Shown here: positions 1 to 64,000 of the stretch, one piece after another | How the letters are laid out: each line of letters opens with the position of its first letter | Numbering within the stretch: the first letter of the stretch is position 1 | Assembly: GCA_050183355.1 (NCBI GenBank) | Contig: JBFXBH010000003.1 | Coordinates: 15,131-79,130 of the forward strand | DNA length: 64,000 bases | DNA from: Vicinamibacterales bacterium | GTDB taxonomy: Bacteria > Acidobacteriota > Vicinamibacteria > Vicinamibacterales > UBA2999 | Reading direction: 5' to 3' | Made by a program: the position numbers and the translations under genes | The notes under the pieces: model-generated | Told to the model about the DNA's origin: nothing | Database searches by the model: none | Seen by the model: the letters and a program-made list of their open reading frames with translations, nothing else

Positions 1-274
1 CCTCGCCGGCGGCCAGCACCGCGCGGTTGACCTCGGGTGGGGCGGCCGCAACGGCCAGAAACATCCCGTCCAGGTCGGAGGGCTGAAATGCCCGCCGCAC
101 GAACGTCACCGGCAGCGCGGCAGCGCCGGGTGACACGTCCGGCGCCACCATCGTGACGCGCGCGCCGGCCTTCACGAGGCTGGCAGCCTTCCCCGCGCCG
201 ACCGGGCCCGCGCCGACGACGAGGACGCCGCGGCCCGTCAGCTTGAGAAAGAGCGGGAACAGAGGGTCCTGCAT
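1..274 (-). CDS. siroheme-synthase N-terminal-type protein (precorrin-2 dehydrogenase / sirohydrochlorin ferrochelatase); only the 5' part is present because the gene runs off the left edge
   Basis: Absent from the ORF track because there is no stop in the window. My translation from reverse ATG 274 is MQDPLFPLFLKLTGRGVLVVGAGPVGAGKAASLVKAGARVTMVAPDV.... It matches the LPxF..L..R.VLVVGGG.VA.RK Rossmann N-terminus of CysG/SirC. It starts 4 nt after the cysH stop. Confidence 0.6.
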   Translation of the reverse strand, partial: MQDPLFPLFLKLTGRGVLVVGAGPVGAGKAASLVKAGARVTMVAPDVSPGAAALPVTFVRRAFQPSDLDGMFLAVAAAPPEVNRAVLAAGE

Positions 275-278
275 CGGG

Positions 279-1016
279 CTACTTCACCAGCGTGACAGGT
301 GCGACGTGCAGGCCGCACTCCGTCTTGTCGCGGCCCCGCCACCGGCCCGAGCGGATATCCTCTCCGGCGCCGATCGGCGACGTGCACGGCTCGCAGCCGA
401 TGCTCGGGTAGCCCTGGTCGTGCAGCGGGTTGTACGGGACGTCGTGTGCCTTGATGTAGGCCCACACCTCGTCGAGCGTCCAGGCCGCGAGCGGGTTGAT
501 CTTCACCAGCCCGAACGCCTGATCCCACTCCACGACCCTCGCGTGCTTCCGCGTCTCACTCTGCTCGCGGCGGATGCCGGTGATCCACGCCTGCCGGCTG
601 CCCAGTTCGCGCGTGAGCGGCACGACCTTGCGCGCGTGGCAGCACTTGTCCGGCTCGCGCTCCCAGAGGCGATCGATCTCGGGCGCGGTCGGGCCGGCGT
701 CGGGAATCAGGTCGGAGCGCAGCCCCTCGATGCTGAGCCCGTAGCGCTTCTCCAGCTTCGACCACAGCGCGTACGTCTCACGGAAGAGCACGGCGGTGTC
801 GATCGTCTTGATCGCGATGGGCAGCTTGTGCCGGCCGATCACGTCCACCAGCACGCAGTCCTCGGCGCCGAGCGCCGACAGACACACGAGCCCGTCTCCG
901 AAGCGGCCGGCCGCCCAGGTGAGCAGCTCCACCGGGCTCTGGGCCTCGAAGTCGTCGCGGCGGGCGTCGATGTCGGCTGGCAGCATGTCTCCTGCGTCTC
1001 CGTCAGCGGGCGGCAA
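279..1016 (-). CDS. cysH: adenylylsulfate (APS)/PAPS reductase, thioredoxin-dependent
   Basis: 245-aa ORF with the C-terminal KTECGLH motif of the CysH family. The CC pair (PDKCCHARKV) plus CEPC provide the Fe-S ligands typical of APS-type enzymes. It overlaps the thrC2 stop by 14 nt; an alternative ATG lies at 986. Confidence 0.9.
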   Translation of the reverse strand: MPPADGDAGDMLPADIDARRDDFEAQSPVELLTWAAGRFGDGLVCLSALGAEDCVLVDVIGRHKLPIAIKTIDTAVLFRETYALWSKLEKRYGLSIEGLRSDLIPDAGPTAPEIDRLWEREPDKCCHARKVVPLTRELGSRQAWITGIRREQSETRKHARVVEWDQAFGLVKINPLAAWTLDEVWAYIKAHDVPYNPLHDQGYPSIGCEPCTSPIGAGEDIRSGRWRGRDKTECGLHVAPVTLVK

Positions 1017-2247
1017 GGACGGGGGTGCCCGCCATCGCAGCTTCGAAGTCCTTCACGCCCTTGCCGATCTGAATCGATTCGGGCATCCGGTCGCGCATCA
1101 CGTCGGCCGTCTTGTAGCCGTTGCCCGTGATGACGACGACGATGGATTCATCCGGCCGGATCGTGCCGCGCGCGATCAGCTTCTTCGTGCAGGCGAGCGT
1201 GGTGCCGCCGGCAGGCTCCGTGAAGATGCCCTCCGTGTGCGCGAGCAGCTCGATGGCGTCGAGGATCTCGTCATCCGACGCCGCCATGCCGCTGCCGCCC
1301 GTGCGCTTCAGCGACGCGATCACCTGGAAGCCGTCCGCGGGGTTGCCGATCGCGAGCGACTTGGCGATCGTCTGCGGACGGACGGGTTCCGGGAAGTCGA
1401 GACCGGCCTCAAGCGCGTTGATCACCGGCGACGACCCGGCGGGCTGCGCGGCGTGAATCTTCGGCAGGTCGCCTTCGACCAGGCCCAGCTCCCGGAACTC
1501 CTCGAACCCGCGCAGGATGCGCGGGAGCAGCGTGCCGCCGGCGACCGGCGACACCAGGTGATCCGGGAAGCGCCAGCCGAGCTGCTCGGCCACCTCGAAG
1601 CCCATCGTCTTCGCGCCCTCCGCGTAGTAGCTGCGGAGGTTGATGTTCGCGAAGCCCCAGCCGTACCGATCCGCGAGCTGCGTGCACAGGCGGTTGACGT
1701 CGTCGTAGTTGCCGGCGACGGCGAAGACCTTGGGCCCGTAAATGGCCGACCCCAGGACCTTCGACGGCTCCAGGTCGTTCGGGATGAAGACCATGCACTC
1801 AAGGCCGAGCCTGGCCGCGTGCGACGACACGCTGTTCGCGAGGTTGCCCGTCGAGGCGCAGCCGAACACGGTGCAGCCGAACTCGACGGCCTTCGTCGCG
1901 GCCACCGAGACGACGCGGTCCTTGTAGGAGAACGTCGGGTGGTTCACCGAGTCGTCCTTGATGTAGAGCTCGCGGACGCCGAGCGCCTTCGCCAGGCGGT
2001 CCGCCTTCACCAGCGGCGTGAAGCCCGAGTTGAAGCCCGTCTTCGGCTCCTCGACCGGCAGCAGTTCGCGATACCGCCACAGCGAGTGCGGGCGCGACTC
2101 GATCAGCGCGCGCGTCACCACGCCCTTCATGGCTGCGTAGTCGTAGGTGACCTTCAGCGGACCCAGACAGTCGCTGCACACCCACGACGCCTCGGCGGGA
2201 TACCGCTTCCCGCAGAGGTGACACTCCAGACCTGTCACGAAGCTCAT
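1003..2247 (-). CDS. threonine-synthase-family PLP enzyme, second paralog (true substrate and product uncertain)
   Basis: 414 aa with an N-terminal Cys4 ribbon (CHLC...CSDC), the PLP-lysine motif HPTFSYKDR, and ASTGN and GNGYK motifs. It belongs to a different subfamily from the thrC at 3150-4373. Confidence 0.8.
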   Translation of the reverse strand: MSFVTGLECHLCGKRYPAEASWVCSDCLGPLKVTYDYAAMKGVVTRALIESRPHSLWRYRELLPVEEPKTGFNSGFTPLVKADRLAKALGVRELYIKDDSVNHPTFSYKDRVVSVAATKAVEFGCTVFGCASTGNLANSVSSHAARLGLECMVFIPNDLEPSKVLGSAIYGPKVFAVAGNYDDVNRLCTQLADRYGWGFANINLRSYYAEGAKTMGFEVAEQLGWRFPDHLVSPVAGGTLLPRILRGFEEFRELGLVEGDLPKIHAAQPAGSSPVINALEAGLDFPEPVRPQTIAKSLAIGNPADGFQVIASLKRTGGSGMAASDDEILDAIELLAHTEGIFTEPAGGTTLACTKKLIARGTIRPDESIVVVITGNGYKTADVMRDRMPESIQIGKGVKDFEAAMAGTPVLAAR

Positions 2248-2250
2248 CGT

Positions 2251-3156
2251 CTATCCTCTCGCTCCGGCCACCACGGTCTCCACCGCCAGCGGCTCGGCAC
2301 ACACGTCACGCACGGTCACGGGCGTCCCCGATGCCTTGTAGATTGCTTCCAGCTTGCGCGCGATGCGATCGCGCCCGGTCTCGGCGAACGCCACGATCGA
2401 CGGCCCCGCGCCGCTCAGGCACACGCCGAGCAGGTCCGGATCGTCCATCGCCAGCGCAGGCGCCAGTTCGGGAATCAGCGCCGCGCGCTGCGGCTGATGG
2501 AACCGGTCCTTCAGCGCCTCGCGCAGCGACCCGCCGTCACCCGTCGCCACGGCGTGCATCAGCCGGGCCACGCGCTGCAGGTTGAAGATCGCGTCCGCGC
2601 GCGAGTACGTCTGCGGCACGACCTTGCGCGCCTCCTTCGTCGCCAGCGGACGCGCCGGCGTCGCAATCAGCAGGCGGATCGACGCGGGCCACGCCAGCGC
2701 GGCCACGCTGACGCGGCCGTCCTCGTGCTCGAGCGCCGCCACCATCCCGCCGCGGATCGCCGCCGCCGCGTTGTCCGGATGCCCTTCGAGCGCCGTCGCG
2801 GCCGCGAGCAGGTCGTCGTCCGGCAGCGGCGCCACGACGTGCTCGAACAGCCGCAGCCCGGCCACGGTGGCCGCGGCGCTGCTGCCCATCCCGGAGCCGA
2901 TCGGAATCTCGCTCTCGATGTCGATGACGATCGACGGCAGCCCGGCCGGTGCGCGCGCCGCCAGCGAGCGATAGGCCCGCTCGACACCGTTCTCCGCCGG
3001 CACCGGTGGATTCGCGTGGCGCACGGTCACGCGGCCCTGTCCATCCGGCGTCTCGGAGACGAGCCGCACGCGCAGGTACACCTGCACGGCCACGGCGAGC
3101 GTGTCGAATCCGGGGCCGAGGTTGGCCACCGACGCCGGCACGGCGATGGTCAGCAC
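2251..3156 (-). CDS. thrB: homoserine kinase
   Basis: 301 aa with the N-terminal PASVANLGPGFD motif and the GHMP-kinase motif PIGSGMGSSAAA. Confidence 0.9.
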   Translation of the reverse strand: MLTIAVPASVANLGPGFDTLAVAVQVYLRVRLVSETPDGQGRVTVRHANPPVPAENGVERAYRSLAARAPAGLPSIVIDIESEIPIGSGMGSSAAATVAGLRLFEHVVAPLPDDDLLAAATALEGHPDNAAAAIRGGMVAALEHEDGRVSVAALAWPASIRLLIATPARPLATKEARKVVPQTYSRADAIFNLQRVARLMHAVATGDGGSLREALKDRFHQPQRAALIPELAPALAMDDPDLLGVCLSGAGPSIVAFAETGRDRIARKLEAIYKASGTPVTVRDVCAEPLAVETVVAGARG

Positions 3157-4373
3157 CCGCTCTCCACCCGCGCCCGCGCCGCTTCCGGCTCGGGCCTGGA
3201 CTCCGTGGTGCCGGGCTCCTTCAGCAGGTGGCCCGTCAGGATGCAGATGACCCGCTCCTGCTCGCCGATCCAGCCCGACGCCCGGAGCGACTTGACGCCG
3301 GCCAGCGCCGCCGCCGACCCGAGTTCGCAGCCGATGCCGTCACGCCCGATCACCTGTCGCGCCTCGGCGATCTCGTCGTCGGTCACGTCGATGGTCGTGC
3401 CGTTGGTCAGCTTCAGCGCGCGGACGGCCTTGCGCCACGACACCGGGGCGCCGATCCGGATCGCGGTCGCGATCGTCTTCGGGTCCTTGACCGGCGTCAG
3501 CTCCGACGCGCCGCTCCTCCACATCCGCACGAACGGGTTGGCGCCCTCGGCCTGAATGACCGCCACGCGCGGCAGCCGGTCGATGAGCCCCAGCGCCATC
3601 AGATCCTCGAGCGCGACGCCGACCGCCGACACGTTGCCGAGGTTGCCGCCGGGCAGCACGATCACGTCGGGCGCCTTCCAGCCCAGCTGCTCCATCAGCT
3701 CCACGGTGAACGTCTTCTGCCCCGCCACGCGGAACGGGTTGAGCGAGTTGAGGACGTACGTCCTCTCGTCCGCGCCCGCGAGCATGCCGGCCAGCGCGTC
3801 GTCGAAGTTGCCGCCGACCCGCACGAGCTCCGCGCCGTAGGCCTCGGCCTGTGCCACCTTCGCGGAGGCCACCGACTCGGGCAGGAACACGCGCGCCCTG
3901 AGCCCCGCGCGCACGGCGTAGGCGGCCATCGACGCCGCGGTGTTGCCCGTCGACGCGCACGCGACGAATGTCGCGCCACGCACGGCGGCGCGCGTGACGG
4001 CGGCCGTCATGCCGAGGTCCTTGAACGAGCCCGTCGGATTCCAGCCGAGGTGCTTGATGTAGAGGTCGTTGACGCCGGCGAAGCGGCCCGTCGCCAGCCC
4101 CTTCAGCACGGGCGTGTTGCCCTCGCCGAGCGTGACGATGTCGTTGACGCTCTCCGTGAGACCGGCCAGCAGCTCACGGAACCGCCACACGCCGCTTCGG
4201 TCCGCCGGCTCGATCGACGACCGCCGCTCCGACCAGAGCGCCCGCAGCTCGGCGGCCGACATGGCCGGGCGTTCCGGCACGAGCTCGAGCGGCGCGGCGC
4301 ATTCCGGGCACACGCGATCCTCGCGGAGGCGCGACGCCTCGACACCGCAGGGTTTGCTGCACCGCAACTGCAT
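3150..4373 (-). CDS. thrC: threonine synthase
   Basis: The track ORF 3150..4475 is trimmed to ATG 4373 (MQLRCSKPCG...), 2 nt after the hom stop. It has the motifs NPTGSFKDLGM, ASTGNTAAS and LPGGNLGN. Confidence 0.9.
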   Translation of the reverse strand: MQLRCSKPCGVEASRLREDRVCPECAAPLELVPERPAMSAAELRALWSERRSSIEPADRSGVWRFRELLAGLTESVNDIVTLGEGNTPVLKGLATGRFAGVNDLYIKHLGWNPTGSFKDLGMTAAVTRAAVRGATFVACASTGNTAASMAAYAVRAGLRARVFLPESVASAKVAQAEAYGAELVRVGGNFDDALAGMLAGADERTYVLNSLNPFRVAGQKTFTVELMEQLGWKAPDVIVLPGGNLGNVSAVGVALEDLMALGLIDRLPRVAVIQAEGANPFVRMWRSGASELTPVKDPKTIATAIRIGAPVSWRKAVRALKLTNGTTIDVTDDEIAEARQVIGRDGIGCELGSAAALAGVKSLRASGWIGEQERVICILTGHLLKEPGTTESRPEPEAARARVESGC

Positions 4374-4375
4374 GG

Positions 4376-5683
4376 TCACTCTCCAGGGAGCACGGGCATC
4401 ACGAGCACCGGCTCCGCATGGAAATCCTCCGCCTCGATCTCCCGCATCGCCCCGGCAAGCGCCGTCGCCTCGCACGGCTCCACCGTCACGACAAACGGCA
4501 GGTGGTCCTTCGGGAAGCCGGATTCCTGCAGCACGGCGTCCACGTTGATGCCGTGCCGCGCCAGCGCCACCGTGATCGACGCCAGGATCCCGGGCCGGTC
4601 CTTCACGCTGAAGCGCAGGTAGTAGGGCCGCGCCGGCGGGGCGGCCACCGGCGTCGGCGTCCAGGCGGGCTCCACGCCCGACCGGCCCTGCCGCGCGAGC
4701 GCGATGAGGTCCGAGACGACCGCCACGGCCGTCGGGTGTCCCCCGGCGCCCTGTCCGCTGAACGTCGTGTTCGCACCGAACCGTCCGGTCAGCGTGACCA
4801 GGTTCTGCGGGCCCGTGTTGCGCGCGTAGTTCGAGGCGTCCGGCACCAGCGCCGGGCCGACGAAGGCGCGCACGGCGCCGTCGGCGCCCAGCTCCGCCAT
4901 CGAGATCTGCCGGATCGTGCCGCCGAGCCGCTTCGCGTACCGGAAGTCGATCGCGTCGATGCGGCGGATGGAGCCGGTCGGAATGTCGGCCGTCCGGATG
5001 TAGCGCTTGAAGGCCACGCCCACGAGCACGGCGAGCTTCGCGGCCGCGTCATGACCGTCCAGGTCCGACGTCGGGTCCGCTTCGGCGAAGCCGAGCCGCT
5101 GCGCCTCGCCGAGGGCCTCACTCATCGAATCGCCGCCGGTCATCCGGCTGAGGATGTAGTTGCACGTGCCGTTCAGGATGCCGACGACGCGCGTGAACGT
5201 GTCGCCCGCGAGACCCGTGCGGACGGCGTCGATGATCGGCACGCCCCCGGCCACCGCCGCCTCGAAGCGCAGCCGCGCGCCGTTGGCCGCCGCGAGCGCG
5301 AGCAGTTCCGGCGCGTGGGCGGCCAGCAGCAGCTTGTTGGCCGTCACGACCGAGACGCCCTGCCGCAGCGCGGCGGAGACCCAGCCGTACGGGAGGTCGA
5401 CGCCACCCACCGTTTCCACGACGATGTCCGGCTTCAGCGCGAGCACGGCCGCCACGTCGTCCGTCCAGTTCACGGCCGGCGCCACCCAGCCCGCGCGCTT
5501 CTTCTCGACGTGCCGGTTGAAGATCGCCACGAGGGACAGTTCGGAGGCCAGCTCCGGCCGCTCGGTCAGGATGCGGACGACCGACTGTCCGACCGTGCCG
5601 AAGCCCAGCACCGCCACGCGCAGCGGGGCGGCCGCTGCGGGTGCGGCTGACGCCTGCCTGTCCTCTGTCGCCTCTCGTGCCAC
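4376..5683 (-). CDS. hom: homoserine dehydrogenase with C-terminal ACT domain
   Basis: 435 aa with the NAD-binding motif VAVLGFGTVGQ, the motifs ANK...AAVAGGVPII and GILNGTCNYIL, and an ACT-like C-terminus. GTG start preceded by GGAG. Confidence 0.9.
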   Translation of the reverse strand: MAREATEDRQASAAPAAAAPLRVAVLGFGTVGQSVVRILTERPELASELSLVAIFNRHVEKKRAGWVAPAVNWTDDVAAVLALKPDIVVETVGGVDLPYGWVSAALRQGVSVVTANKLLLAAHAPELLALAAANGARLRFEAAVAGGVPIIDAVRTGLAGDTFTRVVGILNGTCNYILSRMTGGDSMSEALGEAQRLGFAEADPTSDLDGHDAAAKLAVLVGVAFKRYIRTADIPTGSIRRIDAIDFRYAKRLGGTIRQISMAELGADGAVRAFVGPALVPDASNYARNTGPQNLVTLTGRFGANTTFSGQGAGGHPTAVAVVSDLIALARQGRSGVEPAWTPTPVAAPPARPYYLRFSVKDRPGILASITVALARHGINVDAVLQESGFPKDHLPFVVTVEPCEATALAGAMREIEAEDFHAEPVLVMPVLPGE

Positions 5684-5724
5684 GTCTGCTCCGAACTCTG
5701 TTCCGAATGCGCTGAAACCGCCCT

Positions 5725-5762
5725 AAAACAAAAAACCCGCCGGACGCTAGTTGGTCGGCGGG
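5725..5762 (-). terminator. intrinsic terminator, 42 nt upstream of the hom start (attenuator terminator)
   Basis: Minus strand: CCCGCCG (5762-5756), a 13-nt loop, CGGCGGG (5742-5736), then TTTTTTGTTTT (5735-5725). Confidence 0.8.
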
Positions 5763-5804
5763 CGGCTGGTCGGCGGGCTTGCTCTCCCGATGTTGGTTGC
5801 GTCC

Positions 5805-5939
5805 CTACTGCTGACCGGGAACGCCCCGGGGCCCGCTTCGACCTGCCGTCGGCATACACCGACAGGTACACCGGTGAATCGTGGTGCGCGTCCGCGTGGT
5901 CGTGGTGCTCCGGCCGAACATCGTGCTCCGATGGTACAC
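5805..5939 (-). CDS. threonine-rich leader peptide (44 aa from GTG 5939, or 38 aa from ATG 5921)
   Basis: Too short for the ORF track. SD AGGGAGG (5944-5950), a 4-nt spacer, then GTG. The peptide is MYHRSTMFGRSTTTTRTRTTIHRCTCRCMPTAGRSGPRGVPGQQ*. The codon run ACC ACG ACC ACG CGG ACG CGC ACC ACG ATT lies at 5906-5877. Confidence 0.65.
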   Translation of the reverse strand: MYHRSTMFGRSTTTTRTRTTIHRCTCRCMPTAGRSGPRGVPGQQ

Positions 5940-6047
5940 CGCGCCTCCCTGCACTGGCAAGCGCCCGGCGGGGCGCCGACCACCCGGAACCGCTTGTCAG
6001 CACACGGCTTACGCCGTCGGGCCGGGCCACGCGTGCGACAATCGGAC

Positions 6048-7340
6048 GTGCCCACGGACGCTCCGGTCGTCGCTCGCGTCACCCGGGCCCTCCGCCACCG
6101 CAACTACCGCCTCTTCTTCGGGGGTCAGTCCATCTCGCTGGCGGGAAGCTGGATCACCCGGATCGCCACGAGCTGGCTCGTCTACCGCCTCACCGGGTCC
6201 GAGCTGCTGCTGGGCGTCGTGGGCTTCTGCGGCCAGATTCCGGCGCTCGTCCTGACCCCGTTTGCGGGCGCGCTGGTGGACCGCGTCGATCGCCGTCAGG
6301 TGCTGCTCGTCGCGCAGTGGCTGTCCGCCGCGCAGTCCGCCGTGCTGGCCGTGCTCACGCTGACCGGGCGCATCACGATCACCGACCTCATCGTGCTGCA
6401 GCTGATCCAGGGCGCGGTCAACGCGTTCGAGATGCCGGCGCGGCAGTCGTTCGTCGTCGAGATGGTCGAGGACCGGCGCGACCTGTCGAACGCCATCGCG
6501 CTGAACTCGATGATGGTCAACGGCAGCCGCGTGCTGGGGCCGTCGATCGGCGGCGTGCTCATCGCGACGGTGGGCGAAGGGTGGTGCTTCGCCGTCGACG
6601 CCGTGAGCTACCTCGGCGTGATCTGGTCGCTGACCGCGATGCGCACCACCCCGGTGGCCCGGCGGGCGCCGGCCCCGGCGCTCGACCAGATCCGCGACGG
6701 CTGGCGCTACGTCCGCACGTCGGTGCCGATCCGGACGTGCCTCATGCTGGTGGCCATCGCCAGCGTGATGGGCATGCCGTACATGGTGCTGATGCCGGTG
6801 ATGGCGAAGGAGGTGCTCGGCGGCGGTCCCAACACGCTCGGGCTGCTGATGGCGTCGGTCGGCGCCGGCGCGCTGGCCTCGGGGCTCTACCTGGCGTCCC
6901 GCGCGTCGGTCCGCGGCCTGAGCCGCGTCATCCTGACGGGCACGGTGCTCTTCGGCGCGGGGTTGACGGGCTTCTCGTTCGCAGGGCATACAGGACTCGC
7001 CGCGGCGACGCTCGCCGTGTCGGGCATGGGGTTCATCTCGCAGATGGCATCGAGCAACACCGTGATTCAGACCGTCGTCGACGAACAGTTCCGCGGACGG
7101 GTGATGGGCTTCTACACGATGGCGATCGTCGGCACGATCCCGGTCGGGAGCCTGCTCGCGGGCGTCGTGGCCGAGCGGCTCGGCGCGCCGCTGACCATCC
7201 GGCTGGGCGGCCTCGTGTGCCTGGCCAGCGCGGTCTGGTTCGCGTTCCGGCTGCCCGAACTGCGGCGGCGCATCCGCGAGATCTACCAGCAGCAGGGCAT
7301 CGTGGCGGCAGACCACGTCGCCGCGGAGGCCGGACAGTGA
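6048..7340 (+). CDS. MFS transporter (EntS/MFS_3-like, 12 TM)
   Basis: The track ORF 5751..7340 is trimmed to GTG 6048 (VPTDAPVVARVTRALRHRNYRLFFGGQSISLAGSWI...). The N-terminal RNYRLFFxGQ motif is typical of this MFS family and the protein is hydrophobic throughout. Confidence 0.8.
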   Translation: MPTDAPVVARVTRALRHRNYRLFFGGQSISLAGSWITRIATSWLVYRLTGSELLLGVVGFCGQIPALVLTPFAGALVDRVDRRQVLLVAQWLSAAQSAVLAVLTLTGRITITDLIVLQLIQGAVNAFEMPARQSFVVEMVEDRRDLSNAIALNSMMVNGSRVLGPSIGGVLIATVGEGWCFAVDAVSYLGVIWSLTAMRTTPVARRAPAPALDQIRDGWRYVRTSVPIRTCLMLVAIASVMGMPYMVLMPVMAKEVLGGGPNTLGLLMASVGAGALASGLYLASRASVRGLSRVILTGTVLFGAGLTGFSFAGHTGLAAATLAVSGMGFISQMASSNTVIQTVVDEQFRGRVMGFYTMAIVGTIPVGSLLAGVVAERLGAPLTIRLGGLVCLASAVWFAFRLPELRRRIREIYQQQGIVAADHVAAEAGQ

Positions 7341-8470
7341 GCGGGCCCGCCTACCGTGTGGCGGCCTCGGTGGCCGGGCGCATCCACGCGCACCTCGAGC
7401 ACCACCGGAGCGCCGTGCCGGACGCCGCGGCGCGGGCCGACATGGCGCCCCTCCCCGACCTCGGCACGATCGCCACGATGATCGACGCCGCGTTCTGGAC
7501 CAGCCTGCGCCGCGAGGAAGGGACGCTGCCGAAGATTTCGCTGGCGCTGGTGCCGCCGGAGCCGGCCGTGCTCCCGCTGTTCTTCGCCGGACCGATTCCG
7601 CTCGACCCGGCCACGCTCGCCAAGCTCGCGCCCGCCGTCGAGCGCCCGGGCATCCATCTCGGCGCCTGGCCCGTCAACGGCCGCCTGATGGTCTGGGGCA
7701 CGGCGCGCGTCGTGCCGCCGCTCTGCTTCGTCGTCGAAACGGTCGCGCCGGGACTCCTGGTCCTCAAGCACCGGCCGTGGTCGGCGTCGAGCAAGTTCAT
7801 CAACGTCGCGGTGCTGGAGGGCGACCGCATCAAGGTGATCGACGAGCGGGCGTCCTCGATGACCGACTGCCCGACGCTGCTCGAAGCCCTGCTCCGCTTC
7901 GACGCGCGCCGGTCGGACTACACGGCCGACCACTGCCTCGTGCAGCTCGCCGTCTCGATGCGGCGCCACGGCCGCGGCGGCACGCTGATCGTCGTGCCGG
8001 CCGGCTCGGACACGTGGCGGCAGTCCGTGCTGCAGCCCATCGCCTACACCGTGACGCCGCCGTTCGACGAACTGGCGGCGCTGACGCGCGCGCCGCAGGA
8101 CGACGCCGACTGGATCGAGCGGATCTCCCGTGCGGTGGACGCCGTGGCCGGGCTGACCACCGTGGACGGCGCGACGATTCTGACCGACCGCTACGACGTG
8201 CTGGCGTTTGCCGCGAAGCTCGGCCGGCGCAAGGGGGCGGACCCGGTCAGCCGCATCGTGACGACCGAGCCGATCGAGGGCGCGACGGCCACCGAGGTGG
8301 ACCCGAGCCAGGTCGGGGGCACGCGGCACGTCTCGGCCGCGCAGTTCGTGTCCGACCAGCGGGACGCGCTGGCCCTGGTCGCCTCGCAGGACGGCCGCTT
8401 CACGGTGTTCGCGTGGTCGCCGTGCGCGGAACGCGTGTACGCCCACCGCGTCGACGCGCTGCTGATGTAG
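7337..8470 (+). CDS. DAC (DisA_N / diadenylate-cyclase-fold) domain protein with an unknown N-terminal domain
   Basis: This is the C-terminal part of track ORF 6317..8470. GTG 7337 overlaps the MFS stop (GTGA). The DAC-like motifs are GGTLIVV, TVDGATIL (DGA) and GGTRHVSAAQF...LVASQDGRFTVF (an RHR-like motif that reads RHV). Confidence 0.6.
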   Translation: MSGPAYRVAASVAGRIHAHLEHHRSAVPDAAARADMAPLPDLGTIATMIDAAFWTSLRREEGTLPKISLALVPPEPAVLPLFFAGPIPLDPATLAKLAPAVERPGIHLGAWPVNGRLMVWGTARVVPPLCFVVETVAPGLLVLKHRPWSASSKFINVAVLEGDRIKVIDERASSMTDCPTLLEALLRFDARRSDYTADHCLVQLAVSMRRHGRGGTLIVVPAGSDTWRQSVLQPIAYTVTPPFDELAALTRAPQDDADWIERISRAVDAVAGLTTVDGATILTDRYDVLAFAAKLGRRKGADPVSRIVTTEPIEGATATEVDPSQVGGTRHVSAAQFVSDQRDALALVASQDGRFTVFAWSPCAERVYAHRVDALLM

Positions 8471-8536
8471 GCGGCCCGGGACTCGTCGACGGGCGGCGGT
8501 GGCCGTGCCATACTCTGAACGGCACGTTACCCCGGG

Positions 8537-8625
8537 GCCTGAGTGGCGGAACTGGCAGACGCAGGAGACTCAAAATCTCCCACCGGTCACCCGGTGTGTG
8601 GGTTCGATTCCCTCCTCAGGCACCA
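8537..8625 (+). tRNA. tRNA-Leu (anticodon CAA), encoded CCA
   Basis: Acceptor stem GCCTGAG/CTCAGGC; anticodon stem GGAGA/TCTCC with loop CTCAAAA; long variable arm CACCGGtcacCCGGTG; T-loop TTCGATT with one U-U mismatch in the T-stem; ACCA at the 3' end. Confidence 0.85.
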
Positions 8626-8634
8626 CCTTCACGC

Positions 8635-9141
8635 ATGACGACATCATTCGAACCCCTCCGCGACCTCGCGCACCTGGAATCGCTCATCGCCGGCTCGTTC
8701 GATCGGCCGCTGCTGATCTTCAAGCACAGCCGGAGCTGCGGGACATCGCACGTCGCGCGGGAGGAACTGCTCGCGCATCTCGCGGACGCACCGCGTGACG
8801 CCACCTACGTGATGCTGACCGTCCAGGAGCAGCGCGACCTCTCGGACGCGATCGCCCGGCACTTCTCGCTGCGCCACGAGACGCCGCAGGCGCTGGTCGT
8901 GCGGGACGGCACGGTCGCGTGGAGCGGGTCGCACTTCCGCGTCAGGGCCGGCGCCGTCGGCGCCGCGATTGACGCCGCCGCGGCGGACCCCGCCGCCGAC
9001 TGTGCCGGATTTCTGGCCGGGGCGATGGCGGCACAGCGCGCCGCCATCGCCCGCCCGGCCACCCAGCCTGACGACCACGCCCACTGGAAGTTGAATCCGC
9101 CCAGCCGGCCGTCGACGTCCAGGATCTCGCCCGCGAGATAG
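8635..9141 (+). CDS. YtxJ-like monothiol thioredoxin-fold protein (DUF2847 / bacillithiol-system type)
   Basis: ATG 8635 within track ORF 7777..9141. Sequence MTTSFEPLRDLAHLESLI...LLIFKHSRSCGTSH...ETPQALVVRDG. The domain ends near 8975, and the remaining 55 codons are antisense to the neighbouring gene. Confidence 0.6.
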   Translation: MTTSFEPLRDLAHLESLIAGSFDRPLLIFKHSRSCGTSHVAREELLAHLADAPRDATYVMLTVQEQRDLSDAIARHFSLRHETPQALVVRDGTVAWSGSHFRVRAGAVGAAIDAAAADPAADCAGFLAGAMAAQRAAIARPATQPDDHAHWKLNPPSRPSTSRISPAR

Positions 9142-10283
9142 AGCCCCGGGCATAGGCGCGACTCCATCGTCGCCGCGCTGATCTCGTCGAGCGGCACGCC
9201 GCCGGCCGTCACTTCCGCGTACTGATAGCCACGGCTGCCTGCCACCGGCACCGGCCACTCCAGCAGCGCGCGGATCGCCGCACGCCGGACGTCGCGCGGC
9301 AACTGCGCGAGCGCCGCGCCGGGGTCCACGCCGGCATCGGCCAGCAGCGCGTCGCCAACCGCCGCCGGCAGCAGACCCGCCACCGAGCTGCGGATCGTGC
9401 CGCGTGGATGCGTCCGTGCGATGTCCACGATCCGCTGCTCGAGCGCCTCGAACGTCACACCCGGCAGCGCGCTCAGCACCAGCGACGGCTGACGGCCCTC
9501 CTCGACCGCGCGCAGCCAGACGCGCGAGACGTCGAGTGCCGCCGGCCCGCTGAGGCCGGCGTGCGTCCAGAGCAGCGACCCGGTGACGGTCGAGCGCGCG
9601 CCGGCGTCCACGACCGTCAGCGCGGCCTCGTGGCTCACGCCCGCCAGCGTCGCGCACGGCGACCCCGCCAGGACGAGCGGCACGAGCGCGGGCGTCGTCG
9701 GGACGAGCGAGTGGCCGAGCCGGCGTGCGAGCTGGTAGCCGAAGCCGTCGCTGCCCGACTTCGGCAGCGAGAGCCCGCCGGTCGCGAGCAGCACGACCGG
9801 CGCGCGGACGACGCCGGCCGCGGTCGTGACGGTGAAGCCGTCCCCGGCCACGGCGACCGCCGAGACCCGGGCCGACGTCCGGATGGTCACGCCGAACCGC
9901 GCGCACTCCCGCAGCAGCGCGTCGAGCACGGTGCGGGACCGGTGCGTGTCGGGAAAGAGCTTGCCGCCGGCCTCCTCGTGCAGCGCGACGCCGGCCTGCC
10001 CGAACCACGCCGCCGCGGCCGCGGCCGGAAACGCCCGCAGCACGCGCCGGACCACGCGCGACGATCCGCCGCGGAAGTCGCGCTCGGTCACCTCGGCATT
10101 CGTCACGTTGCAGCGCGAGCCGCCGCTGACGAGGATCTTCGCGCCGACCGTCCTCGCGCCCTCGAGCACGACGACGCGCACCCCGGGCCGCGCGGTGGCC
10201 GCCGCGATGGCCGCGAACAGTCCGGCCGCGCCGGCGCCGACGATCGCGATGTCGGTTACTGTGTTGTCCTCGCCCGCACCCAT
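8805..10283 (-). CDS. HI0933/BaiN-family NAD(P)/FAD-dependent oxidoreductase
   Basis: Trimmed to ATG 10283 (MGAGEDNTVTDIAIVGAGAAGL...). Motifs ILVSGGSRCNVTN and GGFNFQWAWSSG. The last ~77 codons look non-protein-like and are antisense to the YtxJ-like gene. Confidence 0.8.
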   Translation of the reverse strand: MGAGEDNTVTDIAIVGAGAAGLFAAIAAATARPGVRVVVLEGARTVGAKILVSGGSRCNVTNAEVTERDFRGGSSRVVRRVLRAFPAAAAAAWFGQAGVALHEEAGGKLFPDTHRSRTVLDALLRECARFGVTIRTSARVSAVAVAGDGFTVTTAAGVVRAPVVLLATGGLSLPKSGSDGFGYQLARRLGHSLVPTTPALVPLVLAGSPCATLAGVSHEAALTVVDAGARSTVTGSLLWTHAGLSGPAALDVSRVWLRAVEEGRQPSLVLSALPGVTFEALEQRIVDIARTHPRGTIRSSVAGLLPAAVGDALLADAGVDPGAALAQLPRDVRRAAIRALLEWPVPVAGSRGYQYAEVTAGGVPLDEISAATMESRLCPGLYLAGEILDVDGRLGGFNFQWAWSSGWVAGRAMAARCAAIAPARNPAQSAAGSAAAASIAAPTAPALTRKCDPLHATVPSRTTSACGVSWRSEKCRAIASERSRCSWTVSIT

Positions 10284-11574
10284 GTCCGACCCGGCATCCA
10301 CCCCATCCGCGCGCTCACCGCGCACGCTCGACATCATCGGCGGCCTGACGACCTTCGTCACGATGGCCTACATCGTGATCGTCAACCCCGCGATCCTGGC
10401 GACCCCCGGCACCGGCATTCCGTTCTCCGGCGCGGCCACGGCCACTGTACTCGTGGCGGCGTCGATGACGCTGCTGATGGGCCTCTATGCGCGGCTGCCC
10501 TTCGCGGTGGCCCCGGGCATGGGCCTCAACGCGTTCGTGGCCTTCACGGTGATCCTCGGCGACGGCGTCCCGTGGCGGACGGCGTTCGGCATGGTGTTCT
10601 GGGCCGGCGTGCTGTTCCTGCTGATCTCGCTGACGCCGCTCCGCGTCCAGCTGGCGCGCGCGATTCCGCCGGGACTCCGGATCGGCGCAGCCGCCGGGAT
10701 CGGGCTGCTGCTGACGCTGATCGGGCTGCGGGCCGCCGGACTCATCGCACCCGACGCGGCGGCGATCGTCAGGCCCGGCGTCCTGGACCACCGCGCCGCG
10801 TTCCTGCTCGCGGGACTCGCCGTCGCCGCCGCCCTGATGCGGCGGAACAATCCGTTCGCGTTCCTCGCCGCGATCTTCGGCGTCACCGCCACGGCGTGGG
10901 TACTCGGACTGGCGGCCCCGCCGGATCGCCTCGTCAGCGCGCCGGACTTCTCGTCGGCGTTCCTGCAGCTCGACATCCGCGGTGCGCTGGCGCCGGCGCT
11001 CCTGCCGTCGGTCGTCGCGATCTTCTTCACGGACCTCTTCGACTCCGTGTCGACGTTCATGGGCGTGGCCACCGCGTCCGGGTTGACCGACGAGCGCGGG
11101 GAGCCGCGCCGGCTCCGGGAAGGGCTCATCGTGGATGCGTGGGCCACGCTTGGCGCCGGGCTCGCCGGGTCGTCATCGGGGACGGCGCTCGTCGAAAGCG
11201 TGGCCGGCATCCGCATGGGCGCACGCACGGGGCTGGCGTCGGTCGTGACCGGCCTCTGCTTCGTGCCGTGCCTCTTCATCGCACCGCTGGCGGCGGCCGT
11301 GCCCGGCTACGCCACGGCCCCGGTGCTCGTGCTCGTCGGCGTCGCGATGTTCAGGCTCGCGGGCCGCATCGGCTTCGACCGCGTCGAGGACTCGCTGCCC
11401 GGGTTCCTGACGCTGGCGCTGATCCCGCTGACGCTCTCGATCACGCAGGGACTGCTCTGGGGCTTTGTCACCCACGCGCTGCTCTTCGCGGTCACCGGGC
11501 GCTGGCGCGAGGTGCATCCACTGATGTGGGGGCTCGCCGTCGTATCGACGGGCCTGCTGGCGATGGGTCACTGA
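10282..11574 (+). CDS. NCS2-family purine (adenine/guanine/hypoxanthine) permease, AzgA/PbuG type
   Basis: ATG 10282 within track ORF 9826..11574. Sequence ...RTLDIIGGLTTFVTMAYIVIVNPAIL...APGMGLNAF.., a multi-TM protein. Confidence 0.85.
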   Translation: MSDPASTPSARSPRTLDIIGGLTTFVTMAYIVIVNPAILATPGTGIPFSGAATATVLVAASMTLLMGLYARLPFAVAPGMGLNAFVAFTVILGDGVPWRTAFGMVFWAGVLFLLISLTPLRVQLARAIPPGLRIGAAAGIGLLLTLIGLRAAGLIAPDAAAIVRPGVLDHRAAFLLAGLAVAAALMRRNNPFAFLAAIFGVTATAWVLGLAAPPDRLVSAPDFSSAFLQLDIRGALAPALLPSVVAIFFTDLFDSVSTFMGVATASGLTDERGEPRRLREGLIVDAWATLGAGLAGSSSGTALVESVAGIRMGARTGLASVVTGLCFVPCLFIAPLAAAVPGYATAPVLVLVGVAMFRLAGRIGFDRVEDSLPGFLTLALIPLTLSITQGLLWGFVTHALLFAVTGRWREVHPLMWGLAVVSTGLLAMGH

Positions 11575-11791
11575 ACCCGCGACCCGGCCCGGATCGGGCC
11601 GTCCGTCACAAAGTTGTTGTACGCGCCCGGGGTTCTCGGGCTATGCTCATCGCAGGTAAGGTCCCGGCGGCGTTCGCTTCCCAGCGCGGAAGTCTCCAGG
11701 TCCAGAACCGGACCAGTCTGACAGCGGCCATCCCCGCAGTCGCGGGGCCGGTGGTGTGCGGTCTTGACGGGTCCGGATTCAGGAGGCCCGG

Positions 11792-13219
11792 ATGGCAGGA
11801 TCGGACGCAGCACTTCCCCGCAAGACGTACGTCGTCGACACCAGCATTCTCGTTTCCGCTCCAGACGCACTTCAGAATCTCACCGAGAACAACACGGTCC
11901 TGATTCCGTTCCCGGTACTTCAGGAACTGGATCGCCGGCGCACGGCCGCCAACGGCGTGGGCTACACGGCCCGCAGTGCCATCCGCTTTCTCGACGACGC
12001 GCAGAGCCACGCGTCGGTGGACGAGATGGCGGACGGCATTCCGCTCAACGGCGGCCTGCTGAAGTTCCACGACGGCACGCTGGACATGGGTCGCGCCTGG
12101 ACGGGCTTCAACCCCACTTACGCGGACGACCCGATCATCCTGCTGGCGGATCAGTACCGCCGTGCGCACCCGGACGAGCAGGTGATCCTGATCACGCGCG
12201 ACGCCGGCATGCGCTGCAAGGCCCGCGCGCGCGCCGTGACGGCCGAGGACTACTACAGCGACCGACCCATCCCGTCCATCGAGAAGTTCTACTCGGGGCG
12301 CCGGCGCGTCGACCTTCCCGAGAGCCACGCCAACCTGCTGTCGACGCTGCACCACGAACAGCGCCTGCCCGTCGACGTGCTCGGCGACTTCGCGGACCTG
12401 AAGGAGTTCCGCGCGAATCAGTGCTGCGAGCTGCGGGTCGCCGGGTCCGGCAAGAGTGCGTGGGGGATCTACAAGAACCACGACACGCCGGGCTACCTGC
12501 GGCGCGTCAACACGAAGCCGTCCGAGAAGTTCGGGCCGTGCAACGCCGAGCAGGCCTGCGCGCGGGAGATGATCCTCGACGACCAGACGCTGGTCACGAG
12601 CCTCGTCGGCATCGCCGGCACCGGCAAGACGCTGATCGCGCTGCTCTGCGCCTACGAACTCCTCCGGAGCGGCAAGGTGTCCCGCATCGAGGTCTACCGG
12701 CTGAACGCCGAGGCGGGCCGCGAAATCGGCTTCCTGCCCGGCGCGCTGAACGAGAAGATGGCGCCGTGGGCGAAGCCGATCATCGACAACCTCGACTTCA
12801 TCATGCGGCGGCTGCACAACGGGGCGCGCTTCACGCACCAGCTGTCGGACCACCAGGGCGGCGAACGGCGGGACGTCTCGCACCCGACGGTCGAGCACCT
12901 GCTGGAATCAAAGGCGCTCGAGATCGCGCCGATCAACTACCTCCGGGGCCGCTCCATCCACGACACGGCCATCATCGTCGACGACGCGCAGAACCTGACG
13001 CAGGAGGACATGAAGCTCGTGCTGACGCGCGCGGGCGAGGGGTCGCGCGTGATCCTCACGGGCGACCCGGACCAGATCGATCGTGAGGAGATCACGTCGC
13101 TCTCGACGGGGCTCGTGCAGGTGGTCGAGCGGTTCAAGGGCGAGCCGTGCTTCGCGCACCTGACGATGTCGGAGGTGATGCGCTCGAAGGTGGCCGAGCT
13201 GGCGGCGAAGCTGCTGTAG
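11792..13219 (+). CDS. PhoH2: PIN-domain plus PhoH-like ATPase
   Basis: 475 aa. N-terminal PIN (YVVDTSILV...QELD), Walker A GIAGTGKT, and PhoH motifs (INYLRGRS, DDAQN). Confidence 0.85.
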   Translation: MAGSDAALPRKTYVVDTSILVSAPDALQNLTENNTVLIPFPVLQELDRRRTAANGVGYTARSAIRFLDDAQSHASVDEMADGIPLNGGLLKFHDGTLDMGRAWTGFNPTYADDPIILLADQYRRAHPDEQVILITRDAGMRCKARARAVTAEDYYSDRPIPSIEKFYSGRRRVDLPESHANLLSTLHHEQRLPVDVLGDFADLKEFRANQCCELRVAGSGKSAWGIYKNHDTPGYLRRVNTKPSEKFGPCNAEQACAREMILDDQTLVTSLVGIAGTGKTLIALLCAYELLRSGKVSRIEVYRLNAEAGREIGFLPGALNEKMAPWAKPIIDNLDFIMRRLHNGARFTHQLSDHQGGERRDVSHPTVEHLLESKALEIAPINYLRGRSIHDTAIIVDDAQNLTQEDMKLVLTRAGEGSRVILTGDPDQIDREEITSLSTGLVQVVERFKGEPCFAHLTMSEVMRSKVAELAAKLL

Positions 13220-13229
13220 GCGGCGCAAC

Positions 13230-13457
13230 CTACTCCGGCTCGCGCCAGCCGTCCTGCACCAGCACGCTGCGCAGGTAGTCGGCGCGGGCCATCGCCAGGT
13301 CGAGCGAGTCGTAGTTCTCGGCCCGGTCCATCAGGCCGTCGAAGAACCACGTGATGGTGACGGGCGGCTCGGTGCCGAGCAGCGTCGCGTGCGCCGTCGA
13401 CCGGCCGCGCGTCAGGCGCCAGAGGACGGTCGGGCCTCCGGCCGGTGGTGCGTCCAC
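13230..13457 (-). CDS. small hypothetical protein (75 aa)
   Basis: Track ORF with a GTG start, very high GC3 and a non-repetitive sequence ([38 protein letters not shown]). I do not recognise a family. Confidence 0.5.
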
Positions 13458-13466
13458 GGCCGCGTC

Positions 13467-13637
13467 CTACTCCTGCCGCGCGGCGTCCCGCCCGGGCATC
13501 GCCACCACCTTGCCCGCGGCGTGGTCTTCGCGGGCACAGCCGGCGCCCCGGTCCACGATGGTGCCGACCAGGCGGCCGAGGAAATCGCGCGCCGTCGTCA
13601 CACGGCAGCCACACTGCAGCGTGGTCGAATCGCTCAC
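13467..13637 (-). CDS. small hypothetical ORF (56 aa), in frame with and 3 codons upstream of the 75-aa ORF, separated from it by TAG
   Basis: My translation is [56 protein letters not shown]. About 89% GC3. Below the track length cutoff. Confidence 0.3.
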
Positions 13638-13657
13638 CCCGCCATTATGATCCAGTG

Positions 13658-14902
<1,245 letters not shown>

Positions 14903-14921
14903 CGAAGACGGGACGGACAGG

Positions 14922-15647
14922 TCAGAAGCTGAACGCCACCCCGATCGAGAACACCGGGATGAAGCGCAGCACGTCGATCGCGTCGTTGATGTCGGCTTCC
15001 TGAGTCCGGACGTCCGCCTGCACGCTCGCGTCAGACGCGACGCTCCGGCAGTTCACGCCGCTCGGGTCGCAGACGCTCCCCGTCAGGCCGAGCGTCGCCG
15101 TCGGCGCCTTCGAGAACACCACACCCAGCTCGAAGGGAATGCTCCACCACTTCGTGCGGGGTACGACATTGCCCCACCCCATCATCAGGCTCGGCGCGAC
15201 GCGCTTGAAGACCACCGAGGCCCGGCCCGTGACCGGGTCCGCGGGGTTGCTCCGGTACGACTCGTTGCCGAGGTCGAACGTACGGCCCGGCTCCGCCCGG
15301 ACCGTCGCGTCCAGTTCGTTGCCGTTGTAGAGCATCACGCCCGGGCTCAGATGGAAGCCGCCACCGAACGGGAACCAGTCGAGATGCGCCGACGCCGACC
15401 GCAGCTTCAGGCTGGCGTCGAGGATCAGTCCGTCGTCCTCGAACTCGTGGCTCAGGCTCAGCCCGCTGAACCCGCCGCGGATGTTGACCCTGCTCCCCAC
15501 GGGCACGGCGACGTCCACACCGGCCCCGAGCACGCCGAACTTGAAGGCCACGCCGGCTTTCGGTGACGACGTCTGGGCCGCCGCGGGGGCAGGCACCAGC
15601 ACAAACACGGTCAGGAACAGACAGAGCACGGGAAAGACCTTCTTCAT
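14922..15647 (-). CDS. outer-membrane beta-barrel protein (OmpW/porin-like), secreted
   Basis: Trimmed to MKKVFPVLCLFLTVFVLVPAPAAAQ (signal peptide). The sequence has an alternating beta-strand pattern and ends in the aromatic ...GVAFSF. Confidence 0.7.
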   Translation of the reverse strand: MKKVFPVLCLFLTVFVLVPAPAAAQTSSPKAGVAFKFGVLGAGVDVAVPVGSRVNIRGGFSGLSLSHEFEDDGLILDASLKLRSASAHLDWFPFGGGFHLSPGVMLYNGNELDATVRAEPGRTFDLGNESYRSNPADPVTGRASVVFKRVAPSLMMGWGNVVPRTKWWSIPFELGVVFSKAPTATLGLTGSVCDPSGVNCRSVASDASVQADVRTQEADINDAIDVLRFIPVFSIGVAFSF

Positions 15648-15802
15648 GATCGGGAAATCCTCCTGATGAGAGACAACGCCGCGACGCGACCGGGCGAACA
15701 ACGCCCGCTACGGGGCCGTGGGCACATCGTAGAAACGCCGTTGTGCCTCGACGCCCACTTCCACGTCGTGAGACAGCACGAAGTCCAGGAACACCTGCTC
15801 GT

Positions 15803-16138
15803 TCACCGAGTCGTCCCCTCAGAGGGCACATGCCGCACCGTGCCGGGCACAGCTCCATCCAGCTCGGCCAGCACCGCCGGGACCAGAGGCAGCAGGTCCT
15901 TCAGTCTATTGCCGCGGGCACGCAGCACCACGAGGGCGATGTCAAATCGGAGGACAGGCTGCTGATAGGAGAGATTTCGGTCCACCGTCAGGAATACGTC
16001 GAACCGGGTCGCGGCCAGGCCCAGAAGTTCGCCGTTCTTCTTGCTGGCCCACCCCATCTCGGGCACGGTGCGGACCTCATGCCCCGGCAGGGACTGCTTC
16101 AAACGCCGGGGCAGGCACTCATCAAGCAGGACGCGCAC
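15803..16138 (-). CDS. DUF5615-family PIN-like protein (putative toxin partner of DUF433)
   Basis: 111 aa, MRVLLDECLPRRL...VFLTVDRNL. It overlaps the upstream DUF433 gene by 17 nt. Confidence 0.7.
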   Translation of the reverse strand: MRVLLDECLPRRLKQSLPGHEVRTVPEMGWASKKNGELLGLAATRFDVFLTVDRNLSYQQPVLRFDIALVVLRARGNRLKDLLPLVPAVLAELDGAVPGTVRHVPSEGTTR

Positions 16139-16349
16139 GGGCGAGCAGGGCGTCCCTGGCCTGTTCGAGAGCCGCGATCACCTGGTCCCGGCTGACTGTC
16201 GGAAAATCCTCCAAGAACTCGGCCAGCGGCTCCCCCGCCTCGATGTAGTCGAGCAGCGTCTGGAAGGGCACGCGGGTGCCGACGAACACGGGCGTTCCGC
16301 CCATGATCTCCGGGTCACTGTGCACTACCGGGCTGAGTGAGCTGGGCAT
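16122..16349 (-). CDS. DUF433-domain protein (putative antitoxin-like)
   Basis: 75 aa, ...DPEIMGGTPVFVGTRVPFQTLLDYIEAGEPLAEFLEDFP, the characteristic DUF433 core. Confidence 0.75.
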   Translation of the reverse strand: MPSSLSPVVHSDPEIMGGTPVFVGTRVPFQTLLDYIEAGEPLAEFLEDFPTVSRDQVIAALEQARDALLARARPA

Positions 16350-16421
16350 GAAGGCTCCTTGGAAGCAAGAATACCGCCGGCTACCTGTGGGACCAACTAT
16401 GTGAAGCTCGTGAAGGCCTGA

Positions 16422-16982
16422 TCAAACACGGCCGGCCAGCTTCACGACGGCGTCACCAGTGTGGATCGCACCCGGCTGGACGACCTTCGCGTTGATGCCG
16501 CGCAACTGCAGCTCCCGGCCCACGGGCGAGTTCACGAACTTCATCGCGTCGAGGCCGAACCGCTCGACGAACTTGCCGCACCCGGTGTGCGGCTGCGCCG
16601 TCACCTCGAGCACCGCCGAACCGATCGCGAGCCGCGTGCCCGGCGGCAGGTTGGCGGCGCTCAGGTCCAGGTCGACGTAGAGCTGGTCGCCGGCCAGCGG
16701 CCAGCGGGACCTGTCGCCCGCCACGAGCGCCACCGCGCGCGCGCTCATGATGTTGACCTGCATGTCGGGATGGCGACGGCCATCCGGCGTACGGTTGCTG
16801 CCGCGGTCCTTCCAGGTGTCGCCCACCAGGCCCACCTCGACATCCAGCTCACCGGCCTCGAGCACCTCGCGTGCGCCAACGGCCGGGCGACGGACGATGA
16901 GCTCAAGGACGCCCGCGTCCGTGGGCGCCTGCCGGATCGCTTCAAGCCCGGCGTGGAGTTCTGCTGTCGTCGGATGCGTCAT
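16422..16982 (-). CDS. MOSC-domain protein
   Basis: Trimmed to ATG 16982 (MTHPTTAELHAGL...). Motifs ...GDQLYVDLDLS..LPPGTRLAIGSAVLEVTAQPHTGCGKF. Confidence 0.8.
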   Translation of the reverse strand: MTHPTTAELHAGLEAIRQAPTDAGVLELIVRRPAVGAREVLEAGELDVEVGLVGDTWKDRGSNRTPDGRRHPDMQVNIMSARAVALVAGDRSRWPLAGDQLYVDLDLSAANLPPGTRLAIGSAVLEVTAQPHTGCGKFVERFGLDAMKFVNSPVGRELQLRGINAKVVQPGAIHTGDAVVKLAGRV

Positions 16983-17014
16983 CTGAACAGGGACGGTGGA
17001 GACCTGGATGCATT

Positions 17015-18292
17015 CTACGCAGGCGGCGGACCGGACGACGCGCCTCCGGGCCGGGCGTTGGTGATCAGGCGGACGCTCCGCTGCCGGGTCACGTAGGCCA
17101 CGGCCCACTGCATGAACACCGACGCCCGGTTGCGGAAGCCGATGAGCTGCGCGATGTGGAGGAACAGCCACCCCATCCATGCAATGAAGCCCGTCAGCCG
17201 GAGCCACCCGAAGTCCGCCACGGCGCTGCCCCGGCCCACGATCGCCATGCTGCCGTAGTTGCGATACCGGAACGTCGTCGTCGGCTTGCCGGCCATGCGA
17301 CGGCGGATGCTGCGGGCCGCGTGCACGGCACCCTGCATCGCGACCTGCGCCACACCGGGCAGCGGCCTGCCGTCCTGCTGGAACGACGCGGCATCGCCGA
17401 CGACGAACACCTCGGGGTGCCCGGGCACGGACAGGTCCGGACCGACGATCACGCGGCCCGCACGGTCGACGGGCGCACCGATCGTGGCCACCAGGGGCGC
17501 AGCGGCCACACCGGCCGCCCAGACGACCGTGCCGGCGCGCAGGAAGTGGTCCCCGATCTGCACGCCATCAGGGCTGATCGCGGAGACCGGCGTGTTCTCC
17601 ACGACCTCCACGCCGAGGCGCAGCAGCGAGTCGCGCGCGACCTGCCGCAGGTGCTCGGGGAAGGCGGCCAGAATCGTCGGCCCGGCATCCACGAGCACGA
17701 TGCGCGTGCGCGACGTGACGATGTTCCGGAACTCCTCCCGGATCGAGCGGCGCGCCATCTCGGCCAGCGTGCCGGCCAGTTCCACCCCCGTCGGCCCGGC
17801 GCCCACGATGACGAACGTGAGCAGGCGGTCCCGGGCGTCGTGGTCGGCCTCGAGTTCCGCCCGCTCGAACGCCGTGAGCAGCCGTCGGCGGATGGCGAGC
17901 GCGTCGTCGAGGGACTTCAGGCCCGGTGCAATCGGCGCCCACTCGTCGTGGCCGAAGTAGGCGTGGCTCGCGCCCGGTGCGACGATCGCGTAGTCGTAGG
18001 GGACGGTGCCGCCGTCGGCGAGCACGATCTGGCGCCCGGCCGCGTCGATGCGGATGACCTCCGCCATCAGCACGCGGATATTGCGGTGCTCGCGCAGAAT
18101 CCAGCGGATGGGGGCGGCGATGTCCCCAGGTGAGAGCAACGCCGTGGCCACCTGATACAGCAGCGGCTGGAAGACGTGGTGATTGCGACGGTCGACGAGG
18201 GTCACCTCGAGAGGTGCCCCACCGAGCGCACGCGCCGCCGAGAGCCCCCCGAAGCCCCCACCGACGATGACGACCCTGGGAACGTTGGGCAT
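17015..18292 (-). CDS. ndh: type II NADH:quinone oxidoreductase (NDH-2)
   Basis: Trimmed to MPNVPRVVIVGGGFGGLSAA...HHVFQPLLYQVAT, with a second GxGxxG (VIVGAGPTGVELAG). Confidence 0.85.
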   Translation of the reverse strand: MPNVPRVVIVGGGFGGLSAARALGGAPLEVTLVDRRNHHVFQPLLYQVATALLSPGDIAAPIRWILREHRNIRVLMAEVIRIDAAGRQIVLADGGTVPYDYAIVAPGASHAYFGHDEWAPIAPGLKSLDDALAIRRRLLTAFERAELEADHDARDRLLTFVIVGAGPTGVELAGTLAEMARRSIREEFRNIVTSRTRIVLVDAGPTILAAFPEHLRQVARDSLLRLGVEVVENTPVSAISPDGVQIGDHFLRAGTVVWAAGVAAAPLVATIGAPVDRAGRVIVGPDLSVPGHPEVFVVGDAASFQQDGRPLPGVAQVAMQGAVHAARSIRRRMAGKPTTTFRYRNYGSMAIVGRGSAVADFGWLRLTGFIAWMGWLFLHIAQLIGFRNRASVFMQWAVAYVTRQRSVRLITNARPGGASSGPPPA

Positions 18293-18357
18293 CCAGCTCT
18301 CAGGGTACTCCGGCCAGGGCCGATCGCGGTCTTTGGTACACTCGCCGTCCAGCCGCC

Positions 18358-20361
18358 ATGTCACTGACCGTCGTGAACTCCGCCTGCCCGCTGGACTGCC
18401 CGGACGGGTGCAGCCTGTCCGTCACCGTGGAGAACGGCAAGGTCACCGTCATCGACGGCTCCCACGCCAATCCCACGACGGGCGGTTTCATCTGCAACAA
18501 GGTGCGCCGCTTCGGGGAGCGGGTCTACGGCCCGGACCGCGTGCTCTATCCGCGCGTCCGGAAGGGGCCGAAGGGGCTCGGGCTCTTCGAGCGCGTGTCC
18601 TGGGACGAGGCCCTGGCCCGCGTGGCCGAGGGGCTGGCCTCGGCGCGCGACACATGGGGCGGCGAAGCGATCCTGCCCGTCTCCTACGGCGGCTCGAACG
18701 GCCTGCTGACGCAGGACACGAGCGACGCGGCGCTCTTCGCGCGGCTCGGGGCCTCGCGTCTCGCGCGCACGCTGTGCGCCGCGCCGACGGGCGCGGCCAA
18801 CATGGCGATGTACGGCAAGATGCCGTCGGTCGTCTATCAGGATGTCCCCGAGGCGCGGTTCATCATCCTGTGGGGCCTCAATCCGTCCGCCTCTGGGATC
18901 CACCTCGTCCCCTACGTGCGGGACGCGCAGAAGAAGGGCGCGACGCTGGTGGTCGTCGACCCGCGCGTCACCCCGCTGGCGAAACAGGCGGACATCCACC
19001 TCGCCGTGCGCCCCGGCACGGATCTGCCCGTGGCGCTCGCGCTGCACCGGTATCTGTTCGACGAGGGGCACGCGGACCAAGCGTTCCTCGCGGAGCACGC
19101 CGTCGGCGCCGACCGGCTGCGGGCCAGAGCTGCTGAGTGGACGTTCGAGAAGGCGGCGGCGGAAGCCGGCATCTCCGCTGACGACCTGCGCCGCGTCGCG
19201 GAGGGCTATGCGGCGGCCTCCCCCGCGCTCGTCCGCTGCGGCTGGGGTCAGGAGCGCAACCGCAACGGCGGCAACGCCACGCTCGCGATCCTCGCGCTGC
19301 CGGCCGTCGCCGGCAAGTTCGGCGTCCGCGGCGGCGGCTACTCGATGAGCAACTCCGCCTCATGGGGTTTCACGCGCACGTGGATGGAGAACGCGCCGGC
19401 CTCGAGCCGGCTGGTCAACCTGAGCCGCCTCGGCCACGCGCTCACCGAGCTGAACGATCCTCCGGTGAAGGCGCTGTTCGTCTACAACTGCAACCCGGCC
19501 GTCACCGTGCCGGACCAGGCGCGGATGCTGCGCGGCCTCGAGCGTGAGGACCTCTTCACCGTGGTCTTCGAACAGGTGATGACGGACACGGCGCAATACG
19601 CGGACGTCATCCTGCCGAACACCACGTTCCTCGAGCACTACGACATCGCCCGGGCGTACGGCCCGCTGTCCATGGTGCTGGCGCGCCCGGCCATCGAGCC
19701 CCGGGGCGAGTCGCGCTCGAACGCCGAGGTGTTCGGTGAGCTGATCGACCGTCTCGGCCTCGGCCGCGAGGGCGACGCCCGCGGCGAACTCGAAGAGATG
19801 GTGCAGGTGATGGGCGCCATCCCCGGCCAGGCTGGCGAGGGGCTCCGGGATCACGGCGTGGCCGAGCCGCCATTCGGGGGGCGCCCCATTCAGTTCGTGG
19901 ACGTCTTCCCGCGCACGGCCGACCAGAAGGTCCACCTGTGGCCCGACGGGCTGGACGCACAGGCGCCGGCAGGCCTGTACGGTTACCAGGCCGACCCGAC
20001 GACGGCCGCCTATCCGCTCGCGCTGATCTCCCCCGCCAGCGACCGGACGATCAGTTCCACGCTGGGTGAGCTGCCGCGGCCCGAGAGCATGCTGGAGATC
20101 AACCCGGCGGACGCCGAGCCCCGCGGCATCACCGACGGCGCGGCCGTGCGCCTGTTCAACACGCTCGGCGAGGTCCGCTGCAAGGCGCGCGTGGCCGCGT
20201 GGGTCCGGCCCGGGATCGTGTCCCTGCCAAAGGGCCTGTGGTTCCGGCACACCGCCAACGGCCGCACGAGCAACGTGCTCATCCCCGACACGCTCTCGGA
20301 CCTCGGCGGCGGCGCCTGCTACAACGACGCCCGCGTACAGGTCGAAGCCATCCCGCAGTAA
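18358..20361 (+). CDS. molybdopterin-dependent oxidoreductase (DMSO-reductase superfamily, soluble, N-terminal 4Fe-4S)
   Basis: 667 aa. N-terminal CPLDCPDGCSL...C cluster motif, molybdopterin-binding regions, and a C-terminal beta-barrel domain (INPADAEPRGI..G..V). Confidence 0.85.
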   Translation: MSLTVVNSACPLDCPDGCSLSVTVENGKVTVIDGSHANPTTGGFICNKVRRFGERVYGPDRVLYPRVRKGPKGLGLFERVSWDEALARVAEGLASARDTWGGEAILPVSYGGSNGLLTQDTSDAALFARLGASRLARTLCAAPTGAANMAMYGKMPSVVYQDVPEARFIILWGLNPSASGIHLVPYVRDAQKKGATLVVVDPRVTPLAKQADIHLAVRPGTDLPVALALHRYLFDEGHADQAFLAEHAVGADRLRARAAEWTFEKAAAEAGISADDLRRVAEGYAAASPALVRCGWGQERNRNGGNATLAILALPAVAGKFGVRGGGYSMSNSASWGFTRTWMENAPASSRLVNLSRLGHALTELNDPPVKALFVYNCNPAVTVPDQARMLRGLEREDLFTVVFEQVMTDTAQYADVILPNTTFLEHYDIARAYGPLSMVLARPAIEPRGESRSNAEVFGELIDRLGLGREGDARGELEEMVQVMGAIPGQAGEGLRDHGVAEPPFGGRPIQFVDVFPRTADQKVHLWPDGLDAQAPAGLYGYQADPTTAAYPLALISPASDRTISSTLGELPRPESMLEINPADAEPRGITDGAAVRLFNTLGEVRCKARVAAWVRPGIVSLPKGLWFRHTANGRTSNVLIPDTLSDLGGGACYNDARVQVEAIPQ

Positions 20362-20396
20362 GTCGCAAGGCGCGCTTCCCACGACGGGCGTCGCAC

Positions 20397-20507
20397 GGCC
20401 GGGGTTCACAGTTCGTGGGCTCACTGGGCGCCCTGCACCCCGGCTTGTTTACAAGCATTCGCCCTCGAACTGCGAATCCCCGACCGCACGCCACCCGCTG
20501 AGGGAAG
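20397..20507 (-). repeat. hairpin repeat element, copy 1 (inverted relative to copy 2)
   Basis: It contains the reverse complements of the conserved cores TCGAGGGCGAATGCTTGT and GAGCCCACGA, flanked by self-complementary arms (20397-20415 / 20466-20485). Confidence 0.75.
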
Positions 20508-20510
20508 CCT

Positions 20511-20556
20511 GTCTCGACGAGCAGGCACGCGCGTCCCCGCGGGCGGACGTCGAGAC
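20511..20556. repeat. independent stem-loop between repeat copies 1 and 2
   Basis: GTCTCGACG (20511-20519) and CGTCGAGAC (20548-20556), a 9-bp perfect inverted repeat with a 28-nt loop that contains CCCGCGGG. Confidence 0.6.
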
Positions 20557-20595
20557 CGTTCGGATGACGACGCAGCAGCCTCACGGCGACACGCC

Positions 20596-20707
20596 ACTTC
20601 CTCGGCGGTGGCGTGTGGCCGGGGATTCGCTGTTCGAGGGCGAATGCTTGTGGTCAAGCCGAGGGAACCGTGGCGCCCAGTGAGCCCACGAACAGCGAAC
20701 CCCGGCC
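20596..20707 (+). repeat. hairpin repeat element, copy 2
   Basis: Arms GGCCGGGGATTCGCTGTTCG (20617-20636) and CGAACAGCGAACCCCGGCC (20689-20707). Cores ...TCGAGGGCGAATGCTTGT... and ...GAGCCCACGA.... About 85% identical to the reverse complement of copy 1. Confidence 0.75.
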
Positions 20708-20859
20708 GCGCGACGCCGGCTCCGGGGAGTGACCTGTCGCGTCCGGCTGCCCGCGCGACGCCGTCATGGGAGGGTCCAGTGTCGCGTCACCGCCGTACAT
20801 GACAAACGGGCGCCGCACCGGAGTGCGACGCCCGTTCGATGTTGCCGCGGAGGCCCGGC

Positions 20860-22539
20860 TTACTGGACCTTCACCACCAGCGCGGCCCGGCGGTTGATCG
20901 CCCGGCCCGCGGCCGTGCTGTTGTCCGCCTTCGGGCGCTCCTCGCCGTAGCTCACCGTCGAGAACCGCTCCGCGCTGACGCCGCGGCTGACCAGGTAGTC
21001 GCGGGCCGCGTTGGCCCGGCGCTCGCCGAGCGCGAGGTTGTACTCGGCCGTGCCGATGCTGTCGCAGTGTCCTTCGATCGTCAGGCGGAGTTCCGGGTTC
21101 TCACCCAGCGTCTTCACCGCGTCGTCGAGGATCTGCACGGCTTCCGGCTTCAGGTTGTACTTGTCGAAGTCGAAGTGCACGTCTTCGAACGTGTACGTCT
21201 TGACCGGCGGCTTGATCACCTGCAGCGTCACCGTGCTCGTCGCCGTGCCACCGCGCGGATCCGTGGCGACGACCGTCGCCGGCACGTTGCCTTCCTGCAT
21301 CGGCGCGGTCCAGACCGGGTTGGTCACCGTCGCGTTGTTGAACGTGCCCGTCGGCGCGGACCACTTGTAGGTCAGCGTCTCGCCGTCCGGGTCGCTGCCC
21401 GTCACGTTGAGCTGCGACGTGGTGCCGATCGGCAGGATGCACGGGTCACACTTGATCGCGCCCAGCACCGGATTCTTGTTCGCCGGCGGAGGCGGCGGGG
21501 GCGGCGGCGGAGCCGGAGCCGGCGGCGGGGGCGGCGGAGGCGGCGGGGGCGGCACGTAGACGGCCACGCCCGGGTGGAAGCCCACGCGGACGTCCCAGCC
21601 GAACCCGTTGCGCTCGATAGTGGTGCCGGCGACGTTGCGCGTGCCCGTGCGGCGGCTGTAGCTCAGGCCGCCGTGCACGAAGAAGCCGCGCTTGTCCTGC
21701 CACACCGGGCCGACGCGCAGCTGCAGCGGGTCGTGCGCGCGGCTGTCGGCGAACAGGATGCTGCCGTCCGAGCCACGATGCAGCCCCGTCACCGTCGTCG
21801 CATCGCTCATGCGCAGCTCGCCGTCCGCTTCGGCCAGCAGCCGGAGCGGCGTCCGCGTCGGCAGCGCCAGGCCGAGGCCCCAGCGGGCGCCGTTGGCCAC
21901 GTCGAACAGGTCCGGATCCTTGCGCATGATGGCGCCGACGTACCCGGTCAGCTCCACCCGCTTCGACAATTCGCGGCTGGCGATGAAGTCAATCTGACCC
22001 GTGAGGGCGTTGGTGCCGGCCTGCGGCGGCCCTGTGGGCGCCGAGAGCGAGCCACGCAGCGCCAGGCTGACGGCATCGTTCCGGCCCTGCGAGAGCAGGT
22101 TGACCTTCGCGCCGACGATCAGGGGGCGCAGCAGCGTCTCGGACCACCCGTCGTTCACGTAGGGATAGTCGACGTCGGCCCCGCCGTAGCTGGTATTGCC
22201 GGCGTTGAAGAGCGGGTTCCGCACGGCCCGACGCAGGCGGACGCTGCTCACCGAGGCGAAGAGTTCGAGGCGGCTCGTCGCGCCGTACCCGAACGTGAAG
22301 CCCTGATCGGACACGTCAAGGAGCCCCTGGGGCCGATCGAAGTTCGCGCGAAAACCGCTGGCCGAGATCTTCTTCGCGGGCAGCGTTTCGGCCGTCGGCA
22401 CGAACCACAGGCCCGTGTCGCCGAAGAATGTGGGGAGTGCAGGACGAGTCTCCGCCTCGCTCTGCGCCAGCGCCGGCGCGGCCGCGAGCACGGACATCAA
22501 CAGTGCACAACTCAGTTTACGCACGTTCACCACCCTCAT
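20860..22539 (-). CDS. OmpA-family outer-membrane protein: N-terminal barrel-like region, poly-Pro linker, Ig/PKD-like domain and OmpA_C peptidoglycan-binding domain
   Basis: Trimmed to MRVVNVRKLSCALLMSVLAAAPALAQ. The C-terminus reads FDFDKYNLKPEA...LTIEGHCDSIGTAEYNLALGERRANAARDYL. A linker of roughly 22 residues that is almost entirely Pro. Confidence 0.85.
   Translation of the reverse strand: MRVVNVRKLSCALLMSVLAAAPALAQSEAETRPALPTFFGDTGLWFVPTAETLPAKKISASGFRANFDRPQGLLDVSDQGFTFGYGATSRLELFASVSSVRLRRAVRNPLFNAGNTSYGGADVDYPYVNDGWSETLLRPLIVGAKVNLLSQGRNDAVSLALRGSLSAPTGPPQAGTNALTGQIDFIASRELSKRVELTGYVGAIMRKDPDLFDVANGARWGLGLALPTRTPLRLLAEADGELRMSDATTVTGLHRGSDGSILFADSRAHDPLQLRVGPVWQDKRGFFVHGGLSYSRRTGTRNVAGTTIERNGFGWDVRVGFHPGVAVYVPPPPPPPPPPPAPAPPPPPPPPPANKNPVLGAIKCDPCILPIGTTSQLNVTGSDPDGETLTYKWSAPTGTFNNATVTNPVWTAPMQEGNVPATVVATDPRGGTATSTVTLQVIKPPVKTYTFEDVHFDFDKYNLKPEAVQILDDAVKTLGENPELRLTIEGHCDSIGTAEYNLALGERRANAARDYLVSRGVSAERFSTVSYGEERPKADNSTAAGRAINRRAALVVKVQ
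21480..21553 (-). repeat. GGC/GGN low-complexity tract encoding the poly-proline linker of the OmpA-like protein (approximate bounds)
   Basis: A run of ggcgg/gggcgg units, translated on the minus strand as PPPPPPPPPPPAPAPPPPPPPPPA. Confidence 0.7.
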
Positions 22540-22685
22540 GTTCTCCCGTCGAATCCTGCTTGCTATAGTGCGTGGCTCTCCTGTCGGGAACAGGCAGCTC
22601 AGCAAGCATTCTGCCAGCTTTTCCAAGGCATGTCAGCCCGAGCCGACCGAAGAATCGCCCTTGCATGCGTGGTACCATCCGTCGC

Positions 22686-22967
22686 ATGGCTGAACCGCGC
22701 ATGGTGATGTGCGTCAAATTGAAACAGCTCCTGCCCGGACTGGAGAGCGCGCCGTGGCCCGGCCCGCTCGGTGAACGGATTCGCAACGAGGTCTCCCAGG
22801 AAGCCTGGAAGCAGTGGGAGAACCGCCAGAAGATGATCCTGAACGAGTACCGGCTGCTCCCGTGGCAGAAGGAAGCCCAGGAACTTATTGCACGCCAGAT
22901 GGAGGAATTTCTCTTCGGCGACGGCGCCGGCACGCTGCCTCCGGATTACAAACCCGAACAGGCCTGA
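22686..22967 (+). CDS. yggX: Fe(2+)-trafficking / oxidative-damage protection protein YggX family
   Basis: The C-terminal part of track ORF 22572..22967. MAEPRMVMCVKLKQLLPGLESAPWPGPLGERIRNEVSQEAWKQWENRQKMILNEYRL... aligns with E. coli YggX. The start is uncertain (22665, 22686 or 22701). Confidence 0.8.
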   Translation: MAEPRMVMCVKLKQLLPGLESAPWPGPLGERIRNEVSQEAWKQWENRQKMILNEYRLLPWQKEAQELIARQMEEFLFGDGAGTLPPDYKPEQA

Positions 22968-22977
22968 CGGATCCGGC

Positions 22978-24462
22978 ATGGCCGCCCGCCCCCACGACAC
23001 GGCGTTCTTCGGCCATCCGCGCGGGCTCTCCACCCTCTTCTTCACGGAGATGTGGGAGCGCTTCAGCTTCTATGGCCTGCGCGCGCTCCTGATTCTCTTC
23101 ATGACGGCCGACCCGGCCACCGGCGGCCTGGGCTTCGACGCCGTCACGGCGGGCGCCGTCTACGGGCTCTACACGTCGATGGTCTACATGGCCACGCTGC
23201 CGGGCGGCTGGATCGCGGACCAGATTCTCGGGCCGCAGCGGGCTGTCCTCGTCGGCGGCGTGCTGATCGCGGCCGGGCACTTCAGCATGGCGCTGCCGTC
23301 ACTCGCGACGTTCTACGTGGGCCTGACGCTCATCGTGATCGGCACGGGGCTGCTCAAGGGCAACGTCAGCGTCATCGTGGGGCGGCTCTACACCCCGAGC
23401 GACGACCGCCGTGACGCCGGATACTCCCTGTTCTACATGGGCATCAACACGGGCGCGTTCATCGCCCCGTTCATCTGCGGCTACCTCGGCCAGCGCGTGA
23501 ACTGGCACGTCGGGTTCGCGGCGGCCGGCGTCGGCATGCTGCTCGGCCTCGCGCAGTTCCTGATGGGCCGGAAGTATCTCGGCGACGCGGGCCTGCACCC
23601 GTCGGATCCGGGCTCGCCCGCCGCGCTCACCGCGCAGCAGCGGCGGGGCGCGCGCTGGGTGGCCGGGGCCGCCGTGGCGCTGGTGGCCACGGGCGTCGGC
23701 ATGCAGACAGGGCTGCTGCCGTTTGACGTCAAGGACATCGCGGATGCGGCGGGCGTGCTGCTGCTCGCGCTCTCGATCGGGTTCTTCGCGTGGGTGTTCC
23801 TGTCCGGCGGCTGGACGCGCGTCGAGCGCAACCACCTGGTCGTGATCGGCGTGCTGTTCCTCGGCTACGCGACGTTCTCCGCCGCGTTCGAGCAGGCCGG
23901 GTCGACGCTGAACCTCTTCGCGGACCGCAACACCCGGAATGAAGTCTTCGGGTATGCGTTCCCGTCGAGCTGGTTCCAGTCCGTCAACCCGCTCGTCGTG
24001 ATCGCCTTCGCGCCGGTGTTTGCCTGGCTGTGGGTCCGGTTGGCGCGCCGCAACGCGGAGCCGGGCGCCCCGTTCAAGTTCGGCCTTGCGCTGATCGGGG
24101 TCGGCGCCGGGTTCGCACTGCTGGTGCCGGCGGCGGGCATGTCCGGCAACGGCACGCTGGTCGGCCCCGGGTGGCTGGTGGCCACCTACGTGCTGCACAC
24201 GTGGGCGGAACTGGCGCTGAGCCCGGTCGGCCTGAGCGCCATGAGCAAGCTGGCGCCGGCGCGCATCGGCGGCCTCGTGATGGGCGTCTGGTTCCTCGGG
24301 ACGTCGAACGGCAACTACATCGGCGGACGTCTGTCCGGCTTCTACGAGTCGATGCCGCTCCCGACGCTCTTCGGATCGGTCGCGGCGTTCGCCATCGTCG
24401 CCGGGCTGCTCTTCCTGGCCTTCTCGGGCAAGCTCAATACGCTCAGCCGCGACACGGCCTGA
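22978..24462 (+). CDS. POT/PTR2-family proton-dependent oligopeptide transporter
   Basis: Trimmed to MAARPHDTAFFGHPRGLSTLFFTEMWERFSFYGLRALLILFM (PTR2 signature). Multi-TM protein. Confidence 0.85.
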   Translation: MAARPHDTAFFGHPRGLSTLFFTEMWERFSFYGLRALLILFMTADPATGGLGFDAVTAGAVYGLYTSMVYMATLPGGWIADQILGPQRAVLVGGVLIAAGHFSMALPSLATFYVGLTLIVIGTGLLKGNVSVIVGRLYTPSDDRRDAGYSLFYMGINTGAFIAPFICGYLGQRVNWHVGFAAAGVGMLLGLAQFLMGRKYLGDAGLHPSDPGSPAALTAQQRRGARWVAGAAVALVATGVGMQTGLLPFDVKDIADAAGVLLLALSIGFFAWVFLSGGWTRVERNHLVVIGVLFLGYATFSAAFEQAGSTLNLFADRNTRNEVFGYAFPSSWFQSVNPLVVIAFAPVFAWLWVRLARRNAEPGAPFKFGLALIGVGAGFALLVPAAGMSGNGTLVGPGWLVATYVLHTWAELALSPVGLSAMSKLAPARIGGLVMGVWFLGTSNGNYIGGRLSGFYESMPLPTLFGSVAAFAIVAGLLFLAFSGKLNTLSRDTA

Positions 24463-24478
24463 TCGCCTCGGGTCCTCG

Positions 24479-25234
24479 ATGCCGCTCGACCGTTACCGCG
24501 CGAAGCGGAACTTCTCGGAATCGCCCGAGCCCGCCGGCGACGCCGTCCACGCCTCACCTACCGGCCGCACGCCCCGCTTCTTCTGCGTGCAGAAGCACCT
24601 GGCGAGCCACCTGCACTACGACTTCCGGCTCGAACATGGCGGCGTGCTGCTGTCGTGGGCCGTGCCGAAGGGGCCGTCGCTGGACCCGGGCACGAAGCGC
24701 CTCGCGATGCACGTCGAGGACCACCCGATCGAGTACGGCCAGTTCGAGGGCGTGATTCCCTCCGGCTACGGCGCCGGGATCGTCATGCTGTGGGACACGG
24801 GCACGTGGACGCCCGAGGTGGACGACGTGGACGCCGCGCTGGCGAAGGGCGACCTGAAGCTCCGGCTCGATGGCTACAAGCTGAAGGGCTCATGGGCGCT
24901 CGTCCGGACGAAGGGCGGCTTTGGAGGGAAGGAAGGCTGGCTGCTCATCAAGCATCGCGACGAGTGGTCGTCACCGGAACTCGACATCCTGGAGTTCGCC
25001 CCGCTCAGCGTGAAGAGCGAGGGCGATTTCGCCGACATCCTCGCGGCCGGCGACCCGGCCATCTGGATCTCCAGCAAGCCGGCCAGGACGGGCGACTCGG
25101 GGGCGCTCTACACCCGGATCGTCAAGCAGGCGATGGAAATGAAGGCCCGGGCATCCGGGGAACCAACGGCTGAGCCCGGAACGGCCGCCACCGCCCCGCG
25201 GCCAAAGACGGCGCGCAAGTCGCGCGGCCGCTAG
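24479..25234 (+). CDS. stand-alone LigD-type 3'-phosphoesterase (PE) domain protein with a basic C-terminal tail
   Basis: 251 aa, RYRAKRNFSESPEP...FFCVQKHLASHLHYDFRLEHGGVLLSWAVPKGPSLDP..KRLAMHVEDHPIEY..FEG.IP.GYGAG. Confidence 0.8.
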   Translation: MPLDRYRAKRNFSESPEPAGDAVHASPTGRTPRFFCVQKHLASHLHYDFRLEHGGVLLSWAVPKGPSLDPGTKRLAMHVEDHPIEYGQFEGVIPSGYGAGIVMLWDTGTWTPEVDDVDAALAKGDLKLRLDGYKLKGSWALVRTKGGFGGKEGWLLIKHRDEWSSPELDILEFAPLSVKSEGDFADILAAGDPAIWISSKPARTGDSGALYTRIVKQAMEMKARASGEPTAEPGTAATAPRPKTARKSRGR

Positions 25235-25243
25235 AATTCCTGC

Positions 25244-25960
25244 ATGGCTTCTTCGCATCCGGCCGCCGCGGCGCTGGCCGACGACGCCCGCCGCATCTTC
25301 GGCACCCGGCTTCAGACGCTCGCCGTGTACGGACCGCACGCCCGCGGCAGGGCCACCGGCCCGCTGACCTGTCTCTGTCTGGTGACGTCGCTCTCGGGTG
25401 AGGATCTCGACGCCTGCGCCCGTGAGGTCACGCGGTGGCACGGCCTCGGAATCGCGACGCCGCTCATCGTGCCCGTCGCCGAGTTTCAGCGGTCGCTTGA
25501 CGCGTTCCCGCTCGAGTACGGCGAGATCATCGCGCACCACGACGTCGTTGCCGGCACCGACCTGCTGAGCGGCGTGCGCGTGGTTCCGGCGGACCTGCGC
25601 CGCGCGTGCGAGACCCAGGTCAAGAGCCACCTGCTGCACCTCCGCGAGCAGTATCTGGAGGCGCACGGGCAGCCGGCCGCCGTGACAGCCCTGCTCCACC
25701 AGGCGGCGCCGGCCTTTGCCACGCTGCTCGCGCATGTGGCGCGCCTGCAGGGTGCGACCGACTCGGATGGCGACGACGCCGTACTGGCCGGCGCCCGGCT
25801 GGCCGGCCTCGACGAGTCCACGACCTCGGCGGTGCTCGCGCTCGCGGACAGCGGCACCGCGGGCAGCGCGCTGACGTCCCCGGACGGCGCCCGGCTGTTC
25901 CGGGACTACCTGCACGCCGTCGAGCAGCTCGCCGCCGTCGTCGACGGGTGGCGGCATTGA
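25244..25960 (+). CDS. hypothetical protein, possibly nucleotidyltransferase-fold-like
   Basis: 238 aa with high GC3. The N-terminal LAVYGPHARG resembles the NTase GS/G motif, but I see no clear DxD. The family is not recognised with confidence. Confidence 0.4.
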   Translation: MASSHPAAAALADDARRIFGTRLQTLAVYGPHARGRATGPLTCLCLVTSLSGEDLDACAREVTRWHGLGIATPLIVPVAEFQRSLDAFPLEYGEIIAHHDVVAGTDLLSGVRVVPADLRRACETQVKSHLLHLREQYLEAHGQPAAVTALLHQAAPAFATLLAHVARLQGATDSDGDDAVLAGARLAGLDESTTSAVLALADSGTAGSALTSPDGARLFRDYLHAVEQLAAVVDGWRH

Positions 25961-25986
25961 GCACCGCCCGCGGGGCTCGGGCCGTG

Positions 25987-26787
25987 ATGGCCGCCGTCGC
26001 CTTCGTGCTGCTCACGGCGGTTGGCGCCGCTGACCTCGGCGCGCAGGACCTGCCCGTCCTGAACGCGCCGGTCAACGACTTCGCGCGGGTCATCGAGCCG
26101 CAGAGCGCGCGGGCGATGGACGCCCTGATCCGCTCGCTGCAGCAGGCGAGCGGCGACACGGTCACCGTGGCCACCGTCCGCACGTTCAAGCCGTTCGCGG
26201 ACATCCGCGAGTTCGCCGTGAAGCTGTTCGAGAACCACGGCCGCGGCATCGGCCAGAAGGGCAAGGACAACGGCCTGCTGATCGTGCTGGCCGTCGACGA
26301 CCGCCAGGTCTGGATCGAGGTCGGCTACGACCTCGAGGGCATCATCACGGACGGGTTCGCGGGCGAGGTCAGCCGCCAGGTGATGGTGCCGGAGTTCCGC
26401 GAGGGCCGCTACGGTGGCGGCCTGCTGGTGGGCTCGGCACGAGTCATCGAGCAGATCGCGCTCAAGCGCAACGTCACTTTGCAGGGCATCCCCCGCTCGC
26501 GCCGGCGGGATCTGGAACCGGAGGCCGGGGCCGGCCGTCTGCTTCTGATAGTTCTCGCCGTCATCTTCTTCCTCGTGCAGGCCATCGGATCCCGGCTGAA
26601 CGGCGGCGGACCGCGGTCGCGTGGCCGGTTCGGCGGCTGGTCGAGCGGCGTCGGCCCCTTCGGTGGCGGGTTCGGCGGGGGCGGATTCGGTGGCGGCGGA
26701 TTCGGCGGGGGCGGCGGGTTCGGGGGCGGCTTCGGCGGCTTCGGCGGCGGACGCAGCGGTGGTGGCGGCGGTGGCGGGTCCTGGTAG
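25987..26787 (+). CDS. TPM-domain (YgcG-like) membrane protein with a Gly/Phe-rich tail
   Basis: ATG 25987 within track ORF 25606..26787. Signal peptide, then VNDFARVIEP...LLIVLAVDDRQVWIEVGYDLEG.ITD, a TM segment, and a GGFGGG repeat tail. Confidence 0.8.
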   Translation: MAAVAFVLLTAVGAADLGAQDLPVLNAPVNDFARVIEPQSARAMDALIRSLQQASGDTVTVATVRTFKPFADIREFAVKLFENHGRGIGQKGKDNGLLIVLAVDDRQVWIEVGYDLEGIITDGFAGEVSRQVMVPEFREGRYGGGLLVGSARVIEQIALKRNVTLQGIPRSRRRDLEPEAGAGRLLLIVLAVIFFLVQAIGSRLNGGGPRSRGRFGGWSSGVGPFGGGFGGGGFGGGGFGGGGGFGGGFGGFGGGRSGGGGGGGSW

Positions 26788-26828
26788 GACCGCCGCGCCG
26801 GGACTGTTTCGGACAAGGTGAGAGGGCA

Positions 26829-27404
26829 ATGACCAAGCTACTTCGCACGTGGGCCGCGGCTGCAGCCGTGACCGTGATCGCGCTCGGGACCTCGGGCTGT
26901 TCCTACAACACGTTCGTCTCGCAGGAAGAGGCGATCAAGGGCCAGTGGGCACAGGTCGAGAACCAGCTCCAGCGGCGCAACGACCTGATTCCGAACCTGG
27001 TCGAGACGACCAAGGGGATCGCCGATCAGGAGAAGGATGTGTTCACCGCGATCGCCGACGCGCGGGCGCGGCTGGCCGGGGCGCGGACCCCGGAGGACAC
27101 GATGGCGGCCGCCAACCAGCAGAGCACCGCGCTGGCACGACTCCTCGTCGTGGCCGAGAACTACCCGCAGCTCCGGTCGAACGAAACGTTCAACCGGCTG
27201 ATGGACGAGCTCGCCGGCACCGAGAACCGGATCGCCGTGGAGCGCATGCGCTACAACGAGCGCGTGCAGGAGTACAACACCGCGCGCCGGCAGTTCCCGT
27301 CCAACGTGACGGCCGGCATCTTCGGCTTCAAGGAGCACGCGCTCTTCACGGCGCCCGCCGAGGCGAAACAGGTGCCGAAGGTCGACTTCGGGAGCAGCCG
27401 GTGA
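26829..27404 (+). CDS. lemA: LemA-family protein
   Basis: 191 aa with lipoprotein-like GTSGC, and NQLQRRNDLIPNLVETTKG...ENYPQLRSNE.F..L..EL.GTENRI...R..YN. Confidence 0.9.
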   Translation: MTKLLRTWAAAAAVTVIALGTSGCSYNTFVSQEEAIKGQWAQVENQLQRRNDLIPNLVETTKGIADQEKDVFTAIADARARLAGARTPEDTMAAANQQSTALARLLVVAENYPQLRSNETFNRLMDELAGTENRIAVERMRYNERVQEYNTARRQFPSNVTAGIFGFKEHALFTAPAEAKQVPKVDFGSSR

Positions 27405-27895
27405 CACGTGACGAACTGCTCCAGCAGTACGACCGCGAACTCGCGACCACGCGGCAACTGCTGGAGCGGGTCCCGGCGAATCTGATGGAGTGGCGTCCGC
27501 ATCCGAAGTCCACGACGATGGCCGGGCTCGGCCGGCACCTCGCGCACATGCTGACGTGGGGCCTGCTCGGCCTGGCGAAGACCTCGTCGGATGTGGCGGA
27601 CCGCGCGCCGGCCGGCCCGACGGCCACGCCGGCCGACATCCTCGCCATGTTCGACCGCAACGCCGCCGCCACGCGCGCGCTCATCGCCGGGCTCAGTGAC
27701 GAGGCCCTGCGGGAGACCTGGTCGCTGACGTGGCAGGGCAAGACGGTGATGACATCGACCCGCGAGGCCGTCGTCGAGTCGATGATCCTGAACCACCTGA
27801 TCCACCACCGCGGGCAGCTCAGCGTCTACCTGCGGCTGAACGACATCCCGGTTCCGTCGATCTACGGCCCCACGGCCGACGAACCGGCGCGCTGA
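27401..27895 (+). CDS. DinB-family protein
   Basis: GTG 27401 overlaps the lemA stop (GTGA). Four-helix-bundle pattern with conserved His residues (HLAHML..., NHLIHHRGQLSVYLR). Confidence 0.75.
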   Translation: MTRDELLQQYDRELATTRQLLERVPANLMEWRPHPKSTTMAGLGRHLAHMLTWGLLGLAKTSSDVADRAPAGPTATPADILAMFDRNAAATRALIAGLSDEALRETWSLTWQGKTVMTSTREAVVESMILNHLIHHRGQLSVYLRLNDIPVPSIYGPTADEPAR

Positions 27896-27906
27896 CGCCG
27901 CCGTCC

Positions 27907-28893
27907 GTGGGGTACACGCCGACCACCTTCCAGCCGCGGTTCCGGGGCGGTCACGCGCAGACGCTGTTCGCGTGGGCGCGCCGCCGCCAGTTCCCGACCC
28001 TTCCGCAGCCGGAGGCCCGGTACGTCGACGTCGCCGAGGACGCCCGCGTCCTCGCCCACTGCCACTTCCACGCCGACCGCACGCGCCACCCGGCGCTCGT
28101 CCTGCTGCACGGCCTCGAAGGCTCGAGCTACGCGCACTACATGCGCGGCATGGCCGAGAAGGCCTGGGCGGCCGGCTGGAACGTCATCCGGCTGAACCAG
28201 CGCAATTGCGGCGGGACCGAGCATCTCTCACGCGGGCTGTACCACTCCGGCCTGACGGCCGACGCGAAGGTCGTGCTGCGCCAGCTCATCGACGAGGACG
28301 GCATCCGGCGGGTCGCCGTGGCGGGCTACTCGCTGGGTGGGAACCTGGCGCTGCGCCTCGCGGGTGAGTTCGCCGGGACGCCGCCCGCGGAGCTCGTGGC
28401 CGTGTGCGCCGTCTCGCCGACGATGGACCTGCCCCGCTGCGTCGAGGCGCTCGAGCGCCGGACCAACGCGTTCTACCAGTGGAACTTCCTGCGCAACCTG
28501 CGCGCGCGCATGCGCCGCAAGGCTGCTGCGTGGCCGGGCCTCTACGACGTCTCGCCGCTCGACCGGATCCGCAGCATCCGGCAGTTCGACGAGACCTACA
28601 CGGCGCCCCACCACGGCTTCGAGAACGCCGCGGACTACTACCACCGCGCGAGCGCGCTCCGGGTCATCGACCGCATCGCGGTGCCGACGCTGATCCTCAC
28701 CGCCGTGAACGACCCGTTCGTGCCGCCGGCGCCGTTCCGCGAGGACGCCGTCACCGGCAATCCCCACATCACGACGGTCCTCAGCGACGACGGCGGCCAC
28801 TGTGCGTTCGTCGAACGCGCCACACCCGACTACGACGGGTACTGGGCCGAGCGCGAAGTGGTGCGGTTCGCGAGCGCCCACGCGGGCCTCTGA
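27907..28893 (+). CDS. alpha/beta hydrolase, YheT-like
   Basis: GTG 27907 within track ORF 27730..28893. Motifs HAQTLF..., LLHGLEGSS, nucleophile elbow GYSLGGN, and ...DDGGHCAF. Confidence 0.8.
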   Translation: MGYTPTTFQPRFRGGHAQTLFAWARRRQFPTLPQPEARYVDVAEDARVLAHCHFHADRTRHPALVLLHGLEGSSYAHYMRGMAEKAWAAGWNVIRLNQRNCGGTEHLSRGLYHSGLTADAKVVLRQLIDEDGIRRVAVAGYSLGGNLALRLAGEFAGTPPAELVAVCAVSPTMDLPRCVEALERRTNAFYQWNFLRNLRARMRRKAAAWPGLYDVSPLDRIRSIRQFDETYTAPHHGFENAADYYHRASALRVIDRIAVPTLILTAVNDPFVPPAPFREDAVTGNPHITTVLSDDGGHCAFVERATPDYDGYWAEREVVRFASAHAGL

Positions 28894-28919
28894 CGCCGGC
28901 CACCGCCCCGCCGCAGTGC

Positions 28920-29029
28920 GCGCCGACAGGCGGGGACCTCACTGATCGAGGGCGAATGCTTGTGAAACCGCGTCAAGGGTCCACCGCGGCTCTGAGCCCA
29001 CGAGCAGTGAGGTCCCCGCCTGTCGGCGC
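28920..29029 (+). repeat. hairpin repeat element, copy 3
   Basis: Perfect 25-bp terminal inverted repeats GCGCCGACAGGCGGGGACCTCACTG (28920-28944) and CAGTGAGGTCCCCGCCTGTCGGCGC (29005-29029). They enclose ATCGAGGGCGAATGCTTGT...GAGCCCACGAG. Confidence 0.8.
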
Positions 29030-29071
29030 GCATTCCCGCGGGTCAGCAGCCCGTCGACTGGCTCCGCTCGC

Positions 29072-29776
29072 TCAGGACAATCCGAGGCGCTCGCGCAGGA
29101 TGCGCGCGAACTCGGGGCCCTTCCCGGCGTCCTCGTGCTTGAAGTACACGTAGACGTCGCGGGCGCCGGCCGTCTTCTCGCGGATCACATCCGCCCAGCG
29201 GGCGAGATCGTCCGGGGTGTAGCCCTCGTCGCGCAGCCGGAAGTAGGCGTAGTCCGCCGTCATCTCCACCGGCGCCGAGATCTTCTCGGAATCCGCCACG
29301 CAGAGCGCCAGATTCCTCGACCGCAGGATCTCGAGGATCTCGTCGTCGAACCACGACGCGTGGCGGAACTCGAACGCCGCGCACGCGCCGTCCGGCAGCG
29401 TCGCCACGAACTCGCGCAGCAGCGGCGCATCCTTCCGGTGATACGGCGGAAGCTGCACCAGCACGGCGCCGAGCTTCGGCCCGAGCACACGCGCCGTCTC
29501 GAAGAAGCGCGCGACCGGTTCGGCCACGTCCTTCAGCCGCTGGTCGTGCGTGATGCGCCGGGGCGCCTTGAGCGTCAGCTTGAAGCGCTCCGGCGTCTGG
29601 GCCGCCCAGCCCTCGAGGATCTTCGGCGTCGGTGCCCGGTAGAACGTGTAGTTGATCTCGACGGTCGGCAGTCGCTCGGCGTAGTACGCGAGCATCTTCG
29701 TGGACGCGAGCTTCTCCGGATAGAAGCTGCCCTTCCACTCGGGGTAGTTGTAGCCGGAGGTGCCGACCCAGATCAT
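29072..29776 (-). CDS. DUF72 (YecE-like) protein
   Basis: The C-terminal 234 aa of track ORF 29072..30769, from MIWVGTSGYNYPEWKGSFYP...INYTFYR, the typical DUF72 N-terminus. Confidence 0.85.
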   Translation of the reverse strand: MIWVGTSGYNYPEWKGSFYPEKLASTKMLAYYAERLPTVEINYTFYRAPTPKILEGWAAQTPERFKLTLKAPRRITHDQRLKDVAEPVARFFETARVLGPKLGAVLVQLPPYHRKDAPLLREFVATLPDGACAAFEFRHASWFDDEILEILRSRNLALCVADSEKISAPVEMTADYAYFRLRDEGYTPDDLARWADVIREKTAGARDVYVYFKHEDAGKGPEFARILRERLGLS

Positions 29777-29797
29777 TTGGTAGAGTGGCCATCTTAG

Positions 29798-30670
29798 ATG
29801 GGAACCGCCATGAAGACCATGTGTGCCCTGCTGCTGGCGAGCCTGGCCGCCGGCGCGTGCTCGAAACCCGCCCCCGCGAAGCGCTACGAGCTGACCGGCC
29901 AGATCCTCGGCCTCCGGCCCGAGGCACGCGAGCTGATGGTCAAGCACGACGACATCAAGGGCTTCATGCCCGCGATGACGATGCCTTACAAGGTGTCGGA
30001 CCTGTCGCTCCTCGAGGGCAAGGCGCCGGGCGACCTGATCACGGCGACGCTGGAAGTCGGCGAGAACCAGGGCATCCTGACGGCCATCACGAAGACGGGC
30101 CACGCCGACCTGCCCGCCGCGCCCGAGGAGCAGATGCTCACGCCGATGGCGGTGCTGGTGGAGGGTGACGCCGTGCCCGAGGAAATCCTGTTCGACCAGG
30201 ACGGCAAGGCCCGGCCGGTCAGCAGCTTCAAGGGGAAGACCGTCGCGCTGACCTTCACCTATACGCGGTGTCCGATGCCGGACTTCTGCCCGCTGATGGA
30301 CCGCAACTTCGCCACGGTGCAGGTCGCCCTGAAGAAGTCGCCCGAGCTGGCCCACGTGCGGCTCGCCTCGGTGACCATCGACCCGGCGCACGACACGCCC
30401 GCCGTGCTCAAGGCCCATGCGGCGACGCTCAAGGCGGACCCGGCCGTGTGGACGTTCCTGACCGGTGACGAGATCAACCTCTCGCACTTCGCCGCGCAGT
30501 TCGGCCTCTCCGTGATGCGCAACGACAAGGACCCGTCGGACATTTCCCATACGCTCCGGACGGTCGTCATCGGCCCGGACGGCAAGATCGCCAAGACGTT
30601 CAGCGGCAACCACTGGACGCCGGCGGAGCTCCTTGCGAGCCTCAAAGCGGTTCCCGCTTCCGCGCACTGA
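29798..30670 (+). CDS. SCO1/SenC-family copper chaperone lipoprotein, fused to an N-terminal CusF-like Met-rich copper-binding domain
   Basis: Lipobox AAGAC. Motifs HDDIKGFMPAMTMPY, a thioredoxin-fold FTYTRCPMPDFCP, and ...HT...VIGPDG. Confidence 0.8.
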   Translation: MGTAMKTMCALLLASLAAGACSKPAPAKRYELTGQILGLRPEARELMVKHDDIKGFMPAMTMPYKVSDLSLLEGKAPGDLITATLEVGENQGILTAITKTGHADLPAAPEEQMLTPMAVLVEGDAVPEEILFDQDGKARPVSSFKGKTVALTFTYTRCPMPDFCPLMDRNFATVQVALKKSPELAHVRLASVTIDPAHDTPAVLKAHAATLKADPAVWTFLTGDEINLSHFAAQFGLSVMRNDKDPSDISHTLRTVVIGPDGKIAKTFSGNHWTPAELLASLKAVPASAH

Positions 30671-31346
30671 CCGCGTCGAGCCGCCGCGGCTCGCGCTGAC
30701 GGCGAAGGAACGGGCGGTCGTGCGCCGGCTGCGCACACCGGCCGCCGTGCAGGCGTGGCTGAACGCCATGCCCTACAACGACGAGGTGGGCGGCGAGACG
30801 CTCCGCAGCTTCCGCGGCGTGGTCCGGACAGGCCGCGCCCACTGCCTTGAAGCCGCGCTGGCCGCCGCCACCATCCTCGAACAGCACGGCTACGCGCCGC
30901 TGCTCCTGAGCTTCGAGTCCGCCGACAAGCTCGACCACGTCATCTTCGTCTATCGTGGGCCGGACGGCTGGGGATCGATCGCGCGGTCACGCGACCCCGG
31001 CCTGCACGGACGCAAGCCTGTGTTCCGGACGCCCCGGGCCCTCGCCCTGAGCTACGTCGAGGCCTACGTGGACTTCAGCGGACGCATCGAGGCCTACGGC
31101 GTGGCCGACCTGCGCGCCACGATGGGCGGGTACGACTGGCGCCTGGCCACGGGGAACGTGTGGAAGGTCGAGCAGATGCTCATCGACTATCCGCACCGCC
31201 GCATCCGCAGCTCGAACGCCCGCATCAACGCCCTGCGCGCGCGGTACCGCCGCTTCCGGGAGGCACACGGCTACAAGCCGTGGAAGTACTACCGTGGCCG
31301 GGACCGCTGGATGCCGCTGCCCGCCGAGTACCGACACCGCGGCTGA
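30633..31346 (+). CDS. hypothetical protein with a transglutaminase/papain-like Cys-His signature
   Basis: 237 aa. RAHCLEAALAAATIL ... DHVIFVY ... resembles a Cys-His(-Asp) core. The start overlaps the SCO gene by 38 nt and may lie further downstream. Confidence 0.5.
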   Translation: MRASKRFPLPRTDRVEPPRLALTAKERAVVRRLRTPAAVQAWLNAMPYNDEVGGETLRSFRGVVRTGRAHCLEAALAAATILEQHGYAPLLLSFESADKLDHVIFVYRGPDGWGSIARSRDPGLHGRKPVFRTPRALALSYVEAYVDFSGRIEAYGVADLRATMGGYDWRLATGNVWKVEQMLIDYPHRRIRSSNARINALRARYRRFREAHGYKPWKYYRGRDRWMPLPAEYRHRG

Positions 31347-31358
31347 GCCGGACGGCGA

Positions 31359-31604
31359 TCACCCTCCGCCCTGCCCCTGCCGCAACATGTCGAGCGGGCT
31401 ACGCGCGGGATTCCGCAGGTCCTTGACGACATGCGTGTAGACCATCGTCGTCTCCACGTTCGCATGGCCCAGGTACTCCTGGATCTGCCGGATGTCGACG
31501 CCGCTCAGCAGCAGGTGCGTCGCGAAGCAGTGCCGGAGCGAGTGGACCGAGACGGGCTTGTGGGCGCACTCGCCGTGTGACGCCGCTGCGGCCTTGATGG
31601 CCAC
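31359..31604 (-). pseudogene. C-terminal remnant of a tyrosine recombinase (integron-integrase-like)
   Basis: Only ~81-115 codons remain: ...[40 protein letters not shown]......SPLD. This is the box II / catalytic Tyr region with an IntI-like ...SPLD end. No N-terminal two-thirds is present. Confidence 0.7.
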
Positions 31605-31628
31605 CCGGATCTCGGCGAAGATCGGCCT

Positions 31629-31868
31629 GTGCGTTTCGAGGTGCTCGGCACGATCGAACAGGTCGAAACCATTGCAGCCGGCCCAGGCCTGAGAGTCCGG
31701 GCGTTTCTACAAAAGGCCTACGGTCGCGGCCGCTGGCGCAAGCTCAAAGGGGTCGCCACGGTTCGTCTGCTAAACGGACGCGTCCGCCGGGTGGAACTGC
31801 ATTGGTATGAGGCACACGGCATCGGCAGGCGAGATCTGAAAATTAAGAGCTACCTGGATCAGTCATGA
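31629..31868 (+). CDS. small conserved hypothetical protein (79 aa), first gene of a two-gene module
   Basis: GTG start. ...[43 protein letters not shown] recall this pattern from uncharacterised small proteins in diverse phyla. GC is lower than the surroundings. Confidence 0.6.
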
Positions 31869-32101
31869 AGCAACCATCCAAGCCGTTCGCGCTTTGTCTG
31901 GAGAATGCCGACTACGAGGCGTCCCTCATCGTCGGCAAGGTATATCGGATTGTGCCGGATGCACGGGCCGCCAAGGACGGCCTCGTGCGAATTGTCGACG
32001 AGAGCGGCGAGGACTACCTCTTTGACAGCTCGCGGTTCGCCTTCGTTGACTTTCCGCAGGCCGTCCGCAAGAGACTACGCGCACTTCAGAAAGCCAGCTA
32101 A
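31865..32101 (+). CDS. small conserved hypothetical protein (78 aa), second gene of the module
   Basis: ATGA overlap with the upstream ORF. ...CLENADYEASLIVGKVYRIVPDARAAKDGLVRIVDESGEDYLFDSSRF. GC is lower than the surroundings. Confidence 0.6.
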   Translation: MKQPSKPFALCLENADYEASLIVGKVYRIVPDARAAKDGLVRIVDESGEDYLFDSSRFAFVDFPQAVRKRLRALQKAS

Positions 32102-32222
32102 CACGGCATGCACCAGACCGCGCGAGGGATCGTCCCGCGCGACTGACTGCATCCGAAACGCACATCACCTCCCTCGCGGCAGGTATGCTGGAGGCCGGAA
32201 ACCGGTCGCTCGGGCGGTCCCC

Positions 32223-32885
32223 ATGGCACTCGGAACATCGCGCACGCTCCTCGTCGTCAGGCGCTACGGCCTGCTTGTCGTGTCCTCCTCGGTCGCCGGA
32301 TTGCTGCTGCACTTCGGGATGGTCGGCATCGAGGCCCTCATGATCGGGGAGCCCGTGCTCCTCGCCTTCCAGAGCCGGTTCTGGCGTTCGGCCTTCTCGT
32401 TCCCCTTCCTGCCGATCCTGCTGATGGAAGTGGGACTGACCGCTCTGACGCTCGTGTTGTGGAGCCGGTTGCGGCGGACCCTGCACGAGGCCCACGACCT
32501 GGACCTGCAGCGCGAGCGGCACGAGACGCGACTCCGCACGCTGCAGCGCGCGATGGCGCTGATGGCGCACCATCTCGCCGAGCAGAACAATCAGATCCTC
32601 CAGCACATCGCGATGCGCCGCGAGAAGGGGCAGCAGCCCTCACCCGCCATCGAGACCGCCAGCCGGCGCGTCGCGGAGATCCTGCTCACGCTGTCGGAAG
32701 TGAGTTTCGTGACGCCGGGCAGGACTGAGGGTGACGGCGTCGACCTGATCGAGGAACTGGAGCGGCGGCTGCAGGAGCGGGACGCCGCCCGGGAGAGCCC
32801 TGGCGCCTACACCCGGAGCGCCCTCCCCCTGCGCGAAAGCGGCCCGGCGCCTAGTCGAGATCGAAGTCTCGGGTCGGCTTCGTAA
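32223..32885 (+). CDS. hypothetical membrane protein (3 TM plus a coiled-coil-like C-terminal half)
   Basis: ATG 32223 within track ORF 31905..32885. Hydrophobic N-terminal 90 aa followed by a charged helical region. Confidence 0.5.
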   Translation: MALGTSRTLLVVRRYGLLVVSSSVAGLLLHFGMVGIEALMIGEPVLLAFQSRFWRSAFSFPFLPILLMEVGLTALTLVLWSRLRRTLHEAHDLDLQRERHETRLRTLQRAMALMAHHLAEQNNQILQHIAMRREKGQQPSPAIETASRRVAEILLTLSEVSFVTPGRTEGDGVDLIEELERRLQERDAARESPGAYTRSALPLRESGPAPSRDRSLGSAS

Positions 32886-33153
32886 TCGGTTCCGTGCGGG
32901 CCTGCTTCAGGGCTTCCTCGAAGCGGCGCGCGAGCGCATCTTCCTTCCCCTGCTCGGCGGCGAACGACTGCTCGAACAGCGCCTCGCGCCGGGCCTCCGC
33001 GGCCTTCAGGATGCTGTGGGCGTCAGCCAGCTCGGGCTTGTCGCCGCGGTCGGCTTCGCGGTGCGACACGATACGGCCCAGGTTCGTGTCGACGACAAGC
33101 GTCGCGCCGCAGCACGGGCACAGCAGTTCCAGTTCGCTCGTGAGCTTCGCCAT
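32851..33153 (-). CDS. small zinc-ribbon protein (CxxC...C, 100 aa) with a charged helical tail
   Basis: MAKLTSELELLCPCCGATLVVDTNLGRIVSH.... Its 3' end overlaps the convergent ORF by 35 nt. Confidence 0.55.
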   Translation of the reverse strand: MAKLTSELELLCPCCGATLVVDTNLGRIVSHREADRGDKPELADAHSILKAAEARREALFEQSFAAEQGKEDALARRFEEALKQARTEPITKPTRDFDLD

Positions 33154-33205
33154 GCCGCTATTCTAGAGCGGCCGCGGCGCGCGCCCGTCATGGAACGCCG
33201 GCCGA

Positions 33206-34945
33206 TCAGGAGGCCGGTTGCAGGCTCTCCCGAAACGCCCGCCATCCGCCGAACCGGGTGATCTCCTCCGCCCCGGCCAGGCCGGCCGCCTCGCAGATGA
33301 ACCCCTTCACCCAGCGGCCGTCGGCGAGCCGCACGTTGCCAATGCCGAGTGGCGGAGGCACGCCGTCGACGAAGCTGCCGAACGCCGCCTCGGGCACGGC
33401 CCAGACCTCGACGTCGATGCCGGGTCCGGCGAAGCCCGGCTCACGCACCAGGCCCGGCTTCGGGGGCAGCGTGTCGGCCAGCGCGAACAGCCGGTAGTCG
33501 GCAGCGGTCGCCGTCGTCTCGAGGAGCCGCGCCCCCCGCTGGGTCAACTGCCAGTTGAGCGGCTGCCCGGTGAGATGCGCGCCCACCACCGCGACGGCGA
33601 TGCAGCCGGGCGTCCGGCGCGGGTCGGCCGCCCCCTCGAATCGGGATGCCAGCGCCAACAGGCCTTCGTCCGAGAACGCCGGAGCGGCCAGCGAGATTCC
33701 GAACGGCAGGCCGTCGTCGCGCATGCCGGCGGGCACGGCCAGCACGGCGAGGTCCATCAGGTTCGCGAAGTTCGTGTAGTAGCCGAGGTTGGTGTTGAGC
33801 CGCACCGGCTCCTGCTCCACGGCCGCCCGCGTGTAGATGGTGCCGGCCGTCGGCAGCGCGAGCACGTCGATGTCGGCCCACGTGCTCCGGGTCGCCGCGA
33901 TCAGGGCCTGCAGCCGGTAGAGCGCCGTGTACGCGTCGACCGCCGAACGCTGCCGGCCTCCCAGGATGATGTCGCGCACGACGGGGTGGATGTCGGCCGC
34001 GCCCCGCTCGATGAAGTCGCCCACGGCCGCGGTGCGCTCGGCCACCCAGGGCCCCGCGTACAGCAGGCTCGCCGCCTCGCGGAACGGCGCGAAGTCGATC
34101 TCCACGACGGTCCCGCCGATGGCCTGCAGGCGCTCGATCGCGCGCGCATACAGGCCCGGCGTCAGCGGGTCGTCGAAGAATGCGAGGTCTGCCTGACGGG
34201 GCACGCCCACCCGGAACGGGCCGGACGCCCACGGCGCGGCGCCCGCGCCCGGCGCCGGCACCCGCGAGAACGGGTCATCCGCGTCCGCCCCGCGAGCCAC
34301 GCTCAGCACCAGGCCGGCGTCGGCGGTATCGCGGGTGAACACCGATACGCAATCGAGCGACCGGCACGCGGGCACGACGCCGCTCGTGCCGATCACACCC
34401 CGCGTCGGCTTCAACCCGACCAGGCTGTTGAACGCCGCGGGCACGCGTCCCGATCCGGCGGTGTCGGTCCCGAGCGAGAAGGCCACCTGCCCCCGCGCGA
34501 CGGCCACGGCGGACCCGGAGCTGGAGCCGCCCGAGATGAAGCGGTCGTCGAAGACGTTCGCGCAGGCGCCGTACGGGGACCGCACGCCCACGAGGCCCGT
34601 GGCGAACTGGTCGAGGTTGGTCTTGCCGATCACGACGGCGCCGGCCGCCGTGAGGCGTGCCACGACGCCGGCATCGCGCGCCGGCGTGTAGGCGAAGGAC
34701 GGGCACGCCGCGGTGGTGGGCAGGCCGGCGACGTCGATGTTGTCCTTCACGGCAAATGGGACGCCCGCCAGCGGCAGCGACAGGTCGATACCCGACGCCC
34801 GCCGCACGGCCGCAGCGCGGTCCGCGAGCGCAATCCATACGGGCCCCTGCCCGTCGGCCTCGATGCGCGCGAACACCGCGTCGATCACCTCCGCGGGGGT
34901 GCGGGTGCCCGCGCGGTAATCGCGCAGCAGCGCCTGAATCGTCAT
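33206..34945 (-). CDS. atzF: allophanate hydrolase (amidase-signature enzyme plus AtzF-type C-terminal domain)
   Basis: Trimmed to MTIQALLRDYRAG...; ATGA overlap with the carboxylase stop. Amidase signature GGSSSGSAVAVA...GTDTAGSGRVPAA. Confidence 0.9.
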   Translation of the reverse strand: MTIQALLRDYRAGTRTPAEVIDAVFARIEADGQGPVWIALADRAAAVRRASGIDLSLPLAGVPFAVKDNIDVAGLPTTAACPSFAYTPARDAGVVARLTAAGAVVIGKTNLDQFATGLVGVRSPYGACANVFDDRFISGGSSSGSAVAVARGQVAFSLGTDTAGSGRVPAAFNSLVGLKPTRGVIGTSGVVPACRSLDCVSVFTRDTADAGLVLSVARGADADDPFSRVPAPGAGAAPWASGPFRVGVPRQADLAFFDDPLTPGLYARAIERLQAIGGTVVEIDFAPFREAASLLYAGPWVAERTAAVGDFIERGAADIHPVVRDIILGGRQRSAVDAYTALYRLQALIAATRSTWADIDVLALPTAGTIYTRAAVEQEPVRLNTNLGYYTNFANLMDLAVLAVPAGMRDDGLPFGISLAAPAFSDEGLLALASRFEGAADPRRTPGCIAVAVVGAHLTGQPLNWQLTQRGARLLETTATAADYRLFALADTLPPKPGLVREPGFAGPGIDVEVWAVPEAAFGSFVDGVPPPLGIGNVRLADGRWVKGFICEAAGLAGAEEITRFGGWRAFRESLQPAS

Positions 34946-37900
34946 GCGACCCGCACGGTGGCCAGGTTCTGCCCCGCCATGACCATCGCGCCCTTCTCGC
35001 AGTGCAGGATCTCGACGACGCCGGTCGACGGCGCCACGACGATGACCTCCATCTTCATGGCTTCGAGCACGAGCAGCTTCTGCCCGGCTTCGACCCGCTG
35101 GCCGTGCTCGACGGCCAACTGCCACACGCTCGCCGTCACCGGCGCACGGACCGCCTCGCACCCGTCAGGCACCTCCGCCTGGACGGGTGGTGCCGCATCC
35201 TCGGGCGGCTCGACGAACTCCGGCTGCCCGGCCGCCGCCCAGCGCTCGCGTTCGGCCAGGAAGGCCGCCTGCTGGTGCCGCTTGAAGGCCGCCGACTCGT
35301 CCGCGTTGGCCGCGAGGAACGCGTGGTACTCGCGCAGGCTGAACTGCCGGGGCTCGATCGAAATCTCGTACTCGCCGTGCGGAAATGCGTCGCGCATCTC
35401 CAGCAGTTCCGCCGCGCCCACCGGGAAGAACCGGATCTGGTCGAAGAAGCGCAGCAGCCACGGCGAGCCCGGCTCGAACGCCTTCGTGGTCCGCCACGTG
35501 TTCCACATCTGGACGGTGCGCCCGACGAACTGGTAGCCGCCGGGGCCTTCCATCCCGTACACGCACATGTAGGCGCCGCCGATGCCGACCGAGTTCTCGG
35601 CCGTCCACGTGCGGGCGGGGTTGTACTTGGTGGTCACGAGACGATGGCGCGGGTCGACCGGCGTGGCCACGGGCGCGCCGAGGTAGACATCGCCCAGGCC
35701 GAGCACGAGGTAGGACGCGTCGTACACGATGCGCTTCACGTCCTCCACCGAGTCGAGTCCGTTGATGCGGCGGATGAACTCGATGTTGCTCGGACACCAC
35801 GGGGCGTCCGCCCGCACGGACTGCATGTACTTCTCGATCGCCAGCAGCGTCGCCGGGTCCTCCCACGAGAGCGGCAGGTGCACCACACGCGACGGGATCG
35901 TCAGGTCGTCGAGGTCCGGCAGCCTCGTCTCGCACTCCTCGAGCGCCCGGATCAGGACCTCGCGCGGCAGCACCCGGCTGTCGTAGTGGATCTGCAGCGA
36001 CCGGATGCCGGGCGTGATGTCCACGATGCCGCGCAGCGCCTGCGCCCGCAGCAACTGCTCCAGGGCATGGATCCGGAAGCGCAGGTTCAGGTCCAGCTCG
36101 TTGGGCCCCATCTCGACCAGCAGATACCGGTCACCCGCGGCGCGGTAGACGATGGAGGCGGCCCGGTGCAGAATCGCCGGTTCCCGCGGTTCGTCCACCG
36201 GCACGGGCAACGCGCCGGTCAACGACGTGACCGCCGCGTCGAGTTCGCGCTCGAGCCGGGTGGCCTGGGCGTTGGTCAGCATGCGGAAGCGCACCTGATC
36301 GCCGGCCCGCAACTGCCCCATCTTCCAGATCTCGGCCTGGGCGATCACGGCCGGACAGACGAAGCCGCCGAGGCTGGGCCCGTCCGGACCGAGCAGGATG
36401 GGCATGTCGCCCGTGAAGTCCATGGCGCCGATGGCGTAGGCGTTGTCGTGCAGGTTGGACGGGTGCAGCCCCGCCTCACCGCCATCCTTCCGGGCCCAGA
36501 CCGGCCGCGGTCCGATGAGCCGGACGCCCGTGCGGTCGGAGTTGTAGTGGACCTTCCACGATGCCGAGAACAACGTCTCGATGTCGCCCTCGGTGAAGAA
36601 GTCCGGTGCGACGTGCGGGCCGAAGAGCACGCCGATCTCCCACTCCGCGCCGTAGGCGGGCGTGAGCGCCGCGGGCAGCACGGAGGCCGGCGCGGGCAGG
36701 CCCGCGTCGCCGCCCCAGCGCACCAGATCTCCGGCGCGCAGCACGCGGCCGGCGTGGCCGCCGAACTTGCCGAGGATGAAGGTCGACCGGCTGCCGAGAT
36801 ACTCGGGCACGTCGAGCCCGCCACGCACCGCCAGATACGCCCGAGACCCGGGGCCCCGCGCGGACCCGAGCCTGAGCACCTGCCCGGCCCTGACGGCGAC
36901 GGCCGCCCAGCGCGGCACCGGCTGCCCGTCGAGCGTCGCCTGCATGTCCGCGCCGCCGAGCGCGATCACCGTGGCGGCGTGGAAACGGAGCGTCGGCCCC
37001 ATCATCGTGCACTCGAGGCCCGCCGCCCCTTCGGGGTTGCCGACGACCCGGCTCACGAGGCGGAAGGCCAGCGTGTCCATCGGCCCGGACGGCGGCACGC
37101 CCACGTGCCAGTAGCCCGTGCGTCCCGGGTAGTCCTGCACGGTCGTCTGCATGCCGGGCTCGACGACATCGAACCCGCGCGGGTGATACGCCACCGTGGA
37201 CAGGAAGCTGGTCGGAAACCCGCCCGCGCGGAAGCCCGGTGTCCCGACGACGGTGCGCAGATAGTCGAGGTTCGTCTCGACGCCCTCGCACCGCGTCCCG
37301 GCCAGGGCGGCGGCCAGCGCGTCCACGGCGGCCTCCCGCGTGTCGGCCTTGACGATCAGCTTGGCGAGCATCGGGTCGTAGTACGGCGTGATCTCCGAGC
37401 CCGCCGAGACCCAGCCGTCCCAGCGCACGCCCGCCGGCACCCGCACCTCGGTCAGCGTGCCGGTACTCGGCCGGAAGCCGTGCGCGGCGTCCTCGGCGTA
37501 GATGCGGACCTGGATGGACGCGCCGGACGGCACGGGCCGCAGTGTCTCGATCGGCGGCAGCGTGCCGGCGCCGAGCCGCACCATCCACTCGACGAGGTCG
37601 ACGCCGGTCACTTCCTCGGTCACGCCGTGCTCCACCTGGAGCCGCGTGTTGACCTCGAGAAAGTAGAACGCCTCCCTGTCGGCGTCGTACAGGAACTCGG
37701 CGGTGCCCGCGGACCGGTAGTGCACCGCGCGGGCCAGGCGCTCGGCCGTCTCGAGCAGGCGCGCGCGCACCGCCGGCCTGAGGCCCGGGGCCGGCGTTTC
37801 CTCGATCACCTTCTGGTTGCGCCGCTGCGCGGAGCAGTCCCGCTCACCGAGCGCGATGACCTGCCCGCGGCCGTCCCCGAACAGCTGGACCTCGATGTGC

Positions 37901-38517
37901 CGCGCGCGCTCGACGTAGCGCTCCAGATACACGCCCGCCTGGCCGAAGTTCGCGGCGCCGAGCCGCGCCACCGCGGCAAAGCCGGCCGCCAGTTCGTCCG
38001 CGCTCCGGCAGACCCGCATGCCGATGCCACCGCCGCCGGCCGTGCTCTTCAGGATCACGGGATAGCCGCAGCGCTCCGCCTCGGCCAGCGCCTCCGCCTC
38101 GTCGGCGAGCAGGCCCGTGCCCGGCAGGAGCGGAGCCCCCTCCTGCAGCGCCAGCTCCCGCGCCGTGTGCTTGAGGCCGAGGGCCCGCATCTGCGCGGCC
38201 GTCGGCCCGAGGAACACCAGGCCCGCGGCTTCGCACGCCTCGACGAACCCGGCGTTCTCGCTCAGGAAGCCGTAGCCGGGGTGAATCGCCTGCGCGCCCG
38301 TGCGGCGGGCCGCCTCGAGGATTGCCTCCTGGTTCAGGTAGCTCTGCGCGGCCACGGCGGGTCCCACGCAGACGGCCTGGTCGGCCAGGGCCACGTGGGG
38401 CGCATGGCGGTCGGCGTCGGAGAAGATGGCGACCGGGGACAGGCCGAGACGCCGGAGCGTGCGGATGATGCGGCAGGCGATCGCGCCGCGGTTCGCGATG
38501 AGGACGGTCGTGAGCAC
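34942..38517 (-). CDS. urea carboxylase family enzyme (biotin carboxylase + KipA/KipI-like carboxyltransferase + biotinyl domain); could be a guanidine carboxylase
   Basis: 1191 aa. N-terminal ATP-grasp biotin carboxylase, central allophanate-hydrolase-subunit-like domains, and a C-terminal biotin attachment site LEAMKME. Confidence 0.9.
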   Translation of the reverse strand: MLTTVLIANRGAIACRIIRTLRRLGLSPVAIFSDADRHAPHVALADQAVCVGPAVAAQSYLNQEAILEAARRTGAQAIHPGYGFLSENAGFVEACEAAGLVFLGPTAAQMRALGLKHTARELALQEGAPLLPGTGLLADEAEALAEAERCGYPVILKSTAGGGGIGMRVCRSADELAAGFAAVARLGAANFGQAGVYLERYVERARHIEVQLFGDGRGQVIALGERDCSAQRRNQKVIEETPAPGLRPAVRARLLETAERLARAVHYRSAGTAEFLYDADREAFYFLEVNTRLQVEHGVTEEVTGVDLVEWMVRLGAGTLPPIETLRPVPSGASIQVRIYAEDAAHGFRPSTGTLTEVRVPAGVRWDGWVSAGSEITPYYDPMLAKLIVKADTREAAVDALAAALAGTRCEGVETNLDYLRTVVGTPGFRAGGFPTSFLSTVAYHPRGFDVVEPGMQTTVQDYPGRTGYWHVGVPPSGPMDTLAFRLVSRVVGNPEGAAGLECTMMGPTLRFHAATVIALGGADMQATLDGQPVPRWAAVAVRAGQVLRLGSARGPGSRAYLAVRGGLDVPEYLGSRSTFILGKFGGHAGRVLRAGDLVRWGGDAGLPAPASVLPAALTPAYGAEWEIGVLFGPHVAPDFFTEGDIETLFSASWKVHYNSDRTGVRLIGPRPVWARKDGGEAGLHPSNLHDNAYAIGAMDFTGDMPILLGPDGPSLGGFVCPAVIAQAEIWKMGQLRAGDQVRFRMLTNAQATRLERELDAAVTSLTGALPVPVDEPREPAILHRAASIVYRAAGDRYLLVEMGPNELDLNLRFRIHALEQLLRAQALRGIVDITPGIRSLQIHYDSRVLPREVLIRALEECETRLPDLDDLTIPSRVVHLPLSWEDPATLLAIEKYMQSVRADAPWCPSNIEFIRRINGLDSVEDVKRIVYDASYLVLGLGDVYLGAPVATPVDPRHRLVTTKYNPARTWTAENSVGIGGAYMCVYGMEGPGGYQFVGRTVQMWNTWRTTKAFEPGSPWLLRFFDQIRFFPVGAAELLEMRDAFPHGEYEISIEPRQFSLREYHAFLAANADESAAFKRHQQAAFLAERERWAAAGQPEFVEPPEDAAPPVQAEVPDGCEAVRAPVTASVWQLAVEHGQRVEAGQKLLVLEAMKMEVIVVAPSTGVVEILHCEKGAMVMAGQNLATVRVA

Positions 38518-38520
38518 GGA

Positions 38521-39162
38521 CTAGACGGGGTCCCAGATCAGGACGCGGATGGGCGTCGGGTTGTAGGCGTTGCACGGGTTGTTGAGCTGCGGGCAATTGC
38601 TGATCACGGCCAGCACGTCCATCTCCGCGCGCAGCTCGACGTACTTGCCCGGCGCGGACACGCCGTCCTCGAACGTCAGCGTCCCGTCCGGCGTGACCGG
38701 CACGTTCATGAAGAAGTTGATGTTGTGCGTCACGTCGCGCTTTTCGAAGCCGTGTCCCCAGTCGACGAGCCCCTTCACGAAGCTCTGGCGGCAGGCGTGC
38801 ATGTACCGCTTCTCGATCGCGTAGCGCACCATGTTGCTCTCGGTCGCGCAGGCGCCGCCCAGCGTGTCGTGACGGCCGCAGGTGTCCGCGACGATCGTCA
38901 GCAGCGTGTGCCCCTTGCTCGAGATCAGCTTCGTCCCCGTCGTCAGGTAGATATTGCCCTGCTCGCGGATCGTGTCCTGCGCCGAGTAGCGGTCCTCGAG
39001 GTCGTGGGCGTTGTAGAAGAGCGTGTCCGCGGCCTGGTTGCCCTCCAGGTCCAGGATCCGGACGTGCTGGCCGCGCCGGATCTCGTGGACCCACGGGTCC
39101 CCGGCCTCGACGATCGCGTCGTAGCTGGCGGTCTCGGGCGTGAGCGGGCTCTCGGTCAGCAT
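38521..39162 (-). CDS. urea-carboxylase-associated protein 2 (DUF1989; CgdB-like)
   Basis: Trimmed to [10 protein letters not shown].... The DUF1989 pattern reads ...[15 protein letters not shown]...[10 protein letters not shown]. Confidence 0.85.
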
Positions 39163-39164
39163 GG

Positions 39165-39875
39165 CTACAGGAAATACCTCTCGGTGATCGTGAAGCCGCG
39201 GCCGTTCTCGGGGCACTTCACCCGGCACGGGTCGTCCGCGGCGGGCGGCGGGACCCTGAGCACGGCCAGGTCCACGGCCTGCGGGTCGTAGGCCGGATTC
39301 GGGTCGAGCGGATGCTGGCAGGTGTTCAGCATCACCAGGACGTTCATCTCGGCCCGAAGCTGGACGCACGCGCCCGCCGTGGAGTGACCGGGCACGTAGC
39401 GCATCGCGCCGGTGTCATCCACGACGACCTTGCTGAAGAAGTTGAGCGGCGCCACCATGTCGCGCGCGGACAGCCCGTACTTCTCGAGCTCGACGATGAA
39501 GCCGTCCTGGGCGTTGCGGTGCCAGGCATTCCGCAGACGCTGATAACTGCCTTCGCCGTACTTCTGCCGGACCAGCGCGGCGTTCGAGATGCCGCTCAGC
39601 GGGTCGTGCCACCCGAGGCTGTCGTGCGTCACGGAGCAGAGAATCCGCCCCATGTCGGAATAGAGCACGTCGCCCGCCGTCAGGCGCGCGATGTGCTGCG
39701 CCTTCAGCGTGTCGGGCATGTTGTAGCGCTCGGTCGGGTTCTCCCAGTTGTAGAACATGGCCGCAACGTTGGCCCGGCCGGTCGGGTCCGTGATGCGGAG
39801 CGCCGTGCCGCGCTTGAGGACGTGCGACCAGGTCGCACCCTCCCGCACCACGTCCGTGAACAGCGTGTCCTCCAC
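39165..39875 (-). CDS. urea-carboxylase-associated protein 1 (DUF1989; CgdA-like)
   Basis: Trimmed to GTG 39875 ([17 protein letters not shown]...), downstream of the preceding gene's stop at 39908. A paralog of the adjacent DUF1989 gene. Confidence 0.8.
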
Positions 39876-39907
39876 CGGATCGATTGTGGCGCAGGCGGAC
39901 GCCGGGC

Positions 39908-40939
39908 CTACAGCAGTTTCGGATCGATACGCCACACGTTCTCCTGCCGGATGTTGGAGAGCCACACGGCGCCATGCCCCACGCGGACCGCGTCGCCGCC
40001 CAAGCCCGTCCACTGGCGGACGACCGAGTTCGTCTCCGGGTCGATCTCGGTCAACGGGATCTCGAACACGGTCACCCACACGCGTCCGGCGCCGAACGCA
40101 ATCTCTCCCCCGCCGCCGGGCACGCCCACCTGGATGTTGGTCACGAGCTTCCGCGTCTTGACGTCCACGCGCGAGACGGTGCCGTCCCCCTGGTTCAGCG
40201 TCCAGATGGCGCCGCCACCCACGGTTGTGAAACGCGGGTTCGGCCCGACCGGAATGCGGTCGGTGATCAGGTTGGTGTGCGGGTCGACCCGCACGACGAC
40301 GCTCTCCTCGGTGCTGACCACCCAGACGGCCTTGTCCTCGCCCACCACGGTGACCGACGAGCCCTTCGGCACGCCGATCTCGGCCACGACCCGGTTCGTG
40401 TCCGGGTCGATCCGCGAGAGGATCCCCTTCATGTCACTCGTGAGCCAGACGCTGTCGGCGGTCGCCGCGATGCCGCCCTCGCTCAGCGCCGGCCCGACGT
40501 GGAGCGTGGCCGTGATCTGATTGGTCTTGAGGTCGATGCGCTGGAGTGCCTTGGTGGCGGGCTTGTCCGGCTCGCCGCAGATGGGCACCCAGAGCGACTC
40601 GAACGCGGCCACGAGGCCGCTGCACGGCCGGACACCCGTGTCGACCGTCGTCACCACCGTGTTCGTCTTCGGGTCCAGCCTCGCGACCATGTTCTTCCGG
40701 CCGCTCGTCACCCAGACGGCGTCCGGCGTGATGACCTGCCAGTCGGGATTGCCCGCGACCGGAAACACCGCCACCGGCTTGATGGCGGTGATCTCCCGCT
40801 TCACGCCGGGCGTGCTGACGCCCGGCCGCGGCGGGCGCTGCGCGGCGGGCCCACCGGGGGCGGGCGTTGGAGTCTGGGCGGCCATCAGGGCGCCGGTCAG
40901 GATGACCGCGGGAATCGTCAGCAACGTCGTCGGCTTCAC
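39908..40939 (-). CDS. secreted beta-propeller protein (repeated ...RIDP.TN.V... blades)
   Basis: 343 aa with a signal peptide. At least six repeats of the type VW(V)T....V.RIDP.TN.V. A paralog of the N-terminal half of 43408..45264. Confidence 0.7.
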   Translation of the reverse strand: MKPTTLLTIPAVILTGALMAAQTPTPAPGGPAAQRPPRPGVSTPGVKREITAIKPVAVFPVAGNPDWQVITPDAVWVTSGRKNMVARLDPKTNTVVTTVDTGVRPCSGLVAAFESLWVPICGEPDKPATKALQRIDLKTNQITATLHVGPALSEGGIAATADSVWLTSDMKGILSRIDPDTNRVVAEIGVPKGSSVTVVGEDKAVWVVSTEESVVVRVDPHTNLITDRIPVGPNPRFTTVGGGAIWTLNQGDGTVSRVDVKTRKLVTNIQVGVPGGGGEIAFGAGRVWVTVFEIPLTEIDPETNSVVRQWTGLGGDAVRVGHGAVWLSNIRQENVWRIDPKLL

Positions 40940-42373
40940 TTACACACCCTCCTGCACCGCGTCGGACAGCACGGCGGCCCGGCCCTCCTCGGTGCGATTC
41001 GTCAACAGGCACACGGCGAAGAACGTGACGGCGCTGACCACCGGCGGCAGCAGCGTGTCGAGGCCGGCCCACTCGGCCGGCGTGACGAAATGCGCCAGCA
41101 GCCGCGCACCCGTGCCGGCGACGATCGACGCCAGCGCGCCGGCCTGGTTCGCCTTCGGCCAGTAGACGCCCGCGAACAGCGGAATGACGCAGCCCGCGAG
41201 CACGATGTCGAAGGCCAGGATGAGCAGGATGCCCGGTTCGGGCCGCACGTAGGCCAGCGCGCCGGCCGCGGCGGCCACGGGAATGGCCATCGCGCGGGCC
41301 AGCCCGAGCAGCCGCCCGCTGTCGGTGAAGCCCGGGTTGCGCCGCTGGACGATGTTCTTGGCCAGCACCAGCGACATGACCAGGATGGCGCCGTTGGCCG
41401 TCGACATCGACGCGCCGAGCACGCCGACAAACACCAGCACCCCGATCCCGAACGGCAGGATCTCCGAGGCCATCGCCGGCAGCACCATCCGGGGGTCGGC
41501 GGCGTTCTGGACGCTCGCCACGCCCGCGAGCCCGATGATGGCCACGCAGCAGCCGATCACCACCGTGATGCCGGCGCTGTAGTAGCAGCCACGCTGGGCG
41601 GTGCGGCCGTCCCGGGCGGCAAAGACCCGTTCCATGAAGTCCAGCGCCATGGCGTTCCCGAACACGAGCGCGAGCATGCCGGCCCAGTTCGCCAGTGCGC
41701 CGCTCTCGCGGTGGAGGATGGAGCTGAAGTCCACGGTGGCCGCCGGCACGGCGGCGACCATGTTGCCGAACCCGCGCGTGGCGACGAGCCAGACGGCCGC
41801 GCCGACGAATCCGGCCAGGGCCAGGTAGATCTGGAAGAAGTCCGTCCACACGGCCGAGTACAGGCCGCCGGCGATGGTGTAGGTCACGATGATGGCCGTC
41901 GCCACCACCAGGGCCGGCAGGTAGTCGATGCCGCTGACCACCGAGAGCACCCAGGCGACGGCGCTCAGATTGCCCGCGATGAGGACCGTGAACGAGACGA
42001 TGGTCAGCACCGAGACGGCCTGCTCGGTCGGCACGCCGTAGCGCCGGAAGAAGAACTCCGGCAGGGTGAACAGGTTCATCCGATTGAGCGGGGCGGCCAG
42101 GAACCGGCCGACGAGCACCAGGCTCAGCGCGAGCCCCATCGAGATCATCAGCCCGCCCCACACGCTGCCCGTGTAGGTGATGGAGACGGCGCCGAGCGTG
42201 GAGTTGCCGTCGACGGCCTGGGCGAGGAGTGTCGTGCCCACGACCATGAACGGCAGCGTCTTGTCGCACACCGCGAATCCGGTCGCGGACCCCCGCACCT
42301 TCGTATAGGTATAGAGACCAATCGCAAGCGAGATCGCCATGAAGATGGCGACCGGCCAGAACATCACCGTCAT
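40940..42373 (-). CDS. sodium:solute symporter (SSS) family transporter
   Basis: 477 aa, roughly 13 TM, SSF-like N-terminus. Its stop abuts the next gene's start with no gap. Confidence 0.85.
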   Translation of the reverse strand: MTVMFWPVAIFMAISLAIGLYTYTKVRGSATGFAVCDKTLPFMVVGTTLLAQAVDGNSTLGAVSITYTGSVWGGLMISMGLALSLVLVGRFLAAPLNRMNLFTLPEFFFRRYGVPTEQAVSVLTIVSFTVLIAGNLSAVAWVLSVVSGIDYLPALVVATAIIVTYTIAGGLYSAVWTDFFQIYLALAGFVGAAVWLVATRGFGNMVAAVPAATVDFSSILHRESGALANWAGMLALVFGNAMALDFMERVFAARDGRTAQRGCYYSAGITVVIGCCVAIIGLAGVASVQNAADPRMVLPAMASEILPFGIGVLVFVGVLGASMSTANGAILVMSLVLAKNIVQRRNPGFTDSGRLLGLARAMAIPVAAAAGALAYVRPEPGILLILAFDIVLAGCVIPLFAGVYWPKANQAGALASIVAGTGARLLAHFVTPAEWAGLDTLLPPVVSAVTFFAVCLLTNRTEEGRAAVLSDAVQEGV

Positions 42374-42414
42374 TGCTTCCCCCTTCCGGGACCGGATGCC
42401 GCCGAGGCGACGGG

Positions 42415-43374
42415 TTAGCGCGGAACGCGCGGCGAGAGGATCACGTCCCGCAGCACGACGCGGTCGAGCTTGCCGTTCAGGCGCTGGATCGCGTCCTGCA
42501 GCTCCAGCAGCGTGCCGCGCGTGAGCTCAAGGACGTGTTCCTCGGGCTGATACACGGTGCCGCGCGGGTAGTCCACGAACGGCGTGCTGGTCTGCTCGAT
42601 GTGCGTGCCGAGGATGTGGGCCACGGGCTTGTCGGCCGTGAAGTCCACGAGCCGCTTGTGGCTGGCGGCGAAGGTGGGAAACTCCGCGTCGCCGACGTAC
42701 AGGCGGCCCGGGTAGAAGCTGTCGCCGGTCAGCAGGATGCCCGTCTGACGGTCGTAGATCGCGATGCCCGCGACGTCGTGGCCGGGGATCGGGATGATGT
42801 CGACGACCCGGCCGCCCAGATCGAACGGCACGATGTCGGTCGGCCAGGTCTTGATGCCGAACGCCTGCTGGAGGGCGTCGACCTTCGCCGGCACGAGCTG
42901 CACGTTCGGCAGCCCGGCGAAGGTCCTGTCACCCGCGACGTGGTCGCCGTGCGAATGGGAGTGCGTCACCACCAGTTGCGGTGGCGCGGTGCGCCCGTTG
43001 CGCTTCGTCCACTTCGCGATGAGATCCATCACCACGGGCGCCGTGTTCGCCTCGCCCGCGCCCGTGTCTTCGAGCAGCACCTTGTCGCGCCCGAAGATCA
43101 GGAACAGGAACGGCTTCTCGTAGTGGCTGCACCCGGACTGCCGGAGGATGAAGAAGTTCGGGTTGTACTCGTGCACCTGGAAGGCCGCCGCCTCCATGCA
43201 CTTCGGCCCGCCCGTCGACCAGCGGGACGGCAGCACGCCGGGCTCGACGAAGGCGCTCGGCGGGTGTGGGGGCATCGCCTGCGCCGCCGATCCCTGCTGG
43301 GCCCGGAGCGCGGGACGCGCGACCAGACCGACCGTGAGCACCAGCAGCAGCGACGACAGCGAACGCACCTTCAC
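42415..43374 (-). CDS. secreted MBL-fold metallo-hydrolase
   Basis: 319 aa with a signal peptide and the metal-binding motif THSHSHGDH. Confidence 0.8.
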   Translation of the reverse strand: MKVRSLSSLLLVLTVGLVARPALRAQQGSAAQAMPPHPPSAFVEPGVLPSRWSTGGPKCMEAAAFQVHEYNPNFFILRQSGCSHYEKPFLFLIFGRDKVLLEDTGAGEANTAPVVMDLIAKWTKRNGRTAPPQLVVTHSHSHGDHVAGDRTFAGLPNVQLVPAKVDALQQAFGIKTWPTDIVPFDLGGRVVDIIPIPGHDVAGIAIYDRQTGILLTGDSFYPGRLYVGDAEFPTFAASHKRLVDFTADKPVAHILGTHIEQTSTPFVDYPRGTVYQPEEHVLELTRGTLLELQDAIQRLNGKLDRVVLRDVILSPRVPR

Positions 43375-43407
43375 GCGATCCCCCTTTGGGTTTCAGTCAG
43401 ACGTTGA

Positions 43408-45264
43408 CTAGCTCTTGCCCGCCGCGGGCCTGGCGTCGGGCAGGGCGTTCCACTCGGACATCGGCATGTCCCGGCCGGGGAACGCCACCTTCTTGAACGG
43501 CCACCGGGCCGCGATCCAGGCCCGCACGGCCTTCTCGAGCTTCGGCTCCAGACCGGCCGCGGCTCCCTGCTTCGTCACCCAGAGCCGCACGGTGGCGTCA
43601 TAGCCGGCCTTCGGACTCGGATTGATGTAGACGCACGCCTGCTCCTCCTGCCGGTCCGGCGTCAGCACGCCGTAGGCGAAGGCCGTGTGGTGCTGGAACT
43701 CCCAGCGGTGGCGCTTCAACTCGCCGTAGTCCTCGGCCAGCGTGCCGCCCGAGGCGTTGGCCGGGCGGCCGTCGCGGTCCAGCAGCGCCTGGTAGTCGGG
43801 CTTCAGGATCTCCGGCTCGAGGATGTTCCACACGTACCCGGCCAGCTGGGGCGGACCGGGGGCGACGAAGGTCTCCGGCGCGAAGCGCGCCGTGCCCGCG
43901 GCGAAATCCGGATGGGTCGTCGGCGAGGCGATGACCAGTTCGGGCGTGCACTTCGCACCGGCGCACACCGCATAGTGAATCCAGCGGGGCTCGCCGAAGG
44001 TCACCGTGGCCGCCAGCGCGTCGCCGGACCGGCCGAAGGACGTCTCCACCTTCTTCTTGTTCAGCCAGGCCTTGAGCACGAGACCGCCGGAGGCCTTCGC
44101 CGTCAGCGGCTTCGCGTGAATCGTGACCGGCTTGCCGGGAAACCACACCGGCACGTCCTCGACGAGCACGTCAGGGGTGCCGTCGGCGTCGAGGTCGAGC
44201 GGCAGCGCCGTGACGGTCCAGGTGAGAGGTTCGAGCGTCAGGATCTTGCTGGCCTGAAAGCGCCACACGTTCGACCAGCGGCCGTTGGACAGCCACACGG
44301 AGCCATGCAGGACGCGGATGGCGTCGCCGCCGGGGCCCCGGAACTGGTGCGTCACCTTGTTGGCGACCGGGTCGATCCGGCTGACCGGCACGTCGCGCGC
44401 GGTCACCCACACCGCGCCCTCGCCTGCCGCGATGTCACCGCCCGTGCCCGGCACGCCGACCTCGATCGTCGCGACCGTGCGCAGCGTGAACGGGTCGATC
44501 TTGCTGACCGTGCCGCGCTTCTGGTTCAGCGTCCAGACGAAACCCTCGCCGACCGCCATGAAACGCGGGTTCGCGTCGACGGGGATCTCCGCGATGATCC
44601 TGTTGCTGGCCGGGTGAATCACCGTGACCAGCGACTTGTCCGTGCTCGACACCCAGACCCGGCCGTAGCCGAACACCGCGGTGTAGGACCCCGGCGCGAT
44701 CCTGATGCGCGCCGAGACGCCGTTGGTGGCCGGCTCGATGCGCGAGATCTCACCGGCCGGGTCGCTCGGGAGCCACACGGACCCGGCGCCGAACGCGATG
44801 CCGCCTTCGTTGTTGGCCGGGGCGACCGGCACCTTGGCGACGACCTGGTTCGTGACGGTATCGATCCGGTAGAGCACCTTCTCCGAGCAACTGGGCGCCC
44901 AGAGCGTGCCGGCCGCGACGACCAGCCCCGAGCAGGGGGCGCCGACCGGCACCATGGCCACCGTCTCGCCGGTGTCCGGGTCCATGCGCGACACGAGGTT
45001 CTGGGCCCGGCTGTTGGTCCAGACCTGCCCCTCGCCCATCGCCAGCCAGTCCGGGCCGCCGACGATCGGGTACTCGGCGTCCGGCACGATGCGCGCCATC
45101 GGGTGCTGCACGCCTGGCACGCCGGGCTTCGGCGTGGGCGGCGGTGCGGCCGGCTGCGCGGCCGCCGGCGTGGCGGGAGCGGCCGGGGCCGTGGATGGCT
45201 GCTGGGCCACCACCGGCGCGATCGCCGCCAGGACCAGCGCGGGGAGAAGGGCTCGTGTGTGCAC
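43408..45264 (-). CDS. secreted beta-propeller fused to a middle domain and a C-terminal GNAT-like domain
   Basis: 618 aa. The N-terminal ~330 aa are paralogous to 39908..40939. The C-terminal ~170 aa (…HRWEFQHHTAFAYGVL.PD...ACVYINPSPKAGYDATVRLWV...WPFKKVAFPGR) resemble a GNAT-like family often annotated as acetyltransferase. Confidence 0.7.
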   Translation of the reverse strand: MHTRALLPALVLAAIAPVVAQQPSTAPAAPATPAAAQPAAPPPTPKPGVPGVQHPMARIVPDAEYPIVGGPDWLAMGEGQVWTNSRAQNLVSRMDPDTGETVAMVPVGAPCSGLVVAAGTLWAPSCSEKVLYRIDTVTNQVVAKVPVAPANNEGGIAFGAGSVWLPSDPAGEISRIEPATNGVSARIRIAPGSYTAVFGYGRVWVSSTDKSLVTVIHPASNRIIAEIPVDANPRFMAVGEGFVWTLNQKRGTVSKIDPFTLRTVATIEVGVPGTGGDIAAGEGAVWVTARDVPVSRIDPVANKVTHQFRGPGGDAIRVLHGSVWLSNGRWSNVWRFQASKILTLEPLTWTVTALPLDLDADGTPDVLVEDVPVWFPGKPVTIHAKPLTAKASGGLVLKAWLNKKKVETSFGRSGDALAATVTFGEPRWIHYAVCAGAKCTPELVIASPTTHPDFAAGTARFAPETFVAPGPPQLAGYVWNILEPEILKPDYQALLDRDGRPANASGGTLAEDYGELKRHRWEFQHHTAFAYGVLTPDRQEEQACVYINPSPKAGYDATVRLWVTKQGAAAGLEPKLEKAVRAWIAARWPFKKVAFPGRDMPMSEWNALPDARPAAGKS

Positions 45265-45277
45265 GTGGTCTCCTCCG

Positions 45278-46762
45278 CTACGCGATGATGTCGTGCACGA
45301 CCTCGCCGGCCGTGTCGGTCAGGCGGAAGTCACGGCTGCTGTAGTGGTACGTCAGCTTCGTGTGGTCGATGCCCAGCAGGTAGAGCATCGTGGCGTGCAG
45401 GTCGTGGATGTGGACCTTCTTGTCCACGGCCTTGAAGCCGAAGTCGTCGGTGGCGCCGTAGGACATGCCGCCCTTGATGCCGCCGCCCGCCAGCCAGATC
45501 GAGAAGCCGGTGACGTTGTGGTCGCGTCCGTTGACCACGCCCGCCACGTTCTCGTTGGCCGTCTGGATGGCCGGCGTCCGGCCGAACTCGGTCGCGCCCA
45601 CCACCAGGGTGTCCTCGAGCAGGCCGCGCCGCTTCAGGTCCTTGATCAGCGCCGCGTAGGCCTGGTCGGAGTCCTTCGCCAGCTTGACGTAGGTCATGAT
45701 GTCGTTGTGGGCGTCCCACGGGTCGCCCTTGCCGTAGTAGGTCTGGACCATGCGCACGCCCTTCTCGACCAGCCGCGCCGCCATCAGGCAGCCGAGCGCG
45801 GTGTTGCCCGGGCCGTACATCTCGAGCGTCTCCTTGCTCTCCTTGCTGACGTCGAACACGTTCGGCGCCTCGGTCTGCATCCGGTAGGCGGTCTCCATCG
45901 TCTTGATGGAGGCCTCGAGTTCCGAGTCGCGCTCGCCGAGCCGCTTCATCTCCATCTCGTTCATGTACTGGAGGAAGCCGATGTCCCGGAGCTGCGCCTC
46001 GTCCGAGGCGGACTTCAGGATGTTCGGAATCACCTTCTCGGCCTGGAACTTCTCGTCCTCGACGTACTTGTTGTGGACGAGCGTGCCCTGGTGGACGGCC
46101 GGCAGGAACGCCGAGCTCCAGAGCGGACTGCCAATCGTCAGCGGCTCGGTCGGCGTCAGCACGACGAAGCCCGGCAGGTTCTCGTTGAGCGACCCGAGCC
46201 CGTAGGAGATCCACGACCCCATCGACGGACGGCCGATGAAGTTGGACCCGGTGTTGAGCATCGTCAGCGTCGGCTCGTGGTTCGGGATGTCCGCCCACAT
46301 CGACTTGACGACGCAGATGTCGTCCGCCACCTCCCCGAGGTGCGGCCACAACTCGCTGAACTCCTGGCCGCTCTTGCCGTAGCGGTTGAACTTGAACGGC
46401 GACTTCATCAGGTTGCCGGTCTTCCGCTGCGTGAGCACCGGCCCGCCGGGGGTCGGCTGGCCGTGGTACTTGTCGAGCATCGGCTTGTGGTCGAACGTGT
46501 CGACGTGCGACACGCCGCCGTTCATCATCAGGAAGATGACGCGCTTGGCGCGCGGCTTGAAGTGCAGTTCCTTCAGCGCCGCGCCCTTGCCCAGGCTGCC
46601 CGCGCCGGAGATGCCCTTGCCCTTCGAGGCCTTGTCGGCGGCCTCGGCCGCCGCGATGGACGATCCGAGCAACTGCGAGAGCGCCACCATCCCGAAGCCA
46701 TTCCCCAGGCGGCCCAGCGCCTGGCGGCGCGTCAACGGACGAAACGTGTGATTGCAACCCAT
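45278..46762 (-). CDS. DUF1501-domain protein (sulfatase/alkaline-phosphatase superfamily), Tat-type signal
   Basis: 494 aa. N-terminal TRRQALGRLGNGFG; motifs GGVSHVDTFD.KP and the typical DUF1501 ...RDHN.... Confidence 0.85.
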   Translation of the reverse strand: MGCNHTFRPLTRRQALGRLGNGFGMVALSQLLGSSIAAAEAADKASKGKGISGAGSLGKGAALKELHFKPRAKRVIFLMMNGGVSHVDTFDHKPMLDKYHGQPTPGGPVLTQRKTGNLMKSPFKFNRYGKSGQEFSELWPHLGEVADDICVVKSMWADIPNHEPTLTMLNTGSNFIGRPSMGSWISYGLGSLNENLPGFVVLTPTEPLTIGSPLWSSAFLPAVHQGTLVHNKYVEDEKFQAEKVIPNILKSASDEAQLRDIGFLQYMNEMEMKRLGERDSELEASIKTMETAYRMQTEAPNVFDVSKESKETLEMYGPGNTALGCLMAARLVEKGVRMVQTYYGKGDPWDAHNDIMTYVKLAKDSDQAYAALIKDLKRRGLLEDTLVVGATEFGRTPAIQTANENVAGVVNGRDHNVTGFSIWLAGGGIKGGMSYGATDDFGFKAVDKKVHIHDLHATMLYLLGIDHTKLTYHYSSRDFRLTDTAGEVVHDIIA

Positions 46763-46775
46763 CGTGGTCTCCTCG

Positions 46776-49700
46776 TTACTCGATGAACAGGAACTCGTTG
46801 GAACTCACCAGCGCCCAGCAGAACGAGCGGAGCGGCGAATCCGGCAGCGGCTTCGGCGCGTCCTTGTCCGCCTTCCTGCCCGGCTCCGGCGCGGGAGCCG
46901 GCGGGAGCGCCTTCAGCGGCGACTTCTGGACGAACGCGGTCGCGAGGCTCAGCTCCTCGGCCGTCGGTACCCGCTGGAACACCACCTCGTAGGCCTTTCT
47001 GACCTGTGCTTCCGGGCTCTCCAGCGTCTTGATGGACTCGGCCAGCGCGTCCGACAGGTTCCGCACCATCGAGCTGTTCAGGAAGAACAGGCGCTGCTGC
47101 GGGACGTTGGTCGTGTAGCGCTTCTCCGTCGAGATCGTGGCGGCCGGCAGGTCGAACGTCGCGTGGAAGTCATGCGGATACATGCGGCTGACCTTCGCGT
47201 AGACGGCGCGCCGCTGCATCTTGTCGCTCAACTCCTCCGACGGCCCGCCCTGGGTCTTCATGTCGAGCTTGTCGGCGGCCTGGAGCAGCAGGTCCCACAC
47301 GCCCTCGGAGTCGATCCGCTGACGGTTGGCTCGCCAGAACAGGGTGTTGCTGGCGTCCTTCTGGATGTTCGCCGCCACCGGGGCGGTGCTCATCTGATAC
47401 GTGCGCGAGAGCAGGATGTCCTTGTGCAGCTTCTTGAAGGACATGCCGTCCTTCACGAACTTCGCCGCGAGGAAGTCGAGCAGTTCCGGATGCGTCGGCT
47501 TCTCGCCGGCCGTGCCGAAGTTGCTCGGCGAGTCGACGATGCCGCGCCCGAAGTGCCAGCGCCACACGCGGTTGACGATGACGCGCTGCGCGACCGGATG
47601 ACGGACGATCTCCTCGGCCAGTTCCAGACGGCCGCTGCCCTTCGTCAGGAGCCTGGGCTCGCCGCCATTCAGGATGGACGGGATCGCCCGCGGTGCAGGC
47701 TCCCCGAACGTGTAGGGATTGCCCCGGGTGAACACGCGCAGGTCCGAGGGATTCTCCGCTTCCGCGATGCCGTAGATGGCGGGCGGGCGCGGCATCATCT
47801 GCTTCTTGTAGTCGTCGGCATCGGCCTTCAGCTTCGTCAGGTGCATCCGGAGGTCGGCCGGCAGCCGGCGTTCGAGCGCGCCGTCGCTGAGCTTCAGCAG
47901 GCCGGGCTTGCCGCCCCGGCCGCCGAGACCCATCTCGTCGTCGGTCTCCGCGGTCGCCTCGGGCACGTCGCGCTCGAAGACGTCGCGCCACAGCAGCAGG
48001 TCCTCGCGGTCCAGGCTCTTGAGGTCGATCTGGTAGTTGTTCAGCCGGCGCTTCTTGCCGTTCGGCAGCGGGTCGAACGGTTCCTTCTCGTCCTTGATGG
48101 ACGCGAGCAGCGCCTCGTTGTCCTTCGCCAGCTTGGCGTGCTTCTCGTCGACCTCCTTCACCTTCGCGACGAACTCCTTCGCGAGGGTGCGGGCCTCGTC
48201 CTCGGATCCGCCCAGCGACACCATCTCCTGCCAGGTCTTGAGGGCGGGATAGTTGTCCGGCCGCTTCTTCAGGAACTTGACCCACCGGCCCAGGATCTCG
48301 GGGTCGGTCTTCGTGTCCTCGGCGATCGACTCGATGGAGGCCTTCCTGTCGCTGCCGAGCTTCCACGCGGCCACCATGTAGTCCTCGGCCTGCGAGAGCA
48401 GGACTTTCGCGTAGAGCGCGCCGGCCTCCTCCTGGAACTTCTTCAGCTCCTCCTGCTTCTTCTCGAGCACCTTCGACTGCTTCTCGTACTCGTCGGCCAC
48501 CGCCTTCGGCACCCGCGGGTAGGACTTGAAGTTCGAGCTGGCGAAGATGCTCGCCATGCCGTAGTAGTCGCGGGCGTAGATGGCGTCGTACTTGTGGTCG
48601 TGGCAGCGGGCGCACCCCACGGTCAGGCCGAGGAAGGCCTTGCTGGTCACGTCCACCTTGTCGTGCCATTCGTCGGCGCGCTCGATCGGGGCCGGGCTCG
48701 CCTGGAAGATCCAGATGCCGTTGCCGTTCATGCCGAGCGCCGGCAGGTGCGTGTCGCGCACCTTGTCGTCCATCAGGTCCGCGGCCAGCTGTGTCTTGAC
48801 GAACATGTCGTAGGTCATGTCGTCGTTGAACGCGCGGATGAGCCAGTCTCGATAGAGATACGCGAACGGATACTTCTCGGTGCGGTCGGGGCGGCCGCCC
48901 ACGTTGTAGTCGTCCTCGCCGTAGCGGACGACGTCCATCCAGTGGCGGGCCCACCGCTCCCCGTACTGCGGCGACGCCAGCAGCCGGTCCACGACCTTCT
49001 CCCAGGCATTGGGGCTCTTGTCGTGCTCGAACGCCTGCACGTCCGCCATCGCCGGCATCAGGCCGGTCAGGTCGTAGGTGACGCGCCGGATCAGGTCACG
49101 CCGGGTGGCGCCCGTCGTCGGCTTCATGCCCTCCTTCTCCAGGCGGGCCAGCACGAAGCGGTCGATGTCGTTGAGCGGCCACGCCGCGTCCTTCACGGCG
49201 GGAACCGGGTGGCTGGCCAGCGGCTGGACCGACCAGAGGTGCTTCTGCTCGAGGGAGTACTCCTTGCGGTTGACCGTGTCGGCCGGCCAGAAGGCACCGT
49301 CCTTGATCCACTGCACGAAGAAGGCGATCTGTTCGTCCGTCAGGCGGGTGCCGCCCTTCGGCATCCTGAGCGTGCCGCTGTGCCTGAGCGCGGCGATGAT
49401 GATGCTCTTGTCCGGGTCGCCCGGCACGACCGCGGGTCCGGTCTTGCCGCCCTTCAGCGCGTCCTCACGCGAGTCGAGCCGCAGCCCGCCGCTGACCTGG
49501 GCCGTGTGGCAGGCAAAGCACTGCTGCGCGAGCACCGGACGGATGTGCGTCTCGAAGTGTTCGCGCAGCACGGCTTCGGGCTTCCCGCCGGTGGATCCGT
49601 CCGGCCACAGGGCGCCGTCCTTCACCCAGGCGGTCAGCGCCGCGATCTTCTCGTCGGCCAGCCTGGCGCCACCGAGGGGCATCTTCACCCCTCCGGTGTG

Positions 49701-50003
49701 CGCCACGGCCGCGATCAGCAGGCTCTGTGCGGGGTCACCCGGCACGATGGCCGGGCCGGTCTTGCCGCCCTTGAGCAGGGCCTCCCGGGAGTCGAGCCGG
49801 AGACCGCCCGCGGCGGTCCCGTCGTGACAGCCGAGGCAGCTCTCCGACAGCACCGGACGGATGCTCTTCTCGAAGAACTCCGCCTGGGTCGGCGTGGGGG
49901 CCTGTTGCGCCAGGACCCCCACGCTCGTCAGCGCGATACCATGCGCCAGCAGCGCCAATGCTGCCAGCAGAACGACGCCCTTCTTCATCTTCGACTCCCC
50001 CAC
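46776..50003 (-). CDS. PSCyt (planctomycete cytochrome c) x3 + DUF1549 + DUF1553 (PSD1) protein
   Basis: 1075 aa. Three C..CH haem-like motifs (CLGCHDG, CFACHTA, then CARCHDHKYD in the DUF1549 region). The canonical partner of DUF1501. Confidence 0.85.
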   Translation of the reverse strand: MGESKMKKGVVLLAALALLAHGIALTSVGVLAQQAPTPTQAEFFEKSIRPVLSESCLGCHDGTAAGGLRLDSREALLKGGKTGPAIVPGDPAQSLLIAAVAHTGGVKMPLGGARLADEKIAALTAWVKDGALWPDGSTGGKPEAVLREHFETHIRPVLAQQCFACHTAQVSGGLRLDSREDALKGGKTGPAVVPGDPDKSIIIAALRHSGTLRMPKGGTRLTDEQIAFFVQWIKDGAFWPADTVNRKEYSLEQKHLWSVQPLASHPVPAVKDAAWPLNDIDRFVLARLEKEGMKPTTGATRRDLIRRVTYDLTGLMPAMADVQAFEHDKSPNAWEKVVDRLLASPQYGERWARHWMDVVRYGEDDYNVGGRPDRTEKYPFAYLYRDWLIRAFNDDMTYDMFVKTQLAADLMDDKVRDTHLPALGMNGNGIWIFQASPAPIERADEWHDKVDVTSKAFLGLTVGCARCHDHKYDAIYARDYYGMASIFASSNFKSYPRVPKAVADEYEKQSKVLEKKQEELKKFQEEAGALYAKVLLSQAEDYMVAAWKLGSDRKASIESIAEDTKTDPEILGRWVKFLKKRPDNYPALKTWQEMVSLGGSEDEARTLAKEFVAKVKEVDEKHAKLAKDNEALLASIKDEKEPFDPLPNGKKRRLNNYQIDLKSLDREDLLLWRDVFERDVPEATAETDDEMGLGGRGGKPGLLKLSDGALERRLPADLRMHLTKLKADADDYKKQMMPRPPAIYGIAEAENPSDLRVFTRGNPYTFGEPAPRAIPSILNGGEPRLLTKGSGRLELAEEIVRHPVAQRVIVNRVWRWHFGRGIVDSPSNFGTAGEKPTHPELLDFLAAKFVKDGMSFKKLHKDILLSRTYQMSTAPVAANIQKDASNTLFWRANRQRIDSEGVWDLLLQAADKLDMKTQGGPSEELSDKMQRRAVYAKVSRMYPHDFHATFDLPAATISTEKRYTTNVPQQRLFFLNSSMVRNLSDALAESIKTLESPEAQVRKAYEVVFQRVPTAEELSLATAFVQKSPLKALPPAPAPEPGRKADKDAPKPLPDSPLRSFCWALVSSNEFLFIE

Positions 50004-50013
50004 GGATTCGGAT

Positions 50014-53000
50014 TTAGAACTCGAAGCGAATCGCGAACTGCATCACCCGAGGCGCCGTCGTCTCCGTGAACTGGCCGAAGCTGTTCGGCGCGTTCGCGTC
50101 GAGATTCAGCCGCGTGAAGTTCACGTTGTTGAAGGCATTGAACGCCTCCGCCCGCACCTGGATCCGCGAGCCGCCACCCAGCGCGAAGGACTTCGTGAGC
50201 GCAATGTCGGTGTTGTAGAAGTCATCCAGCCGGACTGCCGCGCGGGTGCCGACTTCGCCGGGCAGCATCGGCTTCCAGTTCGCCGCCGCCGCGTTGGTCG
50301 TCGGAAAGATGGCCGGGTTGCCGCGGTCGTTGATCTGGACCTCCGCCTCGTACGGCCCCACCGGGTCGGCCAGGGTCGTGAAGGAGAAGTTCGTCGGCCA
50401 GAGGCCCGAGTAGGCCACCGCCGTCGGCAGCGCCGACCGGTAGCGGAAGATCGTCGAGAGTTGCCAGCCGCCCACCAGCCCGTCCACCAGGCCACCGGCG
50501 CCGCTCAGGAACCTGCGGCCGCGGCCGAACGGCAGTTCCACCATGACGTTGCTGTTCACGTTGTGGCGGACGTCGAAGTCGGAGTAGCCGTAGAAGGCAT
50601 CCCGATCGAACGGGTTCAGCATCAGGCCACCGGCATTGCCGCCACCCGACTCCGTGGAACCCCCGTTGTCGCGCGCGCGCGCCAGGGTGTAGTTGAAGTC
50701 GAACGACACACCCTTGCTGATGGGCTTGCGCACCGAGAGCGTCAGCCCGTTGAAGTCGCCGTAGCCCGCGTTGGTCCACATCGACATCCCCGAGCTCTGC
50801 GTCGGATACATCGTGAAGCAGCCGGTCCTGATGATGCAGTTCGGGAACTGCGCGGTCTGGATGCGGTCGATGGCGTGGATCGTGTCCGCGTCCGATCCCC
50901 CGAACTGGCCCCAGATCAGGTCGTAGTAGTTGGCCGTCGCGCTCCCGGGGAAGTAGAGATTCTTGAGTGCGGGCACCCAGTTCTCAATCCAGGGGATGTC
51001 CTGGATGAGGGCGGGGTTTGCCCGGACCTGCGCCGGGGTGACACCCGAATTCCACACGCCGCGGATCTGCTGCGCAGCCTGCTTCCACGTGGTGCCCGAC
51101 GCAGGGTCCAGCATGTTGATGGCCCACCCGCCGGCGTCGAGCTGCATCAGCTGGTCTCGCGACCAGCGGCCGACGTATCCCGCCTCGACGGTCAGGCCGC
51201 CCTTCATCTCACGCGCGATCGAGAAGTTGGCGTTGATGGAGTAGGGCGCGTGCAGCTTCGTATCGATGCCCATGTAGTTGCCGCCGATGAAGTTGACGGC
51301 CGGGGGCGTGAACGGGAAGGTGTGCGGCGGCGCGTCCGGGATGGCCGGCAGCGTGCCGTCGTAGCGGCGGCCCGTCGTGAAGTTCACCGACTGCCCGTCG
51401 AGCCTCACGATCTCCGACAGACCGAACGAGGCCGCATTGTCGAACTTCGTGACCAGGTCGCTGCCGAACCGGTCGTAGACCAGCCCCGCCCCACCGCGAA
51501 TCACGCCGTTCCTGCCGGTCAGGAAGCTCAGGAACCCGTCCTCGGGCCTGTAGGCGGCCGACACACGGGGCGCGAAGTTGTTGCGGTCCGGGCCATACCA
51601 GCTCTGCCGTCCGTTCGCAGGCCCGTTGAAGTCATACGAGAGCAGCGCGTTCTCCATCTGGTTCATCGGGATCCCCTTCGCCATGGCATCGATGCGCTGG
51701 GCGAAGAAGTCCTGCAGCGGGAACGTCGGCGCGACCTGGAGGCCGCTGGTCTCGTAGGGCACGCCGTAGTTCACATACCGCAGGCCGTAGGTCAGCGTCA
51801 GATTCGGCGTCGCGCGCCAGTTGTCCGCGAAGTAGAGCTCGTACTCGTTGGTCGCAAAGTTGCGGACGGCCGGCGTGCCGACCGGAATCGGGTTTCCGGC
51901 CTGGTCGTAGGTGTAGGTCATGCTGCCCGTCGTGATGACGCCGAGCAGATTGCCGAACGCCCGGCCCACGACCGCCGCGTCGGCGAGGCCCAGCGTGGGA
52001 ATGCCCGTCAGGTTCCGCAGGTAGCTGGTCGTGGCCCCGGTGATGTCCGAGGCCAGGCCGAGCAGTGAGCCACGGCCATAGGAGTAGCTGGGGAACGCGT
52101 TCGCGTAGTTCACACGCTCGTTGCGGATGAACCGCAGGTTGCCGCCCGTCGTGATCGAGTGCGACCCCTTCGTCCAGGTGAGGTCCTCGACGATGTTCCA
52201 CGTCGGGTTGTTGCGCTCGAAGGGACGGGTGAAGTTGGTCGGCACGTGGATCGTGTCGATGGTGAAGGACGGGTCCAGGCTGCCGGTCTGCTTCAGCCGG
52301 ATGTTGGTCAGGCCCACGTTGAGCGAATTGACCAGCTTGGCGGAGAGCACGCTCGTGTAGGCCGCCGACACGCCGTAGCTGTTGTCGAGCGCGACCGACG
52401 CCGCGTCCTGGCCCGGATACTGGGCCACGACGTTGTCCTTCTCCATGTCGGCGATCGTCGTCCGCACGGAGAGGTTGTGCTTGCTCATGCTGTCGAGCTT
52501 CACGTCCACTTTGCCCACGTAGGCACGGTTGTCGAGCGTGAAGGGCGCGTTGAAGCGATACCCGGCGAAGTTGAGGCCGCGGTCGAGGCCGGCCGCTTCG
52601 TCGTTCGCAGCGGGCAGGCCGCCGAGGAGCGCCAGCATCGCCGGGCTGGATCCCAGTCCGAGCGGGTCGATGGCCCTGATGGCGTCGGGGCCAAGCGCGT
52701 AGGTCTGCCCGTTGTTCGCACGGACCATGAGCGTGCCGGACCTGAGCGCCGCGGACGGGACGTTGCGCAGCACACTCTGCCCGCTGTTGTCCGTCCGGCG
52801 CTCGACGTTGCCGAAGAAGAACACGCGGTTCTTCACAATCGGGCCGCCGATGGACGCGCCGTACTGGTTTCGCTTCAGCTGCTCCTTCGGCAGGCTGGCG
52901 CGCTCGTTGAAGTAGCTGTTCGCCGCGAACTTCGAGTCGCGGTTGTACTCGTAGGCGGATCCGTGCAGCGTGTTGGTGCCGCTCTTCGTGATGAGCGTGA

Positions 53001-53739
53001 CCTGTCCGCCGGAGCTGCGCCCCTGGTTGGCGTTCTGCCCCGTGACCGTGACGCGGAACTCCTGCACGGAATCGAGCGGCACGGGCAGCGCGCCGTTGAA
53101 GCCGCTCTCGCGCTGCTGTCCCGTGTTCAGCCCGCCCTGTTGCCCGTTACTGGTCCCTTCCACGCCGGCCGTCTGGTTGTCGTTGATGTCGACACCGTCG
53201 AGCGTGATGTTGTTCTGGTCGCGGCGCGCACCGATGACCTCGCCGGTGGGCGTGACACCGGGCTGCAGGCTGAGCAGTTCGACGACGTTCCGGGTCAGCA
53301 GCGGCAGCTGGCGGACCTGCGTCTCGCCGAACGGGTTGCCGACGGACGCGTCGACGAAGTTGATCGGCGCGATCTTGGCCTCGACGCTCACGGTCTCCGA
53401 GAGCCCGGCCAGTCCGAGCTTCAGATCCGCCGACGCCGGCGTGTTGACCTGGAGCGTGACCTTGGCCCTGTACGGCGCAAAGCCGGAAAGTTCCGCCAGC
53501 ACCTCGTAGGTGCCCGGAGGCACCTGGAGGAACTGATAGGCACCGGACTCATCCGAGAACACGGTGCGCTCGAACGAGGTGTCGGCGTTGATCAACTGCA
53601 CCGGCACGCCGGGAAGCGCACCGCTCTGCTCGTCGATGACTTTGCCGCGCAACGACGAGGTGGCCTGGGCAAACACCGTCCCGCTGGCCACCAGGAGTGA
53701 GAGGATCGCGAACACTACCAACCGTCCATAACCGCGCAT
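50014..53739 (-). CDS. TonB-dependent receptor-like outer-membrane protein with an N-terminal carboxypeptidase-regulatory-like domain
   Basis: 1241 aa with a signal peptide. LRGKVIDEQSGALPGVPV (CarboxypepD_reg), a plug-like region, a long beta-barrel, and the C-terminal ...QFAIRFEF. Confidence 0.85.
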   Translation of the reverse strand: MRGYGRLVVFAILSLLVASGTVFAQATSSLRGKVIDEQSGALPGVPVQLINADTSFERTVFSDESGAYQFLQVPPGTYEVLAELSGFAPYRAKVTLQVNTPASADLKLGLAGLSETVSVEAKIAPINFVDASVGNPFGETQVRQLPLLTRNVVELLSLQPGVTPTGEVIGARRDQNNITLDGVDINDNQTAGVEGTSNGQQGGLNTGQQRESGFNGALPVPLDSVQEFRVTVTGQNANQGRSSGGQVTLITKSGTNTLHGSAYEYNRDSKFAANSYFNERASLPKEQLKRNQYGASIGGPIVKNRVFFFGNVERRTDNSGQSVLRNVPSAALRSGTLMVRANNGQTYALGPDAIRAIDPLGLGSSPAMLALLGGLPAANDEAAGLDRGLNFAGYRFNAPFTLDNRAYVGKVDVKLDSMSKHNLSVRTTIADMEKDNVVAQYPGQDAASVALDNSYGVSAAYTSVLSAKLVNSLNVGLTNIRLKQTGSLDPSFTIDTIHVPTNFTRPFERNNPTWNIVEDLTWTKGSHSITTGGNLRFIRNERVNYANAFPSYSYGRGSLLGLASDITGATTSYLRNLTGIPTLGLADAAVVGRAFGNLLGVITTGSMTYTYDQAGNPIPVGTPAVRNFATNEYELYFADNWRATPNLTLTYGLRYVNYGVPYETSGLQVAPTFPLQDFFAQRIDAMAKGIPMNQMENALLSYDFNGPANGRQSWYGPDRNNFAPRVSAAYRPEDGFLSFLTGRNGVIRGGAGLVYDRFGSDLVTKFDNAASFGLSEIVRLDGQSVNFTTGRRYDGTLPAIPDAPPHTFPFTPPAVNFIGGNYMGIDTKLHAPYSINANFSIAREMKGGLTVEAGYVGRWSRDQLMQLDAGGWAINMLDPASGTTWKQAAQQIRGVWNSGVTPAQVRANPALIQDIPWIENWVPALKNLYFPGSATANYYDLIWGQFGGSDADTIHAIDRIQTAQFPNCIIRTGCFTMYPTQSSGMSMWTNAGYGDFNGLTLSVRKPISKGVSFDFNYTLARARDNGGSTESGGGNAGGLMLNPFDRDAFYGYSDFDVRHNVNSNVMVELPFGRGRRFLSGAGGLVDGLVGGWQLSTIFRYRSALPTAVAYSGLWPTNFSFTTLADPVGPYEAEVQINDRGNPAIFPTTNAAAANWKPMLPGEVGTRAAVRLDDFYNTDIALTKSFALGGGSRIQVRAEAFNAFNNVNFTRLNLDANAPNSFGQFTETTAPRVMQFAIRFEF

Positions 53740-53915
53740 CGGGCAAGACCTCCTCGTCCTGTGCGGCGGAGCAGGGGCTCCGCCATGCAGTCAACAGAGC
53801 AAGGGCTGCGCCGGGCGCGCGGATCGTGACGTGCCGGCACCTAAGTGCCTGTGAACGCAGGGGCTTGCGTGGCGTGACACCTGCCAGCCGCATTCGTCGC
53901 ACGGCATGCCAATCC

Positions 53916-53929
53916 GCACATTGATGTAC
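53916..53929. promoter_or_regulatory. AT-rich palindromic motif GCACATTGATGTAC (candidate regulator binding site), copy A
   Basis: Lies in the 360-bp divergent intergenic region between the TonB receptor operon and the DUF5916 gene. A near-identical copy is at 58126-58139. Confidence 0.35.
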
Positions 53930-54119
53930 GCACTGGTCCGCGCCTGCTTCGAAGTTGTGGCCAGGGCGCGCGCGACGCCGGACCGCGATCGGCGCCGCGC
54001 GCCGACGGCGCGATCGCCACGCGATGCACGCCGACGAAATCGTCGAATCGCGAAAAATACATCCCCACTAATGTTGCTGTCGCGATCGCGCGAAACCTTT
54101 GATACTGGCCGCACATCAC

Positions 54120-56354
54120 ATGCGCCTGCCAGTCATCACACGCCTCGTATTGCTCTCATCGATCGCGCTGACGCACAGCGCGATCACGTCGGCCGCGGAC
54201 GACCCGCCCGCGCGCGAGCCGATGACCGTGCGCGCGTCGCGCATCGCCCGTCCGCTGAAGATCGACGGCCTGCTCGACGAACCGCTCTACCGCGAGGTCG
54301 CCGGCCTGACCGGCTTCATCCAGGTGGAGCCGGACGCCGGCGCCACGGCCACCGAACGCACCGAGCTGTGGCTCGCCCACGACGAGCGGAACGTGTATGT
54401 GTCGTTCCGGGTCTGGGACACGCAGATGGCGCGCCTCGTCGCGACCGAGATGCGGCGCGACAACGGCAACATCTGGTCCGGCAACGACGTCGTCATCTTC
54501 GTCTTCGACACGTTCAACGACAAACGCACCTCGCTGTCATTCACGGTCAACGCACTCGGGGCGCGCGCGGACGGCCAGGTCTTCAACGAGAAGCAGTTCA
54601 ATCCCGACTGGAATCCGGTCTGGGACCTGAAGACGGGCCGGTTCGAGGGCGGGTGGACGCTCGAAGCGGCACTGCCCTTCAAGTCGTTCCGCTACGCGGC
54701 GGGCGCCGACCAGGTCTGGGGCTTCAACGCCGCGCGCGTCAAGCGGTCGAAGAACGAGATCTCGATGCTGTCGCCGGTGCCGCCCTCGCAGGGACAGCAG
54801 GGCGTCGAGCAGCCCGCGTTCGCCGCGCGTCTGACGGGGATCACGGCGCCCCCGAGCGGCGCGAGCCTCGACATCAAGCCGTTCGTCACCTCCAGCGTCA
54901 GCCGTGACGGCACGGGCGCGCGGCCGCTCACGACGCGCGCGACCGACGTGGGCCTCGATGCGCGCGTGAACCTGTCGCGCACGCTCGCCGCCGACCTGAC
55001 CGTCAACACCGACTTCGCGCAGGTCGAGGCGGACCAGCAGCAGATCAACCTGACACGGTTCAGCCTCTTCTTTCCAGAGAAACGGGAGTTCTTCCTCGAG
55101 AACCAGGGCACGTTCGCCTTCGGCGGCGTACCGGTCGGCAGCCTGAACGCGGGTACCTCCGACGCGCCGATCCTCTTCTACAGCCGGCGCATCGGGCTCG
55201 ACGGCGGACGCCCGGTGCCGGTCGCCGGTGGCGGCCGTCTGACGGGCCGCATCGGCGCCTTCAACGTCGGGCTCATCGACGTGCAGGCGCGCGACGTGCC
55301 GGGCACCAGCGGCACGGCCACCAACTTCAGCGTCGTCCGGATCAAGCGCGACGTGCTCCGGCGCAGCAGCGTGGGGCTGATTGCCACGGGGCGCACCGCG
55401 CCGGACGGGCTCCCGGGGCGCAACCTCACCTACGGCGTGGACGGCACGTTCGCGCCCGTCCAGAACCTGCAGATCAACACGTACTGGGCGAAGAGCGACA
55501 CGGATGGGGCACCGCGGCCCGCGGACACCAACGACCGCAGCTACCGGCTGCAGACGGAGTTCACGGGCGACCGGTACGGCTTCACCGCGGAGCGGCTGAC
55601 CATCGGCCGGCAGTTCACGCCGGGCGTGGGGTTCGTGCGCCGCAGCGACATGTTCCGCAACTACCTGCAGGGCCGGTTCAGCCCGCGGGCCCGGCCCGGC
55701 GGAGCCATCCGGAAGTACGTGTTCCAGGGCACGGTCGACTACGTGGAGAACGGCACCGGCCGCCTCGAGACGCGGACGCGTTCCGGCGAGTTCTTCCTGG
55801 ACTTCCGGAACGCCGACAAGATCGGCGTGCTCGTCACCGACAGCTACGAGTTCCTGCCCGCGCCGTTCCGCATCGGGCCCGGTGTGACGCTGCCGTCGGC
55901 CGGCTACCAGTTCCAGAACGCGCGGTTCTACTACAACGTGTCGCAGCAGCGGGCGCTCTCCGCGAACATCCAGCTCGATCTGGGCAGCTTCTACAACGGC
56001 CGCAAGACCACGCTCAACATCGGCCGCGGCCGCGTGCCGGTGACCGCGCAGCTCTCGCTCGAGCCGACCTACTCCTACAACCGCGTGCAGTTGATCCAGG
56101 GAGACTTCTCGACCCAGCTGGCCGGGTCGCGCATCACCTTCACGATGACGCCGCTGATGTTCGTCAGCGCGCTGGTCCAGTACAACTCCTCGACGCGCAC
56201 GATCTCGACCAACGCGCGGCTGCGCTGGGAGTACCGCCCGGGGAGCGAGCTGTTCGTGGTCTACAACGACGAGCAGGACACCACCGGCACCCGGCCGGCC
56301 GGCGCGCTGTCGCGCGCGGTGATCGTCAAGATGAACCGACTGTTCCGGTTCTAG
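54120..56354 (+). CDS. DUF5916 / CBM9-like domain outer-membrane protein
   Basis: Track ORF 54099..56354 trimmed to MRLPVITRLVLLSSIAL (signal). IDGLLDEPLY...WD...GNDVV.IFVFDTFNDKRT is typical of the CBM9/DOMON-like plus barrel family. It ends in ...NRLFRF. Confidence 0.7.
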   Translation: MRLPVITRLVLLSSIALTHSAITSAADDPPAREPMTVRASRIARPLKIDGLLDEPLYREVAGLTGFIQVEPDAGATATERTELWLAHDERNVYVSFRVWDTQMARLVATEMRRDNGNIWSGNDVVIFVFDTFNDKRTSLSFTVNALGARADGQVFNEKQFNPDWNPVWDLKTGRFEGGWTLEAALPFKSFRYAAGADQVWGFNAARVKRSKNEISMLSPVPPSQGQQGVEQPAFAARLTGITAPPSGASLDIKPFVTSSVSRDGTGARPLTTRATDVGLDARVNLSRTLAADLTVNTDFAQVEADQQQINLTRFSLFFPEKREFFLENQGTFAFGGVPVGSLNAGTSDAPILFYSRRIGLDGGRPVPVAGGGRLTGRIGAFNVGLIDVQARDVPGTSGTATNFSVVRIKRDVLRRSSVGLIATGRTAPDGLPGRNLTYGVDGTFAPVQNLQINTYWAKSDTDGAPRPADTNDRSYRLQTEFTGDRYGFTAERLTIGRQFTPGVGFVRRSDMFRNYLQGRFSPRARPGGAIRKYVFQGTVDYVENGTGRLETRTRSGEFFLDFRNADKIGVLVTDSYEFLPAPFRIGPGVTLPSAGYQFQNARFYYNVSQQRALSANIQLDLGSFYNGRKTTLNIGRGRVPVTAQLSLEPTYSYNRVQLIQGDFSTQLAGSRITFTMTPLMFVSALVQYNSSTRTISTNARLRWEYRPGSELFVVYNDEQDTTGTRPAGALSRAVIVKMNRLFRF

Positions 56355-56369
56355 GGTCCCGGCCCGGGC

Positions 56370-57977
56370 CTACGCGTCCGGCTTGTCCATGAACCGGCGG
56401 TAGTCGATGCCGTACTTGTCGACCTTGTAGTTGAGCACGCGGTCGGTCGTCTTCAGAATCCGCGCCGCGCGCGCGCGGACGCCGCGGGCCGTCTTCAGCG
56501 CGTCCTGAATCAGATCCTTCTCGAAGGTCTCGACGGCTTCTTCGAGGCTCTGCGTCGGCAGCGTGCCGGACGCCTCGGCGGTCTGGAGCGTGGGCGGCAG
56601 GTGGTGCGCGTGGATGACCTGGCCGTCGCACATGACGACCGCGCGCTCGAGCGCGTTGGTCAGCTCGCGGACGTTCCCCGGCCAGTGGTAGCTCATCAGC
56701 ATGTCGATGGCGGGCGTCGAGATGCGCTTGATGGTCTTGTTGTGCTCGCGGGCGAACTTCTCGAGGAAGTGGTCCGCGAGCTGGAGGATGTCCGGCTTCC
56801 GCTCCCGCAGCGGCGGAATCGAGATCGGAAACACGTTGAGGCGGTAGTAGAGGTCCGACCGGAAGACGCCGTCCTCGATGGCACGCTCGAGCGAACGGTG
56901 CGTGGCCGTGATCAGCCGGACGTTCGTGCGGATCGTCTGCGTGCCGCCCAGCCGCTCGAACTCCCGCTCCTGGAGGACCCGGAGCAGCTTCACCTGCGTC
57001 GCGAGGCTCAGCTCCCCGATCTCGTCGAGAAACAGCGTGCCGCCCTCCGCCATCTCGAACCGGCCCTTCTTCGACTGGTGTGCCCCGGTGAAGGCGCCCT
57101 TCTCGAAGCCGAAGAGCTCCGACTCGATGAGCGTCTCGGGCAGGGCGGCGCAGCTGACCTTGATGAACGGGCCGTTGGCGCGGGGCGAGTTGTAGTGGAT
57201 CGCGTGGGCGACCAGTTCCTTGCCGGTACCCGATTCGCCGCGCAGCATCACCGTGGTGTTCGTGCGCGCCACCTGCTCGATGGCTTCATACACGGCGCGC
57301 ATCGGACTGCTCGTCCCGATGATGTTGCTGAAGTCGTACCGCTCCTTGAGTTCCTGGCGCAGGTGGGCGTTCTCGTCCGCCAGCCGCCGCTGCTCGATGT
57401 CCGCGCGCCGGCGCACGGCCACGGACTGGGCGATCAGCGCCGCGACGAGCTGGAAGAACTGCAGGCTCCCCTCGTAGTCGCGGTCTGCCTCGAAGGGGAG
57501 GTCCACGCCGAGCGCCCCGATGGGCCGGCCCTGCAGCATCAGCGGCACGCAGATGTAGGTCAGTTCCCGGTCCCGGAGTTCGGGCCGGGGCGCCACCTTG
57601 TAGAGGAAGCTCGGCTCCTGGCTGATGCGCGGGACGACCACGGCCCGGCCGCTCTCGACGACCTTCCCCGTGATGCCCTCTCCCAGTTTGTAGCGGGCGG
57701 TCTGCGCGCCCGACCGCACCGGGCCCTCCGCGGCCTGCACGACGATCGAGTTGTCGTCCTCGTGCAGCAGCGACACCGAGGCCCGCACGGTGCCGGTGGT
57801 CCGCAGCAGTTCGAGCACGCGGCTGAGCGCGCCGCGCACGTTGCTCGCGCCACTGAGCAGGCGGCTGATGTCGATGAGCACGCCGAAGGCACGTGCCGTC
57901 TCGCGGGAGGGCTGGCGCTCCGCGCCCGAGATCCGCCCTTCGTCCACCCGCGCCGCCGACTGTGCAGTGCCCGCCAT
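56370..57977 (-). CDS. sigma54-dependent transcriptional activator (GAF + AAA+ + Fis-type HTH)
   Basis: GAF-like N-terminus. AAA+ motifs GESGTGKE, the GAFTGA loop (EKGAFTGA) and ...RLNVFPISIPPLRER. C-terminal HTH. The start is either 57977 (MAGTAQ) or 58025. Confidence 0.9.
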   Translation of the reverse strand: MAGTAQSAARVDEGRISGAERQPSRETARAFGVLIDISRLLSGASNVRGALSRVLELLRTTGTVRASVSLLHEDDNSIVVQAAEGPVRSGAQTARYKLGEGITGKVVESGRAVVVPRISQEPSFLYKVAPRPELRDRELTYICVPLMLQGRPIGALGVDLPFEADRDYEGSLQFFQLVAALIAQSVAVRRRADIEQRRLADENAHLRQELKERYDFSNIIGTSSPMRAVYEAIEQVARTNTTVMLRGESGTGKELVAHAIHYNSPRANGPFIKVSCAALPETLIESELFGFEKGAFTGAHQSKKGRFEMAEGGTLFLDEIGELSLATQVKLLRVLQEREFERLGGTQTIRTNVRLITATHRSLERAIEDGVFRSDLYYRLNVFPISIPPLRERKPDILQLADHFLEKFAREHNKTIKRISTPAIDMLMSYHWPGNVRELTNALERAVVMCDGQVIHAHHLPPTLQTAEASGTLPTQSLEEAVETFEKDLIQDALKTARGVRARAARILKTTDRVLNYKVDKYGIDYRRFMDKPDA

Positions 57978-58125
57978 TGTTGAACCCCCGGTCTTACCCC
58001 GGAGATCCAGCAAAATTGGGTCCACGCCCGAACTGCCCGGACTGATGACGCCTGGAGCCTGTCAAGTGATTGGATTCACTTGGTTTATGCGGTTGCGCCT
58101 GGTCGAGGGTCTCGACAGGCTATGT

Positions 58126-58139
58126 GCACATTGATGTGC
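58126..58139. promoter_or_regulatory. AT-rich palindromic motif GCACATTGATGTGC (candidate regulator binding site), copy B
   Basis: Perfect 6+2+6 palindrome in the intergenic region between the sigma54 activator and the LiaF-like operon. Two further inverted repeats lie nearby: CAAGTGA/TCACTTG (58063-58082), and GTCGAG/CTCGAC just upstream of the palindrome. Confidence 0.35.
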
Positions 58140-58289
58140 TTTTCAACAAACATCACGACGAACTTGTGTATCAGATTGCCGCAGCCCCATCCGTCCGGCC
58201 CTCGCGCCCGCGGCGGCATTCGCCGGGCCCCGGAGGCCACTCGCCGGAAAGCCCGCGACGCGTGCGGACGCCGCGCGTAGGCTCGACGC

Positions 58290-58415
58290 ATGGAGCTTTC
58301 ACGCCCGTCCCTGCTGATCGTCGCGGCGGTCGCCTCGATCTCGGCGATCATGGCCGGCCGCATCATCTGGCTGCTGCTCGAAGACCCGCTGCGGCTGCTG
58401 CGGCTGTTCCTGTGA
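58290..58415 (+). CDS. small hydrophobic protein (41 aa)
   Basis: Below the track cutoff. MELSRPSLLIVAAVASISAIMAGRIIWLLLEDPLRLLRLFL*. 38 of 41 codons have G/C at position 3. It ends 10 nt before the LiaF-like gene. Confidence 0.4.
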   Translation: MELSRPSLLIVAAVASISAIMAGRIIWLLLEDPLRLLRLFL

Positions 58416-58425
58416 GGATCTGACG

Positions 58426-59265
58426 ATGCACATCCAGCACCGTACCTGGCATCACCGGCACCACGGACCGGGCGGGCGCCGCATCCTCGGCCTGCTCGTG
58501 CTCGGGGCAGGCATCGTGCTCCTGCTGCGGGCCCTGCACGTGCCGGGGCTCGAGGACCTCCACCGCTGGTTCTGGCCTGCGGCCCTGGTCGGCACGGGCG
58601 CGGCGGCCCTGGCCTTCGGCCGCGGCGGGGAGCGCGCCATCGGCGGGTTGCTGCTCCTGATCGGCGTGCCGATGGCCGCGAACCGGTTCTTCGGCTGGGA
58701 CCTGCATGTCGGGACGCTGATCTGGCCGGCGATGCTGGTGTTCTTCGGCCTGCGCATGCTGCTCAAGCCGCCCCACGACGGGCGGCGGTTCCGCGTGGAC
58801 ATCCAGGCCAGGGTCAACGACGGCCTGAAAGCGAGCGGGCTCCGTGGTGAGGACAGCGGCACCGGTGCGCCGACCCCGGCGGCGGCCGACGCGACCGGCC
58901 CCGCCGCCAGTGCGAACGCCGACGCCGACCCGGCCAGCCAGATTCGCGAGTTCGCGTTTCTGGGCGGCATCGAGCGCAACAACACGTCGCAGGCGTTTCG
59001 CGGGGGCGAGGTCACGGCGGCGCTCGGCGGCGTCGAGCTCGACCTGCGCGACTGCCGGATGGCCCCCGAAGGCGCGCGGCTCGACGTGCTGGCTTTCATG
59101 GGCGGCGTGAGCCTCCGCATCCCGAAGGACTGGTGCGTCGTCTCGGACGTGTCGGTGATGCTCGGCGGCCTGGACAACCGGACGAGCGCGCCGGTTGACG
59201 GCGCGGCACCGAAGCTGCACATCACGGGTCAGGCCATCATGGGCGGCATCGAGATCAAGAACTGA
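58426..59265 (+). CDS. LiaF-like (DUF2154) cell-envelope stress membrane protein
   Basis: 279 aa. Four TM segments, then FLGGIERNN.SQAFRGGEVTAALGGVELDLRD......LDVLAFMGGVSLRIP, the LiaF C-terminal repeat pattern. Confidence 0.7.
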   Translation: MHIQHRTWHHRHHGPGGRRILGLLVLGAGIVLLLRALHVPGLEDLHRWFWPAALVGTGAAALAFGRGGERAIGGLLLLIGVPMAANRFFGWDLHVGTLIWPAMLVFFGLRMLLKPPHDGRRFRVDIQARVNDGLKASGLRGEDSGTGAPTPAAADATGPAASANADADPASQIREFAFLGGIERNNTSQAFRGGEVTAALGGVELDLRDCRMAPEGARLDVLAFMGGVSLRIPKDWCVVSDVSVMLGGLDNRTSAPVDGAAPKLHITGQAIMGGIEIKN

Positions 59266-59275
59266 CCCCGCGGGC

Positions 59276-60319
59276 ATGCATCCGATCCTTCACCACTGGC
59301 CGCGCCTGCGGCTCTTCCTGCTTCTCTGGCTGCCCATCGGCACGCTGCTGGGCACGGGGCCGTATCTCGCCGCGGGCGGCCCCGCTGGCGACGCCTGGCC
59401 CGTCGCGGTCTGGGGTCTCGCGTTCGCCACGCCCGCGCTGGCCTCGTGGTACCTCGTCCGCTTCACCCCACCCGGCTCCGGGGCCGGCACGCTGCTCTGG
59501 CGCGTCGGAGGCGGAGCCGTGGTCTCGAGCGCGTTGTGGACGGGCGCCGGGTGGGCGTGGCTTCAGCTCTGGACGCCGGTGGCGCCGGCGCCGGATGCGC
59601 TGTTCGAGGCCTTCGCGCCCACGGCGGCCGCAGCCGCCGCGTGCCTGTTCGTCGCGATGGGTGCCATCCACTACGCGCTGGTCGCCGCCGACGGCCGGAC
59701 CGACGCCCTGCGCCGCGTGCACACGGCGGAGGTCGGCGCGCGGGAGGCCGAACTCCGGGCGCTCCGGGCCCAGGTCAACCCGCACTTCCTGTTCAACTGC
59801 CTCCACTCGATCAGCGCGCTGGCCGGACAGAACCCCGAGGCGGCGCGCCGCATGTGCCAGGAACTCGCGGACTTCTTCCGCGACAGCCTGCGCGCCGGGT
59901 CCGAGCCGCTGGTGCCGATCGAGACCGAAGTCGCGCTGGTCCGCCGCTACCTCGACATCGAGCAGGTCCGCTTCGGCGATCGCCTTCGCCACACCGTGCA
60001 CATCGCCCCGGAGATCGCCGGGCTCCGCGTGCCGCCGCTCATCCTGCAGCCGCTCATCGAGAACGCCGTCCGCCACGGCATCGCGACCCTGCTCGATGGC
60101 GGCGAAGTGACCGTGGACCTGGCGACCGACGGTGACCGGGCGGTGGCGACAATCGAGAACCCGTTCGACCCGGATGGCCGCCGCCCGAGCACGGGCATCG
60201 GCCTCGAGAACGTCCGCGCGCGGCTGACGGCCCTCTACCAGCAGCGCGCCTCGCTGACGGCCGGCGCCGCGGGTGACCGCTATCGCGTGCGGGTCGTGCT
60301 GCCGCGGGAGGCCGCGTGA
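59276..60319 (+). CDS. LytS/YehU-type sensor histidine kinase
   Basis: ATG 59276 within track ORF 59195..60319. A TM-rich N-terminus, the His_kinase motif QVNPHFLFNCLHSI, and HATPase_c (LILQPLIENAVRHG, GIGLENVR). Confidence 0.85.
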   Translation: MHPILHHWPRLRLFLLLWLPIGTLLGTGPYLAAGGPAGDAWPVAVWGLAFATPALASWYLVRFTPPGSGAGTLLWRVGGGAVVSSALWTGAGWAWLQLWTPVAPAPDALFEAFAPTAAAAAACLFVAMGAIHYALVAADGRTDALRRVHTAEVGAREAELRALRAQVNPHFLFNCLHSISALAGQNPEAARRMCQELADFFRDSLRAGSEPLVPIETEVALVRRYLDIEQVRFGDRLRHTVHIAPEIAGLRVPPLILQPLIENAVRHGIATLLDGGEVTVDLATDGDRAVATIENPFDPDGRRPSTGIGLENVRARLTALYQQRASLTAGAAGDRYRVRVVLPREAA

Positions 60320-61119
60320 CGCGGCTCCGCGTGGCGGTCGTGGACGACGAGGCCCCGGCGCGGATGCTGTTGCGCGAGTTCCTCGACGGGGACCCCGATG
60401 TGGATGTCGTGGCCGAGTGCGCCAACGGGTTCGAGGCCGTCAAGGCCGTCGCCGAGCTGCGGCCCGACGTGCTGTTCCTCGACGTGCAGATGCCGAAGCT
60501 GGACGGCTTCGAAGTCCTCGACCTCGTGAGCCGGGACGTCGCCGTCGTCTTCACGACCGCCTACGACGAGTACGCGCTCAGGGCCTTCGAGGTGCACGCG
60601 GTCGACTACCTGCTGAAGCCGTTCGGGCGCGAACGACTCGTCGAGGCGCTCGGGCGCGTGCGCGTGCGCCTCGCGGCCCGCGGCGCCGCCCACTCGCCCA
60701 CGGCATCCGGAACATTCCCTGCCGGACCGGCGTCTCCCGACTCGGTGGCCCCCGGAGCGGCGTCGCTCTCTGCCGCGGCCCGGGCGCCGGGGACGTGGCT
60801 GACGCGCATCGTGATCCGGGACGGGGCCGACGTGCATGTGATTCCCATCGACCGCGTGGACTACGTGGAAGCGCAGGACGACTACATCGCCGTGCACGCC
60901 GGAGAGCGGCCGCGCCTCAAGGAGCAGACGCTCGCGAGCCTGGAAGCCCAGCTCGACCCGCGGCGGTTCGTCCGGATCCACCGGTCGTACCTGCTCAACC
61001 TCGATCGGCTGGCCCGCCTGGAGTCCGTCGGCAAGGACACACGCATGGCCATCCTCCGCGACGGCCGGCGCCTGCCCGTGAGTCGCGCCGGCTTCACACG
61101 GCTGCAGGAACTGCTGTGA
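60316..61119 (+). CDS. LytTR-family response regulator
   Basis: 267 aa. REC domain (VVDDE...DVLFLDVQMPKLDG), an Ala/Pro-rich linker, and a LytTR DNA-binding domain (…VDYVEAQDDYIAVH...FVRIHRSY). Confidence 0.9.
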   Translation: MTRLRVAVVDDEAPARMLLREFLDGDPDVDVVAECANGFEAVKAVAELRPDVLFLDVQMPKLDGFEVLDLVSRDVAVVFTTAYDEYALRAFEVHAVDYLLKPFGRERLVEALGRVRVRLAARGAAHSPTASGTFPAGPASPDSVAPGAASLSAAARAPGTWLTRIVIRDGADVHVIPIDRVDYVEAQDDYIAVHAGERPRLKEQTLASLEAQLDPRRFVRIHRSYLLNLDRLARLESVGKDTRMAILRDGRRLPVSRAGFTRLQELL

Positions 61120-61148
61120 GAAGCTGAAGGCGCCCCCCCGAGGTCCCC

Positions 61149-62423
61149 GTGAGCGAACTCAAAGCCGATCTGTCTTCCCTGAAGCTCTCCGACGACATGG
61201 CGCAACCGCGCCGCAGCAAGGCGCCGTGGGTCGTCGCGGCCGCCATCCTGCTGGCGGCGGCCGGCTGGTACGTCCGCGCCGCCACCGCGCCGGTCATCGT
61301 CGAGACCGCGCCGGCGACCTTTGACAGCACCGGCGGCCCCGCTCGCCCCACGGCGGTCCTGACGGCGTCCGGCTACGTGGTGGCCCGCCGCAAGGCGGTC
61401 GTGTCCGCAAAGATTCAGGGCCGTCTCTCCGAGCTGCGCGTCGAGGAAGGCAGCCAGGTCGCGGCGGGTCAGATCCTCGCGCGGCTCGAGAGCACGGACT
61501 TCGCGGCGCAGGTCGCACGCGCGCGCGCGCAGGCGCAGCAGGCCGAGGCGCAGGTCGCCAGCGCGAAGGCGTCCATCCGGCGTGCGGAAGCCGACCTCGA
61601 CGAAGCGAAGCGGCAGCTTGGCGTGAACGAGCGGCTCGCGGGCGAGAAGATCCTGCCCACCGACACACTCGACGCCAGCCGCAGCCGCGTGCGCGTGATG
61701 GAGGCGGCGATCGGGCAGAGCCTCGCGGATCTCGCCCGGGCCGACGCGACGCTCGCGCAGAGCAAGGCGGACCTCGCGTTCGCGCAGGCGCAGCTCGACA
61801 ACACGGTCATCCGCGCGCCGTTTGCCGGAGTGGTCGTGAAGAAGATGGCAGAGGTCGGCGAGAGCGTCGCGCCGATCCCGCCCGGCGTGAATCTCTCCAC
61901 GTCATCAGGGGCCATCGTCGCCATGGCCGACATGGGCACGCTGGAAGTGGAGGTCGACGTGGCGGAAGCCAACGTCGCCCGGCTGACGGCGGACCAGCCC
62001 GCGGAGGTCACCATCGAGGCCTTCCCGGACAAGCGCTACAAGGCGAAGCTCCGGCAGGTCATCCCGACGGCGGACCGCACGAAGGCCACCGTGCAGGTGA
62101 AGGTGGCGCTCGTCGATCAGGACCCCAACGTGAAGCCGGAGATGAGCGCCAAGGTGAGCTTCATCGCGCCGGAGCAGCCGCAGGTGGCCGGCGCCCCGGC
62201 GCCGAAGGTGATCGTGGCACCGGCCGCGGCCATCGTCGAGCGCGACGGCGGCCCGGTCGTGTTCGTCCTCGGCGACGGCACCGTGACGCTGGTCCCGGTG
62301 AAGACCGGTGGCACACGCGCGTCCGGCGTGGAGATCGCCTCCGGCCTGACCGGCTCGGAGATCCTCGTCGTCAATCCGCCCGCGTCGCTCGCCAGCGGCG
62401 ACCGCGTGGCCGAGAAGGAGTAG
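61149..62423 (+). CDS. efflux transporter periplasmic adaptor (MacA/HlyD family)
   Basis: 424 aa with an N-terminal TM, a coiled-coil hairpin, and the lipoyl/barrel motif ...IRAPFAGVV.... Confidence 0.85.
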
Positions 62424-62428
62424 GGCCG

Positions 62429-63127
62429 ATGGCCAGCGTCGACGTGCGGCAGGTGCGGAAGGTCTACAGGCGCGACGTGCAGGAGATCGTCGTCCTCGAC
62501 GGCATCGACCTCCAGGTGCCGGACGGCGAGTTCGTCGCGCTGATGGGACCGTCGGGGTCCGGCAAGACCACGCTGCTGAATCTCATCGCCGGCATCGACC
62601 GCGTCACCTCCGGCAGCGTCACGGTGGGCTCGACCACGGTCACCAGCCTCTCGGAGGGCGACCTCGCCCGCTGGCGCAGCCGGAACGTCGGCTTCATCTT
62701 CCAGTTCTACAACCTGATCCCGGTGCTCTCCGCCGTCGAAAACGTCGAACTGCCGCTCCTGCTGACGAACCTCTCGAAGGCGCAGCGGCGCGAACGGGCG
62801 CTGACGGCACTCAAGGTCGTCGGCCTGGCCGACCGCGCGAAGCACTCGCCGCGCCAGCTCTCGGGCGGCCAGGAGCAGCGCGTCGCCATCGCGCGGGCCA
62901 TCGTGACGGATCCCGCCGTGCTCGTGGCCGACGAGCCGACCGGCGACCTGGACGCGAAGAGCGCCGAAGACATCCTGAATCTGCTGGACCTGCTGAACCG
63001 CGAGTTCAAGAAGACGATCGTCATGGTGACGCACGACCCGCGGGCCGCCGCGCGGGCCCACGTCGAACGGCACCTGGAGAAGGGCCAGCTCGCCAGCAGC
63101 GTCGTCCGCCGCGAGGTCACGGTGTGA
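62429..63127 (+). CDS. ABC transporter ATP-binding protein (MacB/LolD-type)
   Basis: 232 aa. Walker [11 protein letters not shown]-loop, signature LSGGQEQR, and Walker [13 protein letters not shown]. Confidence 0.9.
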
Positions 63128-64000
63128 AGTTCCTGCCCTACGTCCTCAAGCACCTGCGGCGGAGCTGGATCCGCACGGGCAGCACCGTGCTGGGGATGGC
63201 GCTCTGCATCTTCCTGATCTGCGTGCTGCAGACCGTGCTCGACGCCGTGCGGAAGACGACGGAGGCGGCCGACCCATCGCGCATCGTGACGCGGCACGCC
63301 GTCAGTCTGACCTTCAACATGCCGCTCGCCTACAAGCCGCGCATCCAGGCGTTGCCGGGGGTGAAGCGGGTCGCCGTGTCGAACTGGTTCGGCGGCGTCT
63401 ACCGCGACATGAAGGACTTCTTCCCGAACTTCGCCGTGGATTCGGAGGACTACTTCCCGATGTACCCGGAGTACGTCGTGCCACCCGCGGAGTATCAGGC
63501 CTACCTGGCCGACATGCAGGGCGCGCTGCTCGGCAAGGACGTGGCCGGGAAGTACGGCTTCAAGGTCGGCGACACCTTCCAGATGGAGAGCTTCATCCCG
63601 CCCTACCGCGTCCGGGGTCCGCTGACGTTCCACGTCCGGGGCATCTACGACGCGCCGCCCGGGAAGCGCAGCTCGGTCAACCTGGGGATGATGTTCTTCC
63701 ACTACAGGTATCTCTACGAGACCATCCGCGGCACCGCCGGCGACTATGCAGGCGCGGGCACGTTCACGGTCCAGCTCGCCGAGCCCGGGCAGGCCAGCGC
63801 GGCCATGAAGGCCATCGACGCGAACTTCGAGAACAGCGACGTCCAGACGAAGACGGAAACCGAGGGCGCGTTCCTTGAAGGCTTCATCGCCCTGACCGGC
63901 AACCTCGTCGGCCTGCTCAACGGCGTGGGCCTCGCCGTGGGCTTCACGATCCTGCTGGTCACGGCCAACACGATGAGCATGGCCGTCCGCGAACGGCGGA
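63124..64000 (+). CDS. ABC transporter permease (FtsX/MacB-type), 5' part; the gene runs off the right edge
   Basis: Absent from the track because there is no stop in the window. GTG 63124 overlaps the ATPase stop. [32 protein letters not shown]... shows the typical N-terminal TM and MacB_PCD-like periplasmic domain. Confidence 0.8.

Follow-up and report, generated by a model that had tools for sequence, protein, structure and literature searches.

The leader studied here lies on the minus strand of a 64-kb stretch of DNA (the window) from a soil acidobacterium of the order Vicinamibacterales. It stands directly upstream of the operon hom-thrC-thrB-thrC2-cysH, which spans positions 5683–279. 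The gene identities were confirmed by NCBIfam gene families as hom (5683–4376), thrC (4373–3150), thrB (3156–2251), thrC2 (2247–1003), and cysH (1016–279). The genes are packed as tightly as the initial annotation had described, with junctions of +2, −7, and +3 nt, an overlap, and +4 nt; a further ORF begins 4 nt past cysH. The ribosome-binding site of hom, GGAG (5692–5689), and its GTG start (5683–5681) occupy 5692–5681, and this segment is conserved as TTCGGAGCA(G/T)ACGTG in the related loci L001 and L002. When positions 5600–6200 were read, the coordinates previously given for the leader features all proved correct on the minus strand.

An intrinsic terminator hairpin (5763–5736; ΔG −17.1 kcal) with its 5′ arm at 5763–5753 and its 3′ arm at 5744–5736 is followed by the U-tract UUUUUUGUUUU (U6GU4; 5735–5725), which ends 41 nt short of the GTG of hom (5683). 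No other hairpin (ΔG ≤ −12) followed by a U-tract was found on the two strands of the 64 kb, and the U6 of this one is the lone A/T run of at least six nucleotides there. In an alignment of 12 orthologs, 97.2% of the cells of the terminator were paired. The terminator cannot serve the upstream gene because that gene is divergent. The motif CCCGCCGACC occurs twice in tandem, as the initial annotation had pointed out: the second copy (C2, 5762–5753) forms the terminator 5′ arm, and the first copy (C1) lies at 5777–5768.

Upstream of the terminator, an ORF of 38 codons plus TAG was read at 5921–5805 (stop at 5807–5805). Its conceptual translation is MFGRSTTTTRTRTTIHRCTCRCMPTAGRSGPRGVPGQQ, or (V)YHRST-MFGRSTTTTRTRTTIHRCTCRCMPTAGRSGPRGVPGQQ with an extension to an upstream GTG. 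The frame is conserved: among close orthologs, indels are multiples of three and the stop codons align in one column, and the ORF is 38–39 codons long in seven of nine close leaders. The peptide sequence is poorly conserved, its codon composition excepted. Codons 5906–5877 read ACC ACG ACC ACG CGG ACG CGC ACC ACG ATT, or TTTTRTRTTI; this putative regulatory run holds 7 Thr, 2 Arg, and 1 Ile, one Thr more than had been counted before. It is the densest 10-codon Thr stretch in the six frames of the 64 kb. Among 111,349 stop-free 10-codon segments in the six frames, at least six Thr occurred with a frequency of 1e-4, and just two segments had at least seven, both inside the leader ORF. In a set of 17 leaders, 114 of 619 codons in frame were Thr (18%), compared with 10 and 30 (1.6% and 4.8%) in the other two frames, and the N-terminal half was Thr-rich in 15 of the 17 aligned leaders. 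The choice of Thr codon differs by group, with ACC/ACG in Vicinamibacterales and ACA in Terriglobales. The Thr run is weak in L171–L173 (3 Thr) and lost in L169.

The sole sigma70-like site in positions 5000–7000 is TTGCCA-18 nt-TACCAT (0.0 expected from shuffles), with a predicted −35 hexamer at 5960–5955 and a predicted −10 hexamer at 5936–5931. The CTTGC of the −35 region is kept upstream in 12 of 12 aligned orthologs, the −10 hexamer is kept in the 12 orthologs as TA(C/G/A)CAT or AACAAT, and GGTGTACCAT is invariant across the window, L001, and L002. The ATG at 5921 is invariant in the 12 orthologs. It lies 9 nt past the −10 box in the window and 8–11 nt past it in all 17 leaders, so that the leader ORF, with a transcription start predicted near A5924 from promoter spacing, would be nearly leaderless. 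Farther upstream, a block that may or may not belong to the element, TAAGCC-N13-GGTTCCGGG (6010–5982), is conserved across the window, L001, L002, and L162–L169 and is recognisable in L170 despite a different upstream gene.

The initial annotation had favoured translation from GTG 5939 (5939–5937) behind a strong Shine–Dalgarno sequence, AGGGAGG (5950–5944), with GGAG (5929–5926) and ATG 5921 (5921–5919) as a second option. The first start was rejected, as it overlaps the promoter spacer and −10 box; AGGGAGG is not kept in L001, and in L002 10 nt rather than 9 precede the ATG, which breaks the GTG frame. From the second option only the ATG was retained, since GGAG is confined to the window (L001 has UGGU and L002 has CUCU at this place). 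We therefore assign the leader start, as read from the sequence, to ATG 5921, which has no conserved Shine–Dalgarno sequence; the grounds are the position of GTG 5939 within the conserved promoter and its broken frame in L002.

Within the leader ORF, the segment R2 (GGUCGAAGCGGGC; 5843–5831) is a near-copy of the terminator 3′ arm and the candidate 5′ strand of an antiterminator. Its part GGUCGAAGCGGG (5843–5832) is complementary to CCCGCCGACC with a 2-nt bulge, and the computed duplexes have −21.5 kcal with the terminator 5′ arm (C2) and −23.5 kcal with C1. GGU and GCG of R2 are invariant in the 12 orthologs, against a mean column identity of 57%. The pairing of R2 with the 5′ arm is kept in 91.7% of cells in the same alignment, compared with 20–67% when the partner was slid.

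A hairpin just past the Thr run, proposed earlier as the anti-antiterminator (1:2 pairing), is present as a local minimum-free-energy structure at 5867–5841: ACCUGUCG (5867–5860) is complementary to CGGCAGGU (5848–5841) over 8 bp (ΔG −11.5 kcal/mol), the hairpin extends to −17.8 kcal over 5880–5828, and 80% of its cells are paired across the 12 orthologs. It showed zero compensatory change, and the RNAalifold consensus of the 12 orthologs is an overlapping hairpin, H1 (GGUGUACC/GGUGUAUG; 5872–5853). H1 contains Cys codons UGU at 5870–5868, 5864–5862, and 5858–5856; its pairing survives G-C, G-U, and A-U changes and is weak in the window (−3.7 kcal). A further hairpin, GCGUUCC/GGGACGC (5824–5799; ΔG −10.3 kcal), encloses the leader stop. 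Its seven pairs are intact in the window, L001, and L002 alike, with one of them varying as U·G, U-A, and C-G. Two other pairings were discarded: the local minimum-free-energy hairpin GUCGGU/GCCGAC (5863–5848) is specific to the window and not conserved, and UCCCGGU/AUCGGGA found no support in orthologs.

Close relatives were gathered by protein search with Hom and by contig look-ups; a metagenome scan with Hom yielded no relative closer than 62%. The same layout was found upstream of hom (once of ask-hom) in 23 further distinct leaders of Acidobacteriota from two classes, Vicinamibacteria and Terriglobia. Among 150 hom loci with enough upstream DNA, 15 had a terminator upstream of hom, all 15 of them in Acidobacteriota, and in all 15 an ORF ends 53–83 nt before the U-tract. 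Another 15 loci (nine distinct leaders), reached through close Hom homologs, all carry the terminator, and the leader ORF is intact in all of these further loci but L169. Shorter or sequence-unrelated versions of the layout occur in other Vicinamibacterales and in Terriglobales. In L025 (Terriglobales), a leader of the hom type precedes ask-hom, which fits control of the aspartate-family pathway.

What is directly observed for the hom leader comprises its sequence elements and complementarities, the conservation of the elements, and the enrichment of Thr in a single frame. In the comparison that the initial annotation had called for, the claim of an attenuator held: the ATG-frame ORF, Thr enrichment, a G-rich mimic of the 3′ arm, and the terminator were found together in 10 distinct orthologous leaders of Vicinamibacterales. 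None of the leader helices displayed compensatory changes in the 12-ortholog alignment, including the terminator, the antiterminator, and the 1:2 hairpin; because the paired columns are nearly invariant, covariation is absent and shuffle controls are uninformative. Rfam models gave no matches. A scan of the window at the gathering score had nothing overlapping the leader, positions 5500–6300 had no match at E ≤ 10, including Thr_leader (RF00506), scans of L002, L011, L010, L083, and L003 at E ≤ 1 had nothing overlapping the leaders, and T-box and riboswitch models had no Rfam match in the window, the leader, or the five related loci.

Taken together, the comparative evidence supports the central claim of the initial annotation, namely that a leader peptide with Thr codons, alternative pairings, and an intrinsic terminator together make up a classical-type attenuator of the hom operon. 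On sequence grounds, we consider it probable (about 80%) that the leader before hom-thrC-thrB-thrC2-cysH is a ribosome-mediated leader-peptide transcription attenuator of Vicinamibacterales. Its mode of action is most likely close to that of the textbook thr attenuator of E. coli. From the arrangement of the elements we infer the transcription start, translation of the leader ORF, ribosome stalling, and switching of structures as follows. Transcription would start about 7 nt after TACCAT (5936–5931), so that the 5′ end would fall at ATG 5921 or no more than about 3 nt from it. A ribosome would read the 38-codon ORF, in which codons 6–15 are TTTTRTRTTI, and R2, within codons 27–31, could pair with the terminator 5′ arm CCCGCCGACC. 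When charged tRNA-Thr is scarce, the ribosome would stall in the Thr run while RNA polymerase moves on, and the free R2 would capture the 5′ arm ahead of synthesis of the 3′ arm, allowing read-through into hom. When Thr is plentiful, the ribosome would follow the polymerase through R2 to the stop at 5807–5805, unwinding R2 on its way. It would then stand between R2 and the 5′ arm, the terminator (5763–5736) would form, and transcription would stop 41 nt before hom. The hairpins at 5872–5853 and 5867–5841, just past the Thr run, are candidates for a pause hairpin or an anti-antiterminator. R2 lies 24–38 nt upstream of the stop, and a ribosome at the stop therefore leaves R2 uncovered, so the model must assume that pairing across the ribosome is excluded.

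Taken as a whole, the leader did not exceed shuffled sequence in stability (z = −0.68). When the full transcript was folded at equilibrium with ribosome masks, the terminator was predicted in nearly all ribosome states, which made this approach uninformative; the attenuator model therefore depends on kinetics, and equilibrium folding was replaced by models of the nascent RNA before the terminator 3′ arm is made. In these models, the energy holding the terminator 5′ arm dropped sharply with ribosome position in 20 of 22 relatives, from about 8–19 kcal/mol at the Thr/Cys codons to 0–5.5 kcal/mol at the stop. The two exceptions were L001, where the effect was weaker, and L169, which has a truncated ORF. 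Tested against dinucleotide shuffles, the modelled switch was significant in five of 11 relatives (L170, L174, L011, L014, and L102; 0–2 of 200 shuffles as high), all Terriglobales except L170 and L174, and L162 was marginal (11/200). The high-GC close relatives L002, L164, and L168 were no better than composition-matched shuffles (31–72 of 200 as high). The energetic switch was accordingly rejected as stand-alone proof: in high-GC leaders, even a random G-rich sequence upstream ties up the C-rich arm with 5–9 kcal, as the dinucleotide shuffles showed.

For the window, the models gave the terminator arm only 2–4 kcal/mol of protection wherever the ribosome stood, which the tandem copy accounts for; 183 of 200 shuffles scored higher. 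In silico removal of C1 restored the modelled switch. The folding models thus predict a weak switch in the window, since C1, as a decoy that soaks up R2, frees the terminator arm, and the leader may be termination-prone. Both copies of CCCGCCGACC are where the initial annotation had seen them, but the tandem is lineage-specific and modelled to undermine the 2:3 antiterminator that it was thought to serve. C1 was found only in the window, in L163, and, truncated, in L001. We rejected it as a required part of the mechanism in general, as it is absent in nine of the 12 aligned orthologs.

It is possible, but in our estimate considerably less probable than the reading above, that the same attenuator is multivalent, a Cys block (C-x-C-x-C, codons 18–22) sensing alongside Thr, with Met/Ile taking part in relatives. 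Of the 522 codons of 16 Vicinamibacterales hom leaders, 9.0% are Cys, compared with a six-frame background of 2.6%, and a C-x-C(-x-C) block is found in 15 of the 16, including the low-GC L003 (CTCC). L171 has 5 Cys against 3 Thr and no H1 hairpin, and L169 has lost the Thr half yet keeps an ORF starting MRSCACWC. According to the models, R2 also stays free when the ribosome stalls on the Cys codons. The operons of the window, L001, L002, and L003 include cysH, and Met, Ile, and Thr codons abound in short relatives (L093, MITMRAMCTRMRSCR; L010, MTGITT..MSTMM). On the other hand, UGU(C/U)GG is a conserved RNA motif within H1 and within region 1 of the earlier scheme, so the Cys codons may be a by-product of RNA structure. 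Cys is mostly missing from Terriglobales leaders, and L083 has a C-G-M-C block with no cysH seen in its 5.9-kb locus. At least three Cys in five codons occur in about one of 1,500 five-codon segments, and for that reason the window alone is not decisive on the Cys block. If multivalent, the attenuator would tie homoserine/Thr synthesis and cysH to the supply of Thr and sulfur amino acids; the arm copy number (one or two CCCGCCGACC) would, just as tentatively, be an evolvable decoy setting inducibility.

Regulation of the terminator without a ribosome, by an RNA-binding protein, a riboswitch, or a sensor of uncharged tRNA, with the short ORF incidental, appears unlikely. Conserved blocks such as CCUGUYGG, GGU..GCGG, and ACAUCGGGA need not code, the leaders have no conserved Shine–Dalgarno sequence, and long stop-free frames are common at 71% GC. 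Against these points, the enrichment of Thr in one frame (114 vs. 10 and 30) persists despite differing nucleotides and concerns the operon's own product. The invariant ATG, the conserved ORF length (38–39 codons in seven of nine close leaders) and stop position, and the in-frame indels also speak against this reading, and the leader scan at E ≤ 10 gave zero Rfam riboswitch or T-box matches.

We consider it still less likely that the element is a small gene or sRNA in its own right, terminator included, and that hom has a separate promoter. The promoter, ORF, and terminator do form a self-contained unit of about 200 nt, and attenuator-derived sRNAs and trans-acting leader peptides are known, as with rnTrpL/peTrpL of Sinorhizobium (PMC7298713). 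But the unit always stands immediately before hom or ask-hom, the search for promoter-like sites found none in the 41 nt from the U-tract to the hom start, and the peptide is poorly conserved beyond its codon composition. A Thr-rich frame beside a terminator by chance is effectively refuted by the conservation of the leader: ACC/ACG codons are abundant in high-GC genomes and at least six Thr in 10 codons occur at six places in the 64 kb, but the chance of such a run within a leader of about 200 nt (three frames) is about 0.02, and the run must coincide with a unique terminator and recur in two classes of Acidobacteriota.

Leader-peptide attenuation is textbook knowledge for Proteobacteria and has been predicted in Actinobacteria, Firmicutes, and Deinococcus. 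As with the enterobacterial thr attenuator (thrL; RF00506), the genes for Thr biosynthesis are immediately preceded by a short ORF that is rich in Thr and contains some Ile. The first structural gene is separated from this ORF by an intrinsic terminator, whose 5′ arm can pair with a segment farther upstream, and the predicted logic is likewise read-through on ribosome stalling. The hom leader differs in having no sequence or structure similarity to RF00506 even at E ≤ 10, a leader ORF of 38 codons, longer than the 21 codons of thrL, and an ATG 9 nt from the −10 box with no conserved Shine–Dalgarno sequence. In addition, the first gene is a monofunctional hom instead of thrA, the operon also includes cysH and a second thrC, the leader contains a block of Cys codons, and its stop lies about 25 nt past the antiterminator strand.

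In FEMS Microbiol Lett, Vitreschak et al. reportedly predicted in 2004 that thrA attenuators of Pasteurellales sense Thr, Ile, and Met. The mixed codons for end products of the aspartate/homoserine branch resemble those of L093, L010, and L003, whereas the Pasteurellales leaders are proteobacterial and dependent on a Shine–Dalgarno sequence; we know of no Cys block reported for them. Operons related to Cys are reportedly controlled in mycobacteria by polycysteine leaderless short ORFs (Canestrari et al., 2020, Mol Microbiol). These ORFs resemble the hom leader, predicted to be nearly leaderless, in being leaderless with clustered Cys codons upstream of sulfur/Cys genes and, to our knowledge, act without a canonical intrinsic terminator; here, Cys is secondary to the Thr run and a strong terminator is present. 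Leaderless leader-peptide attenuators with mapped transcription starts have been predicted in Deinococcus deserti (PMC4007540), and classical attenuators in Actinobacteria (PMC1262725). Both resemble the hom leader in that a leader rich in the cognate amino acid precedes amino-acid biosynthesis or tRNA-synthetase genes. They belong to other phyla, and the transcription starts mapped in D. deserti contrast with the start predicted here from promoter spacing. For threonine operons, the survey of Actinobacteria found no RNA regulatory structure (PMC1262725).

Literature searches returned no earlier report of such an attenuator for Acidobacteriota, in agreement with the remark on novelty in the initial annotation, and a survey from 2010 remarked that its predicted attenuators almost all lacked an assigned function (PMC2965389). 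The hom leader is most likely a familiar mechanism in a phylum for which we found no earlier report. As the single canonical terminator in the examined stretch sits in the putative attenuator, there is a hint that canonical terminators are perhaps reserved for attenuation in these bacteria. Acidobacteriota are an abundant and poorly studied phylum of soil. Being absent from Rfam, the hom leader could readily be proposed as a new RNA family and would be a useful annotation marker for hom/thr operons in metagenome-assembled genomes. Its putatively near-leaderless ORF, Cys block, and variable arm copy number provide testable handles on the evolution of attenuators.

Comparative evidence supported the reading of the hom leader as a putative Thr leader-peptide attenuator of the hom operon, as proposed in the initial annotation; what needs correcting in that proposal is the start site and the function given to the tandem repeat. 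Direct reading of the minus strand of 5600–6200 confirmed all listed elements: AGGGAGG (5950–5944), GTG (5939), GGAG followed by ATG (5921), the leader ORF stop TAG (5807–5805), an 8-bp complementarity (5867–5860 with 5848–5841), GGUCGAAGCGGG (5843–5832), two copies of CCCGCCGACC (5777–5768 and 5762–5753), the terminator 3' arm CGGCGGG (5742–5736), and the U-tract U6GU4 (5735–5725), 41 nt ahead of the hom GTG at 5683. The ten codons of the Thr run (5906–5877) comprise seven Thr, two Arg, and one Ile, not six Thr as counted initially. NCBIfam assigned the minus-strand genes to hom, thrC, thrB, a second thrC, and cysH, with junctions of +2, −7, +3, an overlap, and +4 nt. A divergent MFS transporter gene begins near 6048 (NCBIfam); with this orientation of the upstream gene, the terminator cannot mark where another gene ends. 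The operon holds two threonine-synthase-family genes (3150–4373 and 1003–2247). The one situated between hom and thrB is an extra copy found only in the window clade (the window and the hom loci L001–L003 and L161–L175 of relatives), and the order in more distant Vicinamibacterales is hom-thrB-thrC. This copy scored 260 bits, under the PRK08197 cut-off of 303 bits, and may have a different function.

The sole sigma70-like site in 5000–7000 is on the minus strand: TTGCCA (5960–5955), an 18-nt spacer, and TACCAT (5936–5931). Both hexamers are conserved across orthologs, while the flanking sequence drifts. The initially proposed Shine-Dalgarno sequence (SD) AGGGAGG and start GTG 5939 therefore could not be retained, as they fall within the promoter spacer and its border with the −10 box. 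The closest relative, L001, has GGGGACC in place of AGGGAGG; in L002, the −10 box and the ATG are 10 nt rather than 9 apart, so that the GTG and the Thr run no longer share a reading frame. GGAG ahead of ATG 5921 was found in the window only, not in orthologs. The ATG of the leader ORF is invariant and lies 8–11 nt past the −10 hexamer in 17/17 tabulated leaders, from which we infer a transcription start near A5924, a 5' UTR of 0–5 nt, and translation of the ORF without an SD. The divergent MFS gene may be leaderless as well, given GACAAT just 5 nt 5' of its GTG start (window 6035–6050, plus strand). About 20–50 nt upstream of the leader −35 box, a conserved block TAAGCC-N13-GGTTCCGGG (5982–6010, minus strand) is kept in all close orthologs and recognizable in L170, whose upstream gene is a different one from the MFS transporter gene; a regulator of the hom promoter may bind here.

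The Thr run and the terminator exceed chance expectation. Among 111,349 stop-free 10-codon windows in six frames of the 64 kb, 11 had at least six Thr, in six places, and the only two with at least seven were both inside the leader ORF. A scan of both strands for hairpins of dG ≤ −12 kcal with a T-rich tract after them gave exactly one site, the leader terminator. Canonical hairpin-plus-U-tract terminators are nearly absent from this stretch, and ordinary gene ends presumably use other termination signals. The leader U6 is the only A/T run of at least 6 in the window; runs of at least 5 are just two (5730–5735 and 54053–54057). The stability of the whole leader was not unusual (z = −0.68); therefore, the signal resides in specific elements and not in overall folding energy.

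The closest genome records were Vicinamibacterales MAGs (Hom identity 94% for L001 and 90% for L002). The co-occurrence of leader ORF and terminator among relatives, proposed initially as a check, was borne out, as both recur upstream of hom in orthologs. Among the 150 hom loci surveyed, each with no fewer than 150 nt of upstream DNA, an intrinsic terminator ahead of hom was detected in 15, all of Acidobacteriota, and in none of ~110 loci of Actinomycetota and others; an ORF ended 53–83 nt ahead of the U-tract in 15/15 of the terminator-bearing loci. A protein search yielded many more Hom proteins (63–95% identity), and twelve contig look-ups added 15 loci, among them 9 distinct leaders; all 15 had the terminator, and all except L169 an intact leader ORF. 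In the Vicinamibacterales orthologs, the leader peptides read MFGRSTTTTRTRTTIHRCTCRC... (window), MFGRSTKATRTLTTGHRCACRC... (L001), MFSVIATTTTGCRTARPTRACWC... (L002), MNGPTRTTTGSITRRTTCACWC... (L162), MFGSETATTGTSAMRRTCACC... (L163), MPGLDTTTIAGTSTGCRMCACC... (L168), MFCTTSGTMTDTQTSTQVMPPCPCW... (L170), and MSRTSAYLVTRTSTRPHRRTAMCACRC... (L174). The variant of L171–L173 (1272–1476) has only three Thr, five Cys, and two internal Met. Its stop codon lies directly before region 2 (R2; 5843–5831 in the window), the candidate antiterminator 5' strand, which is the classical geometry; the window-clade ORF runs ~8 codons beyond R2. In L169 (1222–1415), the ORF is ended by TAA after 12 codons, with loss of the Thr run; an ATG right after this TAA opens a second ORF, MRSCACWCVSRGG..., and the Cys block, R2, and terminator are retained. 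More distant Vicinamibacterales (L083, L109, L093, L010, L003) have short leaders mixing Thr, Ile, Met, and Cys. Over 17 leaders, Thr accounted for 114 of 619 codons in frame; the two remaining frames gave 10 and 30. Different lineages use different Thr codons (ACC/ACG vs. ACA), indicating that selection acts on codon reading and not on one nucleotide motif.

Terriglobales have a sequence-unrelated leader, M..VISTTTRTRVFTSTRTSISGGRR.GN.S*, with its own terminator; in L025 it precedes ask-hom. Most leader-bearing Terriglobales (L011 at ~4895–4960; also L013, L015, L102, and L103) have an 18-codon mini-ORF, MIVIKPKSSSLALQAEVG*, between terminator and hom, with its own GGAGG and a stop overlapping the hom ATG. 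It resembles the two termini of aspartokinase, N and C, joined together; in L025 (3534–4973), where the leader is the same, this place is taken by an intact ask (MIVMKFGGTSVEDE...AEVG*). In L011, an Acido-Lenti-1 RNA match (RF01687; 38.7 bits, gathering score 37) lies just downstream of thrB (8611–8665, minus strand).

R2 is a near-copy of the terminator 3' arm. The predicted dG was −17.1 kcal/mol for the terminator hairpin, −21.5 for R2 with the terminator 5' arm (C2, 5763–5753), −23.5 for R2 with the upstream tandem copy (C1, 5777–5768), and −11.5 for the initially described hairpin (5867–5860 with 5848–5841), the extended form of which is the local MFE of 5880–5828 (−17.8 kcal/mol). In an alignment of 12 orthologs, paired cells amounted to 97.2% for the terminator (24–52% in controls with a slid pairing partner), 91.7% for R2:C2 (20–67%), and 80.2% for the described hairpin (26–60%). 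The co-variation looked for in these orthologs was not observed: no compensatory double change occurred at any pair of the three, because the paired segments hardly vary. In R2, the GGU and GCG columns do not vary at all, at a mean column identity of 57%. The RNAalifold consensus contained the terminator and hairpin H1 (5872–5853), bearing the Cys codons. Another hairpin, GCGUUCC/GGGACGC (5824–5799), surrounds the leader stop codon, and one of its pairs varies as U.G, U-A, and C-G among the three closest sequences.

Attenuators are under kinetic control, and equilibrium prediction of the terminator is usual for them. Equilibrium folding of the full transcript gave the terminator in nearly all ribosome states; therefore, we modelled the nascent RNA, computing the free energy that holds the 5' arm in RNA 3' of the ribosome before the terminator 3' arm is transcribed. 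In 20/22 modelled relatives, the arm would be held by ~8–19 kcal/mol with the A site at codons 1 to ~25, a zone spanning the Thr run and Cys block, and by 0–5.5 kcal/mol as the ribosome moves past R2 and arrives at the stop; the exceptions were L001 and the truncated first ORF of L169. This result is tempered by dinucleotide shuffling of the upstream RNA (200 shuffles), since even after shuffling, high-GC leaders hold the C-rich arm by 5–9 kcal. Only L170 (1/200 as high), L174 (2), L011 (0), L014 (0), and L102 (2) were significant; L162 was marginal (11/200), and L002, L164, and L168 were not significant (31–72/200).

The tandem complementarity to R2 is real as sequence but would not help the antiterminator step for which it was proposed. 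C1, the second CCCGCCGACC, is not a general feature, being absent in 9/12 aligned orthologs and truncated in L001. L163 has a degenerate downstream copy, and its predicted terminator arm is C1 (dG −27.8 kcal); the energy profile there is classical. The window has two perfect copies, and R2 pairs equally well with C1, the first to emerge in transcription. The model holds window C2 by just 2–4 kcal/mol at every ribosome position, below the hold in 183/200 shuffles; in silico deletion of C1 gave a profile of 8–14 falling to 5.5 kcal/mol, and L001 was intermediate (4.5–9 falling to 1.1). With the ribosome on codons 13–15, the MFE is a two-tier pairing, GUCGGUG (5863–5857) with CGCCGAC (5761–5755) stacked on R2:C1, worth only ~2 kcal. 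With a switch predicted to be weak, the attenuator in the window may be either termination-prone or rescued by kinetics.

Past the Thr run, 15/16 Vicinamibacterales leaders have a C-x-C(-x-C) block, and Cys makes up 9.0% of 522 leader codons vs. 2.6% in the six-frame background. Possibly these are sensing codons: L171 and low-GC L003 have the block without an evident H1, L169 keeps it despite loss of the Thr half, it lies where a stalled ribosome would favour read-through, and the operons of the window, L001, L002, and L003 include cysH. It is also possible that the block is a by-product of RNA structure, since the conserved RNA core CUGUYGG and H1 fall at the same place.

The putative attenuator follows the same logic as enterobacterial thrL but matched neither Rfam Thr_leader nor any other Rfam family. 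Leaderless leader peptides have been predicted to act in attenuation in Deinococcus deserti (PMC4007540); classical attenuators were predicted in Actinobacteria, none of them for threonine operons (PMC1262725); and almost no attenuator predicted in Acidobacteria in a 2010 survey had an assigned function (PMC2965389). In agreement with the novelty suggested initially, no such element was found described in the open-access literature searched on Acidobacteria. The hom leader is a good candidate for a new RNA family in Acidobacteriota.

Follow-up and report, generated by a model that had tools for sequence, protein, structure and literature searches.

The window, that is, the whole stretch of 64,000 nucleotides analysed here, carries three copies of an imperfect palindrome whose family is best read, with a probability that we put at about one half, as a low-copy, lineage-restricted and deletion-prone non-coding palindromic DNA element showing MITE- or REPIN-like behaviour. 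The family is confined to one genus-level Vicinamibacterales clade (soil Acidobacteria), where it sits in spacers between convergent genes, and its presence or absence among genomes that are ~88% identical, its copy number of zero to at least three, its orphan arms and its narrow clade argue against a conserved RNA gene. A real constraint has been demonstrated for no more than a core of ~25 nt and one strand.

The copies can be recognized by an 18-mer, TCGAGGGCGAATGCTTGT, which occurs exactly three times in the window, at 20451-20468 (-), 20634-20651 (+) and 28946-28963 (+), against a chance expectation of 0.03 derived from shuffled sequence (three matches were seen in none of 100 shuffles). 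Every one of these occurrences lies within a very stable hairpin and is followed by GAGCCCACGA 27-30 nt further 3', which bears out the three hairpin copies reported in the preliminary description of this DNA. Below, "canonical strand" denotes the one on which the core reads as given here. Copy 1 (full length 20362-20518, canonical strand -, covariance model match 20396-20486 on the same strand with 102.9 bits) begins right behind the TAA stop of a molybdopterin oxidoreductase gene (18358-20361, +, identified with Pfam), and copy 2 (full length 20585-20741, +, covariance model match 20616-20708 with 108.3 bits) has the termini GGCGACA... and ...TGTCGCG. These two units measure ~157 nt each and fold at full length with -103 and -105 kcal/mol, respectively; another fold of the canonical strand gave -66.7 and -70.3 kcal/mol. 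They share a spacer, locus 1, that is closed on its right by the convergent gene of an OmpA-family protein (20860-22626, -; Pfam OmpA, 2.4e-24).

Copy 3 is found 8.5 kb away at locus 2, the spacer between an alpha/beta hydrolase gene (YheT-like, 27907-28893, +; Pfam Abhydrolase_1, 2.3e-20), which translates in frame and has orthologues of 328 aa, and a DUF72 gene (29072-29775, upper coordinate approximate, -; Pfam DUF72, 1.6e-63) with orthologues of 233 aa. The convergent flanks previously given for this copy, with the hydrolase stop at 28893 (+) and the end of the DUF72 gene at 29072 (-), are correct, and the remark that it "again" lies between convergent genes applies to copies 1 and 2 likewise. 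The extent of 28920-29029 had been set too small, as the full imperfect palindrome reaches from 28898 to 29051 (canonical strand +, covariance model match 28928-29021 with 73.5 bits), its inverted-repeat arms at 28898-28953 and 28996-29051 being 84% complementary. The hairpin of copy 3 folds with -90.6 kcal/mol (z = -11, the three window hairpins ranging from z = -6 to -11), and in its MFE structure the arms at 28916-28944 and 29005-29033 (+) form 29 uninterrupted pairs; inward of these come an A·G mismatch, three base pairs and an A·A mismatch, and the GGGC/GCCC helix then leads into an apex of variable sequence. Across the family, whose elements are ~155 nt long, full-length folds give hairpins of ~155-170 nt with 45-54 enclosing pairs, reaching -141 kcal/mol in the L004 copy, and the general layout is one of ~45-bp arms flanking an asymmetric centre of ~45 nt.

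The conserved letters of this centre are A, GGGC and GAATGCTTGT on one side and (CAG)TGA, GCCC and A on the other. In copy 3 the 5' half of the core (28949-28963, +), made up of the A that serves as mismatch partner, the GGGC helix strand and GAATGCTTGT, is identical in 10 of 11 copies, and the 3' half (28993-29000, +), with TGA, the GCCC helix strand and the partner A, is conserved; the core as a whole is intact in 10 of the 11 distinct copies and decayed in the copy L001B. The GGGC/GCCC pairs are invariant across the 11-copy alignment. A somewhat longer core had been called invariant; what is truly conserved of it is A-GGGC-GAATGCTTGT on one side and TGA-GCCC-A on the other, and the outer TCG.../...CGA letters are stem positions that covary in relatives (TTTC/GAAA, ATCC/GGAT). 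Each strand has the sequence 5'-Y-G-A-R-3' beside the GGGC/GCCC helix (CGAA on one, UGAG on the other), which is the preferred context of tandem sheared G·A pairs. The otherwise decayed L001B retains the G·A positions and has replaced A30-U71 by C-G, a change that would be consistent with a real extended helix.

Outside the core, the arms are only ~75% alike between copies, yet near-perfectly complementary inside each copy. When the 11 distinct copies were aligned to the covariance model, 96.5% of the stem cells were paired and 12 of 31 pairs had changed on both sides, a number matched by none of 500 shuffles, and the covariation score amounted to 0.304 against 0.133 in the shuffles (0/500 reaching 0.304); controls in which the partners were slid by 1-3 columns left at most 49% of the cells paired and at most 4 pairs changed on both sides, and an alignment of 8 copies made with MAFFT only gave the same picture of pairing and covariation. 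The earlier observation that the outer arms vary and nevertheless stay complementary has thereby been extended to the family, and the T-A to A-T swap noted between copies 1 and 2 is real. On the other hand, copy 3 does not have the "entirely different" arm ascribed to it, since GGGGACCTCACTGATCG aligns to GGGGA-TTCGCTGTTCG with 12/16 identities and one indel. Among its non-Watson-Crick cells the long helix counts 11 of the G·U type, none of the A·C type and 8 of other kinds, for which we estimate ~6-8 independent events; the wobble is confined to one strand, and in 7 of 8 copies the canonical strand folds more stably than the opposite one. Both asymmetries imply that it is in single-stranded form, as a hairpin of RNA or ssDNA, that one of the strands is important.

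Orthologous copies permit a clean comparison of rates, in which stems that evolve neutrally and yet remain paired can be set against a frozen core. The window and its relative L019g, a genome to which both L001 and L019 belong, show a divergence of 0.33-0.34 at 4-fold sites. Copy 1 and its orthologue L001A differ at 10/41 stem, 1/26 core and 8/24 apical positions, and copy 3 and its orthologue L019_3 at 15/41 stem, 1/25 core and 13/25 apical positions, gaps coming in addition in the apical region of copy 3 (28964-28992, +), which is thus as variable as had been described. Orthologous stem divergence (0.24-0.37) is about the neutral rate of 0.33, and so is that of the apex, whereas the core, with 2 differences in 51 positions over two independent orthologous pairs, changes ~tenfold more slowly (the binomial probability of ≤2 differences in 51 at p = 0.33 being ~5e-7). 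L001B forms an exception, as it has kept the arms (3/41 differences from copy 2) and its core has decayed (6/26). The copies L001C and L004 show zero substitutions and a single 1-nt indel over the 90-nt element in genomes that have diverged by 0.27 at 4-fold sites, which points to strong constraint or to recent exchange at that copy.

Indels in the stems are symmetric as well. Between the orthologues copy 3 and L019_3, GACAGGC/GCCTGTC occurs on both arms of copy 3 only, and a 3-bp TGC/GCA in L019_3 stands in place of a bulged A. Together with the neutral rate of the stems, these indels favour arm-to-arm copying over compensatory selection acting step by step. It has been demonstrated that template switching in replication creates and repairs hairpin stems in single events (PMC8794818), and since this process yields neutral-rate stems and symmetric indels without selection, compensatory change alone is no proof of selection. 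The proposal that the structure is under selection therefore stands in part: covariation is clear and the core lies far below the neutral rate, but the stems are nearly neutral and their symmetric indels fit template switching. The maintenance of the structure is real, yet much of it could be explained by template switching without selection. The family thus offers a compact natural test case of structure selection versus self-templated correction by template switching as the source of "compensatory" evolution and, for RNA discovery pipelines, an example in which covariation in the long hairpin of a repeated element is insufficient to call a functional RNA.

The preliminary description had made its argument depend on the core being conserved outside the window, and it is indeed present at the two loci in related genomes. 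At least 11 distinct copies are known from four related genomes, that of the window among them (86-91% nucleotide identity), all in the same two spacers, and besides the window they are present in L001/L019, L004, L021 and L039. The L004 genome (L004g), represented by L004 at locus 1 and by L031 at locus 2, and L019g are sisters with ~90-91% nucleotide identity, the window and L039g are 86-89% identical to both, and the outlying relatives L025, L028 and L041 fall at 80-89%; orthologous loci of the fourth lineage (L039/L040) and of the more distant relatives were obtained through protein-anchored look-ups. An exact scan of 185,579 species genomes with the 18-mer returned 5 matches; the two real ones lie in GCA_964400405.1 and GCA_044356435.1, one in each of these related species-representative MAGs, and 6 of the 11 known copies carry the exact 18-mer. 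GCA_964400405.1 carries a Bifidobacteriaceae label, yet it is syntenic with the window.

The core strings had no exact match in genome contigs beyond these two related MAGs of the same clade, nor in viral contigs, and blastn searches of plasmid and phage collections gave no match; in JGI metagenomes the two-core pattern had 0 matches and the 18-mer 13, all due to chance. A covariance model built from 8 copies and run on ~330 kb, made up of the window, the relatives and a further 15.5 kb of the source contig, found no copy beyond the two spacers, and neither a search of that further source-contig DNA for inverted repeats nor one of the window and seven loci for complementary 12-mers brought up another element-like hairpin. 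As the source contig holds 3 copies at 2 loci and no more within 79.5 kb, and as there is one exact 18-mer per MAG, the family appears to be small, with a very low copy number.

Within the clade, occupancy of the two spacers changes from genome to genome. At locus 1, where the number of copies ranges from 0 to at least 3 and their orientation flips within the spacer, the window has its two copies and an orphan 3' outer arm at 20750-20786 (+), in which cccgcgcgacgccgtcatgggagggtccagtgtcgcg matches the right arm of L001C/L004 and which is the remnant of a further copy of that type; L039 has two copies in the same inverted arrangement and a partial, orphan arm (8060-8088), L019 at least three copies and an N-run, and the L004 genome one copy, and none is present in L025 or in L041 (spacer 96 bp). 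L028 has at this place a hairpin with a perfect 36-bp stem, which was rejected as a family member because it scores 22.6 bits (E = 0.06) with the covariance model and does not share the core, and which is treated here as a different palindrome. Locus 2 is filled in two lineages, the window and L019 (L020-L024 too), and empty at seven loci from six other sources, with a 12-bp gene overlap in the L004 genome (L031, L032 being identical there), spacers of 4 bp in L025 and 18 bp in L028, and an overlap, 26 bp and 20 bp in L033, L034 and L035, respectively; L039 and L041 were read at locus 1, and L033, L034 and L035 at locus 2. Among genomes that are 86-91% identical, copies have come and gone, and they have also undergone rearrangement and duplication in inverted orientation. 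The simplest history would place four ancestral copies in the ancestor of the clade, followed by losses, which would comprise two copies at locus 1 and the one at locus 2 in L004g, and most of one copy in the window. Because all copies trace to four ancestral positions, there is no documented insertion that postdates the origin of the clade.

Taken as a repeat element, the family would have spread by insertion or local duplication, in the fashion of a MITE or REPIN, in the ancestor of the clade, and would mostly have decayed by deletion since. The complementarity of the arms may have been kept largely through arm-to-arm copying, that is, replication template switching, which is proposed as the reason why the stems evolve at the neutral rate and carry symmetric 3-bp and 7-bp indels, and to this may be added selection against mismatches in the single-stranded hairpin of the canonical strand (RNA or ssDNA). 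The conserved core would be the site read by a protein acting on that hairpin, with the bases beside the GGGC helix (5'-CGAA / 5'-UGAG) predicted to be able to pair as tandem sheared G·A, a common recognition platform. When transcribed from either of the convergent genes, the element would become a very stable 3'-UTR hairpin, which could stop read-through or 3' exonucleases in a REP-like manner, as a side effect and not as the element's raison d'être.

Several observations run against the repeat-element reading. No transposase of any kind is present among the called genes and ORFs of the source contig (~80 kb), and no RAYT (Y1_Tnp) gene among those of this contig and of ~150 kb from relatives. 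There is no convincing target-site duplication, none being seen at locus 2 or around copy 1, and the one candidate, a TCAC pair (20581-20584, +, and 20787-20790) that encloses copy 2 and the orphan arm, is suggestive only and unreproduced at other copies: its left member is found in 4/4 genomes, and its right side reads TCAC, TCAG, TAGA or TAAG. The centre is most conserved, unlike in true MITEs and REPINs, where the ends are; copy number is very low, with no insertion younger than the clade; and L001C and L004 remain without substitution despite the divergence of their genomes at 4-fold sites.

These points bear on the comparison with known repeat systems. REPINs, or REP-BIMEs, are REP doublets that form hairpins and are mobilised by RAYT Y1 transposases (PMC3116915, PMC3733652, PMC6006769), and compensatory changes are common in their hairpins (PMC3116915). 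Like REPINs, the element is non-coding, extragenic and mostly located downstream of genes, forms a long hairpin in ssDNA or mRNA, occurs as singles, inverted (head-to-head) pairs and clusters, and differs in copy number between close relatives. REPINs carry an unpaired tetranucleotide within 0-2 nt on the 5' side of the hairpin foot and consist of two inverted REP palindromes of 20-40 nt around a less conserved spacer, and here the element departs from them: it has no GTAG, GTGG or CGTC tag at the unpaired foot (a GTGG in copies 1 and 2, L001A and L039b lies ~13 nt outside the GGGG run, within the paired outer arm, and is missing from copy 3, L001C, L004 and L019_3), its arms of ~45 nt are not self-palindromic and so are not short palindromic REPs, and its centre and not its ends is most conserved. 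REPINs number tens to hundreds of copies per genome and have a cognate RAYT gene flanked by the repeats; of the element only a handful of copies are visible, with no RAYT gene within ~80 kb. REP/REPIN identity was hence rejected on foot tetranucleotide, REP arms and end conservation (PMC3733652, PMC6006769, PMC3116915).

With MITEs, of which it may be one, the element has in common its length of ~155 nt, the lack of coding capacity, long inverted repeats at the ends, a pattern of filled and empty sites across relatives and, beside one copy, a possible 4-bp direct repeat (TCAC). Unlike in MITEs, the terminal repeats are ~75% alike between copies (the termini CGCGACA.../...TGTCGCG are common to copy 2, L001C, L004 and L039b, copy 1 ends in a GTCG(A)GACAGG-like sequence, and the ends of copy 3 are ambiguous), there is neither a reproducible target-site duplication nor a known parent IS, copy number is very low, and the family is unusual in that its centre rather than its ends is constrained.

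Palindromic extragenic repeats have scarcely been described in Acidobacteria. TIRtron TIR repeats, which belong to TIRYT Y1 transposases, have been described in this group, with the motif GGGG[AT][CG]A[CG] (PMC3733652, PMC6006769), and resemble the element as acidobacterial, moderately abundant long inverted repeats with a GGGG run that sometimes form dimers. However, the arms GGGGATTC, GGGGACCT, GGGGTTTA and GGGGTGCT fail this motif (GGGGWSAS), on which ground TIRtron identity was rejected; a TIRYT gene was not seen, and in the published cases the TIRs enclose a gene instead of a core of 45 nt. Whether the element belongs to a described REP or MITE family, as the preliminary description had considered, can thus be answered in two parts: it behaves as such a repeat, but it matches no described family.

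Further assignments were rejected as well. An integron attC site, judged by R''/R' core sites (RYYYAAC / GTTRRRY) and by a cassette array with a nearby integrase, does not fit an element without GTTRRRY at its arm ends, with convergent housekeeping neighbours and with no integrase among the annotated genes. A small ORF starting in the core (GAGGG-N3-ATG) is not conserved in frame or peptide between copies, because the loop is 27, 28 or 29 nt long depending on the copy. A tRNA-like T-arm (GTTCGA) is unconserved, other copies reading GTTTCA, GATCGA or GATCCA, and the core does not fit an IHF site of the form WATCAANNNNTTR, which we take to be the consensus. Only a tRNA passed in an Rfam 15 gathering scan of the whole window (including Acido-1, Acido-Lenti-1, 6S and ribozymes), and at E <= 10 both loci gave sub-threshold chance matches, those on the hairpins being only generic miRNA-precursor hairpin models, far below thresholds, in agreement with the initial view that the element lies outside known Rfam families, acidobacterial motifs included.

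A structured RNA selected by the host, which would act in cis within the 3' UTR or as a small RNA, is a possible, if tentative, alternative. It would hold that a long closing stem presents a protein-binding three-way-junction core with tandem G·A pairs, similar to a k-turn or k-junction, and that the paralogues are gene duplicates and not mobile copies. The slow core set against neutral sites, the wobble confined to one strand, the greater stability of the canonical strand, the absence of substitutions between L001C and L004, and the tandem G·A positions and C-G replacement of L001B can all be counted in its favour. In addition, a k-junction has been defined by a C helix, a 3-nt loop, tandem sheared G·A/A·G and an NC helix, joined by a third helix that springs from the non-bulged strand (PMC10573300); as in k-turns and k-junctions (PMC10573300, PMC4005666), tandem G·A/A·G can be drawn beside a Watson-Crick helix of the element, and several copies fit the k-junction blueprint with a C helix, an AGU loop, the NC helix GGGC/GCCC and, on the other strand, a third helix of 5 bp (GCTTG/CAAGC), which most copies possess. 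Neither the G·A/A·G positions nor the NC helix vary, but the C helix is without conservation in copies 2 and 3, L019_3 and L039a, where the apical helices needed for a k-junction are unconserved, and the fit, drawn from the sequence alone, is a lead, not a finding.

Moreover, close relatives lack or have lost the structure at both loci, copies flip their orientation inside one spacer, no sigma-70 promoter was found at the hairpin loci and terminator signals are absent there, and the stems evolve at the neutral rate, whereas functional RNA stems normally evolve more slowly. The absence of the core strings from the metagenome and viral scans and from genome contigs outside two related MAGs, and the lack of BLAST matches in plasmid and phage collections, weigh against a structured RNA as well.

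It is doubtful that the family represents a new structured single-stranded nucleic-acid element, in which a long closing stem, free to evolve, would display an unchanging three-way-junction core (tandem G·A, k-junction-like) to a dedicated protein. The partner could be a hairpin-loop-recognising mobilisation enzyme, in contrast to RAYTs, which read the hairpin foot, or an RNA-binding regulator of the 3' UTRs of the convergent genes. The broader impact of the family would be limited unless such a partner protein is found, because it is small and restricted to few uncultured genomes.

Another proposal, that the hairpins are a functionless by-product of DNA dynamics, long palindromes that arose and were homogenised by replication template switching and local duplication between convergent genes and share a core through mere recent common ancestry, also seems improbable. 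Neutral-rate stems, symmetric multi-nucleotide indels and frequent orphan arms and deletions are what it would lead one to expect, its mechanism is documented (PMC8794818), and L028 has an unrelated hairpin at the same locus (-111.7 kcal/mol, z = -9.3). It does not account for a core whose conservation exceeds that of the neighbouring apical loop and of 4-fold sites ~tenfold in two independent orthologous pairs, for the asymmetry of G·U versus A·C, or for the recurrence of the identical core at a second locus 8.5 kb off.

A primary role as bidirectional intrinsic transcription terminator of convergent gene pairs, which the position of every copy between convergent 3' ends and the extreme stability of the hairpin on both strands might suggest, is very improbable, as neither side has a U-tract (terminator-like sites were absent from 20200-21000 and 28700-29300 on both strands, with no T run after any arm), relatives manage with spacers of 4-26 bp or overlapping genes at locus 2, and a terminator could do without an asymmetric conserved core and without arms of 45 bp. 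Locus 1, furthermore, already has a separate short GC hairpin flanked by A/T runs at 20803-20838 (no strand assigned), outside the element and conserved in all relatives with or without it, which is probably the terminator serving the OmpA gene.

The spacer between the convergent oxidoreductase and OmpA genes seems to be a site at which long palindromes have arisen repeatedly. In addition to copies 1 and 2 of the palindromic element in the window, the same spacer is occupied in a more distant relative (L028) by a distinct palindrome with a perfect 36-bp stem (L028 1761-1890; -111.7 kcal/mol, z = -9.3), which contains the internal direct repeat TCGCGCTCCGCGG, has no core in common with the element and has no second occurrence in the fetched DNA. 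Because copies 1 and 2 are mutually inverted, they are also complementary to each other (88% over 58 nt between 20438-20495 and 20607-20664, separated by a gap of 111 nt), and together they could adopt a larger alternative structure that resembles a head-to-head dimer. This inverted arrangement is also kept in L039, a locus from a related genome, where the first full copy is immediately preceded on its upstream side by a partial additional arm, gggcgtcgcgtggccggggttcgctgt (L039 8060-8088), a further sign of rearrangement inside the locus-1 cluster. In L019, one of two loci (with L001) that derive from the same related genome, a run of N at 1346-1445 (corresponding to about 3273-3372 of L001) has an identical portion of element copy A, a locus-1 copy of that genome and orthologue of copy 1, on either side (a duplicate of ...tcgatacccggcttgaccacaagcattcgccctgaaacagcgaatccccgtccac); this run could represent an assembly gap or a masked stretch within the repeat cluster, which makes the true copy number there uncertain.

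The OmpA-like gene is followed closely downstream by a small GC-rich hairpin, CGGGCGCCGCAC...GTGCGACGCCCG, which is situated between A/T runs (window 20803-20838) and is kept in every relative, with or without the palindromic element. This hairpin probably acts as the actual terminator, in both directions, for the convergent oxidoreductase/OmpA pair, and it went undetected in a simple terminator scan because its T run is short. Across the whole window, no RNA gene was reported by Rfam or ARAGORN besides a tRNA-Leu with anticodon CAA (8537-8625, + strand).

At locus 2, the 3' end of the window DUF72 gene (29043-29075), next to copy 3, is unlike that of all relatives, as about 29 additional bases, gtcgactggctccgctcgctcaggacaatc, separate the conserved ...cgctcgcgcaggatg from the ancestral stop context (tcagcagccc), resulting in a new stop at 29072 and an altered C-terminus. 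This alteration may be collateral damage of the adjoining element insertion. In the metagenome-assembled genome without the locus-2 element (L031, L032), there is a 12-bp overlap between the hydrolase gene and the DUF72 gene (L031 2868-2879; L032 1413-1424), and the hydrolase has gained 3 aa in length, which looks like an imprecise deletion that took the element plus both original stop codons.

The contig that carries L001 and L019 (CAYNUO010000010.1, 62 kb, assembly GCA_964400405.1) is labelled 'uncultured Bifidobacteriaceae bacterium'. It is syntenic with the Vicinamibacterales window at an identity of 83-88%, and on this sequence comparison a wrong label or contamination of the bin is likely.

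Follow-up and report, generated by a model that had tools for sequence, protein, structure and literature searches.

A guanidine carboxylase gene string linked to a candidate importer and a proposed envelope front end in a Vicinamibacterales bacterium

A string of 11 genes was analysed within a stretch of 64,000 nucleotides from a Vicinamibacterales bacterium (the window). With moderate confidence, the string is read from its sequence as a nitrogen-scavenging operon, in which a guanidine degradation pathway would be combined with import by a sodium:solute symporter (SSS) family transporter and a propeller protein, and with an envelope front end delivering guanidine. The known route of three enzymes from guanidine to ammonia is joined here by a new candidate importer, a receptor of the outer membrane and five exported proteins, a combination that is found repeatedly in the phylum. 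Only in recent years has guanidine come to be seen as a widespread source of nitrogen. A conserved envelope front end on a degradation pathway points to a class of substrates outside the cell that contain guanidine, and also to a new type of importer. No account of this linkage was found in the literature searched, in agreement with the sequence-only reading that had proposed it.

Gene string and cytoplasmic pathway

The ORF check of the window returned 11 ORFs at positions 33206-53739, all on the minus strand and separated by gaps of 10, 13, 13, 33, 41, 0, 32, 2 and 3 nt and a final 4-nt overlap. Gene count, strand, coordinates and gaps were thereby reproduced as first read, and Pfam and NCBIfam searches returned the same domain content for the 11 genes. 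Upstream of the string, 53740-54098 was confirmed as the sole sizeable non-coding region. Terminator-like and sigma-70-like sites within the string were not more frequent than in shuffled sequence. The close packing without terminators was also kept at orthologous loci. Spaced so closely and with no terminators between them, the 11 genes probably form one operon. The source organism is a soil acidobacterium.

Genes 08 to 11 (33206..39875, minus strand) are assigned with high confidence to the guanidine carboxylase pathway by family models and signature residues. Gene 10 (34942..38517) matched TIGR02712, a model named for urea carboxylase, at 1824.7 bits (cut-off 1304), and carries the full set of biotin carboxylase, carboxyltransferase and biotin-carrier domains on a single protein. 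In an alignment to 3VA7, its Asp700 occupies the position of Kluyveromyces lactis Asn1330 and its Asp943 that of Asp1584. Guanidine carboxylases are distinguished by Asp at K. lactis positions 1330, where urea carboxylases have Asn, and 1584 (PMC11410670). Both aspartates were present in the related carboxylases of all 51 loci inspected (51/51). Because of these signature residues the pathway is taken to be guanidine-specific and not a generic urea/guanidine route; where urea or guanidine had been proposed at first, the guanidine part was retained and the urea part was dropped.

Two distinct DUF1989 subunits, a criterion for the pathway, are encoded beside the carboxylase. Gene 08 (39165..39875) scored 327.5 bits against TIGR03425 (cut-off 206) and gene 09 (38521..39162) 341.2 bits against TIGR03424 (cut-off 285); both are predicted carboxyguanidine deiminase subunits. 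Gene 11 (33206..34945), an allophanate hydrolase with Amidase and AH_C domains, reached 770.9 bits against TIGR02713 (cut-off 511). By this established route, gene 10 would carboxylate guanidine using ATP and biotin, the DUF1989 enzyme with its two subunits would deiminate the product to allophanate, and gene 11 would hydrolyse the latter to ammonia and CO2. Rfam searches gave no guanidine riboswitch match in the string, whether the gathering threshold or a limit of E <= 1 was applied, and 7 related loci were likewise negative. Riboswitch control is usual for the guanidine carboxylase pathway, but not defining.

Candidate importer and exported proteins

Gene 06 (40940..42373, minus strand; PF00474, TIGR00813) encodes the SSS family transporter, a candidate inner-membrane guanidine importer. 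It holds the place that a TIGR03427-type ABC importer takes in related clusters. Gene 07 (39908..40939), which begins 0 nt after the SSS gene, encodes an exported propeller without extension and shares 50% identity with its paralogue, gene 04. Among propeller-only loci (n=43), an SSS gene lay directly upstream in 33/43 and DUF1989 genes downstream in 37/43. It can be inferred that the SSS transporter and the propeller substitute for the usual ABC importer; gene 06 and the tightly coupled periplasmic propeller would carry guanidine across the inner membrane.

Gene 01 (50014..53739, minus strand) encodes a barrel protein of the outer membrane that belongs to the TonB-dependent-receptor type. Its 1241 aa include a signal peptide, a CarboxypepD_reg N-domain (PF13620, 4.5e-17), a TonB-box-like ETVSVEA at residue 115 and an OMP_b-brl_4 barrel (PF25183, 2e-135). 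The barrel match spans residues 250-1234, in accordance with the 22-strand barrel of TonB-dependent transporters. No Plug domain was matched by Pfam in residues 100-260, and in a profile search against the PDB the colicin I receptor was the sole, marginal match (E = 0.01). The undetected plug of the receptor counts against the main reading.

An indirect role of the envelope part, either in uptake of biotin or another cofactor or in protein export through an Oar-like barrel, is considered highly improbable. It draws on the biotin requirement of the carboxylase, on a weak resemblance of gene 06 to PanF in NCBIfam together with the pantothenate and vitamin carriers among SSS relatives, and on Myxococcus Oar, a member of the Pfam barrel family of gene 01 that is implicated in protein secretion. 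The PanF score is far under the cut-off, however, biotin-related genes are absent, and the SSS gene stands exactly at the position of the substrate ABC importer (TIGR03427) in related clusters.

Gene 02 (46776..50003, minus strand) encodes an exported protein with two PSCyt1 domains followed by PSCyt2 (DUF1549) and PSD1 (DUF1553), as assigned by Pfam, and three CxxCH haem-c motifs at residues 56, 162 and 464. Gene 03 (45278..46762; PF07394, 3e-134), 13 nt apart from it, encodes a DUF1501 protein with a twin-arginine (Tat) signal (TRRQAL, residue 11); adjacency and domains are those of a DUF1501/PSCyt-PSD1 module. Relatives of solved structure were found neither for the DUF1501 nor for the DUF1553 protein. 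The abundance first ascribed to this pair applies to the families, which are large across phyla, with up to 65 copies per genome among the genomes examined. It does not apply to the genome of the window, which has only 2 DUF1501 genes including gene 03, and the adjacency to guanidine genes is therefore more telling.

Gene 04 (43408..45264, minus strand) encodes an exported protein in which a YVTN/YncE-type propeller precedes an Ig-like sandwich and, at the C-terminus, an alpha/beta domain that resembles a diverged GNAT, as judged from AlphaFold models (pLDDT 82.9 and 87.3) and fold matches. The C-terminal part was modelled separately since the whole-protein fold search was swamped by generic propellers. 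More than 400 full-length homologues had 58-86% identity, and a DUF1501 gene lay directly upstream of a gene-04-type propeller in 28 of 31 loci. The GNAT-like character claimed initially for the C-terminus was recovered in weak form (fold matches at E ~0.01, TM 0.4-0.5). Pfam gave no match for the domain itself, while one stand-alone homologue matched Acetyltransf_3 at 26.4 bits, barely over the cut-off of 25.4. The expected cofactor-loop region was variable across the alignment. Acetyl-CoA is absent from the periplasm, whereas this domain is exported.

Gene 05 (42415..43374, minus strand) encodes a predicted secreted metallo-beta-lactamase (MBL)-fold hydrolase (PF00753, 36.6 bits) with an intact HxHxDH metal motif (HSHGDH, residue 140); its relative of solved structure was marginal only. 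In protein P0145 an MBL 54% identical to gene 05 is fused to a C-terminal domain of the gene 04 type. This Rosetta-stone fusion makes a complex of the gene 04 and gene 05 products probable.

The receptor and the exported proteins of genes 02-05 may constitute a front end supplying guanidine to the importer, most likely by taking up scarce guanidine-bearing compounds and releasing free guanidine in the periplasm. Against the main reading, we know of no domain in genes 02-05 and 07 with known chemistry on guanidino compounds. A bolder form, rather unlikely in our estimation, makes genes 02-05 a new periplasmic machine that would split substituted guanidines at their C-N (or N-X) bond once an Oar-like TonB-dependent transporter had brought them in, with electrons passing to the haems if the cleavage is oxidative and guanidine passing to the SSS importer.

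The exported part could also serve solely to capture free guanidinium with high affinity, without periplasmic chemistry; the receptor would pump guanidinium over the outer membrane, the propellers would be periplasmic binding proteins feeding the SSS transporter, and the DUF1553, DUF1501 and MBL proteins would have a support role, e.g. in assembly or redox maintenance. Receptor, propeller and SSS transporter are indeed the most constant partners, DUF1553/DUF1501 is missing from approximately half of the Bryobacterales loci and the MBL from most of them, the propeller follows SSS and ABC importer genes alike, and its fold resembles that of BtuG, the ligand-binding partner of a TonB-dependent transporter. 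Guanidinium (59 Da) should nevertheless get through porins, the catalytic metal motif of the MBL is intact, binding alone poorly accounts for the three haem motifs of gene 02, and Tat export of DUF1501 suggests a cofactor-bearing enzyme (PMC3542564). Pure capture is accordingly regarded as doubtful.

Recurrence and regulation of the linkage

Gene order, co-occurrence and trees indicated that the linkage of receptor, DUF1553/DUF1501, propellers, MBL and SSS transporter to the carboxylase pathway, as first proposed, is real and recurrent, greatly exceeds what chance would produce, and is not unique to the genome of the window. The full colinear string was present in approximately 8 Vicinamibacterales genomes (colinear full order at G011, G012, G014, L026, L027, L029 and L030). 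In Bryobacterales the same parts occurred in other arrangements: with the receptor divergent from SSS-propeller-deiminase-carboxylase-hydrolase (24 loci), as DUF1989-DUF1553-DUF1501-propeller-MBL strings, and as ABC-propeller-MBL strings divergent from the deiminase genes.

In a phylum-wide random sample the deiminase was detected in only 1/251 genomes, that of the window itself, so the reverse analysis was shifted to Bryobacterales, of which 151 genomes were sampled evenly. The propeller family was present in 17/17 deiminase-positive genomes and in 7/134 of the others (Fisher p = 2.8e-17, uncorrected for shared ancestry). A DUF1553/DUF1501 cassette lay within approximately 20 kb in at least 8 of the 17 deiminase-positive genomes. 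The carboxylase tree required at least 8 changes of linkage state. With different gene orders, the linkage recurred in at least 4 lineages of the carboxylase and in each of the four sub-branches of a DUF1501 clade. The linked DUF1501 proteins, gene 03 among them, formed this single clade (support 99) apart from other paralogues, and in genomes with 2-10 DUF1501 genes the nearest homologue was the copy adjoining the guanidine genes.

Several loci count against the main reading. Stand-alone cassettes of both types were found away from guanidine genes (L031-L039, L119-L122), and in G280 and G290 cassettes lay 0.8-6 Mb from them. In G282 the DUF1989 pair adjoins a cassette while a carboxylase was not detectable. 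In at least 2 deiminase-positive genomes (G284, G290) only an ABC importer stood beside the guanidine genes; six others were too fragmented.

A candidate sigma-54 (-24/-12) promoter, CGGCGCAGCCCTTGCT, is located at 53798..53813 on the minus strand, approximately 60 nt upstream of the start codon of gene 01. A single match in the window alone is not significant; the element is conserved, however, in 4 orthologous loci, and GGC(A/G)(C/T)-N5-TTGC aligns at the corresponding position upstream of the orthologous receptor genes in L028, L053 and L030 while the surrounding intergenic DNA has diverged. No such element was found in the divergent intergenic regions of Bryobacterales, which makes it specific to the Vicinamibacterales version. 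The string is probably driven by this candidate sigma-54 promoter.

A NifA-like GAF/sigma-54 activator gene (56370..58025, minus strand; Pfam, NCBIfam) was considered as a weakly indicated possible regulator of the string; sigma-54-dependent operons are marked by a conserved GG-N10-GC element together with an activator gene close by. In G011 a homologue with 70% identity immediately follows the gene for allophanate hydrolase, and in G012 and G014 none was found near the cluster. It was rejected as a conserved regulator, being near the cluster in only 2/4 genomes.

These data also bear on the idea that the receptor/DUF1553/DUF1501/propeller cassette is a separate uptake module for an unrelated substrate, placed beside the pathway by a nitrogen-starvation regulon or a mobile island. 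The cassettes found on their own would be explained in this way, as would the absence of the cluster from same-genus genomes and its rarity in the phylum (1/251). The G+C content of 66-67% in genes 01-03 vs 72-74% in genes 10-11 hints at a joined origin, and a candidate sigma-54 promoter fits general nitrogen control. Such a separate role is nonetheless difficult to reconcile with recurrence in varied gene orders in at least 4 carboxylase lineages and four DUF1501 sub-branches, with the strict company of propeller family and deiminase (17/17 genomes), and with the adjacent copy being the nearest DUF1501 homologue in small-repertoire genomes. We consider a separate module distinctly unlikely.

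DUF1501 and PSCyt/PSD1 are among the largest uncharacterised periplasmic families of Planctomycetes, Verrucomicrobia and Acidobacteria, and the linkage offers the DUF1501/DUF1553 families a first testable job. The pathway linked to one DUF1501/PSCyt-PSD1 subfamily yields a small molecule that is known, and guanidine release or binding thereby becomes a concrete assay for families that had none. Cleavage of substituted guanidines, if true, would be the first function to be assigned to a DUF1501/PSCyt-PSD1 pair of any kind, as well as a hitherto unknown route into environmental guanidine pools. Carriers are available in culture (Paludibaculum fermentans; Bryobacterales strain F-183), which makes the proposal testable at the bench.

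Comparison with known systems

The closest known systems are the operons of Pseudomonas syringae, Raoultella terrigena and Klebsiella michiganensis, which comprise carboxylase, CgdAB, allophanate hydrolase, an ABC importer and guanidine riboswitches (PMC12186494, PMC11410670). The window shares these three enzymes, which agree in signature residues and in family models and are likewise clustered with an importer. The window string differs in lacking a riboswitch and having a candidate sigma-54-type promoter, in having an SSS transporter and a propeller in place of the ABC importer, and in adding six outer-membrane or exported proteins upstream. The extended guanidine operon of Vreelandella boliviensis, in which MgdH/MgdL demethylate methylguanidine (PMC12508155), is a precedent for accessory enzymes in a guanidine carboxylase operon that turn a substituted guanidine into guanidine. 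MgdH and MgdL are a cytoplasmic 2-oxoglutarate dioxygenase and a lyase, whereas the additions in the window are exported or outer-membrane proteins of unrelated families.

The DUF1501 and PSCyt1/PSCyt2/PSD1 modules of Planctomycetes and Verrucomicrobia (PMC3542564, PMC5615132) contain the same pair with Tat signal and CxxCH motifs. In contrast to these, one Acidobacteria subfamily with a fixed propeller partner and an outer-membrane receptor is found here, tied to a pathway of known function and with 2 copies in the genome instead of dozens. BtuB-BtuG of Bacteroides likewise combines an outer-membrane transporter with a propeller of similar fold encoded alongside, but the propellers of the window are predicted to be periplasmic, are not lipoproteins and have no sequence relationship to BtuG. 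A periplasmic YVTN propeller and an MBL are also encoded near c-type cytochromes in the case of the PQQ-catabolism propeller (TIGR03866) and the quinoprotein-relay SoxH-like MBL (TIGR04558/9). The window genes matched these models weakly and far under the cut-offs, and are therefore not members; no PQQ dehydrogenase is encoded within the window.

In yeast, DUR3 is a urea transporter of the SSS family that operates alongside the urea amidolyase DUR1,2. There, too, an SSS-family carrier supplies a biotin carboxylase and allophanate hydrolase route. The yeast route acts on urea and has no deiminase, whereas the carboxylase of the window carries the guanidine signature.

Gene content and identity of the cytoplasmic module

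The 11 minus-strand genes run from 53739 down to 33206, exactly as in the sequence-only reading, and an ORF listing with a coordinate check reproduced the gaps of 10, 13, 13, 33, 41, 0, 32, 2 and 3 nt and the 4-nt overlap at the final junction. The sole upstream non-coding stretch is 53740-54098. Terminator-like and sigma-70-like sites within the string were not more frequent than in shuffled sequence. Domain content was assigned with Pfam and NCBIfam. In transcription order, the string encodes a CarboxypepD_reg protein with an OMP_b-brl_4 barrel (gene 01), a protein with two PSCyt1 domains, DUF1549, DUF1553 and three CxxCH motifs (gene 02), a DUF1501 protein with a Tat motif (gene 03), a YVTN-type propeller extended by 270 residues (gene 04), an MBL hydrolase with the motif HSHGDH (gene 05), an SSS transporter (gene 06), a second propeller with 50% identity to gene 04 (gene 07), two DUF1989 proteins (genes 08 and 09), a carboxylase with the family label 'urea carboxylase' (gene 10), and an allophanate hydrolase (gene 11). 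Export signals were present in genes 01-05 and 07, and the same sequence check found none in genes 08-11. The G+C content of genes 01-03 (45278-53739) is 66-67%, the window minimum, whereas that of genes 10-11 (33206-38517) is 72-74%; this contrast suggests an operon put together from two modules with different histories.

Curated family cut-offs were exceeded by both DUF1989 proteins (TIGR03425 and TIGR03424), by the carboxylase (TIGR02712) and by the hydrolase (TIGR02713). What distinguishes a guanidine carboxylase, by published criteria, is Asp at the position of K. lactis residue 1330, where urea enzymes carry Asn; Asp at 1584 is required in addition (PMC11410670). Alignment of gene 10 to the K. 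lactis structure 3VA7 placed Asp700 opposite Asn1330 and Asp943 opposite Asp1584, and Asp was found at both signature positions in all 51 related acidobacterial carboxylases collected. Where a urea or guanidine pathway had been proposed, the family cut-offs and both Asp residues upheld guanidine and not urea. Judged by sequence, the cytoplasmic module is a guanidine pathway. A second, distant carboxyltransferase-domain relative (39% identity, 1304-codon open frame) was located in the window's genome at G000:C56:11867-12784.

Recurrence, distribution and phylogeny of the linkage

A total of 74 loci was gathered from species-representative genomes via alignment of gene 04 homologues, and all 11 window proteins were placed on them by tblastn. 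In these neighbourhoods, the parts of the string were linked again in other genomes in arrangements A, B and D. In arrangement A, all genes from 01 to 11 keep their colinear order to the limits of each contig (genomes G011, G014 and G012 and loci L026, L027, L029 and L030), with 65-84% identity and gaps still short. In arrangement B (24 Bryobacterales loci), SSS-propeller-deiminase-carboxylase-hydrolase genes are divergent from receptor-propeller genes, and DUF1553-DUF1501 comes next in about half of the loci. One B locus lacking DUF1553/DUF1501 has a GntR/aminotransferase (MocR-type) regulator gene abutting the receptor-propeller operon (L065, 2254-3699). Arrangement D, with the DUF1989 pair immediately before DUF1553-DUF1501-gene04-MBL on the upstream side, was observed in genome G282 (locus L041) and in loci L023, L044 and L056. 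No carboxylase transferase-domain homologue was found in the 9.1-Mb genome G282 at E <= 1e-20; therefore deiminase-like enzymes of this type may use a substrate other than carboxylase-made carboxyguanidine. Loci L052 and L116 carry a canonical urea-carboxylase-associated ABC importer (TIGR03427) followed by gene 04 plus MBL or by MBL alone, in strings divergent from the deiminase genes. Of 31 loci with the gene-04 type, 28 have DUF1501 as its immediate upstream neighbour.

In arrangement C, receptor-DUF1553-DUF1501-gene04(-MBL-MBL) occurs with guanidine genes absent within 10 kb. Such stand-alone cassettes speak for a cassette with its own function, independent of the guanidine pathway but co-regulated with it, an alternative considered rather improbable. 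In a Bryobacteraceae cassette (L021/L022, 5671-16527), gene 04 and the receptor gene are separated by a GAF-ANTAR antiterminator-type regulator, and a PQQ-repeat protein lies directly upstream of DUF1553. The MBL protein of Bryobacterales loci L023, L041, L043, L046, L052 and L058 carries two MBL domains fused in tandem (~600-650 aa) and is often accompanied by two more MBL genes on the opposite strand.

Only two DUF1501 genes, including that of the string, and a single deiminase locus are present in the window's genome (Vicinamibacterales, 3.3 Mb). This genome was also the only deiminase-positive one among 251 sampled evenly over the phylum; the cluster was absent from the 250 other Acidobacteriota and from other species of the same genus (G001-G004). 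Three further genera of the family do carry the cluster, a patchy spread like that of accessory genes. Among 151 genomes sampled evenly from Bryobacterales, the deiminase was present in 17 and the propeller family in 24, including all 17 deiminase-positive ones (Fisher's exact p = 2.8e-17, shared ancestry ignored). In the DNA around the 17 loci, DUF1553/DUF1501 was located no more than 13 kb upstream in four cases, and in four more a cassette of a propeller plus DUF1553-DUF1501-receptor lay 0-9 kb past the hydrolase gene. The cassette was elsewhere in G280 (0.8 Mb away), G290 (6 Mb away) and G284 (other contigs), and the remaining assemblies were too fragmented to place it. In genomes with few DUF1501 genes (four each in G348 and G353, ten in G305), it is the copy adjoining guanidine genes that matches the window's DUF1501 best. 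Carriers in culture include Paludibaculum fermentans and Bryobacterales F-183.

In a tree of 46 carboxylases, arrangements A and B each formed one clade, and L113/L114, L118 and L052/L116 were placed among 'plain' relatives, from loci classed as having guanidine genes without the cassette; at least eight changes in DUF1553/DUF1501 linkage were needed on this tree. In the DUF1501 tree, a single clade (SH-aLRT support 99) united the 36 proteins associated with the cassette or with guanidine genes, 15 other top-scoring paralogues of the same genomes fell outside it, and all four sub-branches contained guanidine-linked members. This topology therefore identifies a dedicated DUF1501 subfamily rather than chance proximity of an abundant family. 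Locus L042, on a contig labelled 'uncultured Bordetella sp.', holds DUF1553-DUF1501-gene04; since its DUF1501 nests within Bryobacterales, the contig is probably mis-binned.

Exported proteins and upstream region

Gene 01 had been described as a TonB-dependent receptor. An outer-membrane barrel was confirmed, and since Pfam detected no Plug domain and the profile match to the colicin I receptor was marginal, the protein is called a TonB-dependent-type barrel with reservation. For gene 04, described as a propeller-GNAT-like fusion, the models (pLDDT 82.9 and 87.3) comprised a propeller with a fold like YncE, virginiamycin B lyase and BtuG, an Ig-like sandwich and an alpha/beta domain; the propeller was borne out, and the GNAT likeness of the last domain was weak in fold comparison. 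This C-terminal domain has 747 representative homologues, many of them stand-alone (~165 residues), one of which narrowly passed the Acetyltransf_3 cut-off. Protein P0145 fuses an N-terminal MBL domain, 54% identical to full-length gene 05 (E = 6e-103), to the gene-04 C-terminal domain, an argument for joint action of the gene 04 and gene 05 products.

A GGC(A/G)(C/T)-N5-TTGC element at 53798-53813, ~60 nt upstream of the receptor start codon, aligns with counterparts in L028, L053 and L030 amid otherwise diverged DNA and fits a candidate sigma-54 promoter; it was absent from the Bryobacterales loci. The palindrome GTACATCAATGTGC at 53916-53929 lies ~110 bp further upstream, the usual distance of an activator site, and is kept just loosely in L028 and L053 (CATTTGTGT). 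A NifA-like GAF activator is encoded at 56370-58025; a 70% homologue directly follows the hydrolase gene in G011, and none was found near the cluster in G012 or G014. The DUF5916/CBM9-like gene at 54099-56354 (plus strand), divergent from the receptor gene, is conserved in position in G011 (66% identity), has a homologue in L030, and may share the regulon of the string.

Proposed function and comparison with described guanidine operons

Gene content, pathway identity, recurrent linkage with co-occurrence, and dedicated subfamilies are regarded as firm. Guanidine would be imported by the SSS transporter and its propeller in place of the non-orthologous ABC importer, and the receptor and exported proteins would work upstream of this step. 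It appears somewhat probable that this front end imports guanidine-bearing compounds and liberates guanidine in the periplasm. High-affinity capture of free guanidinium alone is a less likely use of the same proteins, and a role in cofactor supply or export is very improbable.

The DUF1501-PSCyt/PSD1 module is conserved and its function is not known (PMC3542564, PMC5615132); no paper joining it with guanidine operons was found in the literature searched. The string and seven related loci yielded no guanidine riboswitch and no other Rfam family, whereas described guanidine operons combine ABC or APC importers with riboswitches (PMC12186494, PMC11410670, PMC12508155).
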